Part shown: positions 1-64,000 of the stretch, in pieces | Layout: each line of letters opens with the position of its first letter | How positions within the stretch are numbered: the stretch's first letter is position 1 | DNA from: an uncultured Bdellovibrionales bacterium | Lineage (GTDB): Bacteria > Bdellovibrionota > Bdellovibrionia > Bdellovibrionales > SG-bin7 | DNA: 64,000 nt | Reading direction: 5' to 3' | Assembly (NCBI GenBank): GCA_964498095.1 | Contig: CAZCFY010000001.1 | Location: 59,386 to 123,385 of the forward strand | Program-made: the position numbers and the translations under genes | Notes under the pieces: generated by a model | The model's database searches: none | Told to the model about the DNA's origin: nothing | The model's input: the letters and a program-made list of their open reading frames with translations, nothing else

Positions 1-1
1 G

Positions 2-577
2 AGTATCTCAACAGACAATCACGTCAAGGGACTCATTAGCGGAATCATGAATATCTACAACGTCAACTCCATGACCTACTTATATCAAAACGACGTTGAT
101 AAACCCGAAGGCCATTATGATTTACTAAACGGCTGGTTGGTGGGCGTTGAAAATAGCTTCGACAATGCCATGCATATGCGTAATCTTGCCAACCCGAAAT
201 CGTTTTATGCCATTGGGCCAAAAGGGGGTTGGGGGTCCAACATTCACGTTTCGGGTAATGCAGACAATGAAAGATGGGTATTAGTTAGTTCCTACGGTTT
301 CGGAGATAGTTGGGTTGGTAATACTTATCAGTCGGACGGAATTTCAGATAGTAAGCAAATCTTTTTGCCTTTCCAAAATGAAATTTGGCAGTTGGCGACT
401 GATGGTAGTGGCAAGGTCCGCCGTATCGCGCATCACATGTCGGAATCAACTTTTTACGACGCCTACCGAGGAATGCCCAAGGCCAATATCAGTCGCAATG
501 GTCAGTTCGTAATTTACTCCAGCGCTTGGGGTGGCCGCATGGATGTTTACATCGCCCAAATTCCGCCAGCCCCGTAA
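2..577 (+). CDS. C-terminal part of a beta-propeller-like (TolB/oligogalacturonide-lyase-like) protein, truncated at the window edge
   Basis: Frame is open from base 2 (SISTDNHVKG...). Ends with RRIAHH...PKANISRNGQFVIYSSAWGG..DVY, typical of a propeller C-terminal blade. Confidence 0.5.
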   Translation, partial: SISTDNHVKGLISGIMNIYNVNSMTYLYQNDVDKPEGHYDLLNGWLVGVENSFDNAMHMRNLANPKSFYAIGPKGGWGSNIHVSGNADNERWVLVSSYGFGDSWVGNTYQSDGISDSKQIFLPFQNEIWQLATDGSGKVRRIAHHMSESTFYDAYRGMPKANISRNGQFVIYSSAWGGRMDVYIAQIPPAP

Positions 578-791
578 GGGCTGGAGCGCGGGCGTGCCGC
601 GCCTAATCTTCGCAGTAAATTTGCCCCAAAATGAATTTTAGATCCTTTAAATGGGTTTCCGCATTTGCATACACTTTGCAAATTCGAACTGCGGGAGACC
701 TTTATGAGAGTTACTTTGTTATTCCTGTTAATGTGGTTTTCTTGCGCACCGGCGTTTGCCTAATAAAGGCTAAACTTGATTGGAGACGACA

Positions 792-1241
792 ATGGCGGCG
801 AAAACTTTTATACCACCCACCGTAAAGCGTGTGCCGTGGCATACACCCGAATCAGTAAACGCTAAAATCCATGCCAAAACTTTAAAGCGGCTAGAAGAAA
901 TTGGCAGTGATCCCGCGAAAATTTCAGCAAGACTTTCTGAGCTCGATGGGGAATGGGATATTGAGAGGGCCTTAGAAGCCCATGCTGCATCCGTACTGCT
1001 GGGCAGTGCCGTCTTAGGTTCAACAGTCAACAAGAAATGGTTTCTGTTAACGGGCGCCATAGGCGGATTTTTACTCCAACATGTCATTCAAGGGTGGTGT
1101 CCCCCAGTTTCGGTATTACGCCGTTTAGGCTTCCGCACGCAACGAGAAATTGATAACGAGCGGTCCGTATTAATGGCCCGGCTTGGCAGCTTACCTCATG
1201 CAGATACACCCACTGTTGAAGCCTTAATGTTGGTTGACTAA
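792..1241 (+). CDS. DUF2892/YgaP-like membrane protein
   Basis: WDIERAL...two hydrophobic helices...[17 protein letters not shown] motif. GGAG RBS before ATG 792. Confidence 0.75.
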
Positions 1242-1270
1242 TCGCCGGAATAAAAAATAGAATTTGCCGG

Positions 1271-2803
1271 ATGTCAATAGATCCAAAGATTGAAAACTGT
1301 ATTGAGTTTTTAGAATCCCTTTTAAGCGATAACAAACGCTTTATTGAATTGCCGGAAGAAACCAGGGTTAAATTGTTAACAGCCGCTGGCCGCCTATCGC
1401 GGCCTAATCGTGAATCAACCCGCGCCCGCAACAAAACCTTAAAACAGGTTCGTCAGCAAAAAGTCGCAAATTTGGATCGTCAAGCGCGGGCCTTTACAGG
1501 CATTCGCGAAGCGCGCAAGGAGGCCGTGTTTACAATGCCCCACCAAATTGAGGAGCGCGCCCATGGTCTTGGGAGTGTTATCGAGAGAAAGTTAAATTCC
1601 CCGCGCAACTGTTATGTTTGCAAAACTGAATTTACGTCGCTTCATCATTTTTACGATACGATGTGTCCCTCATGTGCAGAATTTAATTACAAAAAGCGCT
1701 TTCAAATGGCTGATCTCTCCGGCCAGGTAGCCTTAATTACTGGAGCACGGTTAAAGATTGGTTATTACTCCGCACTCATGATGTTACGGGCCGGAGCGCG
1801 AGTAATAGTCACAACGCGCTTTCCTGTCGATGCCGCCGTCCGTTTTGCCAAGGAGAATGATTTTGAAAACTGGGGACAGCGCTTAGATATTTATGGGTTG
1901 GATCTTCGCCATACGCCAAGTGTAGAAGTGTTTACGCAATTTTTTGAACGCACCTATGACCGTCTAGATATTTTAATTAATAATGCCGCTCAAACTGTTC
2001 GCCGGCCACCTGGGTTTTATGCGCATCTTATGAAAAATGAACTGCAAAACTACGAACAGCATCCGTCAAAGGTACAAAAACTTCTGCAGCACTTCGAAAG
2101 TTGTAAACGGAAACTTTCTGAATTTTCAGGCGGGTGCGCGCGGGAGAAGGATTCGAATCTACCAATTGCTTGGAATGGCCAAGAGCCCGCTGTTGGCTTA
2201 AGGGCCTCGGCGCAGCTTTCGCAAATTCCTTATACTTATGACAATTCCCTAAGTGTAGAAAAAGTTTTTCCCGAAGGGAAGCTCGATGCGGATTTGCAAC
2301 AGGTGGATTTAAGGACCGTAAACTCCTGGCGCCTAAAAGTAGATGAAGTTCCAATTCCGGAAATGATGGAAGTTCAACTTGTAAATTCCATAGCGCCGTT
2401 TGTACTCTGTTCGCGTTTAATTCCGCTGATGAAACGCGATAATACGGGAAAAAAACACATCGTAAATGTGACCGCCATGGAAGGAAAGTTTTACCGCTTT
2501 AAGAAAAATGCCCGTCATCCCCATACAAATATGGCTAAAGCGGCGCTAAATATGTTAACCCACACCTCGGCGGGAGAGTTAGCTTTGCACGGAATTTACA
2601 TGAATGCCGTGGACACCGGATGGGTAACCGATGAAGACCCGGCGCAACTTTCTCAACATAAACAGGATGTCCATGATTTTCAGCCGCCATTGGATATCGT
2701 CGATGGAGCCGCTCGGGTTTGCGATCCATTTTTTGATGGAATTAACACGGGCAAACACTGGTGCGGGAAGTTTTTAAAAGACTATTTTCCAACGGATTGG
2801 TGA
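1271..2803 (+). CDS. SDR-family oxidoreductase with N-terminal extension and CxxC..CxxC zinc motif
   Basis: [54 protein letters not shown]...CPSC upstream. Confidence 0.85.
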
Positions 2804-2819
2804 GTAAGCCCGCGCGCAA

Positions 2820-5060
2820 TTATAAGCTAGCTAAAACTTCAATGAGCCGCGCTTTATCAATTGGTTTTGTAATGTAGTTTGTGAAGCCGGAGCGGAGAGC
2901 CTCTTCTTTATCCGTTTTCATCGCGTGGGCGGTTACCGCGATTATGGGTTTGTCGTAACCCTGTTTACGTAAAGCGTGAGTTGCTTCATTGCCGTCCATT
3001 CCCGGCATTTGAATATCCATAAGGACAACGTCATATTTTCCTTTTAGCGCCGCTTCAACTCCGGTAATTCCATCAGAAGCTTCAACGACATTTGCGCCCG
3101 CAAGAGTCAAATAATGTTGCATTACAAAGCGAATATCCGAAGAGTCGTCAACGAGAAGAATATTTTTTCCTGTTAATGGCTGTTCGAGTTTCTGCTGGAG
3201 TGTTTTTTGCATCTTATAAGATGCCAATTTCTTATCAGGAACCGTAATTCTAAAAACGCTACCTTGGCCAATATCGGAGCGTATTAATTCCATATCACCA
3301 CCCAGGGCTTGGGCAACCTTCTTGGACAGCACTAAACCAATTCCTGTTCCGCCAAAACGGCGGCTCATCGAGCTATCGGCTTGAGAAAAAGGCTTAAATA
3401 GTCTTTGTTGCTGTTCCGTATTCATTCCAATTCCCGTATCGGAAACAGTAAATTCGAGATAACTCTTGTCATCCTTACCGGTCATTCTCGTCGTAACCTT
3501 AACTTCACCTCGGCTGGTGAATTTGATGGCGTTACTTATGACGTTGATTAGAATTTGACGAATTCTAAGGGCATCATTAAACGCAAGGTCTGGAATGTGT
3601 CCGCGGTTATCAAAGACAAGAGAAATTCCCTTTTTCTTACTCCTAACTTCGAAGAATGCGTCGAGATCTTTAAGAAGATTCTTTGGCTGAAAAGGTTTTA
3701 CCTCAATTTGTAAGGCGCCAGCTTCAATTTTTGAGAGGTCGAGAATTTGGTCGATTAGAGAAGAAAGGTATTCAGCGTTACCTTGCATCCTTTCTATCAA
3801 GTCTTGCTTTTCTGTGGCCGAGATTTTTTGATCTCCGAGTAAATCTAAAATTCCCAGAATAACACCTAACGGGGTACGAAGTTCGTGATTCATGTTGGCT
3901 AAAAATTCGCTCTTGGCTAAGTTGGCTTTTTCCGCCTCTAGCTGCGCCGACTGCGCGCGGGATAAACTTTGTTTTAAGTCGCGCTCTTTTTGTTGAATAA
4001 GTTCAGCGGCGGCGACAAGATTTTTACCGAGCTGTTCCACTTCACTAACCCGAGAAGGCTCAATAATGGGAGTCTGGCCGCGGGCGAGCAAAGAAGCACC
4101 GGCTGCCGCTCCACGAATTTTCCGGGCAAGCTTGCGGGAATAATTTAGGGCAATTCCCCCGAAAGTTACAATTAGCAGAAGGCCAAAGGCAGAAAGAATT
4201 ATTGAAGCCTTCCGTGTTTGGGCTTCAAAGGTCTTTATCGGAAGGCCGACAGCAACAATCCATCCAGATAGTGGAGACTGATAATAAGAAAAATAGATTG
4301 GCTCACCATCAATGGAGGGAGAGCGGGCTAAACCCATCGGAGAGGTCTTTACTAAGTCCAAAAAAAACCCTGGCGCGGGGCTGCCCACGTAATCATCGGG
4401 ATTTCGGCTTCTGGCAACGATGAAACCGTTTTTATCTATTACTGTGCGGGTCCACTCCTCAGTCGCCCCCGGAGGCGATGTGGTGATTAGGTTTTGCATA
4501 GATTCAGGAGAGACTATGGCGGTTAATGAGTAAGCTACTTTGCCTTTGTCGTAAATCGGCACGCGCACGGGAAAAGCCAAGCGGCCAGGAAAGCTAGCCT
4601 CCGAAGAACCTTTAGCCAAAGTACCAATGGTAGGCAGTCCTGTTGCAAATAGTTCCTCCAAGCTTTTAGGTTCCACCGGTAAACTCATTCTTTCCTCAAA
4701 AGGCTTTAGGGCACTTAAGATTAATTTTAAGTCGCGAGAGTGTAAAACAATGGTTAACCAGTTTGGTTGAGTTTTTAAGATATCTAGCATTTCGTGATGA
4801 AATGCCCGCATGTCCTTGCGCTTTAGCTCGTCATTTGCGGCGATGGCCTGAAGGGTCTTAATCGTTGATTCAAGTTCGCGGTCTAACGAAATAGCTAAAT
4901 CACGCGCCGAGCGCGATAATTGTTGTTCGGAATCAACGCGCTCGTTATTTACCAGCCAGCTCACCAAAATTCCGGCAAAAATAAAAAATGGAATCATGGC
5001 GGCAAGTACTAGCCCCACTAAGTGCAAACTTAAGGCGTAGGATTTTCGCTGAACTTTCAT
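2820..5060 (-). CDS. Hybrid sensor histidine kinase (Cache-like sensor, HisKA, HATPase, REC)
   Basis: Two TM helices. FLANMNHELRTP, QILINVISNAIKFT, DTGIG, GGTGIGL. C-terminal ILLVDD...DIQMP...KP. Confidence 0.93.
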   Translation of the reverse strand: MKVQRKSYALSLHLVGLVLAAMIPFFIFAGILVSWLVNNERVDSEQQLSRSARDLAISLDRELESTIKTLQAIAANDELKRKDMRAFHHEMLDILKTQPNWLTIVLHSRDLKLILSALKPFEERMSLPVEPKSLEELFATGLPTIGTLAKGSSEASFPGRLAFPVRVPIYDKGKVAYSLTAIVSPESMQNLITTSPPGATEEWTRTVIDKNGFIVARSRNPDDYVGSPAPGFFLDLVKTSPMGLARSPSIDGEPIYFSYYQSPLSGWIVAVGLPIKTFEAQTRKASIILSAFGLLLIVTFGGIALNYSRKLARKIRGAAAGASLLARGQTPIIEPSRVSEVEQLGKNLVAAAELIQQKERDLKQSLSRAQSAQLEAEKANLAKSEFLANMNHELRTPLGVILGILDLLGDQKISATEKQDLIERMQGNAEYLSSLIDQILDLSKIEAGALQIEVKPFQPKNLLKDLDAFFEVRSKKKGISLVFDNRGHIPDLAFNDALRIRQILINVISNAIKFTSRGEVKVTTRMTGKDDKSYLEFTVSDTGIGMNTEQQQRLFKPFSQADSSMSRRFGGTGIGLVLSKKVAQALGGDMELIRSDIGQGSVFRITVPDKKLASYKMQKTLQQKLEQPLTGKNILLVDDSSDIRFVMQHYLTLAGANVVEASDGITGVEAALKGKYDVVLMDIQMPGMDGNEATHALRKQGYDKPIIAVTAHAMKTDKEEALRSGFTNYITKPIDKARLIEVLASL

Positions 5061-5184
5061 GGTGCCAGTGTTTTACGTAAAGACCACGGAGTAGTCTACT
5101 TTAAGATTAATGGGTTATGAATACTCCAACGAATTGGGGCAAAACTACCCAGACAAGTTTTCAATAACGATTCTAAGTAGACAG

Positions 5185-5457
5185 TTATTTGTAGCGTTGA
5201 ATGAGATGATAGCCAAAACGCGTACGTACGGGCATGGAGATTTCGTCTACCTTTAAAGCGAAGGCCGCGGAAGAAAAGGCTTCCACCATGCGCCCGTAGG
5301 TAAATTCTCCCAAATCGCCGCCGTTTTTTCCGGAGGGACATTTAGAAAACTTCTGTGCCAGTTCGGAGAAGGATTTACCGTCACCAAGAAGTTTTAGTAA
5401 ATCTTTTGCTTCATATTCGTTAGTTACCAATATGTGGCGTGCCGCGATCTTTTCCAT
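5185..5457 (-). CDS. ppiC: Parvulin-type peptidyl-prolyl isomerase
   Basis: AARHILV, FSELAQKFSKCPSGKNGGDLGEF, FGYHLI. True start is ATG at 5457. Confidence 0.9.
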   Translation of the reverse strand: MEKIAARHILVTNEYEAKDLLKLLGDGKSFSELAQKFSKCPSGKNGGDLGEFTYGRMVEAFSSAAFALKVDEISMPVRTRFGYHLIQRYK

Positions 5458-5461
5458 AGTA

Positions 5462-6406
5462 TTAATTAAACCAACAAGAGGATTGATCGCTGAGCCCGGG
5501 ATCTTCAGGACCTTTTGGCTTAGCAATGGTTACGGAGTGAATTTTTCCTTCAAATACCATTATCGATAAGTTTGCGACATGGCCTCGGTCGTTCGCTAGT
5601 AAAGTATGAATGCTGGTGAATCCTTGATTAAAGGCAAAGATTGTACTCTTTGGGGAAATCGTGAAATTGCCTTTTTTACCAAGGGCTTGAGTAATCTCAA
5701 ATTTTAAAACTTCTTTCTCATTCGTGACTTTCAGCTGACACTCATTTTCGGCGCTAAAATCATAACCCTTTATTTCGTTTCCGTTAAAATGTTTTAAGAC
5801 ACTTAAAGCATTTGATGAAACCTGACTAACAGCCACATTATAGCTTCTTGCGGGGCTTTTTTGACTAGAAGAAAGCTCAACAGTGCCCATGGGAGGTAAA
5901 TCATTAAGAGATTTCGTTAACGTTAATAAAAGAAAATCGGAGTTTTGGCCAGCAACAATAAAACCCAGACCCTCTAAGTGCATTATCTCGTTACGTGTCC
6001 AGTAATCACCATTGATTTCTGTGGAATATACGATATTTCCTTCGCCTTTAGCAAATTCGATATAGGTAAAGCTGAATTGGTTAAGGAGCGTGAGTGTTAA
6101 TTGAACTCTATAACCACGGTCTGGTTCCCCATTTTCTAAACGCGACCAAACTCCACTCCCGGTATAAATAGGATACTTTATTTCGGAATTAAAAATTAAG
6201 CTGGAAAAATAACTGCTGCGCGATAGCCGCGCCAGGGACTGCATTAGTTTCTTTCCGGATTCAGCTAAGCGCACCTTCATGTCTTCGGGAATCTCATATT
6301 TAGAGGGTTCAAATTTCGGCATCTTTGGTGTCTCGGGAATTTTGGGACCGAGACATGCCGTTAAAGTTAGAACCGCGCTAAAAATTAGAATTATTTTTGT
6401 TTTCAT
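5462..6406 (-). CDS. Hypothetical lipoprotein
   Basis: 314-aa ORF with MKTK + hydrophobic stretch + LTAC lipobox. Confidence 0.7.
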   Translation of the reverse strand: MKTKIILIFSAVLTLTACLGPKIPETPKMPKFEPSKYEIPEDMKVRLAESGKKLMQSLARLSRSSYFSSLIFNSEIKYPIYTGSGVWSRLENGEPDRGYRVQLTLTLLNQFSFTYIEFAKGEGNIVYSTEINGDYWTRNEIMHLEGLGFIVAGQNSDFLLLTLTKSLNDLPPMGTVELSSSQKSPARSYNVAVSQVSSNALSVLKHFNGNEIKGYDFSAENECQLKVTNEKEVLKFEITQALGKKGNFTISPKSTIFAFNQGFTSIHTLLANDRGHVANLSIMVFEGKIHSVTIAKPKGPEDPGLSDQSSCWFN

Positions 6407-6544
6407 AATCCGCCAGTTATAGCAGAGTGTTATTCGCTTTTGTTTTAGAAATTTCTTTATATGAACTTCTTTTAAATTGTCAAAAAATCATATCTTGAAA
6501 ACGGCAAAGCTCATTGTATATTCGCGTGCTAAACTGAGGTCGAC

Positions 6545-7732
6545 ATGAGATTCAAAACCGTACTTATCGCGCCAACCCTGTTAGTTCTATCCTTTCTCTT
6601 TAATTCCCCCGTATCAGAAGCAAAACCCTACAAGCGGGCGGTTATCTTTTCAGGTGGGGGATATCAGTTTTCCCAGTTTTTAGGGGTCATGGAAGCGCTT
6701 GAAGAGGCCGGCAAAAAACCCGATCTTATCATTGCCTCCTGCGGTGGCGGCCTTGCTGCGGCTTTGGTTGCGAATCTCCCGACAGCTAAAATGCGCCGCG
6801 ATTTTATCATGTCCCCGGGCTTTAAAAATATGCTGAGGTCTACAAACGCAACTCCAAAAATAAATAGCCTTACCTCTCTTATCTCCTGGCTTATGCGCCG
6901 AAAACAAGAAGGAGATGAGCGCTTGGTTCCCAGTATATTTGAGGAGCACCTGGTAAATGTTCCCGATGTCTTGCCCATGGAAGAATTTAATCGCTCGTTT
7001 TCATCGTCATCTCTACCTGTCGTTATCGTCGGCGCGAAAGTATTATTTTCTAAAGAAAAGATAGGTCACCGTTTTACGCCGAAGGAAAAACTTTACCGCG
7101 AAGTGCTATTCACTAGTCCCGACGTGGCTAGATATTTCAAGGAAGTCGTTACATCGCAAGGTACTTGGACGGAGCGGTCGTCCATTGAGTCAAAGGCTGA
7201 AGTGGTTACCGATATTTCTTTAACGGAAGCGGCCCGTGCGGCCATCAGTAGCCCGTTTTTCTTTAGACCTGCATTCCTCAATGGAGAGTACTATGTTGGT
7301 GGGACGGTAAATCTTTATCCGCTTGAGCTCGCAAAATCCCTAGCTGACGAAGTAATAACCAGTTTTGGTGATGATTTTAGTGAAATTGCGGGCGTTCCCG
7401 TTGTTAAAGCTACCTATCAGTTTAATCCCAATGAGCGGCTCCAAAACGTCAATGATATGTATGCCGATTATTGGATTGATAATTCTGACCGCGAGACGTT
7501 CTTAAATAAAAAAACGGGATTTGGTTTAACGAACTCGGGGATGAAAGTTTACTTTAGAATGCCCGCCGATGACGTTCAATTCGATCGCGATGTCATGGCT
7601 CACTTTAACTATGGAAAATCCCGGGCGCTAGAAGCGTTATCACAAAAGAACAAAAATGCAAAGTGCCACATGCGCACCATGAACTCCAAAAACAGTTCAT
7701 GGTGGCTGCGGCAAATGTGTCGGCGGGGTTAG
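6545..7732 (+). CDS. Secreted patatin-like protein (atypical catalytic motifs)
   Basis: Signal peptide, FSGGG oxyanion loop, PDLIIASCGG nucleophile elbow, AARAAISSPFFFRP, YVGG in place of DGG. Confidence 0.8.
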   Translation: MRFKTVLIAPTLLVLSFLFNSPVSEAKPYKRAVIFSGGGYQFSQFLGVMEALEEAGKKPDLIIASCGGGLAAALVANLPTAKMRRDFIMSPGFKNMLRSTNATPKINSLTSLISWLMRRKQEGDERLVPSIFEEHLVNVPDVLPMEEFNRSFSSSSLPVVIVGAKVLFSKEKIGHRFTPKEKLYREVLFTSPDVARYFKEVVTSQGTWTERSSIESKAEVVTDISLTEAARAAISSPFFFRPAFLNGEYYVGGTVNLYPLELAKSLADEVITSFGDDFSEIAGVPVVKATYQFNPNERLQNVNDMYADYWIDNSDRETFLNKKTGFGLTNSGMKVYFRMPADDVQFDRDVMAHFNYGKSRALEALSQKNKNAKCHMRTMNSKNSSWWLRQMCRRG

Positions 7733-9348
7733 AGCTGAAAGTTACGAATAAAGCCATGTAGCGATTCATTTGTCGTACGCACGGCGCTAGGAGCTGCTTT
7801 ATTGGCAACTTCAATTATTCCGGCGATAATTGAACGGTAAATAATAACCCCGTCCGTGAGTGGTCCAGAAATATTATCACCGTCAATATCAAACATTCCT
7901 CTACTCATCATTTCATCAAGATAGGCCATAATAGCTTCGGAACGATTGCGTTGCGATAAAGAAGTTACAAGGCCATCCACAAGTTGTGCTCCTGAATACT
8001 GTCCCAAATACCTTATGACCAGGTAAGCGTCATTGGCGTCAACCTTACCATCCATGTCTATATCCCAGGGACTGTTATTAAAATCATAAGCGAGAACTTT
8101 CATATAAGATTGTACCAAATCTCCAGTGTTGCGGAGACCCACAGGATTAATTACGCCGGAAATCAAAGATTCGCCGCTGTAACCCTGCGCATAGCGAAGT
8201 ATAAGTAACCCGTCTGTTAAAGCATCACTGCGCCCGTCATTGTCGATATGGAGGGCCGTATGAATGGCAGTTAAATAATTCTTCATCGCGACGGCATCAC
8301 GTTTATCATCGCTTAGGTTTGTATTTGAAGTCAGTGAACTGCCAGAAAAACCAAAAAGGTGACGTAAAGTAACCATGGCATCATCGTAGTTAAACGAGCC
8401 GTTGCCATCAATATCTAGTAAGCTCAATTGCATGCTCGGAAGTAAGTTTAATTTTATGTCCACGCGTGCCGTCCCGGACTGCAAGAGTCCGTCAGAGACG
8501 GCATAATCAAAGGAGTCCTGGCCATAATACCCAACCTGCGGGATATATGAAAATGTACCGTCATCATTAAGTTTAAGACCACCATGTTTGGGCCGAGTAA
8601 CTAGAATGAATGAGACAACATCTCCATCGGGGTCGATTGCGCCCAATTGTCTATTGAAAACCGATTCGTTTTCATTGATCTCTACGAGGAGATTATTAGA
8701 CACCGGCGCATCATTTAGCGGCGCAATTGCGATTTTAACGGTTGCTATATTTGATTCCGAAATCCCGTCATGAGCGATAAAGGTAAAACTGTCCTCGCCA
8801 TTAACGTCGATGTTGGGGCTATAAGTAAATGCTCCGGTAATTTCGTTTACACTTAACGTTCCGCGGGATGGCCACGAGTTAACTAGATACTTTAGGGGGG
8901 CTGCTGAAGCTGCCCTCAGTATACCTTGAACTGACGAATCTTCATTTGTGGCCATAGCTAAGCTTGACGCCATAGGAGCCTGATATTTCTGAACCGAAAT
9001 GTAATAAGTGTTTGATATTTTCAAATAGTTGCCAAACTGAGTTTTCTCGTAATAGGAAAAATTAAAAAACTCAGACGCGTTAACACTTATTGCGTTTGGT
9101 TTGTATTCTATATGGTTGCTGCTGCTTCCAGCCGCGTAATTGACTTTTGCGATGCCATAACGTGGCTGGTAAAAAAATAGGTTTATCAGGTTTGGCGGGA
9201 GCGGTAGCTTTAGCGTCGCCGGCGCCTGCACGTCACACATATAGGATTTCAAGGTTGAAGAAAGGTAGCGAACACGGCAGCTATTTGTCGCTGCGTTGGC
9301 TTGTGTGAAATTGATAATCCCCAATATTAAAACTAATAGAAATTTCAT
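7729..9348 (-). CDS. Secreted protein with two Ig-like (tandem-95/Big_9-like) repeats and four dockerin-like Ca-binding repeats
   Basis: G.L.....G.F.Y.P....G.DSF repeats. DxDxxG...D....RY repeats x4. Signal peptide from MKF at 9348. Confidence 0.75.
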   Translation of the reverse strand: MKFLLVLILGIINFTQANAATNSCRVRYLSSTLKSYMCDVQAPATLKLPLPPNLINLFFYQPRYGIAKVNYAAGSSSNHIEYKPNAISVNASEFFNFSYYEKTQFGNYLKISNTYYISVQKYQAPMASSLAMATNEDSSVQGILRAASAAPLKYLVNSWPSRGTLSVNEITGAFTYSPNIDVNGEDSFTFIAHDGISESNIATVKIAIAPLNDAPVSNNLLVEINENESVFNRQLGAIDPDGDVVSFILVTRPKHGGLKLNDDGTFSYIPQVGYYGQDSFDYAVSDGLLQSGTARVDIKLNLLPSMQLSLLDIDGNGSFNYDDAMVTLRHLFGFSGSSLTSNTNLSDDKRDAVAMKNYLTAIHTALHIDNDGRSDALTDGLLILRYAQGYSGESLISGVINPVGLRNTGDLVQSYMKVLAYDFNNSPWDIDMDGKVDANDAYLVIRYLGQYSGAQLVDGLVTSLSQRNRSEAIMAYLDEMMSRGMFDIDGDNISGPLTDGVIIYRSIIAGIIEVANKAAPSAVRTTNESLHGFIRNFQL

Positions 9349-9455
9349 CTTACATCCCCCCAAGTTAATTGATCTGACCTTTATAGGTTAGCTTTGTGGA
9401 GTGGATAAATTAACTGTAATAATTGAGCTAAAAGAGATCCATTTCGATACGGTTT

Positions 9456-10568
9456 TTACTTTTGAGACGCGTGTTTCGGCAGTCTTAGCACAAAAGTGGT
9501 GTTGCGGGCGCTGTCGTCAAATAAAAGATCACCACCATGTTCGATGGCTAGCCCCTTGGCAATACTTAATCCCAAACCTGTGCCAAAGCCAAATTCCTTA
9601 GTGGTAAAAAAAGAATCAAATAGGTGATTGCGCACCTCTGTCGGCATGCCTTGCCCGCTATCGGTAACTTTAAACTCTATTTCGTTATCTGAATCTGTTA
9701 CTTCTAAACGGATCCATTTCTCATTAAGGTTTGCAACTGCATCAAAGGCATTGTTGAGCAGGTTAATAAGTATTTGAGAGATTTGATAAGGCCGGCACTG
9801 AATTTTTAAAGAGGCTTTGACCTGGGGAAACGTTAAATTTATATGGCGTTTTTCCATGCGTCCCCGGCAAAGCTCCCAGAGCTCCGCTAAAAGTTCACTG
9901 ACCGAAGTTTGTACTTTAGGATCATGACTGCTTTGTCGCGCGAAGGCCAATAATCCTTTAACGATTTTTTGAATTCGGACTACCGCATCTTCTATGGATT
10001 TAAGATTTTTATTCCAATCCGTGCCGCTGGTTTGTCTCGACTCTGCGAGTGTCCGTAAAAGATATTGGTGGGCATGAATTACGGCGAGAGGGTTATTAAT
10101 TTCGTGGGCAATGCCACCGGCCATTTCGCCAACGGCGGCCATGCGGGCTGTACGTAAAAGCATTTTTCGGGACGCCTCTAGTTCTTCCTCCGCTTTAACT
10201 TTGTCAGTAACGTCTATCGCGATTCCGCCCATGGCCCAGACTTTTCCATCTTTGTCGAAATAGGGAAACTTATGCGATTCATATAGCCTAGGTGTGCCGT
10301 TATAATCGATGACTGTTTCGATAATTATTTTTGGACTGCGGCTCTCGATAACCTCTAGGTCATTGCGGCGAAGATGATCACAAATTTCCTTGGGAAATAA
10401 ATCGGAATCATTTTTTCCGATTACAAATTTTCGTTCCCAATTAAAGAGTTTTTCAAAAGCCGTATTGATTGCGATATATCTGCCGTCAATGTGTTTGGCG
10501 AAGAATACGGCAGGCAAATTATCGATTGTATCTTGTAAAAATCCCTCGGGCGGGTGACTGACATTCAT
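9456..10568 (-). CDS. PAS sensor histidine kinase (cytoplasmic)
   Basis: PAS/PAC N-terminus, GGIAHEINNPL, QILINLLNNAFDA, DSGQG, GTGLGL. Confidence 0.92.
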   Translation of the reverse strand: MNVSHPPEGFLQDTIDNLPAVFFAKHIDGRYIAINTAFEKLFNWERKFVIGKNDSDLFPKEICDHLRRNDLEVIESRSPKIIIETVIDYNGTPRLYESHKFPYFDKDGKVWAMGGIAIDVTDKVKAEEELEASRKMLLRTARMAAVGEMAGGIAHEINNPLAVIHAHQYLLRTLAESRQTSGTDWNKNLKSIEDAVVRIQKIVKGLLAFARQSSHDPKVQTSVSELLAELWELCRGRMEKRHINLTFPQVKASLKIQCRPYQISQILINLLNNAFDAVANLNEKWIRLEVTDSDNEIEFKVTDSGQGMPTEVRNHLFDSFFTTKEFGFGTGLGLSIAKGLAIEHGGDLLFDDSARNTTFVLRLPKHASQK

Positions 10569-10600
10569 ATTTTAAAGCTAGCCCACCGAAAGCTAAGAGT

Positions 10601-11425
10601 CTAGAGGGCATTTTGCGCTATTTTTAGATTGTTGTGGGCGGCTTTCGACTCTGGATGATATTTTACCGCAAGAGCCAAATAACTCACGGCCGCCCGATAA
10701 TTTTTCTTGGCGTAATTAGAGTTTCCTAGGCCTATAAGCGCAGGCAAACTGCGTGGCCAGCGCTTCAGCATGGATTGATAAACTGTAGCCGCCGCAGCCG
10801 GCTGGCTATTTTGTTCTAGTCCTACAGCGGCGCGCGCATGCGTGAGTTCGCTCGCGGATCTGGCGAGTTCGGTTGGACGAAGTACCACAAGTCCCCAATA
10901 GTTTCCAAGTTTCCACGACCGTTCAAACTTGCGCATTTCCCAAACTTTGTTTTCCTCCGGCCCAGAATGCATCCCGACGGATTGACTATCCAAATCATAA
11001 CCAAACACCAGGGCATAATGCCAACGGGGAAACCAGTTAAAAGCGAGATTTTCAAAAACTATTACGGGGTGCCCGTCGGCAATTTCCGCCAATAAAGCTG
11101 CCATTCCTTCAATGGGAACCGCCAACATACCGTTGCGGCGGGCCGCCGTTATCATGTCGGTTTGTAAGGTTCCTTGCAGGCTGGGCAAATATACCTGGCG
11201 AGTGATTTCCTCAACGGAAATCATCTTACCAGACCAGCGCATAATCATCGCGAGCGATGCCGGCCCGCACTGACCACTTTCTTGGTTTATAAATGGGACA
11301 TTGGTAATTTGAAAGCGGCGAGGGACGGGTGGCGGGTCAATAAAAAGCGAGTCCGTTTGGGGCGTAGAGCTGGCGCAGCCGGTTCCGAGCAAAATAATCA
11401 ATAAATAAAAACGGCGCCAACGCAT
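10601..11425 (-). CDS. PA2778-family C39-like cysteine peptidase lipoprotein with TPR
   Basis: LGTGC lipobox, VPFINQ..QCGPASLAM, WHYALVFGYD, C-terminal TPR (ALIGLGNSNY, AAHNNL). Confidence 0.85.
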   Translation of the reverse strand: MRWRRFYLLIILLGTGCASSTPQTDSLFIDPPPVPRRFQITNVPFINQESGQCGPASLAMIMRWSGKMISVEEITRQVYLPSLQGTLQTDMITAARRNGMLAVPIEGMAALLAEIADGHPVIVFENLAFNWFPRWHYALVFGYDLDSQSVGMHSGPEENKVWEMRKFERSWKLGNYWGLVVLRPTELARSASELTHARAAVGLEQNSQPAAAATVYQSMLKRWPRSLPALIGLGNSNYAKKNYRAAVSYLALAVKYHPESKAAHNNLKIAQNAL

Positions 11426-11434
11426 ATAAAAAAA

Positions 11435-11767
11435 CTAAATTCGTTTAACTAAATAAATGATGAGTACAACCAGTAAAACTGTAACTAAAATGTCGCCGCC
11501 GGCGCGGGCTTCTACAATTTGAGCGTGCATCTGGCGCAACTCATCTTGATTTAGGTTTGCTATCCGCTTTTCTGCTTCGTCGGTGGTAAGGCCATGTTTA
11601 AGTAATTCATTGCGGACTTCATCTAATTTTAGAAATTTGCCAATCTGGTCCTTTGCATCTTGTTTTTCTAATTCGTCAACTACCATGCTCGTGGAAATCA
11701 TGGGGTTTGCAAAAGCGTGAGGTGATGGAATCAATAAAAGCGAAAGAAAAATCGCGCGCATTTTCAT
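11435..11767 (-). CDS. PA2779-family protein
   Basis: Signal peptide, MISTS, V..EL..HG....EA..RIA.L..DEL, AGG followed by a hydrophobic C-terminal tail. Directly upstream of PA2778. Confidence 0.85.
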   Translation of the reverse strand: MKMRAIFLSLLLIPSPHAFANPMISTSMVVDELEKQDAKDQIGKFLKLDEVRNELLKHGLTTDEAEKRIANLNQDELRQMHAQIVEARAGGDILVTVLLVVLIIYLVKRI

Positions 11768-11788
11768 AATTTACTCCTTACTTTATAA

Positions 11789-11820
11789 AGGTAACAGTTC
11801 CCTTTTCTCGATGCAAGGCA
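11789..11820. repeat. 32-bp dispersed intergenic repeat, copy A
   Basis: aggtaacagttcccttttctcgatgcaaggca; 29/32 identical to 63763-63794. Confidence 0.85.
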
Positions 11821-11870
11821 ACACTTTGGTGTAAAATCATCTTCACAAATTTTGCCTTGGGCGATTGGTA

Positions 11871-13304
11871 TTATATTCCATACCAATGGCGCAACCACGC
11901 CTCAATGATATCCCCTGTAGATTGGGGATCTATTGGTACGCCGCTCTCGCTGTAAATTGTTACGGCATTTTCGCGCACGAATTTAACAAAATCCTCGGTT
12001 GAAAGAACCTTACCTTTATAAGTCTGATATAGTTTTGCCAACAAATTAAGAAAGGCCTGAGTGGCTAAATTCTTATCCTTGGTAAGCGCTTCAAGGGTAA
12101 GTCTAACGGCATGAAGCGAAGCCGCGCCCTTGCAATAAGGAATCTGGTTAAAAATGTCCTTTGGATCCGTCGTCGCCGGATTATTTAATTTGTCAGCCGA
12201 CTTGTCATCTAAACAGGAAGTGTTTTTGCCGAAACGGTATTCATCATAAAGTCCAGTCACATAGGTAGTAAATCCCTCGCTAATCCAAAAATCTCCCCAA
12301 TGGGGAATACGGACATTATTTCCCCACCAATGGTGGGCGACTTCGTGAACGGCAGCGCCTGCTCCCGTGAGTACAATAAGGGAAGTCGACTCCATGCTAA
12401 ATGGATAAGAGGAAACTATAAAGCCGAGCTTTTCAAACTCGTATTCTCCAAAAAGTTTTGAAAAGTAAATCAACGAATTTGAGCTGGAGCGGACACTCTC
12501 TATGACTGCCTTTGCATCGCTGCGACCGGGTTCCAAGTAAATCTCAAGGGGGATTTTATGTTTTGCGGTTTTACAATCGGCACGCTGATCATTAATTTTT
12601 CCGTCAAAATTAAAACAGATATCCTCGCGGTAGGTCTCAAAAACTCCCACGGAGAAAATAAAATTGTAGGTCGTTGTGGGTTTAGCTTGGGTCCAATAAT
12701 AAGACTTTTGCTTACCTACTTCTCTAACGTTGACTAACTTTCCGTTAGCGATCGCGGTTAACTCCGAAGGGACATTAAGGATAAACGAAACAGTCGCGGC
12801 ATCAAGAGGGGAGTCATTAGCGGGAAACCAAAAACGCGCATAATAAGGCCAGCCCAGAGTTAATAATTTACTACCGCTCTTAAAGAGTCCTGCCATTTTC
12901 TTATTTAAGGTAAGATCATAATCTATGTTTAAGGTTGTGGATTTTCCCGCCTCTAAATTTTCGCCTCGGATTTCGAGCACATCTCCGCTAAGATCCCAAT
13001 GATTAGGAATTCCCTTTAATAACGAGAATTGAGCGGCGCGACCATTTACCCGCGCGCTCTTGATTTTTAGAAATTGAGATTCCATATGAAGTTCGATGCT
13101 AGAAGTATCCTTATTGGGTATTAATTTAATTTCAGTTTGGATGGGAATAGATTGCGCGTCTAAATTCGTAACTGTCACATTAAAATGGTAACTCATTACA
13201 TCAATCTCTGGATTAGCGAAGTAAGCTAGCATTTTATCGAGGACTTCGCTTTGCGAGGCCCGTACAACAAAGAGTAAGAGACTAAAAATAAAAAAGCGCT
13301 TCAT
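11871..13304 (-). CDS. Secreted M1-family (gluzincin) aminopeptidase
   Basis: VHEVAHHWWG (HExxH), WISEGFTTY, PYCKGA, ARFWFPAND. SMES in place of GAMEN. Confidence 0.88.
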   Translation of the reverse strand: MKRFFIFSLLLFVVRASQSEVLDKMLAYFANPEIDVMSYHFNVTVTNLDAQSIPIQTEIKLIPNKDTSSIELHMESQFLKIKSARVNGRAAQFSLLKGIPNHWDLSGDVLEIRGENLEAGKSTTLNIDYDLTLNKKMAGLFKSGSKLLTLGWPYYARFWFPANDSPLDAATVSFILNVPSELTAIANGKLVNVREVGKQKSYYWTQAKPTTTYNFIFSVGVFETYREDICFNFDGKINDQRADCKTAKHKIPLEIYLEPGRSDAKAVIESVRSSSNSLIYFSKLFGEYEFEKLGFIVSSYPFSMESTSLIVLTGAGAAVHEVAHHWWGNNVRIPHWGDFWISEGFTTYVTGLYDEYRFGKNTSCLDDKSADKLNNPATTDPKDIFNQIPYCKGAASLHAVRLTLEALTKDKNLATQAFLNLLAKLYQTYKGKVLSTEDFVKFVRENAVTIYSESGVPIDPQSTGDIIEAWLRHWYGI

Positions 13305-13483
13305 AAATAAAGGCTAGCCTAACACAAATAGGTGGTCAAATTTTGATTGCCTTGTAAAATTTCGATGACGTCAACGGCGGCGAAATCGTAAAGCCTGTTC
13401 TGGTAATCGCGCCGTTTAATTTCCTTGACGGCCCAAAGGGCTTTCTTTAGCGTCCAGCCTCCACATACAAACTAGGAGGAAAA

Positions 13484-13864
13484 ATGATTAAAACAATTCT
13501 TACCGCCATCGCTTTAGCGGCGGCTGTTCCCGCATTTGGTGCTGATATCGTTGGCAAATGGCAAATGCAGCAAGATGTAAATGGATTTAAACTGACCATG
13601 ACTATGGCAATTGAGCAAAACGTAACTCACCTTTCTAACGATTGCGAATGGCAAGGTAAACGCGCTCACGTTAGCGTTGATGTGCCGTCGAAAATTGAAG
13701 GCAACACATATTCTGTTTTAGGTACTGCTACAAAAACAACTTCTGAAAATGGTTTAAGCTGTGACGTTAGCGCACAACCTATGACTTTAACATACCAAGC
13801 TACTGACACTCAGCTGACTCTATCGGCTAACGGTCAGTCGATGGTTCTTACTCGCGTTCAGTAA
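13484..13864 (+). CDS. Secreted hypothetical protein (lipocalin-like beta barrel)
   Basis: GGAGG RBS, signal peptide, DIVGKW N-terminus, ends LTLS....MVLTR. Confidence 0.7.
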   Translation: MIKTILTAIALAAAVPAFGADIVGKWQMQQDVNGFKLTMTMAIEQNVTHLSNDCEWQGKRAHVSVDVPSKIEGNTYSVLGTATKTTSENGLSCDVSAQPMTLTYQATDTQLTLSANGQSMVLTRVQ

Positions 13865-13900
13865 TTATTTTTGTTAGGGGGCTGCCGCATGGGTGGCCTC

Positions 13901-14440
13901 TTAAAATCCCGAATTTGATTCCAAAAATTTAAGTTCTTCTGGGGTTGAATTCCGTCCCAGTACGGCATTGCGATGCGGGTAACGGCCGAAACGCTTAATT
14001 ACGTCCATATGCATTTGTTCGTACTTTAAGGAGTACTCAAGGCCCGGCTGGTTAAAAAGTTTAAGCGCTACCTCATGAATTTCTACCGACTCGCTGTGCA
14101 TATAGGGCATGTATAAAAAAGACTTTTCGCTAGCTACGAGCTCCTGGTCGGCCTTAGCATGAACAGCCTCCTGAGCTAAAGTTAATGCCTGGGCATCACA
14201 CGCAAACGCAAGGGGAGAACCGCGGAAAATATTTCGCGAGAACTGATCCAAAATAATTATCTCGGCAAGTCGGCCTTTAGCTATTTCCCGCCAAGCGTAT
14301 AATTCACACTGGCGCGCAGATTGGTGTAACGTTAAAAATCTATCCCGAATTGTCTGGTCAAGCCTTTCGTCTTTAGTAAACCATTGTTCTGTTGTGAGTT
14401 CACCAAACCAGAAATCCAAAATAACCGCGTGACTTACCAT
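13901..14440 (-). CDS. DUF924-family protein
   Basis: ILDFWF, WF.KD..LD..I..RF, ILDQFSRNIFR, FLYMPYMHSE, RFGRYPHRN..LGR.ST.EE. Confidence 0.92.
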   Translation of the reverse strand: MVSHAVILDFWFGELTTEQWFTKDERLDQTIRDRFLTLHQSARQCELYAWREIAKGRLAEIIILDQFSRNIFRGSPLAFACDAQALTLAQEAVHAKADQELVASEKSFLYMPYMHSESVEIHEVALKLFNQPGLEYSLKYEQMHMDVIKRFGRYPHRNAVLGRNSTPEELKFLESNSGF

Positions 14441-14545
14441 GGCAGTAATGTAGGCGACTCAGCTGTTTTAGCCAAGGCGAAATGCTTAGCGAAACATGAA
14501 AAGAAGTTGAAAGTTGCCAAGAGTTGGCAGAGAGTTTCGTGGTCT

Positions 14546-14731
14546 ATGGAAGAAATCGAAAAGTATTTCAAGTGCCCGCATTGCCGGGAGAAAATCTCAA
14601 TGTTGTTGGATCTGTCGGTCGAAGGAGTGCAAAGTTATATCGAAGATTGTGAAGTCTGCTGCCGGCCCATTCAAATCACCTATTCCGTGGAAGACGGCCA
14701 GTTCGCGGCTTTTAAGGCCGTAGCGAGCTAA
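14546..14731 (+). CDS. CPXCG motif-containing cysteine-rich protein
   Basis: CPHCRE...YIEDCEVCCRPI. Start at ATG 14546. Confidence 0.88.
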   Translation: MEEIEKYFKCPHCREKISMLLDLSVEGVQSYIEDCEVCCRPIQITYSVEDGQFAAFKAVAS

Positions 14732-14853
14732 ATGCATTCAGATTATGAAGAGTGAGTGTTACAGGCTTTCGCCAAAGGCTAACAATCTCCGTCGGCAAGA
14801 GAGCCCTATTTTGTCGTTCTAATTTGATTTTATGTAAACTAAACGCTGTAGAG

Positions 14854-15168
14854 ATGGGCCCAGGAGTTGCAATCAAACCCCATACATTCAAACGGGAAGG
14901 TGAAGGGCAAATCATCAAATTTAAAGGGTTTAAGTATAAGTGGGTAGTCGTATTAGAAGACACTCCACAAAAGTTTAGTAATGGAATGTTTATTCTGGAA
15001 AAAGGCGACATGTGTATTCTTTTGCCGGGCGCGCCGATGAAGTATCTCGGTCCTGCGGAAACAAAAGATGTTTCTGTTTTTCAGTTGGTGACGGAAGAGG
15101 ATATCGAAGGCACGAGTTGCCAAAATGGCGCGCGCTTTGAGATTGGAAACGCCTATGTCATCCAATAG
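14854..15168 (+). CDS. Hypothetical protein
   Basis: Protein-like ORF that overlaps the start of the next gene. Start uncertain (14752 or 14854). Confidence 0.45.
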   Translation: MGPGVAIKPHTFKREGEGQIIKFKGFKYKWVVVLEDTPQKFSNGMFILEKGDMCILLPGAPMKYLGPAETKDVSVFQLVTEEDIEGTSCQNGARFEIGNAYVIQ

Positions 15169-15847
15169 CTTTATATTCGCGTATATTTTGTTGTTAGGGA
15201 TTGGTGCGCAAGCTTTCACCGACCCTGTCACTGGCAATTGCCCCGTGGATTTTCAATTCGCACTGCAAGCAAGTTATCCCGCCATTGATGCCGGAACTTA
15301 CACAAGCTCAGTTAAATCTGCTAGCGCCTTTTCCAATAGCGCTGTACTTTCGGATCCTATGCAATTTGCCGTAGGCCGCTATTTAAAGACTCAAAGCAAA
15401 GCCGAAGCGATCGTGACAAATGTTAATTTAAGTACTGGCGTTGTTACCGTGGACCGCAATATAAATTGGAAGAGCGGCGAAGGTGTCTTTTTTAAAATGT
15501 ATTATGGTAATGCGCCGGATATCGGCGCGTGCGAGTATGTAGGACTTGCCGGTGCGATTCCACCTTCATCGCCACAGAACTTACGTCTGTCAAAATTTTA
15601 TTTAGAGCAGGAAATTTTAACTAATAACATAATTAGGGCGCTGAATTTAAATATGGAAGCGTTTAATTCACGCTTAAAACTTTGTCAGCAAGATATGTTT
15701 GATAATGTGCTGGGGTGTTTACTCAATGTTCAGGATTTTATTCGCCAGGCAAGCGATCAAGCCGGAACAGGCGCAAAAATCAAAGAACTTGAAACGCTTG
15801 AAGCCAATCTAAAGGAACTGTTAGAGCATTTACAGATGCAGATTTAG
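15155..15847 (+). CDS. Hypothetical secreted protein with choice-of-anchor-Q-like motifs
   Basis: FTDP..G..DF..L....PAIDAG and APDIGACEY motifs, then PPSSPQNLRL and a helical tail. Confidence 0.55.
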   Translation: MSSNSFIFAYILLLGIGAQAFTDPVTGNCPVDFQFALQASYPAIDAGTYTSSVKSASAFSNSAVLSDPMQFAVGRYLKTQSKAEAIVTNVNLSTGVVTVDRNINWKSGEGVFFKMYYGNAPDIGACEYVGLAGAIPPSSPQNLRLSKFYLEQEILTNNIIRALNLNMEAFNSRLKLCQQDMFDNVLGCLLNVQDFIRQASDQAGTGAKIKELETLEANLKELLEHLQMQI

Positions 15848-16231
15848 TTACTTGCAGTTTGCAAAACTGAAGCGCTCTACATGGCGGCCGGATTCGTCGG
15901 TGATTTCTGCTAAAACGGCCCAGCTGCGAGGGTTTTTATAAATTCCCTTCACTTGGGCGTAGGAATCGCCGTCACCGTCAGCGGCCGCAACTAGTTCTAG
16001 TAAAAGTTTACGAATAGCGCTGTCGCTTCCGTTGATACAAAAAACACTTTCGGCATTCTGGCGAAAATCCTTTATTGTCGGGTAAGTTTTAGAGTCTTTG
16101 TTGGTGCGGGGAACGCCTTTGTTATCAAGTTCAATAACGTATTTGCCTTCGGCGTCTTTGGCGAAGATTTTAGCCGCCGCATTGGCGTTAATGGCTAAAA
16201 ACATTAAGCTAGTCGTTAAAAGTAATTTCAT
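15848..16231 (-). CDS. Secreted hypothetical protein
   Basis: MKLLL signal peptide ending ANA. 127 aa, two Cys. Confidence 0.7.
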   Translation of the reverse strand: MKLLLTTSLMFLAINANAAAKIFAKDAEGKYVIELDNKGVPRTNKDSKTYPTIKDFRQNAESVFCINGSDSAIRKLLLELVAAADGDGDSYAQVKGIYKNPRSWAVLAEITDESGRHVERFSFANCK

Positions 16232-16250
16232 AAGGTTCCCCCGGCAATAT

Positions 16251-16469
16251 CTATTTGCTTAAGCATTTCTGTTCGTAGTTTTGTGCGGCTAGAGTTGGTA
16301 CGCAATGGCTTTCCATTTCTTTTTTTAAGAATTCGCACATGGCCGCTTGGGACGAGAAGGATCCCTGACGGTTGCAGCCATTTTCGGTCAAATTGATATT
16401 TAGTGATTCGTCACTTTTATTGCAGGCAAAACCCATGGCGGCCACGAAAATTAGTACTAAGTGTTTCAT
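16251..16469 (-). CDS. Small hypothetical lipoprotein
   Basis: MKH + hydrophobic stretch + GFAC lipobox. Four further Cys. Confidence 0.6.
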   Translation of the reverse strand: MKHLVLIFVAAMGFACNKSDESLNINLTENGCNRQGSFSSQAAMCEFLKKEMESHCVPTLAAQNYEQKCLSK

Positions 16470-16538
16470 ACCGGAAGTCTTTAACCTAAGATGACTTATT
16501 TTTCTAGCCCTTGCTCTTTGATAATGAAAATTTTATTA

Positions 16539-17045
16539 CTAGAAACACGCATATTTGTTTGGGCCCTGGTTTCTGGGTTTATAGGGGATCAGGCCAAGGG
16601 ATTCCAACGTATTGCGAACAATGTAGTTGCGAACAATGTGGAGCTCCCTTTTCCACGACGTCAATAAGCGGGAATATAGGAGCCGTGACCAAAATTTTCC
16701 AAAGGCCCGGCCCTTTTGCGCTTGAGTTACCCGGCGAGCGATTAATCCTGCAATGACCCGAAAAAAGTTTTGCAAACTTCGCCGCTTCTTTCCACGAATC
16801 AAGAGGTGGATGTGGTTTGAACAAATCGCTATCTCGAACACCGATATCTGATATTTTGCTGCCCATGTCCTAATGAGTTTCTCAATGTATCGCTGATAAT
16901 TTAACAGGGATAGTTTTGCCTTGGCCTTTTCGGAGCGCATTACGACATGCACCGGTAGCTTTGTGTTTAGTGGTCTGTGGAGTTTACGTTTACCGCTTCG
17001 GATTTCTCCTCCATGTTCCAAACGGGGTTTGCTAAAGAGCTGCAT
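16539..17045 (-). mobile_element. IS200-superfamily HUH (Y1) transposase, RAYT/REP-associated type
   Basis: HVVMRS, CSNHIHLLI (HUH), FWSRLLYSR, RNYIVRN (catalytic Tyr). Start at 17045 or 17105. Confidence 0.82.
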
Positions 17046-17093
17046 TTGCTTATTGCGGGGGTTACTGCGGGGTCGGCTTTTGGTTTTCGTTCG

Positions 17094-17277
17094 GGGCAAT
17101 GTCATTTTTTGGGAAAGGCTGCAAACGGCGATTCTGGCTCAGGCAAAAGGAGTTGCGCGACGGCGAAAAGTCTGCCCGGCTGCGGGATAGGTTTGCCCGC
17201 GAACCAAACTTTCGCAAAAATGGAAAATGCAAGAATCTGCCTGGGGGCAATGTCATGTTTACCCCGGGCAATGTCAT
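17094..17277. repeat. Three 12-bp direct repeats GGGCAATGTCAT upstream of the transposase
   Basis: Exact copies at 17094-17105, 17245-17256, 17266-17277. Confidence 0.85.
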
Positions 17278-17426
17278 GGTGGTGCAAGGGGTTTGAAAGC
17301 GAGCCTGCGGGAATTGTCGGTACTGTAACAGGCACGCCGCCTAAAGTTCTCCAATGCCATGATGAGCGTGGTTATGGAAGACGACAGCGGCGCGGATCTC
17401 GTCGATGGTGTCAGCCAAAAGGAAAG

Positions 17427-17792
17427 TTACTTCATCAGACAGATGTCGTAAGCGCCTTGTTTGTGGGTCCAGAGATTAGCAACACAGACAGTACCGTTGT
17501 CGCGATTTTGTTTGCATTGAGCTAGGTTTTGGGATTGCTCGTGGGGACTAAATCCCTTTACACAAGAAACTAAAGTGGGCTTGATGAGTTCAAGGACGCA
17601 AACATCATAAGCGGCGTTGCCATGTTCAAACATATTGTCCGAACAAACTTGGTTTTGGGAGATCTGACTCTCACAAATCGCCATATTTTGATTTTGTTCT
17701 GCTTGTTTAAGTCCTTTGAAGCAATTTTTTACGGTTATGTCGGCTTGAGCTGAGGCCGAGATAAAAGTCATTATCAGCACTAATGTACGCAT
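17427..17792 (-). CDS. Secreted Cys-rich protein with two internal repeats
   Basis: Signal peptide. Two ~50-aa units C.KG....EQ.QN.A.C.......VC..N...H...AYD.C. Confidence 0.75.
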   Translation of the reverse strand: MRTLVLIMTFISASAQADITVKNCFKGLKQAEQNQNMAICESQISQNQVCSDNMFEHGNAAYDVCVLELIKPTLVSCVKGFSPHEQSQNLAQCKQNRDNGTVCVANLWTHKQGAYDICLMK

Positions 17793-17944
17793 ATTAAACT
17801 CCTATTTCGCGTTTACCTTGCAAGATATGCCAATGGAATAAGCTGATAAATTCATTTTCGCAGTGAGTTTTTGTATAACTTCTTTTCACTAGAAGCAGAA
17901 TACGGCACTTCACTCTTTCTCCCCGTTGGCGGAGGTTAATTTGT

Positions 17945-18301
17945 TTAATCTTCGGGAGAAATATCGTCTTCGGGCCGTCGCTCATCAGCTTTCGGAAAGG
18001 TGGTCGCCGCATTTTCTTTTCGATAGCTAGCTGTTTCTTTCTGATCGGGATCTTTCACTTTCTGATCGAGGCCTTTGACATTGTGATTTGTCATGCGCGC
18101 GACAGTGAGTGGGTCTAGGCTGTCCTCATCAATCAACATAGGCCGGTTCCAAGTTCCGCGCCAGGCGTGACTATGGTTGGGTTTATACACTTCATTAGGT
18201 TTATTTGCTGCATTCATATATAGGTTTTTATACGCAAGTTGCGGGCCATTTGTATTCGTATCTAAACGTCCCTGGAAAGGCAGTGAGATTATTAATCCCA
18301 A
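17945..18301 (-). CDS. Hypothetical protein
   Basis: Hydrophilic ORF, co-oriented with its neighbours. Start uncertain. Confidence 0.4.
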   Translation of the reverse strand: MGLIISLPFQGRLDTNTNGPQLAYKNLYMNAANKPNEVYKPNHSHAWRGTWNRPMLIDEDSLDPLTVARMTNHNVKGLDQKVKDPDQKETASYRKENAATTFPKADERRPEDDISPED

Positions 18302-18329
18302 ACGCCGACAAAAACTGTATCCGATTTAA

Positions 18330-18689
18330 TTAAGTCATTCTTTTAAAATGTTTTGTCAAAAAGACGATTACCAATCCTGGTAAAATTAAAGACATTGGGG
18401 CCCAGTTGCCGACGGCGAGAAAAACAATTTGTGCGAGAGCTCGAAGAGCGACATAAGCGTAGACACCCACTTTTTTCATGTTCCAAATAGCGAACATGGA
18501 AGCTAACCCAGTTATCCCACATAAACCTAAAAACCACTCAAACCAAAATGGGAATTCCTCAATCGTCGGGAGTAAACCCATTGCGTTGACGACACAAATT
18601 AAAATGAGAATTAAAAACTCAAAAGAAGAAACTAGACAGACGAGAGAAATTGAGAACGGGCGGGGATTTTTTGTGGGACTAAGATCCAT
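18330..18689 (-). CDS. Hypothetical membrane protein (4 TM)
   Basis: Four hydrophobic segments, WNMKKVGVYAY. Overlaps the P-type ATPase stop. Confidence 0.7.
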   Translation of the reverse strand: MDLSPTKNPRPFSISLVCLVSSFEFLILILICVVNAMGLLPTIEEFPFWFEWFLGLCGITGLASMFAIWNMKKVGVYAYVALRALAQIVFLAVGNWAPMSLILPGLVIVFLTKHFKRMT

Positions 18690-21399
18690 AGTTTACTCGA
18701 TTGCTTCTTCTGGCTAAAAACTTCCTGACTTCTTCGGTCCAAAGAACCAAGCTTGCGACAGCTCCTATGGCCACAAATTGTGATAATTCAATCGGAACCG
18801 TATGAAAAAACCGGTTAAGTACCGGCCAATAAATTACGGCGAAGTGAAGTATATTGGCGATCACTAGGCCGCCTATGAGCCATGGATTTTTTAACACGTC
18901 CCGAGAAAAAACGGATTTAAAAGACGAACGGCAGTTTAAAACATTGAACCACTGGCAGACAGCTAAGACCGTAAAGGTTTCTGACTGTACTAAGCTTAAG
19001 GGGGCGCCGTGGTCGAGGCGATAAGTAAACCAACCTAACGTAGAAATAACGGATGCGACAATCATTAATGGCATTCGGGATAATAAGGCGCGGTCCAAGA
19101 GCGGTTGACTTGAAGGAACTGGCGGCCGCTGCATTTCATCACCCTCAGGAGGTTCCATTATTAAATTCACGGTTAATGCGCCTTCCGTCACTAGGTTGAT
19201 CCACAAAATTTGTACGGCGGCCAGGGGAGGGGGGTAACCCAAAATTAGCGCGAGAAAAAGAACTAGGACCTCATCTATCGAAGTTACGAACAAGAACAAA
19301 ATAAGTTTTCTAATATTTTGATATACGAGTCGCCCCTCAGAAATGGCGGCCACAATGGTAGCGAAGTTATCATCGGTAACTACGATTTTGGCCGCCTCTT
19401 TGGCCACTTCGGTACCCGTGATACCCATCGCCACCCCGACATTGGCGCGAACTAAAGCGGGAGCGTCATTAACGCCGTCTCCCGTCATGGCAACAGTTTC
19501 ACCTCTTTTTTGATATACCTCTACGATACGTAATTTCTGTGCTGGATGGACGCGGGCAAAGACATTTAGCCCATCAATCTTTGCGGCCAGTTGCTTTTCA
19601 TTTAGTCTTTCGAGTTCTTGACCGTCAATGACTTGTTGCTTTTGCTGACAAATTCCAAGAGTGCTTGCTACCGCAAATGCCGTAGCTTTATGGTCTCCAG
19701 TAATCATGACTGGCCGAATTCCCGCTGTTTTACAGGCGCTTACTGCTGCCGCGACTTCTTCGCGCGGCGGATCTAATTCGCCGATAAGCCCGAGAAGGGT
19801 AACTTTTCCCGAAAAAGGGGAAAAGCCTTTGCTTTCGTCGATCGGGATATCGCGCGCAAAACCAACGGCTAATAGTCGGAGTGCTCCGTCGGCCATTTTT
19901 TTTGCCGCCGACATCATTTTTTCTTTATGATCTTCAGTAATTCTTACGTTGCCACCGTTACTATAAACAGTGTCACAATATCCCAGCAGTGCCTCGGGAG
20001 CTCCTTTTAGAAAAACAAAAGTTTGGCCGGAAAGCACGTGCTCGGTAGCCATCATTTTACTTTCAGAGCTAAAGGCGAGTTCATTTATTCGCGGATATTG
20101 TTTTCGCAGTTCTTCGGTGTTGATGCCGCCCTTTGCAGCCAGGGTTAGAAGTGCTCCTTCCGTTGGATCGCCTACCATCCGCCAATGGGGGATTGAAGCG
20201 TCAGGCGCCACCAATTGCGAATCATTACATAAAACAGCGGCAATCAATAGTTGCTCTAAAGTTTGATCTTCACCTGGCGTTATTGTTTTGTTGTTTTCGA
20301 CGAACATACCTGAGGGCGCATAGCCTGCGCCAGTGACAGTGATTTCTCTGTTACCGTCCGGTAAAAAAAGAGAACTTACCGTCATTTCGTTGCGGGTGAG
20401 AGTGCCGGTTTTATCGGTACAAATAACCGTCGTTGAGCCGAGAGTCTCGACGGCCACCAGTTGTCTTACGACTGTTCCTCTCCGGGCCATTCTCTGTACG
20501 CCAACGGCGAGGGCAACCGTCAAGGCGACAGGTAAGCCCTCTGGAACCAACGAAACCATTTGGCTTATGGCAATCATAAAAATTTGCGTAAACGAAATTC
20601 CACGAAGAAGTCCAATGAAGATAACGATAAAAAAGACTATCACGGCGGCAGCCACAAGAATTTTACCGAACTGTTGAATGCGCAATTCAAGCTGAGTTTT
20701 TGGTTGTATTGTTGTTGTCGTTAACTCAGCAATTTTGCCAATCTCATTTTTCACTCCGGTCGCGGTGACAACCGCGACGGCGCGGCCAGCGGTTACGTGT
20801 GTGCCGGCAAAAATCATATTCACGCGGTCAGCGATGGAAGTACTTTTGGGAAGTGGGCCGATCATTTTGCTAATTGGCAAAGATTCTCCAGTGAGTGCTG
20901 CCTCGGCCGTGGCGAGACCCGAAGCCTCAATTAGCCGCGCATCGGCAGCTACGGCATCGCCGGCGCTGAGAATAAGAATATCGCCCGGTACTACGTGAGA
21001 AGCATCGATAGTCTTTTCGTGACCGCCGCGCAAAGCTCTCGCCTTTAGTTTCGCCAACCGTCGCAGAGACTCCATGGATTGTTCGGCGCGGCCCTCCTGA
21101 TAGGCGCCTATCGCCGCGTTTAGTATCACTACAACAAGAATTACGATGGAATCTTTAGCCTCGCCGATAAAAATGGCGATTCCCGCCGCGACTAACAACA
21201 GATAGATGAGTGGGCTTAAGAATTGCCGAAAAAATATGGATAAGATAGTACGGCGTTGGGTTGCGGGTAACTCATTGGGACCATATTGTAATAAACGTTC
21301 TTTAGCTTCCGCGTGCGTTAGTCCCTGTGACCTATCGGAAGCTAGATGTGCAATAACCTGTGCTGAATCTAAAGAATGCCAGTGCACTTCTTTGGACAT
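18679..21399 (-). CDS. Cation-transporting P-type ATPase (P2A/Ca2+-like)
   Basis: LTGES, VPEGLP, DKTGTLT, KGAPE, MITGDH, TGDGVNDAPAL, QILWINLVTE. Confidence 0.95.
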   Translation of the reverse strand: MSKEVHWHSLDSAQVIAHLASDRSQGLTHAEAKERLLQYGPNELPATQRRTILSIFFRQFLSPLIYLLLVAAGIAIFIGEAKDSIVILVVVILNAAIGAYQEGRAEQSMESLRRLAKLKARALRGGHEKTIDASHVVPGDILILSAGDAVAADARLIEASGLATAEAALTGESLPISKMIGPLPKSTSIADRVNMIFAGTHVTAGRAVAVVTATGVKNEIGKIAELTTTTIQPKTQLELRIQQFGKILVAAAVIVFFIVIFIGLLRGISFTQIFMIAISQMVSLVPEGLPVALTVALAVGVQRMARRGTVVRQLVAVETLGSTTVICTDKTGTLTRNEMTVSSLFLPDGNREITVTGAGYAPSGMFVENNKTITPGEDQTLEQLLIAAVLCNDSQLVAPDASIPHWRMVGDPTEGALLTLAAKGGINTEELRKQYPRINELAFSSESKMMATEHVLSGQTFVFLKGAPEALLGYCDTVYSNGGNVRITEDHKEKMMSAAKKMADGALRLLAVGFARDIPIDESKGFSPFSGKVTLLGLIGELDPPREEVAAAVSACKTAGIRPVMITGDHKATAFAVASTLGICQQKQQVIDGQELERLNEKQLAAKIDGLNVFARVHPAQKLRIVEVYQKRGETVAMTGDGVNDAPALVRANVGVAMGITGTEVAKEAAKIVVTDDNFATIVAAISEGRLVYQNIRKLILFLFVTSIDEVLVLFLALILGYPPPLAAVQILWINLVTEGALTVNLIMEPPEGDEMQRPPVPSSQPLLDRALLSRMPLMIVASVISTLGWFTYRLDHGAPLSLVQSETFTVLAVCQWFNVLNCRSSFKSVFSRDVLKNPWLIGGLVIANILHFAVIYWPVLNRFFHTVPIELSQFVAIGAVASLVLWTEEVRKFLARRSNRVNYGS

Positions 21400-21476
21400 G
21401 AGTTTACCTCTAAATTAATCCATACTCGGCAGCAAACTTATGTCAAGCGTTGGCGAATTGGCACCGCCAGGGAAAG

Positions 21477-23276
21477 TTAAGTTTTCTTTTCTAATTCTGC
21501 CCAACGTGCATACTTTTTGTCTAATTCATCTTGCAGGCGGGCGATTTCCAGGTGCAGTTCCGTTAGCCTTTTTGCATTGCTCTGAACTTCGGGGGATTCA
21601 CTTTCTTTTTTTAGGGGTTCTAGCGTTGCCTCAAGTTTTAAAATAGCTTTCTCCATGTTTTCTAATTCGAATTTTTCGTTAAAAGAAAGTTTTTGCTTTT
21701 TGGCGGAGGTCTTAACGGCGATGGACTCGGCCTTAACTGCGGCGGCAATGTTTCTTGATTCCTCAACAAACCAGTTCTCCCACTGTTCATAGTTAGCAAA
21801 ACTAATAAGCTCGCGCGAGCGGCTCTCTTTAAGCGGAAATCCCAAAATTTTATTGGCAACCGAATCCATAAAATAGCGGTCGTGAGTGACTAAAATGACA
21901 GCTCCGGGAAAGTCTTTAAGAGCGGACTCTAAAATATTTAATGTTTCGATGTCTAAATCATTTGTCGGCTCGTCGAGCACTAATACGTTTGCGTCTTCAA
22001 GCATCAACTGAGCGATGCGTAGTCGCGCCTGCTCGCCGCCAGATAACCGATAAACCTCCAGTCCGGCGCGATCACCAAAGAATAAAAAACGGTCCAAATA
22101 GCTGCGTATATGAACCTTTTGACCGCGAAAATCGACGTAATCGCCGTCGGGACAAATATTCTTTAAAACCGTTTTCTTGGGATCGAGCGTTTGTTTGTTT
22201 TGTTCAAAATAAGCGAATTTTAAGGCGTCGGCATGTTTTACCTGGCCACGCGTGGGCGTTTCCACACCCAAAAGTACGCGGATTAAAGTTGATTTTCCCA
22301 TACCATTATCACCCATAAGGGCTAAGCGGGTAGTGGGACCGATTAATAGATCGAGATTTGAAAACAGCAGTCGGCCGTCATAGTTTTTTTCAATTTGCTG
22401 AGCTTCAATTAATTTTTTGGGCGACTTAAAGCCGTCGCCAAACTCAATGCCAACATCTTGGCGCAAGTTACGCGCGCTGATATCGGCCACGGTATCGGCC
22501 AGTTTATGTGTTGCTTCAATTCGCGCACTTTGTTTTGTTTGACGGGCCTTAGCTCCGCGGCGCAGCCACTCTACTTCGCGGCGTAAAGTGTTCTTTAAGA
22601 CCTGTTCCTGTCTTTGGCTGGCAAGCATGAGCTGATCTTTAGTTTCCAAATACTGAACATAATCGCCGCCGACATCCAAAAGATAATTTGGATTCTGCGG
22701 ACTTAAGTCCATGATACGCGTGGCAACACGCTGTAAAAATAGACGGTCATGGGTAATCATGAAAACGGTAAATTTAGCGTTCTTTAAAAATTCCTCTAGC
22801 CAAATAATACTACTGACGTCCAAATGATTGGTCGGTTCATCAAGAAATAAGAGATCAGGCGCCAAAATAAGTTCGCGAGCTAGAGCCACGCGCTTTTGCC
22901 AGCCGCCGGAAAGCTGACTTACCAAGAAATCTTCGCCGTACTCGGCAAGTCCCAACTTGGCGATAAGCTCATAGGCCTCAGCCATATGGTCGTATTGATC
23001 TTTACATTTGCCAAGAACCGCCGAAAGAACTGTATCATCCTTTTTAAATACCGGTGACTGCTCAAGGTAACCTGTCTTTAATCCTTTTTTAAAAGTAATA
23101 TCGCCTTCGTCACAGTCGCTTTCTTTTAACAAAATTTTTACTAACGTGGATTTCCCAGCCCCATTCGGGCCAAGTAGCCCAATACGGTCACCTTCTTCGA
23201 CACCGAAGCTGATGTTTTTAAATAATGTCTTACTGGCAAAGGATTTCGCAAGTTTATTGGCACTAAGAAGGAGCAT
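21477..23276 (-). CDS. uup: ABC-F family ATPase (Uup-like)
   Basis: Two ABC cassettes (GPNGAGKS, LSGG, LDEPTNHLD; GDNGMGKS, LDEPTNDLD), no TM domain, Uup-type coiled-coil CTD ending ARWAELE. Confidence 0.88.
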   Translation of the reverse strand: MLLLSANKLAKSFASKTLFKNISFGVEEGDRIGLLGPNGAGKSTLVKILLKESDCDEGDITFKKGLKTGYLEQSPVFKKDDTVLSAVLGKCKDQYDHMAEAYELIAKLGLAEYGEDFLVSQLSGGWQKRVALARELILAPDLLFLDEPTNHLDVSSIIWLEEFLKNAKFTVFMITHDRLFLQRVATRIMDLSPQNPNYLLDVGGDYVQYLETKDQLMLASQRQEQVLKNTLRREVEWLRRGAKARQTKQSARIEATHKLADTVADISARNLRQDVGIEFGDGFKSPKKLIEAQQIEKNYDGRLLFSNLDLLIGPTTRLALMGDNGMGKSTLIRVLLGVETPTRGQVKHADALKFAYFEQNKQTLDPKKTVLKNICPDGDYVDFRGQKVHIRSYLDRFLFFGDRAGLEVYRLSGGEQARLRIAQLMLEDANVLVLDEPTNDLDIETLNILESALKDFPGAVILVTHDRYFMDSVANKILGFPLKESRSRELISFANYEQWENWFVEESRNIAAAVKAESIAVKTSAKKQKLSFNEKFELENMEKAILKLEATLEPLKKESESPEVQSNAKRLTELHLEIARLQDELDKKYARWAELEKKT

Positions 23277-23341
23277 GGGGGGAGTTTAAATAGGCAAGCG
23301 AGCGATGTCTAGAGAAATTGAAATCTTAAGCGTAATTAGGC

Positions 23342-24826
23342 TCACGAAGCTTTTTTTAGCCGGTATTTTGTGGCCCGGCCACGCCCTGTTTTTTCCAAAA
23401 TCTCATTTTCCACGGCCTCTTTCAGATAACGGTTAGTCGTCGCGGGCGAAACTCCAAAAAGTAGTGTGACTTCATTGGCCGTAAAAAAGTTTGGACCCAT
23501 CTTCTTTTTTAAATCGCCAAAGAATTGCTCATGGATATTTTCGAGGGCTGCGGTTTGCAATGTTAACTTTAAATTATAGGGATTTTCTGAGGACAGATAG
23601 TATTCTCCGAATCTTTCGGATATTGAAAACTTCACTTCATTTTCTTTGAGCCAATTGCGCGCGCGGTTGATAGTATCATGCACTCGGTGAGCCGACGTTG
23701 TAATGGTTAAGTATTCATTGGGAAAAAGTAATGAAAACAAAGTTTCTGTCTTTAAGGTTTTGTAGATATCAGTGGCCAGCGCCAACAGCACGCGGTGAGT
23801 GCTAGTCCCTTTTTTTAAGCGGTTTCCGCTTACGAGATCTATGCCGTCGGCGAGATCGAAACAGGAATCTGTGGGGGAGTCTGGGCCAATTGGCCATAAA
23901 TACTCATTGCCTAATTCAATCGGGCCGTTCCATTTTTTAAGCGCGCGCTTTCGATAGTCGGGATAAGGCGTGCCAAAATAAACACGGCGGAAGAGTTTTA
24001 CATTTTTGGTCGCGACGGCTTCCAAGAGTTCGCATTCGCGCATGACCTCAGGTAAGCGCTTCTCTTTAGCGACATTGAGGACTGCGCGCAGACGCTCGGC
24101 ATTTCCTGTTTTCTGCAGTTCAATATTGGCGCAGTTTCTTTCCACATAAATATTGTAGCGGTAATGGGCGGTGCCTATCGCGGTTTCAATTTGCTTTAAG
24201 ACTTGTTCTGCTTCCGCGAAATTTCTTAATTCAATATGCGCCTCGGCCAGGGTTTGTAAAGCATTGCCCAAAATTAGGTGATAGTTATTTTCTTTTGAAA
24301 CTCTTATTACTTCATTTAAAACTTCGACTGACTTTTCTGGACTTCCGTTGACGATATAGGCTTGAACGAGGTTAATAATTCCAATGAGTCGTTCGTAGCC
24401 GGGTAGGTTTTCGGCGCTGACATATTGTTCGAGTAAAACTTGGGCCGCTTGATATTCCCAGTGACCAAAATGGGTAAATGCAAGGTAGAGCTTGTGTTCG
24501 GGACAGGCAACGGCAAGAGGGGAAGACAAAACGCGGCGGGCCTCGGCCACAACACCAAGGCGGAATAAGCAAATTCCATACTCTACCAGTTCTTGGGGGG
24601 TCGGCGCATCGTGGGCGAATTTGTTTTTGGGCCGCACGATGGGATTTAGAATCTTAAAAGCCAGGCGATGATATCCCACTCGCCGAGCCATGTTGGCATA
24701 AGGTAGCGCGAACTCGCGCGGTAATTTGCTTGTCTCTAAACAGTCCAAATGTTTTTGTACTTCTTGGATGTTCCCGGTTTTGAGTAAGCGATCTAATTCT
24801 TGTAGATTTTTCTGGCGCGCGGGCAT
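23342..24826 (-). CDS. TPR-like helical protein with C-terminal winged-helix DNA-binding domains
   Basis: Helical repeats. LFSLLFPNE...HRVHDTINRARNWL (OmpR-like wHTH). C-terminal VTLLFGVSPATTNRYL...GRGRATKY (HTH). Confidence 0.7.
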   Translation of the reverse strand: MPARQKNLQELDRLLKTGNIQEVQKHLDCLETSKLPREFALPYANMARRVGYHRLAFKILNPIVRPKNKFAHDAPTPQELVEYGICLFRLGVVAEARRVLSSPLAVACPEHKLYLAFTHFGHWEYQAAQVLLEQYVSAENLPGYERLIGIINLVQAYIVNGSPEKSVEVLNEVIRVSKENNYHLILGNALQTLAEAHIELRNFAEAEQVLKQIETAIGTAHYRYNIYVERNCANIELQKTGNAERLRAVLNVAKEKRLPEVMRECELLEAVATKNVKLFRRVYFGTPYPDYRKRALKKWNGPIELGNEYLWPIGPDSPTDSCFDLADGIDLVSGNRLKKGTSTHRVLLALATDIYKTLKTETLFSLLFPNEYLTITTSAHRVHDTINRARNWLKENEVKFSISERFGEYYLSSENPYNLKLTLQTAALENIHEQFFGDLKKKMGPNFFTANEVTLLFGVSPATTNRYLKEAVENEILEKTGRGRATKYRLKKAS

Positions 24827-24832
24827 TCATTT

Positions 24833-24840
24833 ATATCGGA
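24833..24840 (-). promoter_or_regulatory. Sigma28-like -10 element TCCGATAT, 6 nt before the ATG at 24826
   Basis: Resembles GCCGATAA. No clear -35. Confidence 0.45.
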
Positions 24841-24916
24841 AATTGTCGCCATTGAGCATAGAGTAAATTCTCAAAACGAAACGTTTTCTCCTCAAAAATC
24901 CGAGCCAAAATCGGCT

Positions 24917-24943
24917 CAAATAGGAGCAAGATTTTACCGATAA
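24917..24943 (+). promoter_or_regulatory. Sigma28-like promoter CAAA-N15-ACCGATAA
   Basis: Matches TAAA-N15-GCCGATAA spacing. 6 nt before ATG 24950. Confidence 0.55.
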
Positions 24944-24949
24944 GGACGT

Positions 24950-26359
24950 ATGTCCAGTCCGCAGAAATTTCCCTCATATTTTGGCGCGTTACTTCTTCTG
25001 GGATTGGTCATTTTTAATTTCCAAAACTGTTCATTATTTGATTCGCCGGTAAATTTTAAAGAAAGTCATGAGATCATTCAAAGCCGCGGTAATGGCGACG
25101 GACTCGACGGAAAACCAGAGCCTGGTGAGTATGTGCGTACGCTGGCGGACTTTTCTTGCGAACAAGTTCGCGGAGAGCAGGCGCTAATTAACGTCGATGT
25201 CCAAACGGGCCTACTTGTTAAAGACAATTGTCAAAATGTGAATTTTCAGTTTTCGCTCAATGATCCCGGACTCTCATTCGAATTTTATAATCCCACTTAT
25301 TTTACTTTTGCCGGGGGTATATTTGAAAAAATAGATCCCAAAATCGTGTTGCAGCCCACGCAAGCCTTTTGCCGCTTTAAGGACAGCACCAAAGGCGTCG
25401 ATGCCATTATAAAATCGGATTCAGAAGGCAGCCTCCTAAGTGCCCGCATTATTATGGGGGAATATTCAAGTCAGATAATCCGCTATATCGATTACCCTGC
25501 CATGAACAAGTCAGTTAGTGGCACCTCCACGGATTTTCAGAGTAACGATGATAGCCTTGTTATCAAAATTAATGGCGCGCCGGCGGAATATAAAAATCTC
25601 TCCGGCCAGATTGTTTCAGTAATTGACGGTGAGCCTCGTCAATACTCTGTGATTTGTCAAAAAATGAGTGAAGAACCGCTGTTAAAAATGGACCCTTCGG
25701 GTCTTGTAGCTTATTATAAATTTGACGTCGATACCATTATTGACGGAAATGTAATCATTGATTCCAAAGGAAATAATGCCGGAACCGTAGCTGCGGGCAC
25801 CGGCGATACTGCAAATAAATCCCTAGCGGGTATTGTCGGGCGGGCAATGTCCTTTGACGGAGTTGATGACCTCGTCAATATGGGAAATGTTTTGGATATG
25901 ACTACCAATGATTTCTCACTTAGTTTTTGGATGAGCGCTCCCGATACAACTATTGCCCGCACACTCTTAGGCAAACGGTGGGACTTAGGTGGTGGAACGC
26001 CCGGTTGGAATATTGTCTTTTCACCTAGTTTCCGCATTACTGGAAGACTTTCGGATGGCACAACAACAAGTCAAGGCGGTGCGGGGATTGTCCTCCCCAA
26101 CGCACAATTCCATCACGTCGTCATCGTACATGACCGCTTAGGTACCGGGGAAACTATTTATTATCTCGACGGCACGGAAGTTAGCCGCTTTGATATAAGT
26201 TCGCTGGGGAATATCTCTTATGCGGGGAGTTTTCTTCTTGGTTCCGCTAACGCCCCTGGCTCAACCTTTCAAGGTTCTTTAGACGAAGTTTCTATCTGGC
26301 GGCGCGCCTTATCGGCGACAGATGTCCAAGCGCTATTTACGAACTTGGGGATCTACTAA
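24950..26359 (+). CDS. LamG-like jellyroll domain lipoprotein
   Basis: FNFQNC signal, GNGDGLDGKP. C-terminal LVAYYKFD...SFDGVDD...FSLSFW...FHHVV...F.GSLDEVSIW.RALS. Confidence 0.85.
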   Translation: MSSPQKFPSYFGALLLLGLVIFNFQNCSLFDSPVNFKESHEIIQSRGNGDGLDGKPEPGEYVRTLADFSCEQVRGEQALINVDVQTGLLVKDNCQNVNFQFSLNDPGLSFEFYNPTYFTFAGGIFEKIDPKIVLQPTQAFCRFKDSTKGVDAIIKSDSEGSLLSARIIMGEYSSQIIRYIDYPAMNKSVSGTSTDFQSNDDSLVIKINGAPAEYKNLSGQIVSVIDGEPRQYSVICQKMSEEPLLKMDPSGLVAYYKFDVDTIIDGNVIIDSKGNNAGTVAAGTGDTANKSLAGIVGRAMSFDGVDDLVNMGNVLDMTTNDFSLSFWMSAPDTTIARTLLGKRWDLGGGTPGWNIVFSPSFRITGRLSDGTTTSQGGAGIVLPNAQFHHVVIVHDRLGTGETIYYLDGTEVSRFDISSLGNISYAGSFLLGSANAPGSTFQGSLDEVSIWRRALSATDVQALFTNLGIY

Positions 26360-26471
26360 GCTCACTTACCGTTGTAGCAGGAATTCCCGCACCAAAACTC
26401 TCAGTTTGTAAAAGTTTCACGCTCACATCTAAAAATGGAGATTGGCGTCAAGTCCGCGTAATATATGCGTT

Positions 26472-26831
26472 ATGATTCAATATACTTTCGCTGTTGGTTT
26501 TTTACTTTGGGCAAGTTTAGTTTCGGCAAATGGGGACACGCTTTATTGCAGCGCCAGCTTCAATAACGGCGCTAATAATGTCGTGATAAACCTCACAAAA
26601 AAAGAAGATGGCTCTTACGCAGGTAAAATCGATGATACTTTTTTATTTATTGCGACTCCCGAACAAGCCGATGCCAACCATAAAGTGCTGACTCTTTCCA
26701 TTGCCAGTCTCAACGATCATATTGACCTCTCTACGCAAGCGACAAGCGTTTATCCTCTGCCTGATCATAACAGCGAATTAAAGGCGGGCTTATCAGTAGG
26801 TACTGTTCACGTATCATGCGGTGTGGAGTAA
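26472..26831 (+). CDS. Secreted hypothetical protein
   Basis: Signal peptide ending VSA. N- and C-terminal Cys. Confidence 0.65.
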   Translation: MIQYTFAVGFLLWASLVSANGDTLYCSASFNNGANNVVINLTKKEDGSYAGKIDDTFLFIATPEQADANHKVLTLSIASLNDHIDLSTQATSVYPLPDHNSELKAGLSVGTVHVSCGVE

Positions 26832-26841
26832 ACTCTTGAAG

Positions 26842-27171
26842 CTATCGAGACATTTCGCATTCGACACTACTCGATTTATCTTCTCCAGAAGCGCGATAGT
26901 AAGAACCACGTTCATTAAATGTCAGCCAACCTTCTTTTGAAATGAAAGATACATAGGTCGAATTATCTGTAGACACTTTATAGACTCTGCTGACAGAGGT
27001 TTCGCCTTCGACTGTGTATTTGATAGCAGAGCGTTTAGAATTAAGTACTATCGAAATATTATCGTCTGCAAAGCAAGTAACAACACGATGGCTATTAAGT
27101 ACGGACATAGGTTTCAAGATTGCTGCTTGTGCTGAATTGCAGACTACCATTAAAAAAATAATTTTCTTCAT
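26842..27171 (-). CDS. Secreted hypothetical protein
   Basis: GGAG RBS, MKK signal peptide, Cys pair. Confidence 0.65.
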   Translation of the reverse strand: MKKIIFLMVVCNSAQAAILKPMSVLNSHRVVTCFADDNISIVLNSKRSAIKYTVEGETSVSRVYKVSTDNSTYVSFISKEGWLTFNERGSYYRASGEDKSSSVECEMSR

Positions 27172-27540
27172 TAGAATTGCTCCTGTTTGCTAAGTCGTAG
27201 GATATATTTCATGAAGAATTTAGATTCAAATTGGAATTCGCCACCTTGAAATTAATACTGACTAGTACTAAATTTCGAAAGGCCTAGCTCAGCTCGATTT
27301 TACGCCGGCTTCTGGCGGCTCTTAGGGAGCCTTAAAAGCATGATTAAACTATAGCGTGATACTCCGCCCATTTGCCTTCACAGGGCGGTTTTTCTAAGCT
27401 GTAACCTCGCTGACAGAAATTACCTTGGCTTTAAACTTCCGCCAATCTATCGCCCCGAAGTTTATAAAATTAAATCCTCGGCATTGGCGTTAAATTCGCT
27501 TCAAAGCGAGAGCTTCGGCACAAACGGCGGAGAGCTAAAA

Positions 27541-27972
27541 CTAGGGGCAAGTTCGGGCGACAGCTACCACACTTCGTTCGCCGTCTTTTCCGCCCAAAGC
27601 GTCTGCAATGGCCTTGCGCAACGGCGAACCATCTCTAGCGGAAATTTCAAACCCATCAAGGTAGGCGCCCGGCATCAATCTAACCCGTAAAACATTGTGG
27701 CTGACGGACTCAATTGGTTTTGCTTTATCCGAGAAAACATAATTGAGGCTCACTTTTTCTAGTAATTGAATCAATGGACGCGCGGTATACCTATCGGATC
27801 TGATCTCGATGGCGCATAAACCCGACATCTTTTTCCCGGGGTAAGCAACCATGAGATCCACACTTGGGCGCTCATCATTAAGATCAAACACATTCGTATT
27901 TTCGAGATATACCGAATCCGCGCTAGCCGTGGCGCTCACCAGAAGAACAGTCGTTAAAATTATTTTTTTCAT
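27541..27972 (-). CDS. Secreted hypothetical protein
   Basis: GGAGG RBS, MKK signal peptide ending ASA. Confidence 0.7.
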   Translation of the reverse strand: MKKIILTTVLLVSATASADSVYLENTNVFDLNDERPSVDLMVAYPGKKMSGLCAIEIRSDRYTARPLIQLLEKVSLNYVFSDKAKPIESVSHNVLRVRLMPGAYLDGFEISARDGSPLRKAIADALGGKDGERSVVAVARTCP

Positions 27973-28052
27973 ACGTAACCTCCGCGGATATTCTTAGCGT
28001 TAACGAGGTCATAAATAAAATAATTAAATAGCGTGAGTGTAATAGAAAATAT

Positions 28053-28646
28053 TTATAGATTAACCGTATAAATTGATCTTTCGGCATTGGGATTACTTAA
28101 CCAATGTGGGCCCTGCCTACTAAAGCCAGCGCGTTTAAATCCATGAGTTAACCCTGGCCAGATGACGTCTTGTTTGTGTTTTTCAAGGGCGCTTTCGTCA
28201 AAGGAGTAACCTTCAATAATTTTCCAACCCTGATCTTTTCCGTAGACTTTTAGTGCTTCTAAAATTTTAGCCTGCATTTCCTGACCGCGGAATTTATCTA
28301 ATATAGTAAAGCACGTGATACCGGCCACTTCTTTTGCCTCGCTGCCGACGGCAATTGTGCGCTTCCACGTCCAGTGAAAGTCAGTCAAAGGCCCCACTGA
28401 CAGCCACGCCAGCAGTTCATTTTCAATATAGGCTAAAACACCAACATGAAAACCTGAACGCATTTTTTCAAATACGATCTGACGATTTTTTTCTGGAGTT
28501 TCCTTTTGGCATTTTTCCCAGTCGGCCATCGATTGCCATTTTTGATGCCAAAACGAACAATAACATCTGCCATGGGCTTGTTTACAGGTTAGGGTTTCAT
28601 AATCGGGGAAATTTGTTTCATTTAGTCGTTCAATGCGAATGTTCAT
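28053..28646 (-). CDS. GNAT-family acetyltransferase
   Basis: ITCFTILDKFRGQEM...IIEGY (motif A-like), W.G....F.RAGF, N-terminal CYCSFW. Confidence 0.75.
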   Translation of the reverse strand: MNIRIERLNETNFPDYETLTCKQAHGRCYCSFWHQKWQSMADWEKCQKETPEKNRQIVFEKMRSGFHVGVLAYIENELLAWLSVGPLTDFHWTWKRTIAVGSEAKEVAGITCFTILDKFRGQEMQAKILEALKVYGKDQGWKIIEGYSFDESALEKHKQDVIWPGLTHGFKRAGFSRQGPHWLSNPNAERSIYTVNL

Positions 28647-28852
28647 AGGTGCACAGGTATTTCATATTATTAAGAAGTTGGCATTATGTTTCAGCTCACA
28701 AGTTTTGTAATTCTCATTCGCTTTGTTTCCCGGGGTAAGGACAGGGGCCTACATAGGTGGCGAAAAATGTTATGCTATTTCCAAAAATGGAGTTAGTGGG
28801 AGGCGAGAGAGAAGACAGAGCAGCCGAGAATTGAATATCTGGTCAAGAATCA

Positions 28853-30025
28853 TCAAATTGGCAGTTTAAAGGAAAAAGTGGCGCCCTCTCTTGGTCGTCC
28901 TTCTGCCGAAATTGTGCCGCCGTGAAGTTCAATGATTCTTGCTACGGAAGCAAGCCCCAAACCGGTACCGGAAAATTCAGATTGTTTGTGTAATCGGACC
29001 AAAGGTTTAAAAAGCTCTTTGGCTTGGTCAGGATGAAATCCATCGCCACGGTCTTCGATAATAAAGTTATCCTCTTTGCTGCAAAAGCGAATCCATATGG
29101 CGTTTTTGCGGCTTGAGTATTTAAAAGCATTTGAAAAAAGGTTTTCAAGTGCCATGCGAATTAAATCAGGATCGGCCTGGGCGCGAAGTTCAGGAGCGAT
29201 CTCCAGTTCCGTTTTGTGGCCTGAATATTGGACCGCTAGGCCATCGACGACTTCACTGGCAATGGCCGATAAATTGACAGGTTGCTTGCGCACGCTTTGG
29301 TTGGAAAGTTGGTAGAGGGCCAACATGCGCGTAATCTGCCAGTTAAGGCGATTTCCAGTGCGAATGATTGAGTCTAAATAGGTTTGAAGCTGAGGTTCTA
29401 GTTTGGAACGATGGCGCGCCAATAAATCCGAAAAGCCAATGATGGAAGCCAAAGGGTTTCGCATGTCGTGGGCTAAAGAGTGAAGCTGAAATTCGAGTTG
29501 TTGTTGTCTTCCCAAGAGAACATCCCGCTCAGCGGATCGCTCGACGATTGAATTTCTTAAGGAAAGATTCTCAAGCGCCACAGCAGAGCTGTTAGCGAGG
29601 ATCTGCAAAAGTTTAATTTCTTCAGGCATAGGCTGATACTCTTTAGACCAATAATTACCTATAGCCCCAATGGGTGATTCGCTTCGTATGGGGACCATAC
29701 AAAGGCTTTTTACAAATGTCGGACGGTACGCATCGTGTGGAATACGTTGATCTTTGTATATGTCAGAAATGAGAACTGTTTCACGGTGATTCATGCACCA
29801 TCCACTAATACAGCTTTCAAGTGGAAATTTTCGGCCTTTCCAGAGAGGCGAGATCGCGTTTTCATCAACGTAATAACAGCGGTCCTCGTCACGTAAAACA
29901 AATGTGGAGCCGTCGGATCCAGATATTTGGCGGGCGGCTTCAGCCACAGCCTGGGTTATTGTGTTTAGGCTAGTTGCGCTTGATAATTTTTCGATGGTGT
30001 CAGTAAGAGTCTTTGCGATAGACAT
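28853..30025 (-). CDS. GAF sensor histidine kinase
   Basis: N-terminal GAF. LAHDMRNPL, LENLFSNAFKY, DRGDGF, SGTGLGL. Confidence 0.92.
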   Translation of the reverse strand: MSIAKTLTDTIEKLSSATSLNTITQAVAEAARQISGSDGSTFVLRDEDRCYYVDENAISPLWKGRKFPLESCISGWCMNHRETVLISDIYKDQRIPHDAYRPTFVKSLCMVPIRSESPIGAIGNYWSKEYQPMPEEIKLLQILANSSAVALENLSLRNSIVERSAERDVLLGRQQQLEFQLHSLAHDMRNPLASIIGFSDLLARHRSKLEPQLQTYLDSIIRTGNRLNWQITRMLALYQLSNQSVRKQPVNLSAIASEVVDGLAVQYSGHKTELEIAPELRAQADPDLIRMALENLFSNAFKYSSRKNAIWIRFCSKEDNFIIEDRGDGFHPDQAKELFKPLVRLHKQSEFSGTGLGLASVARIIELHGGTISAEGRPREGATFSFKLPI

Positions 30026-30339
30026 TACTAAAAAAGGTTAGCATTGTGAAATATTGTTGTCTAGGTGATAGACCGTTAGGTCGAGTACGTTATCAGTAAG
30101 GTTTGCTTAATATTAAGGTTTATAGTCGACCCCTTGCTTTAATATCCCCGAACAGATTTGGTAGAGTAAAAAATAGTAAATCTAACCCAAATTTGTTTAA
30201 GTAAAAAGTACTGACTTGATTATTGCTTTAACAAATTAGTTCTTCAGTAAAACCGTTGAGGGGTAAGTGTCATTAGATCGTCCAATGAATTGGACGTTGC
30301 GGAAGGCCCTTCGTTACAGTATATAATATAGGGTAAAAA

Positions 30340-30693
30340 ATGAAAGCTAATAACAAAACCGTTTTGGTTATCGAAGACGATCATGAAACTCGCGTTGCTA
30401 TTCGTAACTGCTTGGAGCTTGCGGGATATTATGTCATGTCTGCCATTGATGGTGCTAAAGCGCTCGAACTCCTCGGCCATATTAGCCGCCCCAGCGCCAT
30501 ACTCCTTGATCTTAACATGCCCATTATGAATGGAGAAGAGTTTCTGAGGGCTACAAAACTCCATCCCGACTATAAAAATATTCCAGTCATTCAATTGTCA
30601 GCTGAAACGGATATAGGTTTACCAGGGGTCCATTCCGCAATCGGTAAGCCCGTTGATATAAAGCATTTGCTCAAAGTTCTTAAAAGCATTTAA
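30340..30693 (+). CDS. Single-domain response regulator
   Basis: VLVIEDD, LLDLNMP, KP. Confidence 0.9.
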   Translation: MKANNKTVLVIEDDHETRVAIRNCLELAGYYVMSAIDGAKALELLGHISRPSAILLDLNMPIMNGEEFLRATKLHPDYKNIPVIQLSAETDIGLPGVHSAIGKPVDIKHLLKVLKSI

Positions 30694-31006
30694 ACAAATA
30701 GTATTTGGCAGCGGGCTTTTTAGCCACAGGGCAAAATCGGCGAACGACCTTCCTCATCTAATTTTATTTAATTTCTAAGCTATCATTGACAGGCATACGG
30801 GTTGCAGATCTACATTTTAGGGGAAGGCGATGTGAAAAATTGCATATTCCACACTAGAATTATAGAAAGCAACTTTAGCCAGTGCCTTTATTATAACCAG
30901 ATCATTAACGCGGTGAATTATCAGCGACATTATTGGTTAGCGTCCAATGTGGTGGACGCATGCGTACAATGAGAACCAATACAATAGGTTATTTGCGGGG
31001 GGATGA

Positions 31007-31264
31007 TTGAGAAAACCTAACCTATCGAAAGAGGATAAGCGGTGGTTAGAGGCACTGGGAAGCCATTTGGATAAGCTTATTCTTCAAAACGGATATAAGT
31101 CGCCTTATGAGTTTTGGATTGAGGAAGCTGGTGACCACCTTTCGCGGGCGACATTAAATTATATTTTAAACGGAGAGGTCGACCTAAAAATTACGACCTT
31201 AAGAAAGTTTGCAACATTGCTCGAAGTCGAGCCTAAAGACATTCTTAATTTCAAATTTAAGTAA
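31007..31264 (+). CDS. XRE-family helix-turn-helix protein
   Basis: LSRATLNYILNG...KITTLRKFATLLEV. Confidence 0.75.
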   Translation: MRKPNLSKEDKRWLEALGSHLDKLILQNGYKSPYEFWIEEAGDHLSRATLNYILNGEVDLKITTLRKFATLLEVEPKDILNFKFK

Positions 31265-31356
31265 CATTTCTCTTTATAAGTTAAAAACACTTAAAGTGCG
31301 ATTTAGAATAATATTTTTGTAGCCTTTTCCCGCGGACTTGCAGAGAATTAGCGAGA

Positions 31357-32997
31357 ATGAGCGCAGGTTCAAATTATTCCCTGAACTATCGAGCCCTCTT
31401 TGAGGCATTGCCAACTCCTTGCTTGATTCTTTCGCCCCAACTGGTGATAGCAGCTGTTAACAAAGAATACTTATTGGCTACTATGACAGAGAGAGACGAA
31501 ATTGTAGGTCGGCATATTTTTGATGTTTTTCCAGATAACCCTGAAGATCAAGTAAGTCATGGCGAGCGAAATTTAAAGGCCTCATTGGAACGAGTACTAG
31601 AAACTAAAGCTTCGGATTCAATGGCTGTGCAAAAATATGATATCCGCCGCCCCGAATCAGAAGGGGGGCAGTTTGAAGTGAGGTATTGGAGTCCCATTAA
31701 TTCACCTATTTTTGATTCTGAGGGTGAAGTTGCCTACATCATCCATCGCGTGATCGATGTTACCGAGTTCGTTAAATTAGGTAAATCCGGTGACGAGCAG
31801 AATAAGATTAATGAAGAGCTCAGGTCCCGGGCGACAGTTATGGAAGCGGATATCTATAAAAGAACGCAGGAAATTATTAAGGCTAATGAGAAATTACGGA
31901 CAACTCTTGAAGAACACAAAAAAGTCGAGCAAGAGCTTTCTCAATATCACCTTGCTCTTGATCAGTCGATGATCGTGGCAATGACAGATGCTCGCGGAAA
32001 AATTACGTACGTTAACAACAAGTTTTGTGCAATTTCCAAATACTCTTTAGAAGAGTTAATAGGAAAAGATCACCGAATTATCAATTCTGGATTTCACCCA
32101 AAAGAATTTTTTGAGCATCTTTGGAAAACCATTAAATCAGGAGAAATTTGGCGCGGCGACATTTGTAATCGCGCGAAAGATGGCACGATATATTGGGTTG
32201 CGACAACAATTGCGCCACTATTTGATGGCGCGACGAGTCCGCAGCGATATTTAGCAATTCGTCTTGAAATTACCGAGAATAAAACTAGAGAAGGAGAACT
32301 CGCGCGCGCCAACAAGGATCTCGAAAATTTTTCCTATTCGGTCTCTCATGATTTAAGGGCGCCGTTGAGAAGTATGGTGGGTTTTAGCCAAGCTTTGCTT
32401 GAAGATTATAATGATAAGATAGATAGCGTAGGGCAAAGTTATTTAAGGAGAATCAAAGATGCGGCAATTAAAATGGGTCAACTCATAGATGGGTTACTAA
32501 ATATATCGAAGGTAGGCAGAAAGATATTAATAGTTAAGAATGTCAATTTATCAGCTTTGGCGGAAGAGGTTGTAAATGACTTACGCAATATCGAACCCAA
32601 TCGCCAAGTTGAGATTTTCATTTTCCCCAATATTTTTGCTCAGGGAGACCCGGTGTTATTGCGGGCCGTTCTTACGAATCTATTTAGTAATGCGTGGAAG
32701 TTTACCTCGCGTCGGACCGTTGCTAAAATTGAATTCTCAAAAAGGACCATTGGAGAGAGGACAATTTATTTTGTTAAGGATAATGGTGCCGGATTTGATA
32801 TGAATTTTTCCAATAAACTTTTTGGCGTATTTCAACGACTGCACACGACTGCAGAATTTGAGGGTAGTGGTATTGGGTTGGCAACGGTTCAACGGATTAT
32901 TCAGCGCCATGGCGGCTCAATTTGGGCAGAGGCTGGTCTTAACGTAGGCGCTACTTTTTCATTTACCTTAAATGAAAATCAACAGCTCGCTCATTGA
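31357..32997 (+). CDS. PAS-PAS sensor histidine kinase (Cph1-like kinase core)
   Basis: Two PAS/PAC domains. FSYSVSHDLRAPLR, NLFSNAWKFT, DNGAGFDM, GSGIGLA. Confidence 0.93.
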   Translation: MSAGSNYSLNYRALFEALPTPCLILSPQLVIAAVNKEYLLATMTERDEIVGRHIFDVFPDNPEDQVSHGERNLKASLERVLETKASDSMAVQKYDIRRPESEGGQFEVRYWSPINSPIFDSEGEVAYIIHRVIDVTEFVKLGKSGDEQNKINEELRSRATVMEADIYKRTQEIIKANEKLRTTLEEHKKVEQELSQYHLALDQSMIVAMTDARGKITYVNNKFCAISKYSLEELIGKDHRIINSGFHPKEFFEHLWKTIKSGEIWRGDICNRAKDGTIYWVATTIAPLFDGATSPQRYLAIRLEITENKTREGELARANKDLENFSYSVSHDLRAPLRSMVGFSQALLEDYNDKIDSVGQSYLRRIKDAAIKMGQLIDGLLNISKVGRKILIVKNVNLSALAEEVVNDLRNIEPNRQVEIFIFPNIFAQGDPVLLRAVLTNLFSNAWKFTSRRTVAKIEFSKRTIGERTIYFVKDNGAGFDMNFSNKLFGVFQRLHTTAEFEGSGIGLATVQRIIQRHGGSIWAEAGLNVGATFSFTLNENQQLAH

Positions 32998-33418
32998 GAA
33001 TTAACCAGTACATTCCGAGTTGCTGAACGGCAGAAATAAAATCATTTATTTCAACTGGCTTACATACATAACTATTGGCTCCAAGACTATACCCATTTAC
33101 GATGTCTTTATCTTCATTTGAGGATGTTAGAATTACGACGGGTAATAACTTGGTTTTTTCATTATCTCTAATACGCTTGAGCACCTCCAAGCCGCTGAGC
33201 TTTGGTAATTTTAGGTCTAAGAGGACGACAGTTGGAAGATCCTCGGCGTTGCGTTCAGCATATTTACCGCTAGCGAAAAGGAAGTCGACGGCTTCGCTGC
33301 CATCGCGCACGACAATAACCTCGTTGGAGATTTTTCCCTTTCTTAAGGCACGCAAGGTTAAATCTTCGTCGTCCTGATTATCTTCCACTAATAAAATTGT
33401 TTTCTTCTGAGAGCTCAA
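32963..33418 (-). CDS. Rcp1-like single-domain response regulator
   Basis: ILLVEDNQDD, LLDLKLPK, VVILTSS, GANSYVCKP, GMYWL. TTG start with GGGGAA upstream. Confidence 0.92.
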   Translation of the reverse strand: MSSQKKTILLVEDNQDDEDLTLRALRKGKISNEVIVVRDGSEAVDFLFASGKYAERNAEDLPTVVLLDLKLPKLSGLEVLKRIRDNEKTKLLPVVILTSSNEDKDIVNGYSLGANSYVCKPVEINDFISAVQQLGMYWLILNERAVDFHLR

Positions 33419-33446
33419 CGTTCCCCCTTGATTAATATCGCCTAGG

Positions 33447-35009
33447 CTATTGCAACAATGTTTCCAGTTTTTTTAACAAAATTTTTGCAGTAAATGGTTT
33501 TTCCAAGAATCCCGATGAGTTCCAGTCAATGCCGCGAGACTCCAGGGTGTCACCTAAATACCCCGATAAAAATAGTATCTTGAGATCAGGCGCAATCGTG
33601 CGCACGCTCTTTGCTAATTCGGGACCATCCATCTCAGGCATGACGACGTCTATGATCAAGAGATCAAAGTCTCTTCCCCTTGTTCTTATGATCTCCAGAG
33701 CGCTCTTTCCGCTCGAAGCCGTTACAACGTTGTAACCGTAGGCTTTTAAACCATCGCAAACGACTTCTCTTAAAACATCCTCATCTTCAACATAGAGAAT
33801 GTTTTTGGTGGCTCTGGTGTTGGCTATTGAACTTATTTTAGGATCGCGATTTCTATCGAGAGGAACTTGAGAATCTGATTTCGGTAGGTAAACGAAAAAT
33901 GCCGAACCCTGATTTGTTTTGCTTTCGACGTGAACAAGCCCCTTGCACTGCCTTATTATTCCAAATACTGTTGATAGTCCGAGTCCAGTTCCCTTTCCCA
34001 CTGGTTTAGTAGTGAAGAAGGGATCAAATATTTTCATGAGAACATCATCCGGCATTCCGCAACCAGAGTCTCTTACTATCAATTTTAAATAGTCACCGGG
34101 AATGCACTCCTGGCCGTATAGAAATTTTTCATTAGGCCCAATTTTTGCGTTACTTGCCTCTATTTTAATAGTTCCACCCTGCGGCAGGGCATCGCGCGCA
34201 TTGACTACTAAATTCATAATAACTTGTTCTATTTGAGCGGGGTCTGCTTGGACGTTGTGGATGTTTGGTTTTATATCAATGGATAACGTAACATCTTCGC
34301 CAATTATGCGGTTAAGCATCTTTTGAAAATCGATCAAAATATCACCAACATTTACAATAGTTGGCTGAAGAATTTGCTGTCGACTAAATGCCAATAACTG
34401 CTTTGTCAGTGAGGTTGCTCGTTCTTCCGCTCTAATAATTTGTTGAATGCTTTTCATCGCTAGTTCTTTGTTGTCAATACTCTCTTGGGCGCGTTCGGCA
34501 CAAGTTGCAATGACAGTAAGAATATTATTGAAGTCATGCGCTATCCCTCCGGCTAATCGGCCAATGGCCTCAAGCTTTTGAGACTGTCGAAGTTGTTCTT
34601 CCGTATGATTTAACTCCGCTTGAATTCGGCGCTTTTCCTCCGCTTCAGCCAGTTCTCGTTTTACCGCATGTATAAGACGAATAAAATTGTCCTTTAAAAT
34701 GTAATCGTGGGCGCCGGCCTTCATCGCCTCTACTGCCTTTTCTTCACCCACAGATCCCGAAATCAAAATAAAGGGAATTTTTAAGCCTTTCTCTTTTAGA
34801 ATTTCAAGTGCTCCCAAGCCATCAAAAGTTGGCAATGAGTAATCAGAAATTATAATATCCCAATCCTTTTTTTCTAATTGAGCGGTGAAATCTTTGGCGT
34901 TATCCACGCATTCTGATTCCAATATAAAATTACCCTGCGACAGGGCTCTTAAGACGAGTGCCGCGTCAGAGTCATTGTCCTCAATCAAAAGAAGTCTAAC
35001 CTTTTTCAC
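33447..35009 (-). CDS. Hybrid kinase REC-HisKA-HATPase-REC
   Basis: LLIEDN, SDYSLP, GGIAHDFNN, NLVVNARDA, GTGLGL, C-terminal REC. Confidence 0.93.
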   Translation of the reverse strand: MKKVRLLLIEDNDSDAALVLRALSQGNFILESECVDNAKDFTAQLEKKDWDIIISDYSLPTFDGLGALEILKEKGLKIPFILISGSVGEEKAVEAMKAGAHDYILKDNFIRLIHAVKRELAEAEEKRRIQAELNHTEEQLRQSQKLEAIGRLAGGIAHDFNNILTVIATCAERAQESIDNKELAMKSIQQIIRAEERATSLTKQLLAFSRQQILQPTIVNVGDILIDFQKMLNRIIGEDVTLSIDIKPNIHNVQADPAQIEQVIMNLVVNARDALPQGGTIKIEASNAKIGPNEKFLYGQECIPGDYLKLIVRDSGCGMPDDVLMKIFDPFFTTKPVGKGTGLGLSTVFGIIRQCKGLVHVESKTNQGSAFFVYLPKSDSQVPLDRNRDPKISSIANTRATKNILYVEDEDVLREVVCDGLKAYGYNVVTASSGKSALEIIRTRGRDFDLLIIDVVMPEMDGPELAKSVRTIAPDLKILFLSGYLGDTLESRGIDWNSSGFLEKPFTAKILLKKLETLLQ

Positions 35010-35135
35010 TTATAGCCATCGTACGCTCTATTGGACGAGAGTGCAAAAAAAAAGTACTAGCAATAATTAATAATTACTTAGTAAAAAGTTAACGAATGCG
35101 GAAAATATTAAAACGAACAAAGGGTTATATAAACT

Positions 35136-35507
35136 TCAGGTATTGGTGAGCTGATCTATGCAGTCTAAGAGTTCAGCACCAGAGAAGGGTTTTGCTAAAA
35201 ACTTTAGGTTTACGTCCTCGGTTGGCAAAAGTTCCTCCACGAGGTGTCCCGACATTAGGATGATCTTTGTGTGGGGCGATGCTTGGCGAATCCATTTTAG
35301 TAGTTCCAGGCCATTTAGATTGGGCGTAAGTAGGTCAGTAATTATGAGATCATAAGAATTTTGCGTGAGTCTTTGTTGGGCGACACTGCCATCGGGAGCT
35401 ACGGTTACTTGAAACTTGTGAAGTATGAGCGTGTTTAAGACTATGTCCCTAAAAAACTCGTCGTCTTCGACCAATAAAATTCTCGCTCTTTCCTTGATTA
35501 AGGACAT
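35136..35507 (-). CDS. Single-domain response regulator
   Basis: ILLVEDD, IITDLLTP, AKPF. TAATG coupling to the upstream kinase. Confidence 0.88.
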   Translation of the reverse strand: MSLIKERARILLVEDDEFFRDIVLNTLILHKFQVTVAPDGSVAQQRLTQNSYDLIITDLLTPNLNGLELLKWIRQASPHTKIILMSGHLVEELLPTEDVNLKFLAKPFSGAELLDCIDQLTNT

Positions 35508-36766
35508 TAGGCAGTTTTCCCTAATATTAAGGGAGATTGCTTATTGAATTGGATGACAAAGGTAGTATTAGAAAAAGAGTCATCATAACTAATTTCCGCA
35601 TTAATCTGGCTTAAGATGGATCTAGCGGTACTCAGGCCGAATCCTACCCCAGTTTTAATGTTTTGCTTAGTAGAAAAGAGAGGATCAAAAATTCTCCTTT
35701 GTATGTCCCGTTTAATTCCTAAACCCGCGTCGGTAATTGTTACAGTTATAGCCTCGTCTGTATCTGTTCCGCTTATCTTAATCCATCGGGCTGATTTTGA
35801 ATCTATCATTGCTTCAATGGAATTAGTGATGATGCTATTGAAGGCAGCGAGCAAATTGCTTGGATCCGCAGTTACAATCAAATCCTGACTGGGAAAGTCT
35901 ACGGTGATTTGGATCTTATGTTCTGCCGCAATTCTCTTATTTAATATTACGGTGCTATTGATTACCTCCTGTAATACTAGCTGTTGCAGCCTTCCTTTTG
36001 TAATAGACTGGCGCGCAAATACTCTTAGCTTTTGGATGAGGTGAGCCATTCCCTTGATCGATTCCTTCATGATGGCTATGCGTTTGGAGATCATTTTTAT
36101 ATCAACTGAATTTGATTGTAAGTGTCCTTCCATGAAGTCGGTAGAGAGAGATAGGGCCGCTATGGGAGTACTAAGTTCGTGCGCAATGCTACCTGACAAT
36201 AGTTCCTGAGCCTGAATGCGGCGGCTTTGCGAGTAGAGGCGAATAAGTTCCAGTTGAATCCTGATACGCTGGCCTAAAACGATTTTGGCAAGAATCGAAG
36301 CCGCTGCCAATACGGAAAGGGCAGAAAGCGCCACATGCTTGTTTGTCGATTGATAAAAAACCGCGCCGAAGACAATCCAGATTCCCGCTAAATAGGTATA
36401 GAACACCTTCCATGAGAATGTTATGCACGCCAAGCACAAGATTATAAGCAAGAGAGTATTGGTGTGCTGAATATCTCCGGAAAGAACCAAGTAAATCGCG
36501 GCTTTCGCATAGATAAGTCCGCAAAGATAAGAGATTATGAAGGATGGGCTGACGTGGCGAAATAAATAATCGGAAAAAAAGTAAACGAGAAAAAAGTTTG
36601 CGGTGGTAAAGGCCGCAAGAACGGAAAGTCCAAACTTAAAGTCCTCGGGTAATAGAAAGAATTGGCTTACTGAAAAAAACAGATAGAGAAGGCCAAGGCC
36701 AAGTGCATAGGGCCGAAGCATCTTGCGGCTAATTTCTTCTAGACTTTCTCTTTCCTGTTGCTGCAT
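35507..36766 (-). CDS. Membrane sensor histidine kinase (~6 TM)
   Basis: Hydrophobic N-terminus, IAHELSTP, NSIEA, DAGLG, GVGFGL. Confidence 0.88.
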   Translation of the reverse strand: MQQQERESLEEISRKMLRPYALGLGLLYLFFSVSQFFLLPEDFKFGLSVLAAFTTANFFLVYFFSDYLFRHVSPSFIISYLCGLIYAKAAIYLVLSGDIQHTNTLLLIILCLACITFSWKVFYTYLAGIWIVFGAVFYQSTNKHVALSALSVLAAASILAKIVLGQRIRIQLELIRLYSQSRRIQAQELLSGSIAHELSTPIAALSLSTDFMEGHLQSNSVDIKMISKRIAIMKESIKGMAHLIQKLRVFARQSITKGRLQQLVLQEVINSTVILNKRIAAEHKIQITVDFPSQDLIVTADPSNLLAAFNSIITNSIEAMIDSKSARWIKISGTDTDEAITVTITDAGLGIKRDIQRRIFDPLFSTKQNIKTGVGFGLSTARSILSQINAEISYDDSFSNTTFVIQFNKQSPLILGKTA

Positions 36767-36819
36767 CCATGTAATTTCGGATATTTCTCAATAGGAATAA
36801 AGTCCAGGCATCAAAAGAC

Positions 36820-38151
36820 TTAAAATAAGGAACCTAAAGCGGCGAAGTATTCTAGATCGATTGTTTCCGAATCATTAAGAGACATTTTTTGAAGAGCATC
36901 TTTGCCGCTCATGCCATCGCTATTTGGATTTTTAATGGCATAATTACAGAAAATATTGGCAACACTTATGAGCTTTGCAAAAGGATGTATTTTATCTCGT
37001 CTTAAGCGGCGAGGATAGCCCGACCCTAGGAGATTTTCATGGTGTTCAAGAGCGACCTGCAGAACGTCAGTGGGCACGGATCTCATGGACTCTAGGATCT
37101 CTTTTCCGCGCTGAGCGTGACCCTCAAGTGTACTTATTTCGGCCTGACTTAGTCGAACCCTTGGTTTATCGAGAATGCTTCGATCCAATTCCTTCTTACC
37201 TATGTCGTGAAATAAACCGGCAAGGCTCACTTTAAAAATAGTTTGGACGGAATTCCAGCCAAGTTTTTTGGCTATTAGCACCGCATAAGTGCTAACTCCA
37301 AGGCTGTGGGCGTAGAGATAATCAGAGTGTTCGTTAAGTACCTTTAGAGTCGTGAAGGCATCATCATCTTGAGACAAAATCTGCAGGCTATTTTGCACAA
37401 ATTCCTTGGCGATTTGAAAGTTTTCACTGTCTACACCATCAACAAAAGCCTTTTCTAAAATTACTTCGCCGGTGTATTTGACGAAATTCTTCTTAACTTG
37501 CATTGGTATTTTAGAGCTGGCGGCCATCGATTTCGTCAGTTTCAAATTCATTCCAACGAGAGTTGTATAGTCCTCCATGCGAATAAAGAGGTAGCGCACA
37601 TTTTTATCTTTATACATTTTTATTTTCTGGAGCGAGATGTCTTCGCCTTTATGGGCGATCTTCACGTAACGGTCTTCTCCTAAAAGAATATAGATATTAA
37701 ACGGGATCTGGTGCCCAACTATGAAGTCGTCGATAAAAATTTTGCAGTATTGAATCTCTTCTGCGGGCGGAGGCGCTGAGTCCGAGTTTGTTTTTAATAA
37801 AGATTGAATTGTGGTTATTAATTCAGATTCGCTAAACGGTTTTGTCAGAAACCCGTCGGCCCCCATCTCAAAGGCGGCTTTGGTTTCCAATATTTGCGAA
37901 AAGCCAGTCATTAAAACAAACGGGGTTGTGAATTTCTCCTTCACCCAATTCAAAAGCTCTACCCCGCTTAAATAGGGCATTTGGATATCGGAGATTATAA
38001 GGTCGTATTGGGTAAGGCTTAAAAGAGATTTCGCACTTCGACCGTCGGGGGCCTCGGTGATCTGAAAAGAATTTCTCTGTAAAACGTCTTTTAGTGCAAT
38101 TCTGAAAAATTCATCGTCCTCTACGAGTAAAACGCTTGCCACAAATTCCAC
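36820..38151 (-). CDS. REC + HD-GYP domain protein (putative c-di-GMP phosphodiesterase)
   Basis: N-terminal REC (SDIQMP), LFHDIGK, HHENLLGSGYP. Confidence 0.9.
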   Translation of the reverse strand: MEFVASVLLVEDDEFFRIALKDVLQRNSFQITEAPDGRSAKSLLSLTQYDLIISDIQMPYLSGVELLNWVKEKFTTPFVLMTGFSQILETKAAFEMGADGFLTKPFSESELITTIQSLLKTNSDSAPPPAEEIQYCKIFIDDFIVGHQIPFNIYILLGEDRYVKIAHKGEDISLQKIKMYKDKNVRYLFIRMEDYTTLVGMNLKLTKSMAASSKIPMQVKKNFVKYTGEVILEKAFVDGVDSENFQIAKEFVQNSLQILSQDDDAFTTLKVLNEHSDYLYAHSLGVSTYAVLIAKKLGWNSVQTIFKVSLAGLFHDIGKKELDRSILDKPRVRLSQAEISTLEGHAQRGKEILESMRSVPTDVLQVALEHHENLLGSGYPRRLRRDKIHPFAKLISVANIFCNYAIKNPNSDGMSGKDALQKMSLNDSETIDLEYFAALGSLF

Positions 38152-38182
38152 CTTTCATTCTATGGTTTATGATCACAGCTGT

Positions 38183-38560
38183 TTAAGCAAGCGGATTTTC
38201 AGAAAGGATAGGATGCTTTTTAAGCTCCTCTTTGGCGGACTCTAAACGAATGACCAGGTCTTCAATAAGTTTTGGAATACTTTGTTTCTCGTCGAATGCG
38301 CCATCACAGAGGGATTCGATCTTGGCACAAATCTCCATTACTTCGTCGGCTCCCAGCATTTTACTACTGGATTTTATCGAATGAGCTTCCATTCGCACGC
38401 CTAAAAAATTACTTATCGCCAAATTATCTCGCATTGTTTCTAGTCTTTGCGAAGAATTAGTAATGTAGACATCTATAAGCCTTTTTGCCAGCTTATGACG
38501 ATCTCCCATTGATGCGTCAAGATAGGAATATAAGGTATTTGTGTTTATAGACTTAGTCAT
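38183..38560 (-). CDS. Hpt (histidine phosphotransfer) protein
   Basis: LIDVYI...EAHSIKSSSKMLGA..V..IC.KIE. Confidence 0.85.
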   Translation of the reverse strand: MTKSINTNTLYSYLDASMGDRHKLAKRLIDVYITNSSQRLETMRDNLAISNFLGVRMEAHSIKSSSKMLGADEVMEICAKIESLCDGAFDEKQSIPKLIEDLVIRLESAKEELKKHPILSENPLA

Positions 38561-38579
38561 TTTGTACTAGTTTACCGCA

Positions 38580-39434
38580 TTGGACGCTTTAGTGCAAATG
38601 TCCAGTTCATTTTTTTCCAATAGGCAATCGTGGGAATTTAATTTTAAATTATACCATATGTACTTTGGAGATTTGGTTTCATTTCTTGGTGGATTGTCTG
38701 TTGGGCTTGTAATCACATTTTTTCGAACCGTTTCGCTTAAAGAGGAATTAAATGAACATCGCGCAAGGCGGCGTCACCGGAGTGCAAATAACTATGAGGG
38801 CCTGCCTACGATAGCTGACGCAAAGCTCGAGTTCTTGCAAAAACGTAGTTTCAATATGCTCACGCGATTACAAGGAATCATCGGAATTACCGATATCCTC
38901 TTGGCAACCCACAAAAATGAAATAGATCCAAAAGATCTAAAAATCATTTCTGAAGGCGCTCGCCAAATTCACTCACTCTTAAGCGAGGGACTTAGTCTTC
39001 ATACGAACACCGAGGATATTACCAACGGAGACTCCGCGGCCACCGAAAAGGTCAATAGTAGAAAAATACTTTTGGTCGAAGACGATGAAATGATGCGTAT
39101 CACTTGTTGTGAAATGCTTAAAGCTCTTGGTTTGGAGTTTGAGGTTGTCAATAATGGTAAAGATTGTATAGAAAAAGTGAAAAATTCAAATTTTGGCCTA
39201 ATAATTATGGACTGCGAAATGCCGGTCATGAACGGCTATGAAGCGACGCTCGCGATTCGCGGAATGGCTGGCGATAAAAAATCCGTTTCAATAATTGGGT
39301 TTACCGCCAACGCCATAAGGGGAGCTGACAAGAAATGTCTGGCTGCAGGCATGAGTTCCTACATTTCTAAACCAATTCATTTAAATGAGTTGCGCTCAGC
39401 AATTACTAAATTTATTCCTTTAGACACGAACTGA
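38580..39434 (+). CDS. TM + degenerate HisKA + REC protein (no HATPase)
   Basis: SFNMLTRLQGIIGITDILL (HisKA-like, no His). C-terminal REC ILLVEDD, MDCEMP, SKP. Start uncertain. Confidence 0.8.
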   Translation: MDALVQMSSSFFSNRQSWEFNFKLYHMYFGDLVSFLGGLSVGLVITFFRTVSLKEELNEHRARRRHRSANNYEGLPTIADAKLEFLQKRSFNMLTRLQGIIGITDILLATHKNEIDPKDLKIISEGARQIHSLLSEGLSLHTNTEDITNGDSAATEKVNSRKILLVEDDEMMRITCCEMLKALGLEFEVVNNGKDCIEKVKNSNFGLIIMDCEMPVMNGYEATLAIRGMAGDKKSVSIIGFTANAIRGADKKCLAAGMSSYISKPIHLNELRSAITKFIPLDTN

Positions 39435-39451
39435 AATTGGCATTAACGGCG

Positions 39452-39784
39452 TTAATAAAATCCGTAACACTTCCACTTTCGAACTGGAGTGTAATCGCAA
39501 TTAAATACGCCGTTATCTTTATAACTAAAATCCAGCGAAAAACTATCATTAGATTGGCGGTTGTATTCGATGGGAAATTCGTCGAATTCCTCGGGGATTT
39601 CTTTTAGGAATTTGGGTTTTAGGTCCTTTAACTTTCTTGGGTATTCACCGCGCGCTTTTCGGAATGATTCGAGTGCCGCGATGATCGGTGAGCAGGTATT
39701 GTAGCCATCATCCGCCTTTTTTCCCGTTCCGGGAGATGCGCAGGCTAATAGGAGAAAAAATGCTAACGGTAAGAAAAACTTCAT
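39452..39784 (-). CDS. Hypothetical lipoprotein (resembles pilin/T2SS-G-like core)
   Basis: LLAC lipobox, IIAALESFRKARGEYP..L.DL.P.FL. Confidence 0.55.
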   Translation of the reverse strand: MKFFLPLAFFLLLACASPGTGKKADDGYNTCSPIIAALESFRKARGEYPRKLKDLKPKFLKEIPEEFDEFPIEYNRQSNDSFSLDFSYKDNGVFNCDYTPVRKWKCYGFY

Positions 39785-39897
39785 AAAATCGCTTTGCTCT
39801 TTTCTTTTTACCCTATTCTTTTTACTCTTTGGCAATGGGGATTTTACTTATTTTAGTCAAATAAAGCCGGTGAGTTCAAGCAAACTTTCGGGGGCAA

Positions 39898-42372
39898 CTA
39901 TCTTCCTAAGTACCGCCTAGAAAGACCTAGCGCCGAGATAATGAATGTGACAAGTAAGCCCGCCGTTAACCAGTCACTTAAGTGCAACGGGGTCAAGTGG
40001 AGAAATTCAAAAAAATTCGACATTTGAATTAACAGGACCGAGGAGATGATTGTTGCGCCGGATAAGAGGTTGGCGATTTTGGACCGGGTGAGGGTCAGAT
40101 AAAATACAATTCCAGCGCTCCACAATGTCAGAAGGGCTATCGCCATTGAGCGTGCATGTTCTTGGCTGGACTCTGAGGACAAATTAGAGAAAAAACTCAA
40201 GCCTAATAGTACTGCAAAGACAATTCCAGCAATACCAATTGTGAGAATTTGATAGCGAGAAAAGAAAAACTTTTGCGTACTGACCTTCTGTTGATTTGCA
40301 GATGCAACCGCTTGGAACGCTAACAGCGCCGTCGGATGAATAACGAGCTCCAGCCACACGATATGAACGGGAAGGAAGACAAGCGGATATCCTAATAGAG
40401 GTATAATTGCTGCAACCAGAACCAGAGGAATGTGGATCAGCAAAAGATATTCGAAGCTCATCGTAAGATTTCTGAACAATTGACGGCCTTCACGAATCGC
40501 ATTCACGATAGTGCTAAAATTGTCGTCAGAAAGTATAATGGAGGAAACTTCCTTGGCACTCCTAGTGCCCCTTTCGCCCATGGCGATCCCGATGTCAGCA
40601 GCCTTCAGCGCAGGGACGTCGTTTACGCCATCACCTGTAACGGCGACAAGTTCGCCTGAGCGTTTAAGGGCCAAGACAATTTTCAGTTTTTGCATAGGCG
40701 TGGCGCGGGCAACGACGTCGATGTTTTTTAGAAAATTGGGATTTTGATTTAGCCATGTTTCATCAAATTTTTGCGGCTCGTCTTGGGCGGAAACAACTCT
40801 CGGAACTCCCAGGGTCATGCCAGCATCCGTGGCAATCGCTGCGGCGGTTTCTGGATGATCACCGGTAATCATTATTACACGTATTCCACTTCTGCGACAG
40901 TAAGACATGGCCTCCATCACCTCCGGCCGTGGCGGGTCTTCAAAGGCCAACAGACCACAAAACTCCAGTTCTGACTCTGGTTCGCTCTCTAGAGGCAAAA
41001 AATAATTCTCCTTTTTTGCAATAGCGATTACCTTGTGGCCGCCTTTTGCCCACTCGGAAACTCTTGCCTTCCACTCTTCTTTTTCGCTGGGTGAGAGATC
41101 TGCCAGAGCGAGGATGGTCTCTGGTGCGCCTTTCACGCAGACAAGGATACTTCCGTCGGACCTCGAAACAAACCCGGTCTCTCTCTTGCGATCTTCAGTA
41201 AAGGGCACTGAGCGCAGGCGTACTGGGTCTACCAGATTCTTCTGGTGTGTCGACTCTCGAATTGCGGCGTCAACCGGATCATCATCCGAACTCGACGCGC
41301 CCAAAGCAATGTTTAAAAGCGATTTAGTATCTCCATCGACAGCGTCAAGATGAGTGACCGTTAAGCGACCCACGGTGATGGTACCCGTTTTATCAGTACA
41401 AATCTGCGTGACTCGCCCAATATTTTCCACGCTGACGGCGCGTCTGACGAGGGCATGTTTTTTTGCGAGTCTAAAGATACCAACTCCGAGGAAAAACGTG
41501 AACACAACTGGAAACTCCTCCGGAATAGCGGCTACGGCTAAAGTGGCTGCGCTCAAAAGTGCGTCTAACCAACCATGTCCCTGATAGACTCGCACGGCGG
41601 CCAGTAACAAACAGAGTGCGGCGGCGCCGAAAATTAAAATCTGAACTAAGTGATTGATCGACTTTTGCAAAGGAGTGCGTTCATGTGGCATGCGCGAAAC
41701 TGATTGGACAATTTCTCCATACGCGGTATGAGCTCCCGTCAAAATCACTCTCATTGAGCCAGTCCCTGTTAAAACTCTGGTGCCGGCATATCCCAAAGTT
41801 TGTGAGGGGACTTTTACTTCACCATGAGGTGCTAGCAAAAATGGGTCCGCCTCAATCTGATTTTTTTTAATGGGAAGTGATTCCCCCGTCAAAGCCGACT
41901 CATCAATTTGAATTTCACGAGCTACTTCGAAAATTCCGTCGGCGGGAAGAAATCCACCGGGCTCAATAATAACGGCATCACCAGGTACGAGATCGTGTGA
42001 ATTAATCTCGATGTCCTTTGCGTCTCGTCTCACCTTTACGCGCGAGCTCAACTGACTCTTAAGAGCGGCTGTGGACGCCTGAGTTCTCCAATGAAGAAAT
42101 GCATCCATAAAGAGTAAAGGAAGGACTGCGACAAACAAGGTAACACCGTCGGTAAACTCTCCCGTAAGCAAAAAAGCTGATCCGATTCCAATTAGAAACC
42201 AGATCATAGGGTCCTTCGCGGTATCCAAAATAAGTTCAAGCCATGGATTTCCTGTTACTTCCAGGATATCATTAGGGCCATAACGGGCGCGTTGCGCTTT
42301 GACCTCAGAAGGTGTTAAGCCACCTTCGTGCGGTTTGAGTCCATTTAGGTTTTCTAAAGAAATAATTTTCAT
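39898..42372 (-). CDS. Cation-transporting P-type ATPase
   Basis: LTGES, IPEEFP, DKTGT, KGAPE, MITGDH, TGDGVND. Confidence 0.95.
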   Translation of the reverse strand: MKIISLENLNGLKPHEGGLTPSEVKAQRARYGPNDILEVTGNPWLELILDTAKDPMIWFLIGIGSAFLLTGEFTDGVTLFVAVLPLLFMDAFLHWRTQASTAALKSQLSSRVKVRRDAKDIEINSHDLVPGDAVIIEPGGFLPADGIFEVAREIQIDESALTGESLPIKKNQIEADPFLLAPHGEVKVPSQTLGYAGTRVLTGTGSMRVILTGAHTAYGEIVQSVSRMPHERTPLQKSINHLVQILIFGAAALCLLLAAVRVYQGHGWLDALLSAATLAVAAIPEEFPVVFTFFLGVGIFRLAKKHALVRRAVSVENIGRVTQICTDKTGTITVGRLTVTHLDAVDGDTKSLLNIALGASSSDDDPVDAAIRESTHQKNLVDPVRLRSVPFTEDRKRETGFVSRSDGSILVCVKGAPETILALADLSPSEKEEWKARVSEWAKGGHKVIAIAKKENYFLPLESEPESELEFCGLLAFEDPPRPEVMEAMSYCRRSGIRVIMITGDHPETAAAIATDAGMTLGVPRVVSAQDEPQKFDETWLNQNPNFLKNIDVVARATPMQKLKIVLALKRSGELVAVTGDGVNDVPALKAADIGIAMGERGTRSAKEVSSIILSDDNFSTIVNAIREGRQLFRNLTMSFEYLLLIHIPLVLVAAIIPLLGYPLVFLPVHIVWLELVIHPTALLAFQAVASANQQKVSTQKFFFSRYQILTIGIAGIVFAVLLGLSFFSNLSSESSQEHARSMAIALLTLWSAGIVFYLTLTRSKIANLLSGATIISSVLLIQMSNFFEFLHLTPLHLSDWLTAGLLVTFIISALGLSRRYLGR

Positions 42373-42914
42373 TGCTTACCGGCGTCTTCACCTGCCGTCG
42401 AAGTCGGTAACAACAAATCCTCAAGAAAAAACGCGGCTAGCTCGGAACGACCCGAAATTCCTGCCTTGGCATAAATAGCCATAGATTGAACCCGCGCAGT
42501 TTTCTCAGTCGTCTTTCTGACTTCGGCAATTTCTTTGAGGCTCAGTCCCTTCAGCAGTAGAAATGCCACCTCTTTTTCCGCCACGGTGAGGTTCCATCTA
42601 GTAAGCTGCTGGTCGATCGCTCTGGCTAAACCATCAATGTATTTGCGGGAATCGGCGCGCCATAAATCCGCCTCTTGTTTAAACGCGGAGAAATCGCCGA
42701 TCTCTTTTTCTAGGCGATGACGAAGCGCAAATGTTCCGCGTAAAAGATAAAAAACTCCGGCCAGAGCAATAACTCCAATAGCTCCTTCAGTCAGAACATG
42801 CCAGAGGACAACGCCTTCGCGAGAATCGGTAAAGATATCAAAACCAACGAGAACCGCCACAATGCAAAGAATTCCCGCTACAATAAATCGTTCATTCTGG
42901 TTCATAAAATCCAC
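42369..42914 (-). CDS. Membrane-anchored LuxR-type transcriptional regulator
   Basis: Two N-terminal TM helices. LTVAEKEVAFLLLKGLSLKEIAEVRKTTEKT...IY.K.G...R.EL. Confidence 0.88.
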   Translation of the reverse strand: MDFMNQNERFIVAGILCIVAVLVGFDIFTDSREGVVLWHVLTEGAIGVIALAGVFYLLRGTFALRHRLEKEIGDFSAFKQEADLWRADSRKYIDGLARAIDQQLTRWNLTVAEKEVAFLLLKGLSLKEIAEVRKTTEKTARVQSMAIYAKAGISGRSELAAFFLEDLLLPTSTAGEDAGKQ

Positions 42915-42916
42915 AC

Positions 42917-43648
42917 CTAATCGTCGTCGTCATCATTGTCATCATCGTCATTGCTGCTTTCGCCTCCCTCGCTTTCACCAAGCTGAAATGTTGTGCCAAA
43001 GAGCTTAAGCGTCTGACTCTGACTATTGAAATTACTAACAAGATAGGTCGCAAATGTTAAGACCAATCCCACAAAAAACAAGGCGATGCCGGGTCTAGAG
43101 TTCGAAATGGCTTCTGCAGCGGGAAGGTCCTTTTTCGCACCATCAACTATTGACATAGCTATGCCATCTTGATGGCGAAGCCCATGCAAGAATACGCCAG
43201 CGATATGCAGCAAAACAACGACCAGGAAGCCATTTGCCATTAATTCGTGAATATCTTCAAAGGTTTCCTTTTGTCCGTTTGCCATCAAGCTGCCGGTGAT
43301 TCCAAGTCCGAGAGCTAAGCCGAACATTATAATCGTTGCCCAGCTAGAAGCAGGGTTGTGGCCGGCCCACTTTTGTTTCTCGCCGGAGAGAACACCTTTA
43401 AAGTAAGCTAATAAGTCTTTTGGGCGAAGGGCAAAGGAGGTAAACTTCGAGTATTTTGTGCCGAAAAATCCCCAAAGAATTCTAAGTAAAACTGTAAATA
43501 CTAATAGCAGACCTGCCAGCATGTGATAAGAAAATACTGCCGACTCATCATCAACGGTTTTGGCGATCAAAAATGCTGCGATAAAGAGCCCCGCGAAAAG
43601 ATAGTGGAATATCCGCATCGGTAGGTCATAAACAAGTTGGTTTCTCAT
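42917..43648 (-). CDS. Cytochrome b/b6 (hydrogenase cyt b-like) membrane protein
   Basis: YDLPMRIFH, YHMLAG, RILWGF.G, GHNP, IHE, LHIAGV. Acidic C-tail. Confidence 0.88.
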   Translation of the reverse strand: MRNQLVYDLPMRIFHYLFAGLFIAAFLIAKTVDDESAVFSYHMLAGLLLVFTVLLRILWGFFGTKYSKFTSFALRPKDLLAYFKGVLSGEKQKWAGHNPASSWATIIMFGLALGLGITGSLMANGQKETFEDIHELMANGFLVVVLLHIAGVFLHGLRHQDGIAMSIVDGAKKDLPAAEAISNSRPGIALFFVGLVLTFATYLVSNFNSQSQTLKLFGTTFQLGESEGGESSNDDDDNDDDDD

Positions 43649-43713
43649 GTTTGCTCCATTTCAGGACGCTCTGTCTGTGCGTCCATAAGATCACAATCGT
43701 CCTTAAACGCCAT

Positions 43714-43781
43714 TTTGACCATTGCCCAAATGGCTTATGGCCCTTAATTCAATCACTTAGGCCATTTGCCCAATGGTCAAA
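43714..43781. promoter_or_regulatory. Paired operator-like palindromes CCATT-N5-AATGG in the divergent promoter
   Basis: Copies at 43719-43733 and 43762-43776. 43714-43734 and 43761-43781 are 19/21 inverted repeats. Confidence 0.65.
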
Positions 43782-43849
43782 TTTTAGCCCGTGTCGATAA
43801 TGTTTCTAGGGCACGGGAATCAACTCGTCGCACTACATAGGAGAGCAAA

Positions 43850-44107
43850 ATGAAAAAACTAATTTTTATGATGGCGCTGGTGATGATGGGAAGCGCGGCA
43901 CACGCGAAAAAGAACTGTACCGATCAACCCAAAGACAAATGGATGAAAGAAGAAGATTTCAGAAAACGTCTTGAAGGGGAGGGTTACAAGATTCGAAAGT
44001 TCAAACAGCCGGGCACCTGTTACGAGATCTACGGCACCAATAAAGACGGTAAGAACGTGGAGATCTATTTCAATCCGGTTGATGGCGCTATTGTGAAGGA
44101 AGAATAA
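43850..44107 (+). CDS. PepSY domain protein
   Basis: Signal peptide, CTDQPKDKW, GYKI.KFK..GTCYEIYG...DG..VEIYF.PVDG. Confidence 0.9.
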   Translation: MKKLIFMMALVMMGSAAHAKKNCTDQPKDKWMKEEDFRKRLEGEGYKIRKFKQPGTCYEIYGTNKDGKNVEIYFNPVDGAIVKEE

Positions 44108-44188
44108 TATAAACTGCCTGCGGGTGTTCCGCCTCCGGCGGATTGCCCGCGGGTTTTCTCGATTATGTGGTTTTTCTGATTGGTCAAA

Positions 44189-44581
44189 CTACCTTTTGTG
44201 TTCGGTATTTTCTGCCGACGCTTCAAAATAGCTGCGCGGCGGAATATTATATTTTTTCTTCACCCGGTTATGAAAAAAGCCCATAAACGGACCGAAGGCG
44301 ATCAAAATACCAACGCAGTAAATCTGTGTTTCACCAGGTATTACTTTGAGCGGAGAGATTTCAAAGAAGATTCTGAAAATTAACTCCACCATTACAACAA
44401 AACCAATGGTGAAAAAAAAGGAATAAAAAACGGAAGCCCGTAGAAAGCTCCACAAAATTATCGGATGAGAAGTCATTCCCATTTGCAGAAGCAGACGGTC
44501 TATAGGGGGAACAAGTTTTTTATAGGGGATATGTTTTTCTTCACACCAAGCTTTAAACTTTTCTGCTGAATTTATTTTCAT
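44189..44581 (-). CDS. DUF6404-like membrane protein
   Basis: PPIDRLL..MG...P...WSF...two TM...FH...KKKYNIP. Confidence 0.6.
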   Translation of the reverse strand: MKINSAEKFKAWCEEKHIPYKKLVPPIDRLLLQMGMTSHPIILWSFLRASVFYSFFFTIGFVVMVELIFRIFFEISPLKVIPGETQIYCVGILIAFGPFMGFFHNRVKKKYNIPPRSYFEASAENTEHKR

Positions 44582-44653
44582 TTAGAAGTTCTATATTACC
44601 TTCATAAACTATTCAAAAGATTAGTGAGCTCTCGGTATTTGAACGCTTTCCTT

Positions 44654-44989
44654 TCATGATTTTGGCTTGGTTGCAGACAGTCCCAAAAACAATGAGAGAG
44701 CTGCTGCCCCCAGAGAGCAAGTCAATATCACCCAGCCGGCAGGAGAGGAATGACCCATCATTTCAATTCCCGTCGTACTCTCAAGAAAGTTCCAAAGTTC
44801 GGGTGTCAAAAAACTAAAGATCAGTCCCCCAAAGAAACCAATTATAGAGAGGATTACGCCACCTGCGAATTGTAATGTGGATCATCGTTGTTTAAGTGAC
44901 GTCCCTTTTACTTGGTGGTTTAGTTTGAAGTCAGGATTACAGGCAGAACAGATTTCAGATAAGTATACAGCGCCACATTTTGGACATAA
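44654..44989 (-). pseudogene. Remnant of a zinc-ribbon + two-TM protein with an internal TGA
   Basis: Manual translation: LCPKCGAVYLSEICSAC...KQR*STLQFAGGVILSIIGFFGGLIFSFL...GWVILTCSLGAAALSLFLG...KS*. No start codon. Confidence 0.55.
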
Positions 44990-46567
44990 TTACTCAGGCG
45001 AAGGTAAGAATTGAGAATCCATTCCACCGGGAAAGCCTGGTTGTTGAGGTAAATCAAAGCGCACAAGCTCACCACTTTCCTCTCGCGCGATAATGGTGCT
45101 TTCGTTCACAAAGGAGGCCTCAGAAAATTTGCCAGTAAGTGACTTAAACCTTGTAATAAATTTGCCATTTATAGAGTCATAAACAAGGATATCCGTATCG
45201 CCGGACGCTCGAGATATATCAGGGCGTTGAAAGGAAAGTATGTAGCGATTTGAAGGCGAAAGACTTACCTGAAAAGGTACGTCGACACCAATATTTTGTA
45301 GCTTGCCTGTCTCAAGAGAATAAATCTTCGGAGCTTTCAAGGTGGAGCGCAGGATGACATTTTTTTTGTTGGGAGAAAATTCAACGCTGAAAACACCATC
45401 GATATCCTGATGTCTACTAATTGTTGCCACTAACTCAGGACCTTTATTAGTACCTCTGTATATTTCAATATCCACCGTGGGGCGCCAATAGGTGCTATCA
45501 TGATCGTTTGCTCCTTCCACAGCGAGAAGCTCATTGTCTAAGGAGCGTCCTAGAACCCGACCGTGGGCTTCGTAAGGGTGACTGTAGTTTGTAACTGGTC
45601 TCTTCATATGCTTTTTTGTCCAGGGGTAAAATCCTGGCTTTAATCCTATGACCTTCCACGGCTGGTTCTCCTGTGGGACCAAGGCGGTGTTTCCATTGGC
45701 ATCTTCAGCGATAACTAACCCGCTTCTAACCGCAGGGAGAGTCGGTTTTCCTTTGAAAACATTTGATATTTTATCTTTAAGGGAACTAAGTGCACCTGCT
45801 ATCCGAATCTCCTGCTTGTTGCCCTGAGCGTCAGTTAACGAAAGCCAATTTCTAGAGGTATCTGTCTCTATGGCGATGAGTTTACTATTTAGCTCGCCCT
45901 GAAATAATAACTCATTACTCATAATACCTCGGATTTCAATTTTCCCTTCAGTCGTGGTGAGAATTAAAATACGATTAGTGGGATCGATCGCCATTGCAGT
46001 TACCTCTGTATCAGGAATAGAGGACGACTTTTTGTTATCGACCACAAAGATATTGTTAGGATACTTCGAGTCTATAACGTAATACAAAAAGCTGCCGTCG
46101 TAACTTGCGCGATTACGGAGAACAATTGTGCCGTCAATAAAGTGAGCGGAAACATTGTGAATGTTACCCAGGGGCAGCGAAAATAAAAGTTCATGGGAAT
46201 GGAGACTCCAAATTGATACATGATTACGGGCAAAGTTTCCGCTATTTCTAATTATCAGTACACCTTCTGTAGAATTTTGGGTGACCTCAATATAATCAAC
46301 CACGGCCCGGGTCTTATTAAAATAATCAAAACGATGATGCTCGACACCGTTAATGTCACCGATGATGAGATTGCCCTCCTTATCAAAGCTATACAAAAGA
46401 TTTTGGGCATCGCCGGTTACCTTACCTGCTGCTATTGGCTGTTTTAAAGTAGGATTTGTAATCTGAACCTGATTCCTTGGGATAAATAAGTTAGGACAGA
46501 TGTTTGCCAAGGCCGGGTCCACCAATAAAATCATGGCTGTGACTATTAAGGATTTTGAACTTTTCAT
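44990..46567 (-). CDS. Secreted beta-propeller (WD40-like) protein
   Basis: Signal peptide to ALA-NICPNLF. Repeated beta-rich blades (VTAMAIDP, SVEFSPN, VSLSPS). Confidence 0.7.
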   Translation of the reverse strand: MKSSKSLIVTAMILLVDPALANICPNLFIPRNQVQITNPTLKQPIAAGKVTGDAQNLLYSFDKEGNLIIGDINGVEHHRFDYFNKTRAVVDYIEVTQNSTEGVLIIRNSGNFARNHVSIWSLHSHELLFSLPLGNIHNVSAHFIDGTIVLRNRASYDGSFLYYVIDSKYPNNIFVVDNKKSSSIPDTEVTAMAIDPTNRILILTTTEGKIEIRGIMSNELLFQGELNSKLIAIETDTSRNWLSLTDAQGNKQEIRIAGALSSLKDKISNVFKGKPTLPAVRSGLVIAEDANGNTALVPQENQPWKVIGLKPGFYPWTKKHMKRPVTNYSHPYEAHGRVLGRSLDNELLAVEGANDHDSTYWRPTVDIEIYRGTNKGPELVATISRHQDIDGVFSVEFSPNKKNVILRSTLKAPKIYSLETGKLQNIGVDVPFQVSLSPSNRYILSFQRPDISRASGDTDILVYDSINGKFITRFKSLTGKFSEASFVNESTIIAREESGELVRFDLPQQPGFPGGMDSQFLPSPE

Positions 46568-46812
46568 AAATTTCTCCACGACAAGGTACCTGCAAAATCC
46601 GTCCTCCTAGGGGTTGATTTGAATTGCACTTGCTTGTTTAAACTCTCGTCAGAGCGACGAACTTTGGCAGTTAGGTCCCGCAAATAATAATTGAATATAA
46701 GCTGTGGAATAGAGGTTTTTTTGCCAGGTCTAAGTCTCCATTTTCGCGCTAAAAGCGTGTGGGCCAAAATTAACACATCCAGTGGCTTAAAATCTGCATT
46801 ATAGCCCTGGAT

Positions 46813-48681
46813 ATGAGATCCTGGGTAACGCCGATAACTATTTTAACTGTCTTTGTAAACGTTTTGTACACCTGTCAGCCAGTTTGGGCAAAAAATCGCT
46901 GTGCAAGTCTATTCGTAAGCAAGATCCCAGCGACTATTGGTGTTGAAGTCGAGTGGCAACCTATTCGCGCAAATATCGAACGAAAAAACGTCGACCCATT
47001 GGTCGAAGGCATGAGTTTTCCCTTTTCCCGAGAAGAAAGTGACTTCAATCGAATGGAACTTGGAAAAATGTTCGGGCTATATGGGCGTGATGAGAAAACC
47101 GGGAAGTTTAAGGAAAACTTACTACCTAAGAAGGTGACTGCGAGTGTAGAGTTCAAGCGCCTACTAAACCCTGAGCCAGTTCCCTTTCCCGAATTTGCTA
47201 ATCAGCACCCCCGTGAGTGGATACCTGATGAACATCGACAGTACCGCGAATATAGTCGTAAGCTCAGCGAGGCTCGTCTGCCCTTTAGTGTACAATTTGA
47301 TGGAGAATATTATTATATCACCAATTTTGGTTCGCTAAAAGGTCCGGATCTAATTAGAACTTTACAGCTTCTTTTTGATATTGCTGGTGCCGAGTCCGCT
47401 GACCTAATACTTGCCAAGCGTCCAGAGGCGTGGGTTTCTAAAAATAGCGCGTCGGACGTACTAATTCCTAGTCGCGTGGTCATTGAGGAAAGAAACGGAA
47501 GGAGCGCTGGTTTGGAGTTTCCGATGGCTGGAGCGGTTCGCACCGAACAGGAGGTGCGTGATTATATCAAAAATTTATGGATTCGACTGGGGCTTTTCGA
47601 AGAACAAGAAACTGAACTTATTGAAGAAGCCACTTCAAATACAAATATTCATATGCATTGGGTTCCTCAAATTCAATCTATGCCGAAAGAGAAAAGAAAA
47701 CTTCTGTATAGGGCCCAAAAAGATTTGTTTGGCGATCTTAATGACGAAGCGATGCTTTCGGATTACACTGAATTAGCACTCCAACTTGAAACTTCAAAAT
47801 TAAGTTCTGACACTTCCGAAACAAAATTACTAACGGCATTTTATCAGCTGGTGGCCTCTTTTATGCAGATGCCAATTCAGAATCTGACCCGGTCGGCGTT
47901 TCGCCGAATTGAGGTAACCAGTGAAGGCATTTATGAGAAAGATCGTCTACGCACTGAAAATGACATGGATCCGAATTTTTCGGATGAGCTAAAACTGCTT
48001 CGCTATGGTTTACGCGGCAAATATGGTCAAGAAAGTCTCCCAACAAATCAGCCGGTCCCCAAGGTCGGTATAGAATTTCGAAACGACGGTACCTTTGTTA
48101 AAACAATGAGGCATGTGAGCGAGTCAGAAGAAAGGTTTGTGGACAGCGTTCCGACCGGTACTCGGGGAATTGAGGATGATCCAGCTCAACTTCGGATACT
48201 TGCGCAGCATTATGGGATTGACACGAGGTTAATTGGTTTGGCTTACGAATCTCTTCATTCCGGCAACAGTCACATTAAACAATCACAGTGGAGGCCAAGT
48301 ACAATAATTGCCACATTACTGTTGCCCCTCACGGCATGGGAGAGTCACCCGCTTTATCAAAGAGGACTGAAACAATTAAGTAGAGAACAAAGTAGTAAGA
48401 TGGAAAAATCCTTCGCCACTGCCAGAGCAAGATATAAACAAAATATTAATAGGCTTGTCTCTCTCGCATATGGTGATGCAAGTTCAAACGACAACTTTCC
48501 CGATTGGTTGCGAAACGGTATTAAGCAACCGCTGTTTAGTTCTGAAGGATCGAAGTATTTAGGACAACTTGACGGTGTTAAGGTTAATCAGCAGGGCGAG
48601 TTGTTCCAGATCATCCTATTCGGAGAAGCTATGCGCTTTTTAAGAGACTCGGGAGTCGCTAGCGTGATGACAGGTCACTAA
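46813..48681 (+). CDS. Secreted protein with putative amidoligase (glutamine-synthetase-like) fold
   Basis: Signal peptide. Motifs in order: TIGVEVE, GLEFP, NIHMH, VGIEFR. Confidence 0.55.
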   Translation: MRSWVTPITILTVFVNVLYTCQPVWAKNRCASLFVSKIPATIGVEVEWQPIRANIERKNVDPLVEGMSFPFSREESDFNRMELGKMFGLYGRDEKTGKFKENLLPKKVTASVEFKRLLNPEPVPFPEFANQHPREWIPDEHRQYREYSRKLSEARLPFSVQFDGEYYYITNFGSLKGPDLIRTLQLLFDIAGAESADLILAKRPEAWVSKNSASDVLIPSRVVIEERNGRSAGLEFPMAGAVRTEQEVRDYIKNLWIRLGLFEEQETELIEEATSNTNIHMHWVPQIQSMPKEKRKLLYRAQKDLFGDLNDEAMLSDYTELALQLETSKLSSDTSETKLLTAFYQLVASFMQMPIQNLTRSAFRRIEVTSEGIYEKDRLRTENDMDPNFSDELKLLRYGLRGKYGQESLPTNQPVPKVGIEFRNDGTFVKTMRHVSESEERFVDSVPTGTRGIEDDPAQLRILAQHYGIDTRLIGLAYESLHSGNSHIKQSQWRPSTIIATLLLPLTAWESHPLYQRGLKQLSREQSSKMEKSFATARARYKQNINRLVSLAYGDASSNDNFPDWLRNGIKQPLFSSEGSKYLGQLDGVKVNQQGELFQIILFGEAMRFLRDSGVASVMTGH

Positions 48682-48726
48682 GTAGAACCGGAGAACCCGT
48701 TGAACTACCAATCTCATTTTAGAAAT

Positions 48727-48785
<59 letters not shown>

Positions 48786-48844
48786 CTTTTTTAGAAATAT
48801 ATAAGAGATTTTTTTAGTTTTTAAGGAATTTAAATAGATATAAC

Positions 48845-48872
48845 TTGACAATTGTAGCCAATTGGCTACAAT
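48845..48872 (+). promoter_or_regulatory. Sigma70-like promoter with 22-bp palindromic operator for the TA operon
   Basis: TTGACA (48845-50)-16 nt-TACAAT (48867-72). Perfect palindrome ATTGTAGCCAATTGGCTACAAT 48851-48872. Confidence 0.8.
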
Positions 48873-48878
48873 CAAGCT

Positions 48879-49220
48879 GTGATAAAGCAAGGACCTCTGA
48901 GCATTATAGTCTATGAAACAGCCGAAGGAAAAAGGCCCTACTCTGATTGGATCAAAAATCTTCGCGACTCGACAACAGTTGCTCGGATTAGGGCCAGAAT
49001 TGATCGTATCGAAGAAGGAAACTTAGGCCAGTATAAAGCTTTAGGCACGGGGCTTTTTGAATTTAAGTTTAATTTCGGATCTGGTTATCGTGTCTATTTT
49101 GCTGTTGATGGTGACAAGATTATTTTAATTCTTTCGGGCGGAGACAAAAGCTCGCAGCGAAAAGATATTCTTAAAGCCCGTGAATATTGGACCGACTATC
49201 TTATGAGGAAAAGAAAATGA
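48879..49220 (+). CDS. Type II toxin, RelE/ParE superfamily (HI1419-like addiction module killer)
   Basis: YET..GK.P...W...LRD......I..RI.R...GNLG..K.LG.GL.E.....G.GYRVYF...G..IIL...GGDKSSQ..DI.KA..YW. Confidence 0.92.
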   Translation: MIKQGPLSIIVYETAEGKRPYSDWIKNLRDSTTVARIRARIDRIEEGNLGQYKALGTGLFEFKFNFGSGYRVYFAVDGDKIILILSGGDKSSQRKDILKAREYWTDYLMRKRK

Positions 49221-49546
49221 AAAAAGTAAAAGTATCAAAAAAATTGCCTGCTGTTGATTACCGAGAAAGTCTTATTGAAGAGCTCAAAGGCGACGAAAAA
49301 GCGCAATACATGTACTTGAAAGTTTCTCTTGAGGAAAATGGCGACATGCCAGAAGTTTTCCTTAAAGCCGTTGAAACAGTAGCTAAAGCCCGTGGGTTTA
49401 GTAACTTTGCTAAAAAAACGGGCTTAAACAGGGAAAATCTTTATCGCATATTTTCAAATGAAAGAACTCCAAGGCTTGAGTCATTGGTTAAAATTTTGGA
49501 TGCTCTTGGTTTTAAACTTACTATTACTCCGAAGCGTGCTTCTTAA
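49217..49546 (+). CDS. Antitoxin, HI1420-like addiction module antidote (HTH)
   Basis: ATGA overlap with the toxin. VAKARG....A..TGLNRENLYRIFS....PRL..L.KIL.ALG.KL. Confidence 0.92.
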   Translation: MKKVKVSKKLPAVDYRESLIEELKGDEKAQYMYLKVSLEENGDMPEVFLKAVETVAKARGFSNFAKKTGLNRENLYRIFSNERTPRLESLVKILDALGFKLTITPKRAS

Positions 49547-49615
49547 AAAGATTTATCTACTGCCAAAAAGAGATTTTCGGATTTTATTAAGGAGCTTGAA
49601 AATGAAAAAGAGTAA
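49547..49615 (+). pseudogene. C-terminal stub of a second (HigB-like) toxin
   Basis: KDLSTAKKRFSDFIKELENEKE* overlaps the XRE gene start; the rest of the gene is absent. Confidence 0.45.
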
Positions 49616-49910
49616 TCAAAAGAAAAATTATGTCGTTGCTAAAAAATCCCAAGAAATCGCTGAAGCTTTAGGTATCACTTCTTCCGTTGATCAAGCTCAT
49701 ATTTCCTATAAAGCCCAACTCTCAGAAATGGCATCAAAGGCTATTGAAAGTTCAAAACATACTGTTAACGAAATCGTCAATCGATCTGGCGTTGCAAGAT
49801 CTAAGGTCTCAGCCATTAAAAATGGAGCTTTGGCTGGAATTTCAATTGATTTATTTATTAGGGTTATCATCTCGACTGGTGCCAAGTTAAATATGAAATT
49901 AGCTGCTTAG
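49602..49910 (+). CDS. XRE-family (HigA-like) HTH protein
   Basis: AAGGAG RBS. VNEIVNRSGVARSKVSAIKNG...ISIDLFIR. Ends KLAA. Confidence 0.78.
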   Translation: MKKSNQKKNYVVAKKSQEIAEALGITSSVDQAHISYKAQLSEMASKAIESSKHTVNEIVNRSGVARSKVSAIKNGALAGISIDLFIRVIISTGAKLNMKLAA

Positions 49911-50002
49911 AATCCATCTTTGCAGATAAACTATAAAAGAGTATAGTAGCACAGATGCCTGAACGCTGCATAAGTGGTGAGATTTTAATTTGGAGGATGA
50001 AA

Positions 50003-50347
50003 ATGGCTTTGCCTGAGCTGACAAAGAAACAAGCTGAAGAAGCCCTCAATTCATTTTTCCAGAAGCGCGTTCCATCGCATGCGCGAGACAAAGTCCGTCT
50101 TGTTTTTTCGTTTCGAGGAAATTCGGTGTCGCTTCTTGAGGAGAGGCCCTATTTTCAAGATCCATCTCAGTGGACGAGTACGCCCGTAGCTCAGTTTCGA
50201 TTCGATCAAGATGACAAAACATGGACTCTGTATTGCCCCGATCGAAATTCCAAGTGGCATGTGTATGATCATGCCAAACCCTCGCGCCAATTCATTCACT
50301 TACTTCGAGCCGTTGAGGATGATGCTACCGGTATTTTTTGGGGCTAG
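50003..50347 (+). CDS. DUF3024 family protein
   Basis: GGAGG RBS. RVP.H.RD.VRL...V.L.E.RP...W...PVAQFR......W.LY..DRN.KWH.Y...DD.TGIFWG. Confidence 0.88.
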   Translation: MALPELTKKQAEEALNSFFQKRVPSHARDKVRLVFSFRGNSVSLLEERPYFQDPSQWTSTPVAQFRFDQDDKTWTLYCPDRNSKWHVYDHAKPSRQFIHLLRAVEDDATGIFWG

Positions 50348-50365
50348 GCGGCTTGCCAAAGAGTC

Positions 50366-50883
50366 GTGTCGTCGAAACATCACATTTACTTGCGCGAAGA
50401 TATTGAGAATCCACAGGGCAGTTAATGCTCTGAAAAAAGTTAAAAATTCTTATACTTTGGCGTTCTTGTCATACCCCCAGTTTCATTATTTTGGTAGATT
50501 CAGCCAAGAAAAAATGACCGTTAAAAACAGCAGTGCGAATATTTTTCCGATTCGAAAGGAGTGGATTTAGGTGAAGTATTCATCTCAGGCAAAAGGGCGG
50601 CAAGAATCGGGGCTCAGTCGGTAAATTTTATGGAAGAGACGGATATAAACGATTTCTCGAGTTTAAACACGAAGCCCAGAAGTCTCGGGTGGAACGCACT
50701 TTTGTGTTGGATGTTTGAGAATCAACAAATCATAGGGCGAAGAAGAAAGTGATAAGTCGCGCAGCTTTGTTTCAGGGCAAAAAGACGTGCAGAAGTATTC
50801 CTGGCTCAATGTGATAATCTTTTCCTTCGACGGTTTTTTATTTTTACGTCTTTACGCAAGTAAACGTGTCGTATCGACGTCAC
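50366..50883 (+). repeat. Element E1: 518-bp non-coding element with inverted 27-bp terminal sites (candidate ncRNA or non-autonomous element)
   Basis: Terminal sites 50366-50392 and 50857-50883. Core 50658-50715 is 57/58 identical to 53377-53434. Confidence 0.85.
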
Positions 50884-51120
50884 ATCCTTAATATCGCGTA
50901 ACCGGGAATTACTGCTTACGGCAGGAATTTGAATTTTGGCACGACTTTTGATGATTATAAAATGAAGTCGAGAAATTGAAGATATATTTAGCTAAGTGTG
51001 ATCATTTATTTGACAGTTATTAGCGAAATTCGTTCTGTCAAAGAAATTTACAATTTTTTTGGCGGCGTGTTTTTAATTAGCAAATTTGTTATCGAAAAAT
51101 ATTTAAGGAGCTTCATATTT

Positions 51121-52971
51121 ATGACAGGTATCCCAGTTTTATCGCGGACTAACTATGAGCGAATTTTATACAAGAGTTGGATAATTCTTGTATTAATCTT
51201 CCAGGGATTCTTTTTAACAAATTTGGCTTCTGCACAGTCAAAAGATTGTTCAGCAGTTTTTCACTCCTATCAATCTATCGAAGATCCTCGGCGAACCTAT
51301 GTTGAACAACTTATATTACGACTTCAGGATCAAGCCAAAAGAAATTCAGTAAGTCTTCTTAAAAGTAAATCTGTTAAGGATTTTGTTGTGGTGGGAGGAG
51401 GCCCTCACGGATTATCATTTACGGCGCTTTTGGAGCAGGGCAATCCCGAAATTAGTGGTGTAGTTATCGATAAAGGAAATGGTCGTTCGCCCATTTGGAA
51501 CGACGCAGGTGATAGCTTTCTCGTTGGACCAGCAGTGAGCCATCGACTTATCGGTAGCGCTGTTCAGCCCGGAGATTTGTTTGCAAAAGAAAGTCCTCGT
51601 CTTCCTGCCTTCACGATTGGAATGGCTTTACAATTCCTAAAAAGTCAGTTGCGTGCGAAACAGGTTCACGAAGATACCGTGGTGGCAATTCGTACCAACG
51701 GAAATCGCGAAAGGATTCAAACTCAAAATGGAATCGAAATTGATACCGACTGGGTTGTTCTTTCAACCGGACTTGGCAGACCACAATTTAAAATTGATGA
51801 TAAAGAATCAGTTGCACTCGTAGAAAGAATTGCAAATTCGCAAGTTCCAAATGACCAAGTACCGAATATTCAGTATGCACTCGATGCTTGGAAACGAGGG
51901 ACACAATCTATAAGAAAAAATCAAGACCCTCTAGCTCCTTATCGTGGGAAGCGTCTTGCCGTTATAGGTGGAGGCGGGGGTGCAAAAACCGAAGTTAAAC
52001 GTCAGTTAAATATTTTGAATTCAAATATTCCACCAAATTTACAAGAGGCGCTAAATCCAAAAACAAATGGGGGCCCTAACTTGTTACATTGGATTGGTAT
52101 CCAGGTAGATGGGTACTACAAGCCAAAAAAAAACCTATCTCCCTTTATTGATTCGAAGCGATTGATGATACACGACTCCCATGCAAAACGGATTTTTGAG
52201 CGGACCAAAATCGATGGTGAAAAAGAATATGTTATAGAAATTTCTCAAAGAGACGGACTAATTCAGGAGATCGTAGTTGATCAAGTGATAATTGCATCTG
52301 GCTTTTTAGGCCCAGAAGCATCTTTACCTTCTGGCCTTAGTTCGTCTGGAGAAAAGCCAATTCTTGACGACGTGATAGTCGATACACCTGATAGGGGTGA
52401 AATCGTAGTGGCCAAAAGAGTTCGTAATAGAAATGTACTTCTCGTAGGTACCGGTGCAGGAATTGAGGTTCCACCTGAAGAGCTGTTAAGTACACGAACT
52501 CCAGTGAGCTTTGCTTCATTAGGTCCACGTATAAGAACTGCCGCAGATTTTATAAGCACAAACTTGAACTACACAAATAACAAGAATATTCCCACTCTCA
52601 GAGCATCGCCTGAAAGAAATGCACCGTCCATTTTCGAATTTCATAAATACTCTAGTGGCATCAGGGTTAAAGATATAAATACAAATCTTTTACGACTACG
52701 TACTGCTATTGCGAGAGAGCTGGGTAAATTTCGTTATTCATCAGAAAATATTGAACTAGAATTTTCCAACGAAAGATTTGGTTTTCAACTAAAGATTTTT
52801 GGTTTTTTAGAGAATGATGCAAAAAGAATTTATGAAGAAATCAAATTAAATTCCGAGCTTATGTCTGCTCTGCAAGAACTTATGGATCAACCTGCACAAA
52901 AAATTAGAGTGAGCGTGAAAACACGCAAAGATGGTCGTGCTGAACCAGAGGGTATAGAAATCAAATTTTAA
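51121..52971 (+). CDS. Secreted FAD/NAD(P)-binding oxidoreductase-like protein
   Basis: Signal-like segment to ASA-QSKDCSAVF. VVVGGGPHG, VVLSTGLG, AVIGGGGGA, DQVIIASGF. Start 51121 preferred over 50998. Confidence 0.75.
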   Translation: MTGIPVLSRTNYERILYKSWIILVLIFQGFFLTNLASAQSKDCSAVFHSYQSIEDPRRTYVEQLILRLQDQAKRNSVSLLKSKSVKDFVVVGGGPHGLSFTALLEQGNPEISGVVIDKGNGRSPIWNDAGDSFLVGPAVSHRLIGSAVQPGDLFAKESPRLPAFTIGMALQFLKSQLRAKQVHEDTVVAIRTNGNRERIQTQNGIEIDTDWVVLSTGLGRPQFKIDDKESVALVERIANSQVPNDQVPNIQYALDAWKRGTQSIRKNQDPLAPYRGKRLAVIGGGGGAKTEVKRQLNILNSNIPPNLQEALNPKTNGGPNLLHWIGIQVDGYYKPKKNLSPFIDSKRLMIHDSHAKRIFERTKIDGEKEYVIEISQRDGLIQEIVVDQVIIASGFLGPEASLPSGLSSSGEKPILDDVIVDTPDRGEIVVAKRVRNRNVLLVGTGAGIEVPPEELLSTRTPVSFASLGPRIRTAADFISTNLNYTNNKNIPTLRASPERNAPSIFEFHKYSSGIRVKDINTNLLRLRTAIARELGKFRYSSENIELEFSNERFGFQLKIFGFLENDAKRIYEEIKLNSELMSALQELMDQPAQKIRVSVKTRKDGRAEPEGIEIKF

Positions 52972-53083
52972 AAATTTTATACTCTCTTTATTTACTACGC
53001 AACGACGCGGATAATATTTGAACAAAGGCCACGCAATTCAACAGGAATCAGCATTGCATAAAGATATCGTTCACTCAGTGGTC

Positions 53084-53591
53084 GTGACGTCGATACGTCA
53101 CGACCACTTGCGCGAGAATAAAAGACTTCCTAAAACCAGTTTAAGTGGCTCAAAATGAGATACGATTTTCTATGGCTACATTTATTGTCCTTCAAATAAA
53201 TAATATTTGCTAATCTAGGATTAACAATGGTGACCTTGAAATACAGCAGCGCGAGATTGTATCACAAAACGAATGGAGTGAGTAGCTGAAGTCAATTTCA
53301 ACTCGAGCGCGAGAGTCGGCAAGGTTCGGGGCAGATCGGTAAATTTCACGTATGGAGACGTATAACAACGAATTCCCGAGTTTAAACACGAAGCCCAGAA
53401 GTCTCGGGTGGAACTCACTTTTGTGTTGGATGTTCGAGATCCAGCTACCATAGAGTATTGAGGAAAGTGATAAGTCGCGCAGCCTCGTGAAGGTAAAGAG
53501 ACGTGCTGAAGTACTCTAGGCTCAACTTATTTCGGTTTTCTGTGTCCACATTTTTTCACCAGCTCAAGTAATCGTGACGTATCGACGTCAC
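53084..53591 (+). repeat. Element E2: 508-bp non-coding element, colinear homolog of E1
   Basis: Terminal sites 53084-53110 and 53565-53591; their outer 18 bp are exact reverse complements. Left end extends to a 14-bp-arm hairpin 53077-53108. Confidence 0.85.
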
Positions 53592-54170
53592 TCATTTCGA
53601 ATTAATATCGAGAGTAACCAGACTGTAAATCTTTCCATGCAATTTTCCTCTGCAAACCGGAAAGCTCGATTTGGGATTTCAGTCCATGATTTAAGAGAAC
53701 TCGCGGAGTCTTAGGTTTTAAAAAGCTCATTTGATCGGCAGAGACCGAAAACAGTGATGTTTGGTGCGAATTTGTTCTTTTGTATTTGATTTGCATTTTG
53801 TGGATTGAACTCCGAGAAGTTGCCGAAGAATGAGAAACTTGGGCTGATAGAGCCAAATGTGGGTTAAAAAAGTAAGTTTTAGATTTTTGACAAAGCCATA
53901 GCCGGTGATTTCCAAGCGGAAGATTTGGATTTTTTGCGGGCTAAAGGATTTTGGAAAATTTCTAAAAAAAAGAGTCATGTACGTTTAGTTGTGATTGATT
54001 TTTGCGCCAGAAACAGCGCGGTTGGCGGGTAAATTCGATTAGAAAAGATTTTTTGCGAAAAATGCAGATTTACAAAAATCATGGTACCTAGGTACCAGAA
54101 ATTTGAGCCTTAAGGTACCAACGATAATTTTTCATATTCTTATGTTAATTAGTGATTTTAAGTAGTTAGA

Positions 54171-54216
54171 TGGTTGCGGGGAGAGGATTTGAACCTCTGA
54201 CCTTCGGGTTATGAGC
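54171..54216 (-). repeat. att-like duplicate of the 3' 46 nt of tRNA-fMet
   Basis: Identical to 57715-57760. Ends just beyond the anticodon loop. Confidence 0.93.
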
Positions 54217-54383
54217 TTGATAAGGTGATTTTTTGTAAGTGTCTAGAAACATGATTTTTTATTAACAATAACAAATATTTGAGCCACTAAAATACGTGCG
54301 ACTTAAGCCCAAACGTTTGAGGGCGGTTAAATTCGAGAATTCACTAACCATACTGTCAAAAGTTATTTATTGATCTTGAAAGT

Positions 54384-54405
54384 GGCGCCTTAGTAACAAG
54401 GCGCC
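54384..54405 (-). terminator. Hairpin downstream of the 54453 gene
   Basis: GGCGCCTT-agtaac-AAGGCGCC perfect 8-bp stem. Confidence 0.5.
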
Positions 54406-54452
54406 GTAAAAAATTGAAGGGGTTTTAACAATTTAATCCTAAGATTGGATCT

Positions 54453-54743
54453 TCAGTATGCCTTTCTACATATTCCTTTGGCGATAAAGTCATACATTTT
54501 GTCATAACATTCAGTTTCAGAACCAGGGCAAGCGTAGATAGGTAAGTAAGTAAGCCACCTTGAATTACCTACTTCTTGAAGCTGGGTAATTTTAAACCTA
54601 TTCGAATGGCATGTTATGGTTTCCTGGTAGTTACCTCCACATACATAGGTTTCAGCCTGAACTATACAATTCCCTACTTGATCTGCATTGGAAATAGAAC
54701 CAAACAATGTTGAAACGAGCAGCGCGAACAAAATATTTTTCAT
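54453..54743 (-). CDS. Small secreted Cys-rich protein
   Basis: GGAGG RBS, MKN signal peptide, ends F..KGIC. Confidence 0.75.
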   Translation of the reverse strand: MKNILFALLVSTLFGSISNADQVGNCIVQAETYVCGGNYQETITCHSNRFKITQLQEVGNSRWLTYLPIYACPGSETECYDKMYDFIAKGICRKAY

Positions 54744-54876
54744 AAATAACCTCCTATAAAAAAATTAATAGTTATATCTTAGTGACGGCAAACATATAGA
54801 ATGCGGGGATTCAAAGAGCCAACGGCAGCTGAAGCATAGTCATAGTTTTTAGGGATTTTCTGATAAACTCCCCTGG

Positions 54877-55341
54877 TTAATCACTTATTTGAACTTCTTT
54901 TTTAGAATTGTCACCGGCACAAAATCCAATATCTACTAACTTATCGTATATCTGTCTGACAATTTCTGCCTCGCTCAAAATGAAAAAGGGCTTACCGTTA
55001 TTTGCCGTTATACCATATGTTTTAATTAGGACATCTCCCGTCGGTACAATTTTACATTGATTTTGTTTAACCGGCCCATTAGTACAAATTCCTCTTGCTG
55101 CCAATGTCTTCCACGCTTCAATAAATTCGTTAAACTTTTCAGGAAACGTAGGGGCGATTGAACCGTTTTTATGCCACGAAAGAAAACTGTTGTGTTCTGT
55201 ATCCCCCTGAACAAGCCTAATCGTTGGAAACATATGTAAATTGGCAAGCTTTGCGTGAGTTAGTTCACAGACGCCCCCAGCGTTTGCCATGGAGCCAAAA
55301 AAAATTAGTACTATTGTGGGAAGGGTTAATAAGGTACGCAT
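54877..55341 (-). CDS. Secreted protein with two C...helix-G(I/F)C units
   Basis: GAGGAG RBS before ATG 55341. Units end LAARGIC and LVDIGFC. Confidence 0.7.
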   Translation of the reverse strand: MRTLLTLPTIVLIFFGSMANAGGVCELTHAKLANLHMFPTIRLVQGDTEHNSFLSWHKNGSIAPTFPEKFNEFIEAWKTLAARGICTNGPVKQNQCKIVPTGDVLIKTYGITANNGKPFFILSEAEIVRQIYDKLVDIGFCAGDNSKKEVQISD

Positions 55342-55904
55342 AGGATTCTCCTCAGTTAGATTTAAAACTAAGTTATACATAGACTTAAAATAAATCGGAA
55401 CTTACTTAGACTTACCTATTGGGGTTTGGAGTGGTTTGAGACTAGGAGACATAGGCTTTTACTCGGCTAAACATAGCTAGTATGCGGTCACCAATTAAAT
55501 CTTTTGGATATACCTGGCGTCTAGCTTTTAAAGCGCTTTTGGGTGACCTCTGCCATATCAATCGATATAAATAGAGACATCAGAGCCAAATATACCCCAA
55601 ACCTCATATAATTGCTTTTAGTTTTAGAAGGCCCTCAAAAGTAACCAACCCATTATACGGGCAATCAATTGGTTGGCGCTCAATTTGGTATTGAGTGAGC
55701 CATATTGATTCTATTAACGACCAGCCAAATGAAGTCTTATCATATCATCGTCGAGCGAATTGCCTCGCGACTACTTGCCGTTGATATAAAATTCTTTCTT
55801 CATCATCAGAAAGGACGGGTTACCAATTCAGTGGATTTCTTTAAACTGATCGACTGTCGGTTGACATCACACCCGATGCTTCAATTGGCTTTTTTGGTAA
55901 ACTT

Positions 55905-56558
55905 TCAAAAACTCGTACCCAAATTGTCCGGCTTTGAAGAGCGTAAAAGGTTTTTGTTTTCATCAATTGTCCATGTGTCGAGACCAGTTAAAAAGCTTTC
56001 AGTGGCTATATCACAAACGCCCTCATCTAGGTGGGCATGGGCTTCAGCTAAAAACCCAGTCGAGTCAGCACCGGAACCAGCTGTGCCGCGGAACTGGATC
56101 AATCCATCTAAATTAAAACAGGCTGACGGGGCACAAGTCCATGTAATGCCACTGCTACAAATTGCGGCTCCGCCCACACCACATGTATTTATACAAGTTG
56201 CGCTTCCAAGCGGGCCACCATTGGCAGGCACAAACGCATTATCATTAAAAAATCCAAAATTATAGTACAACGTGCCATCGGCGCTGAAACCGATTTGATC
56301 AAGCCTTGAGGAATAGGAGTTATATTCCGCGAAAAATGTCTTTTCGAATACGTAGAGGTGGCCTAGAGTAGACCTAGCATCTGAAGCCTTGGCTCGCAAG
56401 AGGTAATTGTGAAAGTTTGGTATTGCAATCGAAGCTAAAATGCTAACAATTGCGATAGTCACCATCAAATCAATTATTGAAAAGCCATATTTACTGTCTG
56501 ATCTCGAGTTACAGAATTCGATAATCATTTCTTCCATTATCACCACTTTATTTTTCAA
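55905..56558 (-). CDS. Type IVa pilin-like protein (PilA-like)
   Basis: G|FSIIDLMVTIAIVSILASIAIPNF, RAKASDAR..L..LY..EK.FFAEYN.Y, Cys-rich C-terminus. Asp, not Glu, at +5. Confidence 0.85.
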   Translation of the reverse strand: MKNKVVIMEEMIIEFCNSRSDSKYGFSIIDLMVTIAIVSILASIAIPNFHNYLLRAKASDARSTLGHLYVFEKTFFAEYNSYSSRLDQIGFSADGTLYYNFGFFNDNAFVPANGGPLGSATCINTCGVGGAAICSSGITWTCAPSACFNLDGLIQFRGTAGSGADSTGFLAEAHAHLDEGVCDIATESFLTGLDTWTIDENKNLLRSSKPDNLGTSF

Positions 56559-56785
56559 TTGGAAAGATAAAATCTTACGAACCGCTGAAAGGGCTCCCCA
56601 TACAGTCTAAAACCAATCGTTGCAAATTGAGACCGCCGTCTCAAAAATGCGTGCAGATCTTTTATACGATTTTTGAGACTTAAACACCCCTCTATGTGCC
56701 ATAAGTATATATGCAGCAATGGGCCGGCATCTCAATTGCTTAATTGTTTCGTAGGTACCGGGGGACGGCGTATGAGGGATGTAAG

Positions 56786-56812
56786 GTTAATTTCGGCCCC
56801 CAATGCCGATAG
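56786..56812 (+). promoter_or_regulatory. Sigma28-like -10 GCCGATAG, 6 nt before ATG 56819
   Basis: 7/8 match to GCCGATAA. -35 is weak (GTTA at N15). Confidence 0.5.
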
Positions 56813-56818
56813 GTAAGA

Positions 56819-57559
56819 ATGAAGTTAAAAAATCAGGGTTTTTCGTTGATAAGTGTGATGGTAGCCGCTGGCGTTGGATTAATTGCGGCGACGGCCCTAA
56901 TTCAACAGATGGTAAATCAAGCTCGCATGATACGCCACCTCGAAAGCAAATTAGAAGCAAATCAGCTTAAACAAGAGCTTGCATTGATGTTAGGAGATGC
57001 TGCAAATTGTGACGCCAGTTTTGGTGGTTTAACCGGGTTGCAAGTAGGCAATATTGGGAGTGACGAATACTCTGATATTACCTCTCAGTTGACTGGTACA
57101 TCTAGACCTCTAAGTCAGTTAAAATCCAGCTATTCGCAAAACAATAGATTCCTCAACATAAACGAAGTAAGAATTTTTAAACCGGTAAACAAACTAGGAG
57201 GAGCCCCCAGTAATGCGTCTCCATATGAAATTAAAATTAAGGTGATTGTTCAAGAAAAAGGAGGTCTTGAGATGATTATGCAAATAGATGGGCCAACTAT
57301 CATACTTAATGTGACTGGCGGTACTATCGATGCTCCTGACGCCTGTGTAACTGGTGGGGGAAGCGCTCCATTTGACGTTAACCTACTAACCTGTAACCAA
57401 AGGGCCCACCCAGGCACGATCACTGCTGATCAGGTATGTAAAAACGAAAACGGGTTTTGTACCGGAACAAGGTATTTTTCCTCTTCGCTTGGAGAATGGG
57501 CTCCGAGAGACTGTACTTACACCCAAGCTGGCGGCTCAGTTCACTGCTGTACCTTTTAA
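56819..57559 (+). CDS. Minor pilin/pseudopilin with prepilin N-terminus
   Basis: KNQG|FSLISVMVAAGVG hydrophobic helix. Cys-rich C-terminus ending CC.F. Confidence 0.8.
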   Translation: MKLKNQGFSLISVMVAAGVGLIAATALIQQMVNQARMIRHLESKLEANQLKQELALMLGDAANCDASFGGLTGLQVGNIGSDEYSDITSQLTGTSRPLSQLKSSYSQNNRFLNINEVRIFKPVNKLGGAPSNASPYEIKIKVIVQEKGGLEMIMQIDGPTIILNVTGGTIDAPDACVTGGGSAPFDVNLLTCNQRAHPGTITADQVCKNENGFCTGTRYFSSSLGEWAPRDCTYTQAGGSVHCCTF

Positions 57560-57687
57560 TTGTCCTAACTCGAATTCAAACAAAAAGTGTTCGGTTCAAA
57601 CCAAAGCATACTGTAGCTAGCAGAAACCGTGTCTGCCCCTACCTTTGGAGAAGAACCAAAATTTGTAGCTTTAAGGAGATTGGCGAA

Positions 57688-57709
57688 GCCCGCGAAATTA
57701 CTCGCGGGC
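57688..57709 (-). terminator. Hairpin immediately downstream of tRNA-fMet
   Basis: GCCCGCGA-N6-TCGCGGGC, 5 nt past the CCA end. Confidence 0.55.
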
Positions 57710-57714
57710 CTCAT

Positions 57715-57791
<77 letters not shown>

Positions 57792-57854
57792 ACAAAATGA
57801 AAATGAGCAAAAGTCTAAAAAGAGACCTGACAATATAGGCTTATGTGTAAGGCG

Positions 57855-58802
57855 TCAACGATTTAAAAAGTATGCGTTTTGTTTGATTGCCTTATAACCT
57901 TGCACCTGCTTTGCGCCCTTTTCTTTAGGAAACCGCGCCCATTGGTAGACACAGTTCTTAGAGCAAAGCTCATTAAGGCTTGGGTCGTTTTGGCAATTAT
58001 CGCAAATCTTATAATTCGTATTGCAACGCTTGCACGACTGAATATTCTGCGCCGGCTGACCGCAATGGGGGCAAAACGCATATTTTTGCGAAGGATCAAG
58101 GTTTTGGTCCACAGCTACACGCTCGTCAAAAACAAAACATTCGCCCTCAAATAATTCGTTAGGAAATTCCTCTAAATAGTTGAGAATCCCATCTTTTAAC
58201 TGAAAAACATTATGATAGCCCAGATCCTGCAAATTCTTGTTCCCTTTTTCGCAGCGTATACCGCCCGTACAGTACATCAGAATTTTTTTATCTTTGGGTA
58301 TATTGAGCTGGCGAAATTTTTCTTGGAATTCGGTGAACTCATCAATTTTTAAATCAATCGCCCCCTTAAACATACCGATGCGGTTTTCATACCAGTTGCG
58401 GGTGTCGACTACGATGGGGTTTTCACTTTTAATAGTCTCATGCCATTCTTTTGCGCTCAGATGTTTTGGGTTGTGAAGAGACGGTTCGTAATCGGGGATA
58501 TTAAGCGTTACGATTTCTTTGCGGATCGCCACTTTTATTATGCGGAAAACCTGTTTCGGCGCGTGGGAGTCCTTGAATTCAGTAAGTTTGATCCCGTAGC
58601 GGGCCCCAATATCTTGTTTAAAATTGTTCATGACTTGTTCCGAGGGGCCGCAAACCGTGGAGTTGATCCCTTCGGTGGCCAGTAATATCAGCCCTTTAAT
58701 TTCGCGGGCCTTACAATAATTCTTCCAGAATTCTTGCTCGGTTTTTAATTTTTCTTGTGGAATTTTTGTGAACTTATAAAAAGTCGTAATAAAGTACTTC
58801 AT
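57855..58802 (-). CDS. trhO: Rhodanese-related tRNA U34 hydroxylase (TrhO/YceA)
   Basis: FYKF, GLILLA.EGIN.T, DTRN.YE..IG.F, MYCTGGIRCEK, L..GIL.YLE, GECFVFDERV. Confidence 0.92.
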   Translation of the reverse strand: MKYFITTFYKFTKIPQEKLKTEQEFWKNYCKAREIKGLILLATEGINSTVCGPSEQVMNNFKQDIGARYGIKLTEFKDSHAPKQVFRIIKVAIRKEIVTLNIPDYEPSLHNPKHLSAKEWHETIKSENPIVVDTRNWYENRIGMFKGAIDLKIDEFTEFQEKFRQLNIPKDKKILMYCTGGIRCEKGNKNLQDLGYHNVFQLKDGILNYLEEFPNELFEGECFVFDERVAVDQNLDPSQKYAFCPHCGQPAQNIQSCKRCNTNYKICDNCQNDPSLNELCSKNCVYQWARFPKEKGAKQVQGYKAIKQNAYFLNR

Positions 58803-58897
58803 AGCATCCCCCCTCCAAAGATGGGCCTATAAGTAAATCAATAGGTCTTAAATTTTAGGGGTAAATTAATGGATGAAGGCTTTTTGGTCAAATATGT

Positions 58898-59284
58898 TTA
58901 TTGGCCATTAGCCACATTTTGTATGGCAGTCTGTAATTGGGTGGCAATGGCGGGATACGATCCACCGGGGTGGGGAGAACCGGCTTGGATTTGTCGTACT
59001 ATTGTACTCGATGCGGGGTCATTCCAATTGATGACAGGAAAAGCAGCTTCATAAGCTTGCGCGGCATTCGTGACGGCAAAAAGAGGTGACTCTGCATTCC
59101 CATGGCAAGCGGCGCAATTGGTTCTTAAAATAGGGAGGATTTGCGCGGTAAAACCCGAGAGCTTAGAAGAATCCAAAGAGGCGGCATCATGTTGCGGTTC
59201 CGTAAAATCGGCACAGTTTTGAAAAGCGGTTAAGATTATAACGACGACACCAAAGAGCGCTAAAAAACTTTTGGGTTTGCGCAC
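58898..59284 (-). CDS. Monoheme c-type cytochrome lipoprotein
   Basis: AFQNC lipobox, ILPIL..NCAACHG. GTG start with GGAGG. Confidence 0.78.
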   Translation of the reverse strand: MRKPKSFLALFGVVVIILTAFQNCADFTEPQHDAASLDSSKLSGFTAQILPILRTNCAACHGNAESPLFAVTNAAQAYEAAFPVINWNDPASSTIVRQIQAGSPHPGGSYPAIATQLQTAIQNVANGQ

Positions 59285-59311
59285 GATACTTCCTCCGGCA
59301 CTGATAATATT

Positions 59312-59338
59312 ATATCGGATTAATACGGCTAGACCTTA
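59312..59338 (-). promoter_or_regulatory. Sigma28-like promoter TAAG-N15-TCCGATAT
   Basis: Consensus spacing, 27 nt upstream of GTG 59284. Confidence 0.6.
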
Positions 59339-59461
59339 GACCTTCATCGGGGTTTTTTTGTTTTTCAAAAAGCCTTGGGATTTAGCGCAATTAAACTGTC
59401 TCATTTTGATAAAATTTGTTGGCGAGATTAGGGTTTTTAGGCAAAATAACTCTTAATCAAT

Positions 59462-61060
59462 ATGTTAAGCGCCTTGTTCTTTATCGTGATGACTTTGTTT
59501 AGCCCAAGCAATTCTCAAGCTGAGCCCTGGGTTTCCAACCGTTTTGCGCAAAACTGTTCTTCATGTCACTCGCCCAATCGCAATAACGTGCCGCTTTTAC
59601 AGCGCCGCTGCACGCTCTCTTGCCAAGGCTGTCACGTTAATCCAAATGGCGGAGGAATGCGTAACCGCTATGGCGCTTGGAACCAAAACCGATTTTTACG
59701 TTCTTTCTATTGGCCAAAAGCGATGGGCATTCAAGACGATTATAAAATGCCTGCGCCCGTCGAGCAGCAGCTATATCACGAAAAGGTAAAAACCGACGCC
59801 GAACGTGATTTAGAACTGCTCGCCAAGGCGACCAAAAAGAAAGATGATAAGAAGGGCAAAAAGGGTAAGGGAAAAGAAAAATCCAAAGAAGAAAAATTAG
59901 AGGCGGCCAAAGAAAAAAAGAAAAATAAATATGGCACGCTGGCCGATATCGTTGCCAATGGTTACCCGCTTGTGACCACAGATAATCTTGATTACAACGA
60001 CGCAATTTACGACGACAAAAAAGATTGGCGCGTAACTCCGGATCGTAATGGTTTTATGAAGCGCCTGACGAAAGGCGATCCTTATCGCGAAGAACTTTCG
60101 TTGCCGATTTATGGGAGCGGTGATTTTAGATATTTCTTCATTAGTCAAACCGGGGACGGCGCGAGCGCGAGCTTTAAAGATCAATGGAAAAACTTTTTGA
60201 TGAGCGTGGATTTGGATTTCCGCATGCGTCCCGTAAAACGCTTTTTGTCTTTTGTGTTTGAGACGCGGTTTTTTGGTCAGCCGTTAAATCCTGATATCGA
60301 AGGTACTTTTTTAACATCTAATAGCGTCCGCACCCGTTCGGCCTATTTCTTAATTGATGAGATTCCTTTTAACACCTACGTCATGGGCGGAATTTACCGG
60401 CCCTTATTTGGTCACTACACTCCGGATCATACCGCGCTCGCGCAAGTGCTATCAGGGTTTGGGCAAAACACGGCGCTTAAGACGCTTTCCATTGGAACAG
60501 CTCCCAACGTGCCTTTCTTGTACGTGCATAAAGTTTTTCCGCATGACACTGAAGATCTTGATAACAACGGCGTTCACAAAGGAGCTGATGCTACGGTAAT
60601 AAACTTAGGCGGCCGCTTTGTGACGATGGGGCTCTCGGGCATGCTTTCTCTTTGGCGCGGGACTTACAAATTAAATAACGATACGCTAAAAAACGAAATG
60701 ACCTCTTTGACTTTGAGTGGTTTTTTTATTCGCCGTTTGATTTTAAATTTTGAACTCTTGCGCATCGAGCGGGAATTTCAGCCCGGCCGAAAAGATGCCG
60801 GTCTGGTTTATAGTCTTGAGTCCAAGTACCGTTTGTGGCGCGAAAATTACGCGCAATTTAACTATGCCGCCTCCAACGTAGCCCGTGACATGAAAGAGGG
60901 CGAAAGTTCGCAAATGGGTGTTGGCCTCAAATCGATGGTTTATTCGGGGTTAGAATTAGAACTGATGATGATAATGAATTCAAACACGCGCGTCAGCGGA
61001 GTTACCAGCACTACGACGGACTACACGACGATGCAGTTTCAAACGCACTTTTTCTTTTAA
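59462..61060 (+). CDS. Di-heme cytochrome c fused to a putative outer-membrane beta-barrel
   Basis: Signal peptide, CSSCH and CQGCH, amphipathic strands, terminal FQTHFFF. Confidence 0.7.
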   Translation: MLSALFFIVMTLFSPSNSQAEPWVSNRFAQNCSSCHSPNRNNVPLLQRRCTLSCQGCHVNPNGGGMRNRYGAWNQNRFLRSFYWPKAMGIQDDYKMPAPVEQQLYHEKVKTDAERDLELLAKATKKKDDKKGKKGKGKEKSKEEKLEAAKEKKKNKYGTLADIVANGYPLVTTDNLDYNDAIYDDKKDWRVTPDRNGFMKRLTKGDPYREELSLPIYGSGDFRYFFISQTGDGASASFKDQWKNFLMSVDLDFRMRPVKRFLSFVFETRFFGQPLNPDIEGTFLTSNSVRTRSAYFLIDEIPFNTYVMGGIYRPLFGHYTPDHTALAQVLSGFGQNTALKTLSIGTAPNVPFLYVHKVFPHDTEDLDNNGVHKGADATVINLGGRFVTMGLSGMLSLWRGTYKLNNDTLKNEMTSLTLSGFFIRRLILNFELLRIEREFQPGRKDAGLVYSLESKYRLWRENYAQFNYAASNVARDMKEGESSQMGVGLKSMVYSGLELELMMIMNSNTRVSGVTSTTTDYTTMQFQTHFFF

Positions 61061-62046
61061 GCTACTTTTTTCTTATTATTGGCATCGCGCTCAACGATAG
61101 CTTTAAGCGCCATAAACGCTTCGCGATTATACGGACGGCCTTGAACGTTTTCGATAAAGCTTAAAGCTTCATGCGGAGTTTTTACCTTGGGTAAATTTAC
61201 GTTCGGGATGGTGAGGTTTACAAAAGCGTTAGCAAGAGCCACAACGCGCGCTAAGGGATTAATGCGGACTTCTCTTAAGCGGCGCGGGAAGCCCTGGCCA
61301 AAGGAGTTTTCGTGATGTTCATACACGATGGCAATGACGTCATCGGGTATCGACGGTACACTTTGCAGAATCTGGACGCCACGGTAAGGGTGAGTTTCAT
61401 ACTCGACAATTTCATCGTGCGTGTAATCCATGCGCGGTTTATTTAAGAGTTCACTGGATAACTCTTTTTTGCCAATATCATGGAGCATTCCGCCTAAAGC
61501 GATTTTTTCGATGGTTTGATCTTTTTGCCAATTAAGTTCGCGGCCAACCATCGCCGCAATGGCGCTTACCGCGATACAGTGATCAATTAAACGGTCATTA
61601 CAGAGTGTGAGCCCCGCCATGATCTGCGTAAGTTCTGGTTTTTGATCTACCATCTTAACGATGGAGTTTGTTATGGCTTTTGCGTGCGAATAAGTTTCTT
61701 GCGAAAATCCAAAGCGTTCGATTTCAGAAAAGACGGAGTTAGCTGTAAGAGCTAAGATGGAGGCTTTGCTTTTTGGCGGAATCTGTTTTGGCCCAGCCAG
61801 CATTGTTTGCGCCGTTTGCACCGTGCGCGTAACAAATTTTCGGTACTCGGTCTTTTTTACCCATACTTCCTCAAGGTGCTCTTGCGCTTCTTGCGAGAGT
61901 CCGGCCGTTGCCGCCGTCATGCCTGCTTTGATTACCAGCAAAAATTTGCCATTTGGTAACCGAATGTAAAGATCAAATGGCACGCGCGGAAGTTCCGCAA
62001 ATTCCCTGATTGAAACTGAAATCAATTGGTCTATACTGAGGTCCAT
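61057..62046 (-). CDS. HD-GYP domain protein
   Basis: DHC, MLHDIGK, HP..G, HHENSFGQGFP (GYP to GFP). Confidence 0.9.
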   Translation of the reverse strand: MDLSIDQLISVSIREFAELPRVPFDLYIRLPNGKFLLVIKAGMTAATAGLSQEAQEHLEEVWVKKTEYRKFVTRTVQTAQTMLAGPKQIPPKSKASILALTANSVFSEIERFGFSQETYSHAKAITNSIVKMVDQKPELTQIMAGLTLCNDRLIDHCIAVSAIAAMVGRELNWQKDQTIEKIALGGMLHDIGKKELSSELLNKPRMDYTHDEIVEYETHPYRGVQILQSVPSIPDDVIAIVYEHHENSFGQGFPRRLREVRINPLARVVALANAFVNLTIPNVNLPKVKTPHEALSFIENVQGRPYNREAFMALKAIVERDANNKKKVA

Positions 62047-62052
62047 GAGTTC

Positions 62053-62079
62053 TTATCGGACGTCTCAATTTATTACTTA
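62053..62079 (-). promoter_or_regulatory. Sigma28-like promoter TAAG-N15-TCCGATAA
   Basis: Near-consensus. 6 nt before ATG 62046. Confidence 0.68.
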
Positions 62080-62094
62080 AACGGAAATTAGACC

Positions 62095-62949
62095 ATGGCC
62101 CAACCTCTCAATATTCAAAATTTAGTTAAGGATTACGCCAAAATACGCGCGGTTGATAATGTAACTTTTGAGGTTCGTGCCGGCGAAGTATTTGGTCTTC
62201 TTGGACCCAATGGTGCGGGAAAGACAACGATTATTTCAACGATTACTACGCTTGAAAAACCAACCTCAGGACAGGTCGAGGTCTTTGGTGTGGATGTCAC
62301 GCGCGAACCCAAAAAAGCTAAATCTTTTTTTGGTGTTGTGCCGCAAGAAATAGTTCATCAAGGATTTTTTTCGATTCGCGAGATACTGCAAATTTATTCT
62401 GGCTTTCACGGTATAATGAATAACGAAGAACAGATTAATTTTTTGTTAGAAAAACTTGATTTGCAGCAATACTCAGGACGCATGGTAAAACAATTAAGCG
62501 GCGGGATGAAGCGGCGGTTAATGATTGCCAAAGCGCTGGTGCATAAACCGCGTTTATTACTTTTGGATGAACCCACCGCCGGTGTTGACATCGAACTTCG
62601 CCATTCACTTTGGGATTTCGTCGAAGAACTGCGTAAAGAGGGGATTACGATATTGCTGACCACCCATTATCTCGAGGAAGCCGAAAAGCTTTGCGACCGT
62701 GTTGGGATAATTCATAAAGGTAAGTTTGTAAAAATTGGCCCGACAAAGGAACTCGTGCGCGAACTGACTGACCGCCAGATCCGCATTGAACTCAAAGACG
62801 GAAGTGTTACCAGTTACGCGATTCCTTCCCAGCAAAAAATTGGGGATTTCTTTTTAAAACATAATATTCCCGTGGACCGCATTAGCGACATTCATATCGA
62901 AGAAGGTAAACTTGAACATGCGTTTCAGAGATTAGTGGGGCAGTCATGA
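62095..62949 (+). CDS. ABC transporter ATP-binding protein (YadG-like)
   Basis: GPNGAGKT, LSGGMKRR, LLDEPT, TTHY. Confidence 0.93.
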   Translation: MAQPLNIQNLVKDYAKIRAVDNVTFEVRAGEVFGLLGPNGAGKTTIISTITTLEKPTSGQVEVFGVDVTREPKKAKSFFGVVPQEIVHQGFFSIREILQIYSGFHGIMNNEEQINFLLEKLDLQQYSGRMVKQLSGGMKRRLMIAKALVHKPRLLLLDEPTAGVDIELRHSLWDFVEELRKEGITILLTTHYLEEAEKLCDRVGIIHKGKFVKIGPTKELVRELTDRQIRIELKDGSVTSYAIPSQQKIGDFFLKHNIPVDRISDIHIEEGKLEHAFQRLVGQS

Positions 62950-63758
62950 GCGCCGGGCAAACAAAGATCGAGCGCGAACTTACCTGGACGCCTTTTTGGG
63001 CGCTAACTTTTCGTGAGGTGCGCCGCTTTTTAAAAGTGGCCGTGCAGACTGTTTACATGCCCATCGTAAATTCGAGCCTTTACTTATTAATTTTTGGCGT
63101 GAGTATTGGGCAATATATTACGCTTCCCAATGGCCTAAGCTATTTGGCCTTTTTAATTCCGGGCTTGGTGATGATGGGTGCACTTAACAATGCTCTGATG
63201 AATTCTTCGGGATCCATTATCACCGCAAAGTTTTCCGGCGAACTTGAAGACATTCGCGTTGTGCCGCTTTCCACGCAAAACATTGTCTGGGCCATGGCAA
63301 TCGGCGCCTTAGTTCGCGGGTTTATCGTTGGCCTAATTACGTTTTTGGTCGGGGCTGTTTTTCATTGGATTATGAAAGGCGAATTTTTAACAATTAAACA
63401 TCCGGTTTACTTAATTTATTTTCTGGCGATGGGAAATTTAGCGTTTGGCAAACTGGGTATCGCGGTGGCAATTTGGTCGCGTAACTTTGATCACGTCGCC
63501 ACGGTTACGGCTCTCATCGTCACACCACTTTTATATTTAGGCGGTGTTTTCTATTCGCTAAAAAGCTTAAGTCCTTTTTGGCAGGCGGTTTCGCACTTTA
63601 ATCCGTTAGTATATATGATTAATGGCGTGCGCTTTGGAATTCTCGGCGTCAGCGATGTCGATATGGTACTTTGCCTTTTTGTAGTCGCTATTGCGCTTGT
63701 CATTAGCCACGTTTTGGCCTTGGCAAGTCTCCGCTACGGCTCCTATAATCGCTGGTAG
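62946..63758 (+). CDS. ABC-2 type permease (YadH-like)
   Basis: REVRRF, FLIPGL.MM, PL.YLGGVFYS...L..FW..VS..NP..YM.NG.R. Confidence 0.92.
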   Translation: MSAGQTKIERELTWTPFWALTFREVRRFLKVAVQTVYMPIVNSSLYLLIFGVSIGQYITLPNGLSYLAFLIPGLVMMGALNNALMNSSGSIITAKFSGELEDIRVVPLSTQNIVWAMAIGALVRGFIVGLITFLVGAVFHWIMKGEFLTIKHPVYLIYFLAMGNLAFGKLGIAVAIWSRNFDHVATVTALIVTPLLYLGGVFYSLKSLSPFWQAVSHFNPLVYMINGVRFGILGVSDVDMVLCLFVVAIALVISHVLALASLRYGSYNRW

Positions 63759-63762
63759 TAAT

Positions 63763-63794
63763 AGGTAACAGTTCCCTTTCCTCGATGCGAAGCA
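63763..63794. repeat. 32-bp dispersed intergenic repeat, copy B
   Basis: aggtaacagttccctttcctcgatgcgaagca; 29/32 identical to 11789-11820. Confidence 0.85.
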
Positions 63795-63815
63795 ATAAAG
63801 ACCACAGGAGGCAAT

Positions 63816-64000
63816 ATGAAGTTCGCAATTGTTTTTTTAATATTCATGGGCCAACAGATTTTAGCTTCAACGCTTGATCTTGTTTACACAAAACTCCCGA
63901 CCCTTCATTTGCGCGGACAAAACGCCGCCAGCGTGGAGTGTACCGTCGACGTTCGCTACACCTTTAAACCCAAAGGTGAACCCTCTGACGATCAAACAAA
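63816..64000 (+). CDS. Secreted hypothetical protein (runs off the window)
   Basis: GGAGG RBS, MKFAIVFLIFMGQQILAS signal. No stop before 64000. Confidence 0.6.
   Translation, partial: MKFAIVFLIFMGQQILASTLDLVYTKLPTLHLRGQNAASVECTVDVRYTFKPKGEPSDDQT

Follow-up and report, generated by a model that had tools for sequence, protein, structure and literature searches.

Probable sigma-28-class -10 elements directly before the start codons of four genes from an uncultured Bdellovibrionales bacterium point to leaderless mRNAs

The closest described system is the attack-phase regulon of Bdellovibrio bacteriovorus HD100 (Karunker et al. 2013, PMC3627812), which belongs to the same lineage as our organism. 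Its FliA-type promoters have the consensus TTAAG-N16-CCGATA, which lies directly upstream of 92 of the 140 mapped attack-phase transcription start sites (TSSs), at a constant spacing such as a -10 element would have. Its targets, like those described below, include surface or secreted proteins, signalling proteins, and pili. Leaderless transcripts are not mentioned in that study (the word "leader" occurs 0 times) and the lengths of untranslated regions were not analysed; its Table S2 holds 21 TSSs that coincide with a start codon.

The class 3 sigma-28 promoters of E. coli, Salmonella, and C. jejuni have a -10 element of GCCGATAA or CGATwt, a -35 element of the TAAA type, and a TSS 6-8 nt downstream (for the CGATwt box of C. 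jejuni, see PMC3847290). Unlike our prediction for the genes described below, these genes have leadered mRNAs with Shine-Dalgarno (SD) sites, and the regulon consists only of flagellar and chemotaxis genes. The gene whiH from Streptomyces coelicolor, whose promoter is recognized by the FliA-family sigma factor sigma-WhiG, is among the documented leaderless genes: a sigma-28-family -10 box, GCCGACAA, lies 7 nt before its start codon, and the TSS is at the start codon (PMC3160421). However, this is a single gene with a GTG start rather than a conserved layout across a regulon, and leaderless mRNAs are the rule in that actinobacterium. Finally, sigma-70-type leaderless genes, with TANNNT 6-8 nt before the start, are known from Actinobacteria, Deinococcus, and some delta-proteobacteria (PMC3160421; "group C" of GeneMarkS-2, bioRxiv 10.1101/193490). 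They follow the principle that we propose for our sites, with a -10 element right next to the start codon, no SD site, and a 5'-terminal AUG, but in our sites the -10 element would be that of an alternative sigma factor and tied to a developmental program. A sigma-28-type -10 element of this kind is missed by prediction tools that look for the Pribnow box. Both components are already known, but their conserved combination at the scale of a regulon appears to be undescribed.

In the window (the whole stretch of DNA that we analysed, 64,000 nt from a metagenome-derived, uncultured, Bdellovibrio-like predator with a GC content of 43.5%), four genes have the layout NCCGATAN-N6-ATG. These four octamers, each exactly 6 nt upstream of an ATG, were reported in an earlier note, along with a fifth copy at 59312-38 (TAAG-N15-octamer) before a leadered gene. 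We re-checked the coordinates and the letters, and all are correct. The features, with the genes labeled A to E, are:

23342..24826, minus strand: gene A, a 494-aa TPR protein with a C-terminal wHTH-like domain; predicted leaderless
24840..24833, minus strand: -10 octamer TCCGATAT of gene A, then the spacer aaatga (24832..24827) and the ATG (24826..24824); the -35 element is poor (ATGC at N15)
24917..24949, plus strand: promoter of gene B, with CAAA (24917..24920), N15, ACCGATAA (24936..24943), and ggacgt (24944..24949), adjoining the ATG at 24950
24950..26359, plus strand: gene B, a 469-aa Laminin_G_3 (LamG) lipoprotein whose signal peptide is MSSPQKFPSYFGALLLLGLVIFNFQN followed by C; predicted leaderless
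56805..56818, plus strand: octamer GCCGATAG (56805..56812) and spacer gtaaga of gene C, preceding the ATG at 56819
56819..57559, plus strand: gene C, a 246-aa type IV pilin-like protein (N_methyl, residues 4-27); predicted leaderless
62079..62047, minus strand: promoter of gene D, with TAAG (62079..62076), N15, TCCGATAA (62060..62053), and gaactc (62052..62047), preceding the ATG at 62046
61057..62046, minus strand: gene D, a 329-aa HD-GYP (HD_5) protein, presumed to be a c-di-GMP phosphodiesterase; predicted leaderless
59338..59285, minus strand: promoter region of gene E, with TAAG (59338..59335), N15, TCCGATAT (59319..59312), and a 27-nt region before the GTG at 59284
58898..59284, minus strand: gene E, a 128-aa lipoprotein with the lipobox FQNC and a CAACH haem-binding motif; the leadered comparison gene

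Pfam agrees with the identities that had been proposed for genes A to D (TPR with a C-terminal wHTH-like domain, Laminin_G_3, N_methyl, and HD_5/HD). Gene D is distantly related to Bd1817 (PDB 3tm8).

All five sites contain the core CCGATA and match GCCGATAA at 6-7 of 8 positions. CCGATA is not over-represented across the window as a whole (33 copies, with 26.8 expected). But four of the 33 copies lie at one offset from the first start codon of an open reading frame (ORF) of at least 80 amino acids, where 0.028 would be expected per offset (Poisson P = 2.4e-8). Across offsets of 0 to 30 before these starts in the window, CCGATA alone among the 4,096 hexamers reaches four hits at a single offset, and its 179 permutations reach at most 2.

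To score the sites, we used a position weight matrix (PWM) built from 77 attack-phase promoters of HD100 (consensus cTTaAG-N16-CCGATAAG; training scores of 8.7 to 22.4). Gene E had the highest score in the window (18.6), followed by HD-GYP (17.2), LamG (16.5), and TPR (11.5), with the pilin below 9. A -35 element is present at N15 for LamG, HD-GYP, and gene E; the two that had been noted among the leaderless candidates, CAAA for LamG and TAAG for HD-GYP, are as described. The -35 element of HD-GYP is TTTAAG in full, and its promoter occupies the 48-bp gap to a divergent ABC-transporter gene. Upstream of the pilin, there is a TTAAT that is two bases too close, a TAAG at N19, and a C5 tract within the spacer region. 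The TPR and pilin promoters, with their poor -35 elements, may be weak or activator-dependent. All four genes are divergent from their upstream neighbors, so each needs its own promoter, and we searched upstream of them for a sigma-70-like promoter facing any of the four and found none.

None of the four ATGs has another possible start codon before it in its ORF. The prepilin leader of gene C (MKLKNQG/FSLISV) begins at the ATG at 56819, which fixes its start codon, and the signal peptide of gene B also begins at its first ATG. A KFP motif among the first residues of LamG is kept in its orthologs, so the first ATG is coding. The N-terminus of gene A agrees with those of syntenic 492-aa orthologs, and the N-termini of 32 HD-GYP homologs align to the ATG of gene D. 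At these four genes there is no space for a leader and there is no functional SD site.

To see where transcription begins relative to the octamer, we re-analysed Table S2 of PMC3627812 (93 promoters). The spacing from the octamer to +1 was 7 nt in 68 of the 93 and 6 nt in 14. In promoters with a 7-nt spacer, +1 was a purine in 60/63 cases and the preceding base was a pyrimidine in 52/63. In these mapped promoters, +1 is the purine at the 7th or 8th nucleotide past the octamer. The TSS is the first base of the annotated start codon for 21 of the 93 promoters, of which 18 have a 7-nt spacer and three have a 6-nt spacer; those three begin exactly at the A. HD100 mostly uses N7, so the N6 spacing of the window corresponds to its minority class.

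We propose that the four octamers are -10 elements of sigma-28 (FliA)-class promoters like those that drive the attack-phase program of Bdellovibrio. RNA polymerase would initiate at a purine 7-8 nt beyond the octamer, and since the octamer ends 6 nt before the ATG, transcription would begin at the A of the ATG. Such mRNAs would have neither a 5' leader nor an SD site, and their translation would have to follow the leaderless route, with the ribosome binding directly to the 5'-terminal AUG. Gene E would have a promoter of the same class but a conventional mRNA, with a predicted +1 near 59305, a leader of about 20 nt, and the SD site GGAGGA at 59296..59291. Overall, we consider it probable that these are sigma-28-class promoters of the attack-phase type that abut ATGs and give leaderless mRNAs; most probably, transcription of the four genes starts at the start codon itself, leaving no leader for ribosome binding.

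Comparison with relatives indirectly supports the earlier suggestion that +1 falls on or next to the A of the ATG, as the layout is conserved for all four genes. We collected 77 orthologs of the HD-GYP gene (35-85% amino acid identity), including those from cultured Bdellovibrio; the nearest public genome, the metagenome-assembled SG_bin7, has 84% identity for this protein. The octamer is found 6-8 nt before the ATG in 63 of the 77, across Bdellovibrionales, and at N6-N10 in 69 of them (N6 in 19, N7 in 36, N8 in 8, and N9-10 in 6). The median PWM score across the ortholog promoters is 14.0. The 69 promoters yield the same consensus as the attack-phase promoter of HD100, and they conserve the octamer and its distance from the ATG, whereas the letters of the spacer vary freely. 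An SD-like motif is present in only 3 of the 69, whereas GGAGGA is present in every ortholog of gene E, whose promoter, leader, and SD site are kept in L001, L002, L003, and L088.

For the TPR/LamG pair, two syntenic relatives have octamers on both sides at N7-N9: for TPR, GCCGATAA-N7-ATG in L081 and GCCGATAA-N9-ATG in L082; for LamG, GCCGAAAT-N9-ATG in L081 and GCCGATAA-N9-ATG in L082. The N9 spacing of the LamG orthologs predicts a leader of 1-2 nt rather than none. The pilin layout recurs in two relatives, as GCCGATAA-N6-ATG in L083 and as GCCGATAG-N7-ATG in L084/L085, while a more distant relative has an SD site in its place. Gene callers had shortened the pilin orthologs by 13 codons; this layout, which the group shares, leads gene finders to miscall starts.

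There is a small chance that these are real sigma-28-type promoters whose mRNAs are not strictly leaderless, either because they have leaders of 1-3 nt or because translation begins downstream and the first ATG is untranslated. HD100 has seven FliA-type TSSs with leaders of 1-5 nt and another 21 within annotated genes, N9 spacers are found in the LamG and TPR orthologs, and a purine ends two of the window's spacers (aaatgA and gtaagA), so a 1-nt leader is possible. But the three N6 leaderless cases in HD100 begin exactly on the A, and leaders of 1-3 nt cannot hold an SD site, so such mRNAs would behave as leaderless. A downstream start is what gene callers chose in L081, L083, and L084, but it would cost the pilin its prepilin leader and the lipoprotein its signal peptide, along with N-terminal residues that are conserved. 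In Bdellovibrio, leadered reporters lost most of their expression when the ribosome binding site was removed (PMC12622784), an experiment that differs from testing a 5'-terminal AUG.

It is somewhat less likely still that the CCGATAA box is bound by a factor other than FliA (another sigma-28-like or ECF sigma factor, a repressor, or an activator) and that transcription comes from an unrecognised promoter. The role of FliA in HD100 was deduced purely from motif similarity, and the authors call for knockouts (PMC3627812); two of our four sites lack a -35 element; and we found no fliA or other sigma factor gene among the window ORFs that we scanned. Against this, the box, the TTAAG -35 element, and the 16-nt spacing are those of the mapped attack-phase promoters, the 69 orthologous promoters give that consensus too, and the 48-bp gap upstream of HD-GYP fits no other promoter-like element. 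As for chance, or a by-product of SD-like or compositional signals upstream of starts, the overall count of the hexamer is unremarkable and AAGGA and AGGT do occur within two of the sites. However, just 3 nt separate the AAGGA from the ATG, too few for it to work as an SD site, and the hexamer statistic and the comparison of 69 orthologs effectively refute this explanation, to which we give almost no credence.

The layout also carries a lineage signal. TTAAG-N16-CCGATAAG-N6-ATG has 120 exact matches in genomes from 185,579 species, and 32 of these are from Bdellovibrionota. The matched ATG opens an ORF of 80 or more amino acids, with no earlier start codon, in 16 of these 32, versus 6 of the 88 from elsewhere (P = 6e-7). 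With the ATG shifted 9 nt further, the share from Bdellovibrionota fell from 21/80 to 4/80 (P = 3e-4). Among strong sites in pooled relatives, other than those used as anchors, 7/32 are 5-9 nt from a start codon, similar to 23% in HD100. In place of the spike in spacing at 6 nt that the earlier note predicted, there is across Bdellovibrionales a spike that spans 6-8 nt with a mode of 7. Its suggestion of a leaderless FliA-type regulon is supported in that the octamer layout is real and conserved, but the layout is not specific to FliA: sigma-70-type TANNNT is found at N6 before 6 of 38 starts in the window. Because these sigma-70-type -10 boxes are placed alike, the leaderless layout of the octamers makes up half of a habit that is general in the lineage.

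In Bdellovibrionales, the leaderless layout is probably an ancestral trait that selection maintains. A broader proposal, which we offer as speculation, is that roughly one in four genes of the sigma-28 attack-phase regulon is hard-wired for leaderless, SD-independent translation throughout the phylum Bdellovibrionota and that the spacing is a selected regulatory feature. If so, an alternative sigma factor would be coupled to an alternative mode of initiation, and non-growing attack-phase cells would make surface, pilus, and c-di-GMP-turnover proteins straight from mRNAs with a 5' AUG. The HD-GYP gene has kept its -10-to-ATG spacing throughout the order.

Two other sites in the window should be mentioned. 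Only one further CCGATA lies near a first ATG (37991, minus strand), and this copy is coding sequence for a response regulator's receiver domain. The other is an additional candidate:

36764..36781, minus strand: TCCGAAAT (36781..36774), tacatgg, and the ATG at 36766; tentative

This site has a PWM score of 14.6, and its gene (35507..36766) encodes a histidine kinase with HisKA and HATPase_c domains.

According to the earlier note, four genes in the window have a sigma-28-type -10 octamer (core CCGATA) exactly 6 nt before the ATG, and a fifth site of the form TAAG-N15-octamer precedes a leadered gene. We found all five sites in the sequence exactly as described, and Pfam agrees with the gene labels (TPR, LamG, pilin, HD-GYP). 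Below, Nx stands for x nucleotides between two elements or between an element and the start codon.

Promoter boxes read in the sequence (window positions)
ATG at 24826, minus strand: TPR gene, TCCGATAT-aaatga-ATG
ATG at 24950, plus strand: LamG lipoprotein gene, ACCGATAA-ggacgt-ATG
ATG at 56819, plus strand: pilin gene, GCCGATAG-gtaaga-ATG
ATG at 62046, minus strand: HD-GYP gene, TCCGATAA-gaactc-ATG
59338..59312, minus strand: fifth, leadered site, TAAG-N15-TCCGATAT, with a GTG start 27 nt on

The window samples 64 kb (43.5% GC) of a genome that was assembled from a bioreactor metagenome. CCGATA is not over-represented in it overall (33 observed vs. 26.8 expected). Unlike its abundance, its placement relative to starts is extraordinary: at a single fixed offset from first-start codons there are four copies vs. 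0.028 expected (P = 2.4e-8), and no other of the 4,096 hexamers has four copies at any one offset (0 to 30 tested). This rules out chance co-occurrence of CCGATA and starts. Might the octamer sites instead work in translation, through the AAGGA or AGGT that lies within them? The spacing is too short for an SD-like role, and the motif is not conserved across 69 orthologous promoters. We also considered CCGATA-N4-ATG at 37991 as a further leaderless site, but it is coding sequence within a receiver domain.

If the true starts lay downstream, the genes would have leaders after all. However, each of the four ATGs is the earliest possible start codon in its ORF, and in every case a downstream start would remove a prepilin leader, a signal peptide, or a conserved N-terminus. 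The pilin ORF begins with a canonical short prepilin leader (MKLKNQG|FSLISV), and the product of the LamG ORF has a lipoprotein signal peptide at its N-terminus, ending in FQN|C. For HD-GYP, the N-termini of 32 homologues line up with the ATG in the window, and the TPR and LamG orthologues have conserved residues from the first codons on. In relatives, automatic gene calls begin 13 codons downstream of the octamer-adjacent ATG for two pilin orthologues (L083, 4410-5096, and L084, 971-1450) and 8 codons downstream for a LamG orthologue (L081, 4486-5904). These short calls in public assemblies cost the proteins their prepilin leader (L083 and L084) or the first part of their signal peptide (L081). 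Because gene finders that seek an SD site overlook starts without one, and because three related contigs are called 8-13 codons short, Bdellovibrionota proteomes and secretome predictions probably contain systematic errors in part of the attack-phase regulon.

The octamer matches a known class of promoter. Of the 140 attack-phase transcription start sites (TSSs) that Karunker et al. 2013 (PMC3627812) mapped in B. bacteriovorus HD100, 92 have TTAAG-N16-CCGATA, a motif that the authors attributed to FliA. We trained a weight matrix on 77 of these promoters (training scores 8.7 to 22.4). The promoters of the leadered gene (18.6), the HD-GYP gene (17.2), and the LamG gene (16.5) therefore match fully, -35 included, while those of the TPR gene (11.5) and the pilin gene (below 9) match at the -10 only; the -35 elements of these two are weak. 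All four genes are divergent from their upstream neighbour and so each need a promoter of their own, with gaps of 123 bp (between TPR and LamG), about 260 bp (pilin), and 48 bp (HD-GYP). A scan of the window with the sigma-70 consensus gave no promoter facing any of the four genes.

To place the TSS relative to the octamer, we parsed Table S2 of PMC3627812 ourselves. At FliA-type promoters in HD100, the +1 lies 7 nt past the octamer in 68 of 93 cases and 6 nt past it in 14. With the 7-nt spacer, the +1 is a purine in 60/63 promoters and the base just before it is a pyrimidine in 52/63. The sigma-28 box of C. jejuni is likewise 6-8 nt before the TSS (PMC3847290). In the N6 genes of the window, the A of the ATG occupies the 7th position past the octamer and the T the 8th, so polymerase should initiate on that A. 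In HD100 itself, 21 of the 93 promoters have their TSS on the first base of the annotated start codon (18 with a 7-nt spacer and 3 with a 6-nt spacer). Another 21 TSSs lie inside annotated genes and may likewise mark leaderless genes whose starts are mis-annotated. The text of PMC3627812 does not mention start-codon TSSs, and the word "leader" does not occur in it. We do not claim that leaderless starts are specifically enriched under FliA in HD100, where they are just marginally more frequent at FliA-type than at other attack-phase promoters (21/93 vs. 4/47, P = 0.06). The sequencing runs that matched the window were all DNA runs, with no RNA run among them, and when we searched RNA data with a locus from B. 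bacteriovorus strain s4, the only hit was a soil metatranscriptome with 6% of the words.

The homologues found for the window's proteins are from MAGs of the Bdellovibrionales and Pseudobdellovibrionaceae; in the closest public genome, "Proteobacteria bacterium SG_bin7", the HD-GYP protein is 84% identical (amino acids). An alignment-driven scan of genomes from 185,579 species gave 80 loci with HD-GYP orthologues, of which 77 were usable. The octamer adjoins the ATG in 69 of the 77, at N6 (19 loci), N7 (36), N8 (8), or N9-10 (6); any ATG up to 30 nt from the aligned N-terminus could be selected, which biases these counts slightly toward the pattern. Among the closest relatives, L001, L002, and L088 have N6, as in the window, and L003 has N7. 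The consensus of these promoters, cTtaA...CCGATAAg, is the same as the HD100 logo. Just 3 of the 69 octamer-bearing orthologues have an SD-like motif; in 2 of the 8 orthologues that lack the octamer, AAGGAG or GGGAGG stands in its stead.

The other genes have fewer relatives. Searching with the TPR protein alone found none, and we reached its orthologues via the LamG neighbour. The synteny of this divergent pair is kept in two relatives, where the TPR-side octamer is GCCGATAA, at N7 and N9, and the LamG-side octamer is GCCGAAAT or GCCGATAA, at N9. Pilin orthologues have GCCGATAA-N6-ATG (L083) or GCCGATAG-N7-ATG (L084 and L085), and a more distant one has an ordinary SD site (GGGGGA-N6-ATG). 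For the leadered gene, the promoter, leader, and SD site are all retained in four relatives. This argues that the same genomes have sigma-28 promoters of two apparent builds, one with a leader and a strong SD site and one with neither. We also considered whether the promoter at locus L038 is that of HD100 Bd2524. The two share the spacer GTTTCCT, but the genes differ in length (225 vs. about 314 aa).

The pilin promoter (56780-56812) has a C homopolymer between its -35-like TTAAG/TTAAT and the octamer, and its -35 and -10 are 2 nt closer together than in the consensus. The tract has 5 C in the window and 8 C in L084 (about 940-971) and L085; in L083 (about 4380-4410), beside an assembly gap, it has 16 C or more. 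The promoters of Bordetella fim genes are phase-variable by slipped-strand mispairing, and the pilin promoter could be as well.

Is the arrangement specific to this lineage? We searched for the exact pattern TTAAG-N16-CCGATAAG-N6-ATG, which had at least 120 matches. Because this pattern has the Bdellovibrio form of the -35, it would miss leaderless sigma-28 genes of phyla whose -35 is of the TAAA type. Bdellovibrionota account for 32 of the 120 matches listed (Bacteriovoracales and Oligoflexia labels included). Of these 32, 16 had an ORF of 80 aa or more whose earliest start codon was this ATG, often with a signal peptide next, vs. 6 of the 88 other matches listed, in which the ATG was mostly inside genes (P = 6e-7). 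When the ATG was moved 9 nt further, Bdellovibrionota dropped from 21 to 4 among the first 80 matches listed (P = 3e-4). Among 32 strong non-anchor sites in the pooled relatives, 7 are 5-9 nt from a start codon, which is near the 23% in HD100.

Leaderless starts may not be limited to sigma-28. Of 38 first-ATG starts in the window, 6 have a sigma-70-type TANNNT that ends exactly 6 nt upstream (background of ~0.9 per offset, P = 2.5e-4), as do 41 of 742 starts in 1.1 Mb of pooled related loci (about 13 expected, P = 1.6e-10). Many of these boxes are accompanied by a TTGACA-like -35 at 17-18 nt. An example from a relative (L088) is ffh, with TTGTCA-N17-TATAAC-N6-ATG.

Sigma-70-type boxes next to starts in the window
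TANNNT at N6, minus strand: starts at 10568, 11425, 13304, 14440, 23276, and 55380
TANNNT at N6, plus strand: start at 48879
Start at 13304, minus strand: TTGACC-N17-TAGCCT-N6-ATG
Start at 1271, plus strand: TTGACT-N18-TAGAAT-N7-ATG (spacing 7 nt)

These boxes, in both the window and its relatives, suggest that leaderless transcripts are a general habit of the lineage, of which the sigma-28 cases would be one arm. Zheng et al. (PMC3160421) predicted that 5.7-20.6% of genes are leaderless in 8 of 33 delta-proteobacterial genomes. A toxin-antitoxin-like pair (48840-49546), with a Gp49/HigB-like gene (48879..49220) and an HI1420-type HTH antidote (49187..49546), is preceded by a perfect sigma-70 promoter, TTGACA-N17-TACAAT, that ends 6 nt before the GTG. 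This is a candidate for a leaderless, GUG-initiated operon.

Leaderless mRNAs are already known as such. So is the FliA-type attack-phase regulon (PMC3627812), and one leaderless promoter of the sigma-28 family is on record: whiH of S. coelicolor, with the sigma-WhiG -10 GCCGACAA (PMC3160421). Our full-text literature search found no paper that ties Bdellovibrio to leaderless mRNAs, and a 2025 Bdellovibrio toolbox paper handles every native promoter as leadered. What appears to be new is a conserved, regulon-scale, predicted leaderless architecture for sigma-28 in Bdellovibrionota, along with its consequence for annotation. If this is true, then a two-phase predator couples an alternative sigma factor with an alternative way of initiating translation. 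The gene set is concrete and testable, and the best candidate is the HD-GYP gene (for a presumed c-di-GMP phosphodiesterase), whose predicted leaderless promoter is conserved across the order. Synthetic-biology toolkits for Bdellovibrio take the ~100 bp before the start codon as the promoter and add an RBS; for leaderless promoters, whose +1 is the ATG itself, promoter parts would need to be cut differently. Predictors of leaderless genes that are based on the Pribnow box would under-count in lineages that use other sigma factors.

We also note several nearby elements. A palindrome, GAGCC-aaaatc-GGCTC (24900-24917), lies halfway between the back-to-back TPR and LamG octamer promoters. A regulator common to both genes could use it as an operator; one candidate is the TPR-wHTH protein itself. 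In 62010-62095, a sigma-70-like promoter, TTGAAA-16-TATACT (62010..62037, plus strand), is located within the first codons of the HD-GYP gene and faces the divergent ABC-transporter gene, whose ATG is at 62095. This promoter and the divergent one of the HD-GYP gene overlap face to face in a stretch of about 70 bp. A dense phosphorelay cluster (33447-39434) contains a hybrid kinase (33447..35009), a REC protein (35136..35507), a histidine kinase (35507..36766), a REC-HD-GYP protein (36820..38151), an Hpt protein (38183..38560), and a divergent REC protein (38580..39434). The histidine kinase gene has TCCGAAAT-N7-ATG (weight matrix score 14.6), which is a candidate internal leaderless promoter of the sigma-28 type. 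An ORF for an IS200/IS605-type Y1 transposase (16539-17105; Y1_Tnp, E = 2e-11) lies among short overlapping ORFs. Finally, both sigma-28-driven lipoproteins (58898-59284 and 24950-26359) have the unusual lipobox context FQN|C, and the small one (58898-59284) has a CAACH haem-c motif.

Follow-up and report, generated by a model that had tools for sequence, protein, structure and literature searches.

A Bdellovibrionales-specific family of ~510-bp hairpin-ended, non-coding repeats, probably mobile, with a putative new structured RNA inside

In a 64-kb stretch of DNA from an uncultured Bdellovibrionales bacterium (hereafter the window), two homologous blocks of about 510 bp, E1 and E2, bracket a gene for a putative FAD-binding protein, which raises the question of whether blocks and gene form one mobile module, as an initial annotation had proposed, or whether the blocks lead an existence of their own. 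Here, we argue that E1 and E2 are independently diverged members of a Bdellovibrionales-specific, ~510-bp non-coding and non-autonomous mobile family carrying a new structured RNA, a reading to which we assign a probability of roughly two in three. Few large bacterial RNAs have a fold with good covariation support, and of these HEARO, bridge RNAs, ROOL/GOLLD and OLE led to new biochemistry; the RNA considered here would sit alone in a hairpin-ended cassette multiplying in the genomes of predatory bacteria.

E1 (518 bp, 50366–50883, plus strand) and E2 (508 bp, 53084–53591, plus strand) are full-length members of a family whose copies measure 499–518 bp, matching a ten-copy profile in nhmmer searches with E-values of 5.6e-130 (model positions 1–514) and 5.8e-135, respectively, and the same method finds no further copy in the window. 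That the two are colinear homologues in the same orientation is confirmed by BLASTN (~70–73% identity) and by a ten-sequence family alignment (65% identity), and they share an identical 22-nt block, TTTAAACACGAAGCCCAGAAGT (50662–50683 in E1, 53381–53402 in E2). In the family alignment, their nearest relatives lie in other genomes, at 74.6% for E2 (locus L006) and 69.9% for E1 (locus L002); since each is closer to copies elsewhere, they are independent family members and not a duplicated pair, which contradicts the proposal that E1, gene and E2 make up a composite unit or a recent composite transposon. No ORF is conserved in position or frame across the ten family copies and, as Rfam 15 gives only tRNA matches at gathering score in the whole window and nothing inside E1 or E2 at E ≤ 10 (search of 50000–54000), the blocks remain non-coding and without a named family, as first described. 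E1 and E2 themselves show no evident mobility, both being old and diverged and the left hairpin of E1 having decayed.

Each element is bounded by an 18-bp palindrome and a 12-bp inverted repeat. A search of the window for the 18-mer GTGACGTATCGACGTCAC with up to three mismatches returns exactly four sites, all at E1/E2 ends (no mismatch at 53084–53101 and 53574–53591, one at 50866–50883, three at 50366–50383), and such sites are absent from 100 dinucleotide shuffles. The palindromes reported at the four ends are therefore present, with the reservation that the left stem-loop of E1 (50366–50383) is degenerate, reading GTGTCGT-CGAA-ACATCAC with two broken pairs; it is followed by the inner inverted repeat ATTTACTTGCGC (50384–50395), the ACTTG of which is invariant in the family. 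At the right end of E1 (50854–50883), the inner repeat (50854–50865) precedes a stem-loop with the single mismatch (50866–50883). The left end of E2 (53084–53113) combines a perfect 7-4-7 stem-loop (53084–53101) with the inner repeat GACCACTTGCGC (53102–53113), the palindrome growing to 14-4-14 (53077–53108) by recruiting flanking bases, and its right end (53562–53591) has the inner repeat at 53562–53573 and a perfect stem-loop at 53574–53591. Taken as wholes, the terminal inverted repeats of E1 and E2 have arms of 30–35 nt with 80–90% complementarity, and the two ends facing the intervening gene are also inverted, as had been observed for the FAD-protein gene from the outset.

Across the family, a 12-bp core, CGTTTACTTGCGC, lies directly inside the hairpins at both ends of all full-length copies, and within these ends the inner ACTTG alone is invariant. 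The outer stem-loops are G+C-rich (stem 7 bp, loop 3–5 nt) and covary, appearing as GTGACGT/ACGTCAC, GTGCCGT/ACGGCAC, GTGTCGT/ACGACAC or GTGCCC/GGGCAC, with GTCCCGA/TCGGGAC as the right hairpin of one subfamily, and double changes occur at 6 of the 14 pairs of helices 1 and 15. In the subfamily formed by L016, L018, L022, L023, L041 and L055, the left hairpin is unrelated to the right. Because the palindrome sequence drifts while pairing is kept, and left and right can differ, these palindromes act as stem-loops and not as fixed protein sites. What is retained in other genomes is the ACTTG repeat, the palindrome sequence varying or, in a second copy at L023, being wholly absent.

These properties bear on the initial suggestion that the four palindromes are pdif-like recombinase sites with which E1, gene and E2 would move or invert as a composite module. 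The DNA is bracketed by short palindromes that alternate in orientation, as it is in Acinetobacter plasmids with pdif (Xer) modules, the palindrome core is asymmetric, and a second ‘element–gene–element’ arrangement occurs at L023, so that clustering of copies around a gene recurs. A pdif/Xer site, however, is 28 bp long, with 11-bp XerC and XerD arms around a 6-bp spacer, and is conserved between modules, whereas the sites here have 7-4-7 geometry, unlike Xer 11-6-11, and keep pairing but not sequence, one subfamily even having unrelated left and right hairpins. The bracketed segment of ~450 bp is always one conserved RNA unit instead of variable cargo, the setting is chromosomal, and a scan of about 47 ORFs in the window found neither a tyrosine nor a serine recombinase. 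With E1 and E2 not even mutual nearest relatives, we consider a pdif-like module very improbable.

The gene between the blocks (51121–52971, plus strand) encodes a 616-aa near-orphan protein with an N-terminal Pfam Pyr_redox_2 (FAD/NAD(P)-binding) domain and a signal-peptide-like N-terminus. Only the protein itself was found among 5.8e9 proteins, and 1.84e9 representatives gave 58 matches at E ≤ 1e-3, the best at 29% identity. Exact matches to the FAD, DUF3024, 167-aa and Y1 proteins were sought, and none is on record. Both blocks and the gene lie within an 8.9-kb tRNA-Met island, delimited on one side (57713–57791, minus strand) by a tRNA-Met gene (57715–57791), whose 3' 61 nt (57713–57773) form the island's direct repeat, and at the far boundary by an exact 61-nt copy of that 3' part (48725–48785, minus strand). 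The island is horizontally acquired and contains no recombinase, and the gene is best read as a bystander or as cargo of the island, rather than as part of the repeat family or a unit moved by the pair.

A different role for the blocks would follow if each were an inverton, that is, inverted repeats around a promoter-bearing segment of ~450 bp flipped by a global invertase. The 30–35-nt inverted repeats do flank a segment with a promoter-like motif, E1 lies upstream of a same-strand gene, and inverton families share repeats and promoters across loci, as in the Bacteroides Mpi system; yet the interior forms a structured unit that is complete in itself and specific to one strand, the genes downstream of family copies are mostly convergent, a promoter scan gives the FAD gene a candidate promoter of its own (50936–50963), and no invertase (serine or tyrosine recombinase domain) was detected among the window ORFs scanned. 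We think it highly unlikely that these are invertible promoters.

Evidence that the blocks belong to a dispersed family comes from exact-word scans, with words designed from the invariant loop, which returned 5 metagenome loci and 50 genome loci before true matches were sorted out. The true genome matches, confirmed by BLAST and nhmmer, are essentially all from Bdellovibrionales, Pseudobdellovibrionaceae or Bdellovibrio MAGs, and some 20 further copies are recognized, essentially all in Bdellovibrionales/Pseudobdellovibrionaceae MAGs and metagenomes. A genome scan with a 24-mer gave zero matches because the word spanned covarying helix positions. E2 has no BLASTN match in plasmid and phage collections, three word scans of viral contigs gave none, and a literature search on Bdellovibrio MITEs or structured RNAs yielded nothing relevant.

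Individual MAGs hold at least three to four copies in unrelated contexts, and the homology ends at the hairpins in every one of them. Copies that are 97–100% identical have three different right flanks (L002, L003 and L004) and two different left flanks (L001 and L002), at L001 the element's left end adjoins a pseudogene for a Y2 transposase cut off at residue 250, L039 has lost internal sequence but retains both ends, and contigs break inside the element at L001, L003, L004, L010, L046, L047 and L053. No neighbouring gene family is common to the loci except HigBA and Y2 transposases. A search over all offsets and lengths of 2–9 in 12 copies found no consistent target-site duplication, in agreement with the first description; isolated direct repeats at L016 (7 nt) and L039 (8 + 6 nt) are not common to sister copies. 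The flanks, read inward on both sides, favour A-A-N-G-W-Y, and two 97%-identical copies have 11 of 14 left-flank bases in common, either of which could just as well reflect a longer repeat. In the window and the other loci examined, neither extra element ends nor an autonomous partner with matching ends was found, and no clean empty site was recovered; in recD2 orthologues of L016, homology sets in at the start codon of recD2, upstream of which synteny is lost. The family thus has several copies per genome in unrelated contexts, with precise ends and without an ORF or a target duplication, behaviour that fits the earlier idea of a non-autonomous repeated or mobile element.

Could the copies instead be non-transposable, paralogous ncRNA genes lying between facing stem-loop terminators, spread by duplication and horizontal transfer of islands? 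Suggestive of such terminators, the family consensus, read from outside at either end, has a hairpin followed by GTTTACTT, and an 8-bp stem followed by GUUUACUU; none of the four terminal stem-loops of the window passes the criteria of a terminator scan. Most copies follow the 3' end of a gene on the same strand (10 of 14) and precede a convergent one (10 of 15), and the age of E1 and E2 and their residence in an acquired island would also suit such genes. Against this stand homology that stops at the hairpins everywhere, near-identical copies with different flanks in one population, the transposase gene interrupted by one copy, the deletion derivative that keeps both ends, the contig breaks within the element, and an ACTTG that, with its neighbours, is far more conserved than a U-tract requires. 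We accordingly hold immobile ncRNA genes to be improbable.

Inside the ends, the left spacer is poorly conserved apart from a small conserved hairpin, and leads to an extended –10-like motif, TGgTAGATT in E1 (50492–50500, plus strand) and TGcTAATCT in E2 (53208–53216, plus strand). In the family alignment, the columns of its T..G.TA...T pattern stand out from poorly conserved surroundings (T125, G128, T130 and A131 invariant, T135 nearly so), the pattern holds in 16 copies, and it is placed exactly upstream of the first core helix. Since a small covarying hairpin lies upstream of this putative promoter, the transcript may start further 5'. The structured core of E1 (50508–50806, plus strand), delineated with RNAalifold, pair counts, a strand test and a hold-out test, comprises a long-range helix (50508–50520 with 50690–50705), a helix CTCGAG/CTCGGG (50656–50661 with 50684–50689) that closes the invariant loop 50662–50683, a hairpin (50706–50726) and a 3' domain (50736–50744 with 50798–50806, enclosing 50757–50793); the E2 core (53224–53522, plus strand) has the same helices, its invariant loop being 53381–53402. 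A T-run in E1, TTTTTTATTTTTA (50834–50846, plus strand), is a possible RNA 3' end, although the hairpin before it is weak in E1 and the terminator scan does not flag it.

The predicted fold has 86 pairs, and 94.2% of the corresponding cells in the family alignment are paired, compared with 30–41% in slid controls; both partners have changed in 32 pairs (3–12 in controls), and none of 500 shuffles reaches the observed values. On the plus strand, the core contains 64 G·U against 10 A·C combinations. A G·T wobble bias would also fit folded single-stranded DNA. Because the fold came from the alignment that was also used for the first pair counts, copies were held out: 12 of 13 keep 92–100% of core pairs and most of their departures from consensus stay paired, a result that mitigates the circularity only partly, since several of the copies held out are closely related to ones used in training. 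The remaining, divergent copy (the second at L023) keeps 62%, a low value that may be due to poor alignment. In folding energy, the E2 core does not surpass shuffles (z of +1.0; neither this nor a further z-score of +0.5 is informative), so the fold rests on covariation alone. The plus-strand interior structure, ~300–335 nt long, is under purifying selection, which bears out the early suggestion of a structured RNA inside the blocks. Judged from sequence, it appears to be a large, strongly structure-conserved RNA, carried as a gene-like unit by what seems to be a previously undescribed family.

The same fold might, however, work as single-stranded DNA, the excised plus strand having to fold, much like an attC site or the single-strand origin of a plasmid, in which case the element would be a hairpin-rich HUH-type unit (IS200/IS605-PATE or REPIN-like) with no functional RNA. 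Covarying terminal stem-loops that differ between ends, the missing target duplication and a strand bias whose tolerance of G·T suits DNA as well as RNA are all consistent with this, and a Breaker-lab survey holds that multicopy structured motifs may act in DNA form (PMC11109978). The window also contains a Y1_Tnp (IS200/RAYT-like HUH) ORF of 188 aa (16539–17105, minus strand; Pfam PF01797, E 2e-11), the only transposase-type gene found in it, 33 kb from the elements. Its scores against the NCBIfam IS200 and RAYT models are both below cut-off, it matches IS200-family TnpA entries of the PDB at E ~2e-3 with the HIH motif aligned, and no related hairpins flank it; the case for it as a candidate trans-acting partner of the elements is circumstantial. 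A purely DNA-level fold nevertheless sits poorly with the invariant extended –10-like motif before the first core helix and the T-run downstream, with the 22-nt invariant loop and multi-domain architecture, which are more typical of RNA tertiary structure, and with a true 12-bp inverted repeat foreign to IS200/IS605 ends, and we regard it as unlikely.

A mobile family with an internal RNA has partial counterparts in several known systems. Like MITEs (Neisseria Correia elements, ERIC, RUP), the element is small (under ~600 bp without coding capacity), has terminal inverted repeats, is non-autonomous, lies in multiple intergenic copies at unrelated loci and can carry promoters or terminators. 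Unlike them, it has no fixed-length target-site duplication in 12 copies and no parent IS that we could find, and its terminal stem-loops drift in sequence. The interior of a MITE is as a rule free of constraint, but here an interior fold of ~335 nt is kept, with covariation, among copies that are only 60–75% identical. With the PATEs of IS200/IS605 and with REPIN/RAYT it shares hairpin-forming (sub)terminal palindromes that are read as structure and undergo compensatory changes, the lack of target duplication and, as a candidate link, the Y1_Tnp-like gene in the window; its ends, though, are symmetric, with the 12-bp repeat inside both hairpins, in place of asymmetric LE/RE ends without an inverted repeat, and compared with REPINs it is much larger, has few copies instead of hundreds and has hairpin heads of GTG/GTC, not GTAG.

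A further candidate was IS91/ISCR (Y2 HUH), since in 5 of ~22 loci a Y2_Tnp gene or fragment occurs no more than 6 kb from the element, and the invariant ACTTG recalls CTTG, the target or nick motif of that superfamily. The element is missing from complete IS91-like copies, which terminate in an oriIS-like sequence of their own, the L005 element lies 62 nt outside the IS, and that of L001 truncates the transposase gene, so a Y2 parent was rejected; the association looks like co-location of mobile DNA, not membership.

Large covariation-supported RNAs borne on mobile DNA or islands offer the other comparison, namely HEARO/IsrB and TnpB omega-RNAs, IS110 bridge RNAs, GOLLD and ROOL, whose function was either unknown or proved to be that of a transposon cofactor. 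The RNA of this family differs in having no Rfam 15 match and no adjacent partner protein gene, in lying alone inside its own inverted-repeat-bounded cassette, and in showing no guide-like complementarity to either flank, on both strands, above shuffled flanks or at a consistent position.

In the mobile RNA-bearing cassette that we favour, the order from outside in would be a stem-loop, the 12-bp repeat, a left spacer with a hairpin, the –10-like motif, a plus-strand RNA of ~300–335 nt with its 22-nt invariant loop, a T-run, the mirrored repeat and a second stem-loop. The RNA would be transcribed from the internal promoter-like motif, and the element moved in trans by an enzyme that reads the stem-loops and leaves no duplication, an HUH single-strand transposase being the leading candidate and a site-specific recombinase the alternative. 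In IS200, the left-end hairpin doubles as a terminator and, by analogy, the terminal stem-loop with GUUUACUU may also be an inward-facing terminator insulating the element. As the fold is kept in every copy, even at about 60% identity, selection at the level of the element is implied, and the RNA probably helps to maintain or spread the element itself instead of filling a housekeeping role in the host; this suggests a part in mobility, addiction or defence, which is directly testable in culturable Bdellovibrio relatives. It is a long shot that movement or retention of the element strictly requires the ~335-nt RNA as a cofactor, be it scaffold, guide or ribozyme; were it so, the family would represent a stand-alone RNA-encoding mobile cassette relying on a trans-encoded enzyme, and a new form of DNA mobility that depends on RNA, different from the omega-RNA, bridge-RNA and group II systems.

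In Bdellovibrionales MAGs, annotators can also use the element to spot contig breaks and wrongly binned contigs: two matching contigs labelled Streptomyces have a GC content of 43–47% and are mis-binned.

E1 (50366-50883) and E2 (53084-53591), two non-coding blocks of ~510 bp, belong to a lineage-restricted family of elements that has not been described before; its members end in hairpins and are bounded by inverted repeats, and each looks to carry a putative, self-contained gene whose product would be a large structured RNA. The finding is real, being in one respect more interesting and in another less so than the initial annotation proposed. Its coordinates for E1 and E2 are correct, as is its description of them as colinear, same-orientation homologs without a common ORF. 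The 18-mer GTGACGTATCGACGTCAC, with up to 3 mismatches allowed, occurs at exactly four places in the 64 kb, namely both ends of E1 and of E2, and has 0 occurrences in 100 dinucleotide shuffles. All four palindromic sites lie where they had been placed, but the left one of E1 is decayed (3 mismatches, two stem pairs broken); the terminal arms of each element span 30-35 nt with 80-90% complementarity, and the inner ends, facing the intervening gene, do form an inverted pair. Identity between E1 and E2 is ~70-73% by BLAST and 65% in the family alignment, and is very unevenly distributed, with a 22-nt block (50662-50683 = 53381-53402) being identical and the left third hardly alignable. A search of the window by nhmmer with the family profile found no third copy.

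Rfam 15 contains no match to the elements at the gathering score or at E<=10, and no match to the element was found in phage collections, plasmid collections or viral contigs. A word from the invariant loop retrieved 5 metagenome contigs and an 18-mer from it 50 genome contigs, true homologs being told from chance word matches by BLAST and nhmmer. These homologs reside in MAGs labelled Bdellovibrionales, Pseudobdellovibrionaceae or Bdellovibrio, while the remaining word matches among the 50 genome contigs are chance occurrences in unrelated phyla. Two contigs carrying the Bdellovibrionales element, L024 and L039 (L-numbers denote contigs from other genomes or metagenomes), were deposited in a 'Streptomyces griseus' MAG yet have a GC content of 47% and 43%, and so are almost certainly mis-binned. 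Several MAGs hold 2-4 copies, and contigs L001, L003, L004, L010, L046, L047 and L053 end inside the element, as expected of a repeat that breaks assemblies.

At both ends of the element, reading from the outside inward, a weak A-A-N-G-W-Y is followed by a stem-loop and then by CGTTTACTTGCGC. The stem-loop varies with its pairing kept (GTGACGT/ACGTCAC, GTGCCGT/ACGGCAC, GTGTCGT/ACGACAC, GTGCCC/GGGCAC), and in one subfamily (L016, L018, L022, L023, L041 and L055) the right hairpin, GTCCCGA-ATG-TCGGGAC, is unrelated to the left, which is still GTGCCGT-CGAT-ACGGCAC. Because the sequence drifts, pairing is kept and left and right can be unrelated, the stem-loop would be a structure read as a hairpin rather than an invariant binding site for a protein dimer, of which a recombinase core is an example, and the earlier comparison with pdif sites is not borne out. 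In the inner repeat, ACTTG and its neighbouring bases are invariant across the family, unlike the drifting stem-loop, so this region resembles a site that is recognised by its sequence. In the family consensus a C-G pair closes and lengthens the hairpin and GUUUACUU comes next, an arrangement resembling an intrinsic terminator that faces transcription entering the element; all four window sites fail the criteria of a simple terminator scan, so we put this role forward tentatively.

Inside each element lies a predicted structured RNA core of ~300-335 nt (E1 50508-50806; E2 53224-53522, plus strand). From an alignment of ten full-length copies, with a mean column identity of 75% and some pairs of copies at only 59%, RNAalifold predicts 86 base pairs. 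In this alignment 94.2% of cells are paired, against 30-41% in controls with the partners shifted by 1-3 columns; changes on both sides are seen in 32 pairs, against 3-12 in these controls; the covariation score is 0.337, against 0.055-0.073; and 0/500 shuffles match any observed pairing measure. The folding energy of single sequences is not unusual (z +1.0), and the case for the fold therefore rests on covariation. The helices with the best support comprise one pairing over a long range (E1 50508-50520 with 50690-50705), the helix CYCGAG/CUCGGG that closes the invariant 22-nt loop, a GUUGG hairpin, and a 3' domain consisting of an outer helix, with double changes in 6/8 pairs, and two inner helices. 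Copies outside the structure derivation keep 92-100% of core pairs, and most of their differences from the consensus are still paired (12/16 in L024, 11/14 in L028, 6/7 in L039); the exception is the very diverged second copy on L023 (L023b), which keeps 62%, probably owing to an alignment problem. The core has 64 G.U cells against 10 A.C cells, and it is therefore the plus strand, on which the intervening gene also lies, that folds. The conserved fold would fit folded single-stranded DNA too, with which this strand bias is equally compatible.

As for a structured RNA, its putative transcription signals lie on either side of the core. Just upstream of the first core helix, where conservation is otherwise poor, the columns T..G.TA...T show little or no variation, and this is the pattern of a putative extended -10 promoter, represented on the plus strand by TGgTAGATT in E1 (50492-50500) and TGcTAATCT in E2 (53208-53216). 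A T-run lies 3' of the core, preceded in several members by a hairpin. Since a small covarying hairpin is also present upstream of the promoter-like motif, the putative RNA may start further 5'.

The element is probably a mobile repeated unit with precise ends. Copies of 97-100% identity within one population adjoin three unrelated sequences on the right (L002, L003, L004) and two, likewise unrelated, on the left (L001, L002), and copies of 93% identity (L016, L023, L041) occupy different contexts in different MAGs. No neighbouring gene family is common across loci, bar HigBA pairs and Y2 transposases, and on L001 the left end of the element directly adjoins what is left of a Y2-transposase gene, a pseudogene beginning at residue 250 of 510. 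A same-strand gene stands just before the element in 10/14 copies and a convergent gene after it in 10/15. Target-site duplications are absent at any offset or length, in agreement with the initial annotation. The L039 copy (4938-5220) is a 240-bp internal-deletion derivative that retains both ends; an imperfect direct repeat (ATTGCCAG...CCGAAA) stands on either side of it, nearer to one end than to the other, with nothing comparable in sister copies. We infer mobility from these comparisons, because no empty site was recovered through recD2 orthologues, whose upstream synteny is not conserved. L016 has a complete element upstream of recD2, and a relative of that genome (L062, 7281-7441) has an element fragment (model positions 225-389) ~2 kb downstream of recD2.

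Genes or fragments of Y2 (IS91-family) transposases are found near the element at 5 of ~22 loci. An IS91-like element was rejected as its parent: six complete or near-complete IS91-like loci are without the element and have an end sequence of their own. On L005 the element sits 62 nt beyond an IS91-like end, and the association looks like co-location of mobile DNA. Four contigs of 2.0-3.7 kb (L056-L059) overlap one another at ~100% identity; L056-L058 each encode an IS91-like transposase and a 3-hydroxyacyl-CoA dehydrogenase, have a small ORF besides, and appear to be one ~3.5-3.7-kb sequence in circularly permuted forms; L059 holds the transposase gene only. The set may represent a tandem array or a small circular replicon. 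Among about 47 window ORFs scanned with Pfam, none matched a serine or tyrosine recombinase or a DDE transposase, and one, of 188 aa (16539-17105), is a diverged Y1_Tnp (IS200/RAYT-like HUH) ORF that does not reach the trusted cut-off of either NCBIfam model. As hairpin-reading, duplication-free movement is the behaviour of HUH enzymes, such an enzyme may move the element, with Y1_Tnp as the leading, circumstantially associated candidate, although a true inverted repeat such as the element's, of 12 bp, is not typical of IS200/IS605. No hairpins related to the element ends flank the Y1_Tnp gene, and complementarity of a guide-like kind between the RNA and the flanks does not rise above shuffled controls. 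GGGCAATGTCAT occurs three times at and just upstream of the Y1_Tnp start codon (about 17096-17107, 17245-17256 and 17266-17277).

The proposal that E1, the intervening gene and E2 form a composite unit did not hold up: E1 and E2 are not mutual nearest relatives in the family alignment, and so are not a freshly made composite. A comparable cluster is found on L023 (4119-6065), where a full element is followed by a same-strand SBP_bac_3 gene and a very diverged second element in the same orientation, which keeps the ACTTG-centred inverted repeat (AATCTACTTGTTG) and part of the core and has no terminal palindrome. Such clustering would seldom arise if the few copies in each genome were placed at random. 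E1, the intervening gene and E2 all lie inside an 8.9-kb island that is bracketed by two identical, directly repeated 61-nt copies of the tRNA-Met 3' part (48725-48785, 57713-57773), has a GC content of 40.0% against 44-45% in the flanks, and contains no integrase. The intervening gene (51121-52971) has a promoter-like site to itself (50936-50963); its product, of 616 aa, begins with a signal-peptide-like sequence, matches Pyr_redox_2 in its N-terminal part only and is a near-orphan, with 58 weak relatives in 1.84 billion representatives (best 29% identity). Elsewhere in the island, three genes lie at 48879-50347: one HigB-like (Gp49), one resembling an HTH_37 antitoxin, and then a DUF3024 gene with a match (E 7.5e-27) to PDC-S43, a candidate defence family in PADLOC; on L018 a homologous HigBA pair lies 66 nt from the element. 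At the tRNA-proximal end (55905-57559), the spot where an integrase would be expected is taken by two ORFs that bear type IV pilin N-methylation motifs, and one of them matches ComP_DUS weakly.

Follow-up and report, generated by a model that had tools for sequence, protein, structure and literature searches.

A small inverted-repeat element of Bdellovibrionales and the large structured RNA that it probably specifies

Two copies of the element and their relatives

The window, by which is meant the whole 64-kb stretch of Bdellovibrionales DNA that was analysed, contains two related elements in direct orientation, separated by a single open reading frame. The first, E1 (50366..50883, + strand), is an older, partly decayed copy of a non-autonomous element of ~510 bp, and the second, E2 (53084..53591, + strand), is a better-preserved one; with the family profile nhmmer gives E = 9.5e-128 and E = 8.8e-134, respectively. 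The frame between them (51121..52971, + strand), for a flavoprotein-like product of 616 aa with similarity to Pyr_redox_2, is a neighbour or passenger and lies outside the RNA dealt with below, and the same arrangement of element, one ORF and element recurs at another locus, L017. E1 and E2 have diverged to ~80% identity and both lack a transposase gene. Their full alignment consists, as a preliminary description of this DNA had it, of conserved blocks with indel-rich stretches between them: a core is identical at 57 of 58 positions (50658-50715 and 53377-53434, the sole change being GGAAC[G/T]CAC), and a 21-mer, GAAAGTGATAAGTCGCGCAGC, is common to 50745-50765 of E1 and 53463-53483 of E2. The window has neither core nor terminal repeat outside E1 and E2, with 0 occurrences expected by chance.

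Both element ends have a conserved 13-nt inverted repeat (core ACTTG/CAAGT) and a hairpin at the tip, with inverted-repeat arms that across copies extend for 30-40 nt and are 80-95% complementary (50366-50400 and 50849-50883 in E1; 53084-53113 and 53562-53591, 90% complementary, in E2). The left terminus of E2 (53084..53114, + strand) comprises the hairpin GTGACGT-CGAT-ACGTCAC and then the inverted-repeat core (GA)CCACTTGCGCG, and its right terminus (53561..53591, + strand) the core AGCTCAAGTAATC and then the hairpin GTGACGT-ATCG-ACGTCAC. On the left of E1 (50366..50396, + strand) a degenerate hairpin, GTGTCGTCGAAACATCAC, with 3 mismatches relative to the consensus hairpin, precedes ATTTACTTGCGCG, and on its right (50853..50883, + strand) the inverted-repeat core is followed by the hairpin GTGTCGTATCGACGTCAC. 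The stem sequence of the terminal hairpin differs between lineages with pairing kept, the covarying versions being GTGACGT/ACGTCAC, GTGCCGT/ACGGCAC, GTGTCGT/ACGACAC, GTCCCGA/TCGGGAC and GTGCCC/GGGCAC; ACTTG on the left is invariant while the stem beside it varies, and CAAGT on the right is invariant in the alignment of copies. In 16 copies the three bases beyond each hairpin seem to continue the inverted repeat (GAY...RTC), and the flanks of these copies, all of them filled sites, revealed no consistent direct repeat or target-site duplication.

More than 40 copies, counting full, partial and decayed ones, were collected from ~15 Bdellovibrionales assemblies (MAGs) and from freshwater metagenomes, which are also the only sources in which pattern scans placed them; searches of phage, plasmid and viral collections gave zero matches to the element. 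Length across copies is 508-521 bp, with no conserved reading frame. There are several copies per MAG, with differing flanks and many at contig ends, in surroundings of toxin-antitoxin genes and island-like DNA, and some are internal-deletion derivatives or solo ends. The family is a mobile-type element confined to Bdellovibrionales, and the host element is very probably mobile, now or formerly.

Two terminal-repeat scans, each of one representative genome per species, yielded small elements, deletion derivatives and solo ends only, with no autonomous parent having the same ends, and among the ORFs of five end-only matches (L003, L012, L038, L042 and L044) there was no transposase between matching ends. 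Neither the element nor the window has a recombinase, TnpB or IscB gene; domain scanning of ~30 window ORFs found no transposase or recombinase domain and no Y1 transposase, and the window is also without a detectable Y2 gene. (Exact-sequence look-ups with three of the window proteins returned no record, and no relevant description of such a Bdellovibrio element or RNA was found in the literature.) Elsewhere, IS91-family Y2 transposase genes or fragments are 0-250 nt from the element ends at L026, L029/L036, L033 and L034, and share a locus with the element at L023, L024 and L039. The ends of these IS91-like neighbours (..CCTATCC) are 60-90 nt off and unlike the element ends; the association is retained simply as a lead.

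A conserved fold and the strand to which it belongs

The interior had been proposed to be non-coding and to specify, from the + strand and behind a conserved -10 box, a structured RNA of ~300 nt, a proposal to which comparison of the copies lends strong support. In the model derived here, domain I is closed by helices P1 (50508-16 with 50697-705 in E1; 53224-32 with 53416-24 in E2) and P1b (50518-20 with 50690-92; 53234-36 with 53409-11), which join the 5' end to a segment ~190 nt downstream. Within it are P2 (50537-42 with 50576-81; 53253-59 with 53293-99), P3 and P4, both broken in E1 (in E2, 53302-05 with 53310-13 and 53314-17 with 53323-26), and Hc (50656-61 with 50684-89 around loop 50662-83; 53375-80 with 53403-08 around loop 53381-402), with a nearly invariant 22-nt loop, UUUAAACACGAAGCCCAGAAGU. 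The hairpin Hb (50706-10 with 50722-26; 53425-29 with 53441-45) stands between the domains, and domain II, with helices He (50759-62 with 50787-90; 53477-80 with 53503-06) and Ha (50764-68 with 50774-78; 53482-86 with 53490-94), is closed by the 10-bp long-range helix Hd (50735-44 with 50798-807; 53453-62 with 53514-23). In E2 the nine model helices are all largely intact.

With 32 copies, 93.6% of the cells of the nine-helix model are paired and 22 pairs are compensatory, with 129 cells changed on both sides, whereas sliding the partners gives 32-42% pairing and no more than 11 compensatory pairs. With 26 copies the corresponding values are 93.7%, 22 pairs and 100 cells, against 32-42% and no more than 10 pairs for slid partners, and 0 of 500 shuffles reach the observed value; given the relatedness of the copies, significance is overstated by shuffling, and sliding is the stronger control. 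RNAalifold, applied independently, found 17 compensatory pairs and recovered P1, P4, Hd, He and Ha. A tenth helix, beyond the nine-helix model, passed a separate test; P2, in an alignment-free test, has -7.4 kcal/mol with each copy's own partner versus -3.8 with foreign partners. Most full-length copies, from many MAGs, retain >90% of the pairs. The folding energy of single sequences relative to shuffles is not significant on either strand (z = +1.3 for E1, +1.0 for E2 and -0.3 for the L029 copy), and consequently it is the comparative evidence alone that counts. As judged from that evidence, at least ten predicted helices in a sequence of ~335 nt are kept by compensatory substitutions, and the existence of a conserved single-strand structure is close to certain.

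The stems drawn at the outset have fared unequally. The downstream hairpin holds up: gcttt/agggc versus gcct/aggt is helix Ha, among the best covarying hairpins of the family. The nested pair, TTCTCGAG/TTTGAGAA outside and AACACGAAG/TTTTGTGTT inside, can pair in E1 and E2, but in 26 homologues its pairing is 78%, with zero compensatory change and no advantage over shuffled columns, and other pairings replace it in an architecture that is larger than the one then envisaged. The change from G-U to G-C that had been adduced for these stems is genuine (TTCTCGAG versus TTCCCGAG), but the partner is CTCGGG (50684-50689) and not TTTGAGAA. A pseudoknot between the loop and the 5' domain (GGGC with GCCC) was considered and discarded on account of a register shift and the lack of a clean compensatory change; the copies with GGCC in the loop (L049, L052 and the second copy at L017) have GGGGCU upstream, and E1 also has GGGGCU.

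Among paired cells there are 161 G·U (~12%) versus 20 A·C, an excess that identifies the + strand as the folded one. The same asymmetry bears on whether the interior instead encodes a small protein. Its ORFs are not common to the two copies (63 aa on the + strand in E1; 59 aa and 76 aa on the - strand in E2), and no frame is open throughout all copies, in keeping with the earlier view that the interior is non-coding. The best candidate is the longest stop-free frame, which runs through the core on the - strand (...LLGFVFxLEYSLxYVSSLKFTD...) with a median of 72 codons in 18 copies. However, in three copies it has only 32-35 codons, it has no conserved start codon, indels of 1-2 nt destroy it upstream, its variability peaks at codon position 2 and not 3, and the preponderance of G·U over A·C assigns the selected fold to the opposite strand; a protein-coding interior is scarcely conceivable.

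Non-autonomous elements of this size usually originate by deletion from an autonomous insertion sequence, and if that were the whole story, the 'RNA' would be a 5' leader fused to a 3' untranslated region in copies that are young. In favour is a copy at L019, which reaches CCATAGAGTGATG and then continues directly into HTH and DDE_3 (IS630-type) reading frames, but it is the sole case of such a fusion, its junction falls within helix Hd and it has no matching right end. The terminal-repeat scans, moreover, detected no gene-bearing element between two such ends, and copies that diverge by 20-28% with pairing kept by compensatory changes are not merely young. The chance that nothing more than a plain deletion derivative is involved is very slight.

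Features expected of a transcription unit flank the fold, and the resulting gene-like + strand unit occupies about two thirds of the element. The extended -10 boxes, TGGTAGATT in E1 (50492..50500, + strand) and TGCTAATCT in E2 (53208..53216, + strand), are where they had been described, at the near-equal offsets of 126 and 124 nt into their elements. Of 21 copies, 19 retain TAnnnT and 13 have the upstream TG, and the spacing from the box to P1 is fixed at 6-8 nt. A generic sigma-70 promoter scan did not call these boxes because a recognisable -35 is absent. Nearly all copies have, ~45 nt inside the right end, a hairpin whose stem covaries and after which come 5-9 U; it is terminator-like, though in many copies it is weak and in E1 and E2 it has decayed. 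With start and end so placed, the predicted RNA of ~335 nt would extend on the + strand from 50507 to 50845 in E1 (U-tract 50834-45) and from 53223 to 53557 in E2 (U-tract 53551-56), and the unit is presumably transcribed as a stable RNA.

A different possibility is that the fold works as single-stranded DNA, being a strand-specific cis element in rolling-circle or single-strand transposition that, for instance, primes complementary-strand synthesis in the manner of the single-strand origins of rolling-circle plasmids, with a hairpin-recognising HUH enzyme mobilising the element. Single-strand origins are folded, strand-specific DNA on which RNA polymerase synthesises a short primer. The terminal hairpins with their invariant ACTTG may be likened to the HUH nuclease sites of the IS91 and phiX174 families, the proximity of several copies to IS91-family Y2 genes or fragments is pertinent, and strand specificity is as expected for a signal of this type. 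Yet G·U wobble at the level found, though common in RNA, is costly in DNA, and the fold has C(UUCG)G loops, a junction of several helices and long-range pairing, all of which are typical of RNA. A conserved -10 box, moreover, is just 5' of the first helix and a U-tract just 3' of the last. With IS91-like elements having ends unlike those here, and the window being without a Y2 gene, action as DNA is improbable, and it is likely that the structure acts as RNA. Comparison with Rfam 15, also suggested at the outset, assigned the element to no family: the window and four typical copies, searched at the gathering thresholds and at E <= 10, gave no match over it, the only matches in the window being two tRNAs outside the element. 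By these sequence criteria the predicted RNA is a previously undescribed large structured non-coding RNA without an Rfam counterpart.

What the RNA may do

The preliminary description had further suggested that the RNA might act at the terminal sites as a guide or scaffold, like the IS110 bridge RNA or the IS200/605 omega RNAs, and no test that was run supports this. The longest matches of the interior to the 40-nt flanks, in the same and the opposite sense, and to the element ends are of chance length, though split matches of 4-7 nt would escape such comparisons. For the 3' segment, the mean longest match is 5.6 nt with the copy's own hairpins and 5.2 nt with foreign ones, E1 and L033 alone standing out, and the complement of the invariant Hc loop occurs nowhere else in the window. 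Nor are the ends of the predicted RNA free for flank reading, the 5' end being in P1 and the 3' U-tract well inside the right end. We do not think that the RNA is a programmable guide.

A scaffold role involving a protein supplied in trans is possible, and it is the inference that we prefer: the RNA would bind, as a scaffold, a protein whose gene is elsewhere in the genome, either a recombinase or a maintenance factor. For a non-autonomous transposon, neutral decay predicts the opposite of an interior that is better conserved than the tips, and since the fold is in addition kept in most full-length copies, the element itself probably needs the RNA. Bridge RNAs and omega RNAs show the same signature, and in their case the RNA belongs to the machinery of mobility. 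On balance we favour a mobile element with a transcribed structured RNA that is probably required by the element as a protein-binding scaffold. A role for the RNA in the propagation of the element itself is a serious possibility, if somewhat short of an even chance; with a protein partner, an autonomous element having the same ends and a target-site duplication not found, it is the evolutionary argument that carries this claim. More specific, and unlikely as matters stand, is an 'RNA-only' transposon in which the ~335-nt RNA would be the obligatory cofactor of a recombinase encoded elsewhere, HUH/Y2 or another protein, and would assemble on, or mark, the hairpin ends. That would constitute a new type of RNA-dependent mobility, with the non-autonomous partner providing RNA and the autonomous partner protein only.

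The RNA might alternatively be cargo, a regulatory or cell-directed small RNA riding on a mobile element and having no part in its movement, with protein sequestration, or mRNA pairing via the invariant loop or the loop GAAAGGAG, as examples of what it could do. The self-contained nature of the unit, from -10 box through RNA to terminator-like hairpin, would suit this, as would the invariance of its single-stranded loops, including the Shine-Dalgarno-like GAAAGGAG, its lack of complementarity to the element ends and flanks, and the toxin-antitoxin genes and island-like DNA around the copies. However, one good copy per genome would suffice for a host, and yet the pairs persist in most full-length copies; every copy has the same terminal repeats, none is at a syntenic 'home' locus, and the window has no complement to the invariant loop elsewhere. 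A cargo role is the less probable option, though one with appreciable weight. Even as mere cargo, the RNA would be a new class of large RNA, and large RNAs with equal covariation support are rare finds. Should the RNA belong, as in bridge and omega systems, to the machinery of mobility, the element would signal a hitherto unrecognised system of RNA-protein recombination in predatory bacteria. Natural variants number ~40, P1, the Hc loop and Hd are clear targets for mutation, and the question of function is thus directly testable.

Relationship to known elements and RNAs

Among MITEs, the Correia elements of Neisseria are an example of those that carry promoters or yield small RNAs. Other bacterial instances are the MITEs of Coxiella (PMC5896051) and those treated in a review (PMC10969869). 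The present element resembles MITEs in its size (<~600 bp), terminal inverted repeats, promoter-like site and lack of a transposase gene, and in having multiple dispersed copies per genome in unrelated contexts, some of them decayed. In contrast to MITEs, its interior, and not the ends alone, is conserved across species and has a multi-domain fold of ~335 nt with compensatory changes, its tip hairpins are conserved in structure, and neither a parent insertion sequence with the same ends nor a target-site duplication was found.

The IS110 bridge RNA, of ~150-250 nt, adjoins the gene for a DEDD recombinase, and two of its internal loops match target and donor by complementarity, in an element without long terminal inverted repeats (PMC11208160, PMC11208158). 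A structured non-coding RNA in a mobile element, with its own promoter (here a predicted one), is common to both, and conservation through the element's need may be counted as a further shared feature. The differences are that here there is no ORF between the ends and no recombinase gene, the inverted repeats of 30-40 nt are clear, and the most conserved loop is invariant rather than programmable, with complementarity to flanks and ends at chance level.

The omega RNAs of TnpB and IscB systems (IS200/IS605), right-end RNAs that include Rfam HEARO, adjoin tnpB or iscB, overlap an end of the element and take their guide from flanking DNA, those of IscB type being large, at 200-400 nt. They too are transposon-borne RNAs, a scaffold in their case, from elements with hairpins at the ends. 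Here, though, P1 locks the 5' end, the 3' terminator lies ~45 nt in from the right end of the element, the hairpins make up a genuine inverted repeat, tnpB and iscB are absent, and the HEARO and IS605-orfB motifs are unmatched (E <= 10).

A REPIN is an inverted pair of REP hairpins; in such systems a genome has REP copies by the tens to hundreds, and REPs flank the gene for the RAYT transposase that mobilises them. The 7-8-bp hairpin at each end, in inverted orientation, is a resemblance only: the window has four such hairpins in its 64 kb, all of them in E1 and E2, and no Y1 transposase among the ORFs scanned.

ROOL, GOLLD and OLE are large structured bacterial RNAs, each an Rfam family, that are frequent in mobile DNA. 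Parallels with them are a length of several hundred nt, a multi-helix fold backed by covariation and a setting in mobile or island DNA. Rfam searches gave no sequence or structure similarity to them and, as a further distinction, the RNA considered here has an inverted-repeat element to itself and is limited to one bacterial order.

Element anatomy and its transcription-like frame

E1 (50366-50883) and E2 (53084-53591), the two diverged + strand copies of a transposase-less element of ~510 bp, are ~80% identical overall, with conserved blocks interrupted by indel-rich stretches in their pairwise alignment. The coordinates and sequences of the preliminary description all proved correct on re-check of the window: the cores at 50658-50715 and 53377-53434 are identical at 57/58 positions, and the 21-mer GAAAGTGATAAGTCGCGCAGC is shared at 50745-50765 and 53463-53483. 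A profile search finds exactly two copies in the window, and terminal repeat and core are absent from the remainder of it (chance expectation 0). Each unit is bounded by inverted repeats of 30-40 nt, with arms at 50366-50400 and 50849-50883 in E1 and at 53084-53113 and 53562-53591 in E2. The arm tip is a hairpin, GTGACGT-CGAT-ACGTCAC, next to which comes the conserved GWTTACTTGCGCG. The stem of the terminal hairpin varies by lineage with pairing kept (GTGCCGT/ACGGCAC, GTGTCGT/ACGACAC, GTCCCGA/TCGGGAC, GTGCTG/CAGCAC and GTGCCC/GGGCAC), and the adjoining ACTTG/CAAGT is invariant across lineages. No gene is present between the ends of any copy, nor is a target-site duplication evident at the copies' flanks.

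Inward of the left arm is a promoter-like TGnTAnnnT box, at 50492-50500 in E1 and 53208-53216 in E2. In an alignment of 26 copies, the TAnnnT hexamer is present in 19/21 copies and the upstream TG in 13, with variable surroundings, and the first conserved helix begins 6-8 nt after the hexamer. Some 335 nt beyond the start of that helix, and ~45 nt inside the right inverted repeat, there is a hairpin with a lineage-variable stem (CCAAGG/CTTTGG, GGCT..AGCC or CCAGG/CCTTGG) followed by a tract of 5-9 T. From these sequence features we infer transcription of the interior into an RNA of ~335 nt (50507-50845 in E1, 53223-53557 in E2). Within each element there is also a direct repeat of ~20 nt, one arm of which is upstream of the promoter-like box and the other in the 3′ half of the terminator-like hairpin (in E2, 53166-53187 TTTTCTATGGCTACATTTATTG and 53536-53557 TTTTCTGTGTCCACATTTTTTC); it differs among lineages and is matched within a copy, e.g. 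CACTTTGGC in L004 and L033, two of the homologous loci from other assemblies, and TCAGCCA in L014.

The fold of the interior

In the interior, between the promoter-like and terminator-like signals that frame it, purifying selection acts on a strand-specific fold with multiple helices. With 18 full copies as input, RNAalifold predicted 52 pairs, and 17 of these show compensatory changes. Nine helices, defined with its guidance and by eye, were then counted on the alignment. In 26 copies, standard pairs make up 93.7% of 1137 cells, and 22 of the 50 pairs have changes on both sides (100 cells); none of 500 column shuffles reached the observed value. When every 3′ partner is slid by 1-3 columns, pairing falls to 32-42% and only 2-10 compensatory pairs are counted. 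Addition of six copies left the result at 93.6% pairing and 22 compensatory pairs (129 cells), the slid controls giving 32-42% and 5-11 pairs. Compensatory variants include GCAAUGGUG/CACUGUUGC, CUGGAAAUG/CAUUUCCGG and GCAACGGUG/CACUGUUGC in helix P1, CUCGAG/CUCGGG, CCUGAG/CUCAGG and CGCGAG/CUCGCG in Hc, GAUGG/CCAUC, GCUGG/CCAGC and AUUGG/CCAAU in Hb, and UUGAG/CUCAA, CGAAG/CUUCG, UCAAG/CUUGA and GGGAA/UUCCU in Hd. Since MAFFT aligned the P2 region poorly, this tenth helix was tested from fixed anchors instead: the mean binding energy of a copy's 5′ segment is -7.4 kcal/mol with the 3′ segment of that copy and -3.8 with those of other copies, a foreign partner doing as well as the own one in only 13% of cases. 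The model cells contain 161 G·U and only 20 A·C, and the selected fold is therefore that of the + strand.

In the model, the predicted partner of the RNA's 5′ end is located ~190 nt downstream, and their pairing (P1 and P1b) closes a domain I that contains P2, P3, P4 and Hc. The apical region of P2 has the invariant GAAAGGAG, and no other stretch of the element is as conserved as the nearly invariant 22-nt loop of Hc, UUUAAACACGAAGCCCAGAAGU. RNAalifold suggested a possible contact of this loop (GCCC) with an upstream GGGC, which three copies with GGCC in the loop neither contradict nor prove. Hb follows domain I directly, and then Hd (10 bp with one constant mismatch) closes domain II, in which He and Ha are found. 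Essentially all helices are kept in E2. E1 is probably decaying: its left hairpin is degenerate, P1 has acquired two mismatches, and both P3 and P4 are broken. The nested stems that had been proposed earlier from the two copies, TTCTCGAG/TTTGAGAA, AACACGAAG/TTTTGTGTT and CCC/GGG, have to be abandoned, as they give 78% pairing, no compensatory pairs and values at or below every shuffle. The true partner of the first strand of the outer one is CTCGGG (Hc), TTTTGTG is part of the 3′ strand of P1, and TTTGAGAA is located in the loop of Hb. The hairpin downstream of them, gcttt/agggc in one copy and gcct/aggt in the other, was correctly drawn and is Ha.

That the conserved interior instead encodes a small protein is scarcely credible. 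No reading frame is common to the copies, and the longest stop-free stretch switches strand and frame between them. The best candidate is a - strand frame that crosses the invariant core without a stop (…LLGFVFxLEYSLxYVSSLKFTD…; median length 72 codons over 18 copies; 50600-50760 in E1 and 53320-53480 in E2). It lacks a start codon, is shortened to 32-35 codons in three copies and shifts frame upstream, and its variability peaks at codon position 2, not at position 3, with no third-position wobble. This frame probably arises as a side effect of conservation of the RNA sequence.

Distribution and genomic surroundings

Scans of contigs from one genome per species, for which the terminal repeat, the core and a 5′-domain motif served as queries, and of metagenomes, for which the core did, returned 56 loci. 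Their sources are Bdellovibrionales, Pseudobdellovibrionaceae and Bdellovibrio MAGs and freshwater or glacier-stream metagenomes, the sole exception being three contigs of MAG CALQIT02 labelled Streptomyces griseus (L006, L018 and L052). Their 43-47% G+C points to misbinning, and they are almost certainly Bdellovibrionales DNA. Viral contigs, phage records and plasmid records gave no match. Copies occur in unrelated contexts, where assemblies are often broken, at contig ends; there are derivatives with internal deletions (L006, L025, L040, L050, L054 and L056) and solo ends (L038, L042 and L044). This is the pattern of a mobile repeat family. In L055, a group II intron 3′ end (4382-4451, -; Rfam RF00029, 47 bits) adjoins a copy without its right arm, indicating that a second mobile element inserted into or beside the terminator region. 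The L019 copy (2708-3985, -) is normal up to CCATAGAGTGATG, inside Hd, and then passes directly into HTH and DDE_3 (IS630-type) frames, the right end being absent. Either a rearrangement produced this copy, or it is what remains of a form that carried an ORF. An origin of the interior from the leader of a lost insertion sequence joined to its trailer is suggested by this single fusion only and is very unlikely.

The DNA in which E1 and E2 lie is island-like. A direct repeat of 67 nt, its two units sharing 85% identity (48727-48793 and 54171-54237), corresponds to the 3′ part of a tRNA-fMet-like gene (-) and brackets a first segment, 48.7-54.2 kb, with both copies inside it; together with an intact tRNA-Met (57715-57791, -), these repeats look like what is left of the attachment sites of tandem islands that no longer have an integrase. 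A Gp49/HigB-like toxin and its HTH antitoxin (48879-49546, ~800 nt away), an HTH_37 protein and a DUF3024 protein are encoded to the left of E1. The same toxin-antitoxin pair, at 78-90% amino-acid identity, is 67 nt from the right end of the copy in L015 (4137-4801), and it is found again in L017. Both in the window (50366-53591) and in L017 (4119-6060), two direct copies flank one ORF, the second L017 copy belonging to a divergent subfamily that has a matched inverted repeat of its own, ATCTACTTGTTG/CAACAAGTAGAT. The flanked ORFs are unrelated, a Pyr_redox_2 protein (51121-52971) in the window and a 275-aa ORF (4697-5524) in L017. The layout could be composite or cassette-like, or simply the outcome of a local insertion preference.

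No transposase or recombinase domain is present in the ~30 window ORFs scanned. The only protein family recurring near copies is the IS91-type Y2 transposase (Y2_Tnp and Zn_Tnp_IS91), as genes or fragments. These are 0-250 nt from an element end in L026 (414-1181), L029/L036 (1451-2011 in L029), L033 (1261-2478) and L034 (1192-1347), and elsewhere in the same locus in L023 (310-1862), L039 (3-875) and L024 (6485-6796); the window has none. The IS91-type ends are unlike those of the element and 60-90 nt away from it, and the proximity may be mere clustering of mobile DNA. That the fold serves as a single-stranded-DNA signal for rolling-circle-type movement is improbable. In L026 the left end of the element is the exact point at which the IS91-type gene is cut off. 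Over the element and its right flank, L029 and L036 are 98% identical, their left flanks diverging 7 nt before the element.

Possible action and known systems

Conservation is higher in the interior than at the tips, and the fold is retained by most of the full-length copies, which come from many genomes; neutral decay of a non-autonomous element would produce the reverse. On these comparative grounds, the element probably depends on the RNA to spread or to be retained. The earlier suggestion of a guide fared poorly: complementarity is at chance level between the interior and the 40-nt flanks in both senses, between the interior and the element's own ends, between the 3′ segment and the own and foreign hairpins of each copy, and between the invariant loop and the rest of the window, and both predicted RNA ends are internal and structured. 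Given invariant loops and no programmable segment, the most plausible action, proposed tentatively, would be as a protein-binding scaffold for a trans-encoded factor. An obligatory role as cofactor of a trans-encoded recombinase is unlikely. It is also rather unlikely that the RNA is a regulatory one carried by the element as cargo.

Bridge RNA and omega RNA resemble the present case in being structured RNAs borne by transposons. The element fails their defining features, having inverted repeats and no adjacent recombinase or nuclease gene, and its RNA has no free guide end (unlike in omega RNAs, its predicted 5′ and 3′ ends are both internal and structured), no detectable complementarity to flanks or ends and no model match, no Rfam family matching the element. 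Likeness is strongest to MITEs, in the DNA anatomy, though a MITE normally has a known parent element and the Bdellovibrionales element is without one. It is filed as a non-autonomous element with a new large structured RNA as payload.
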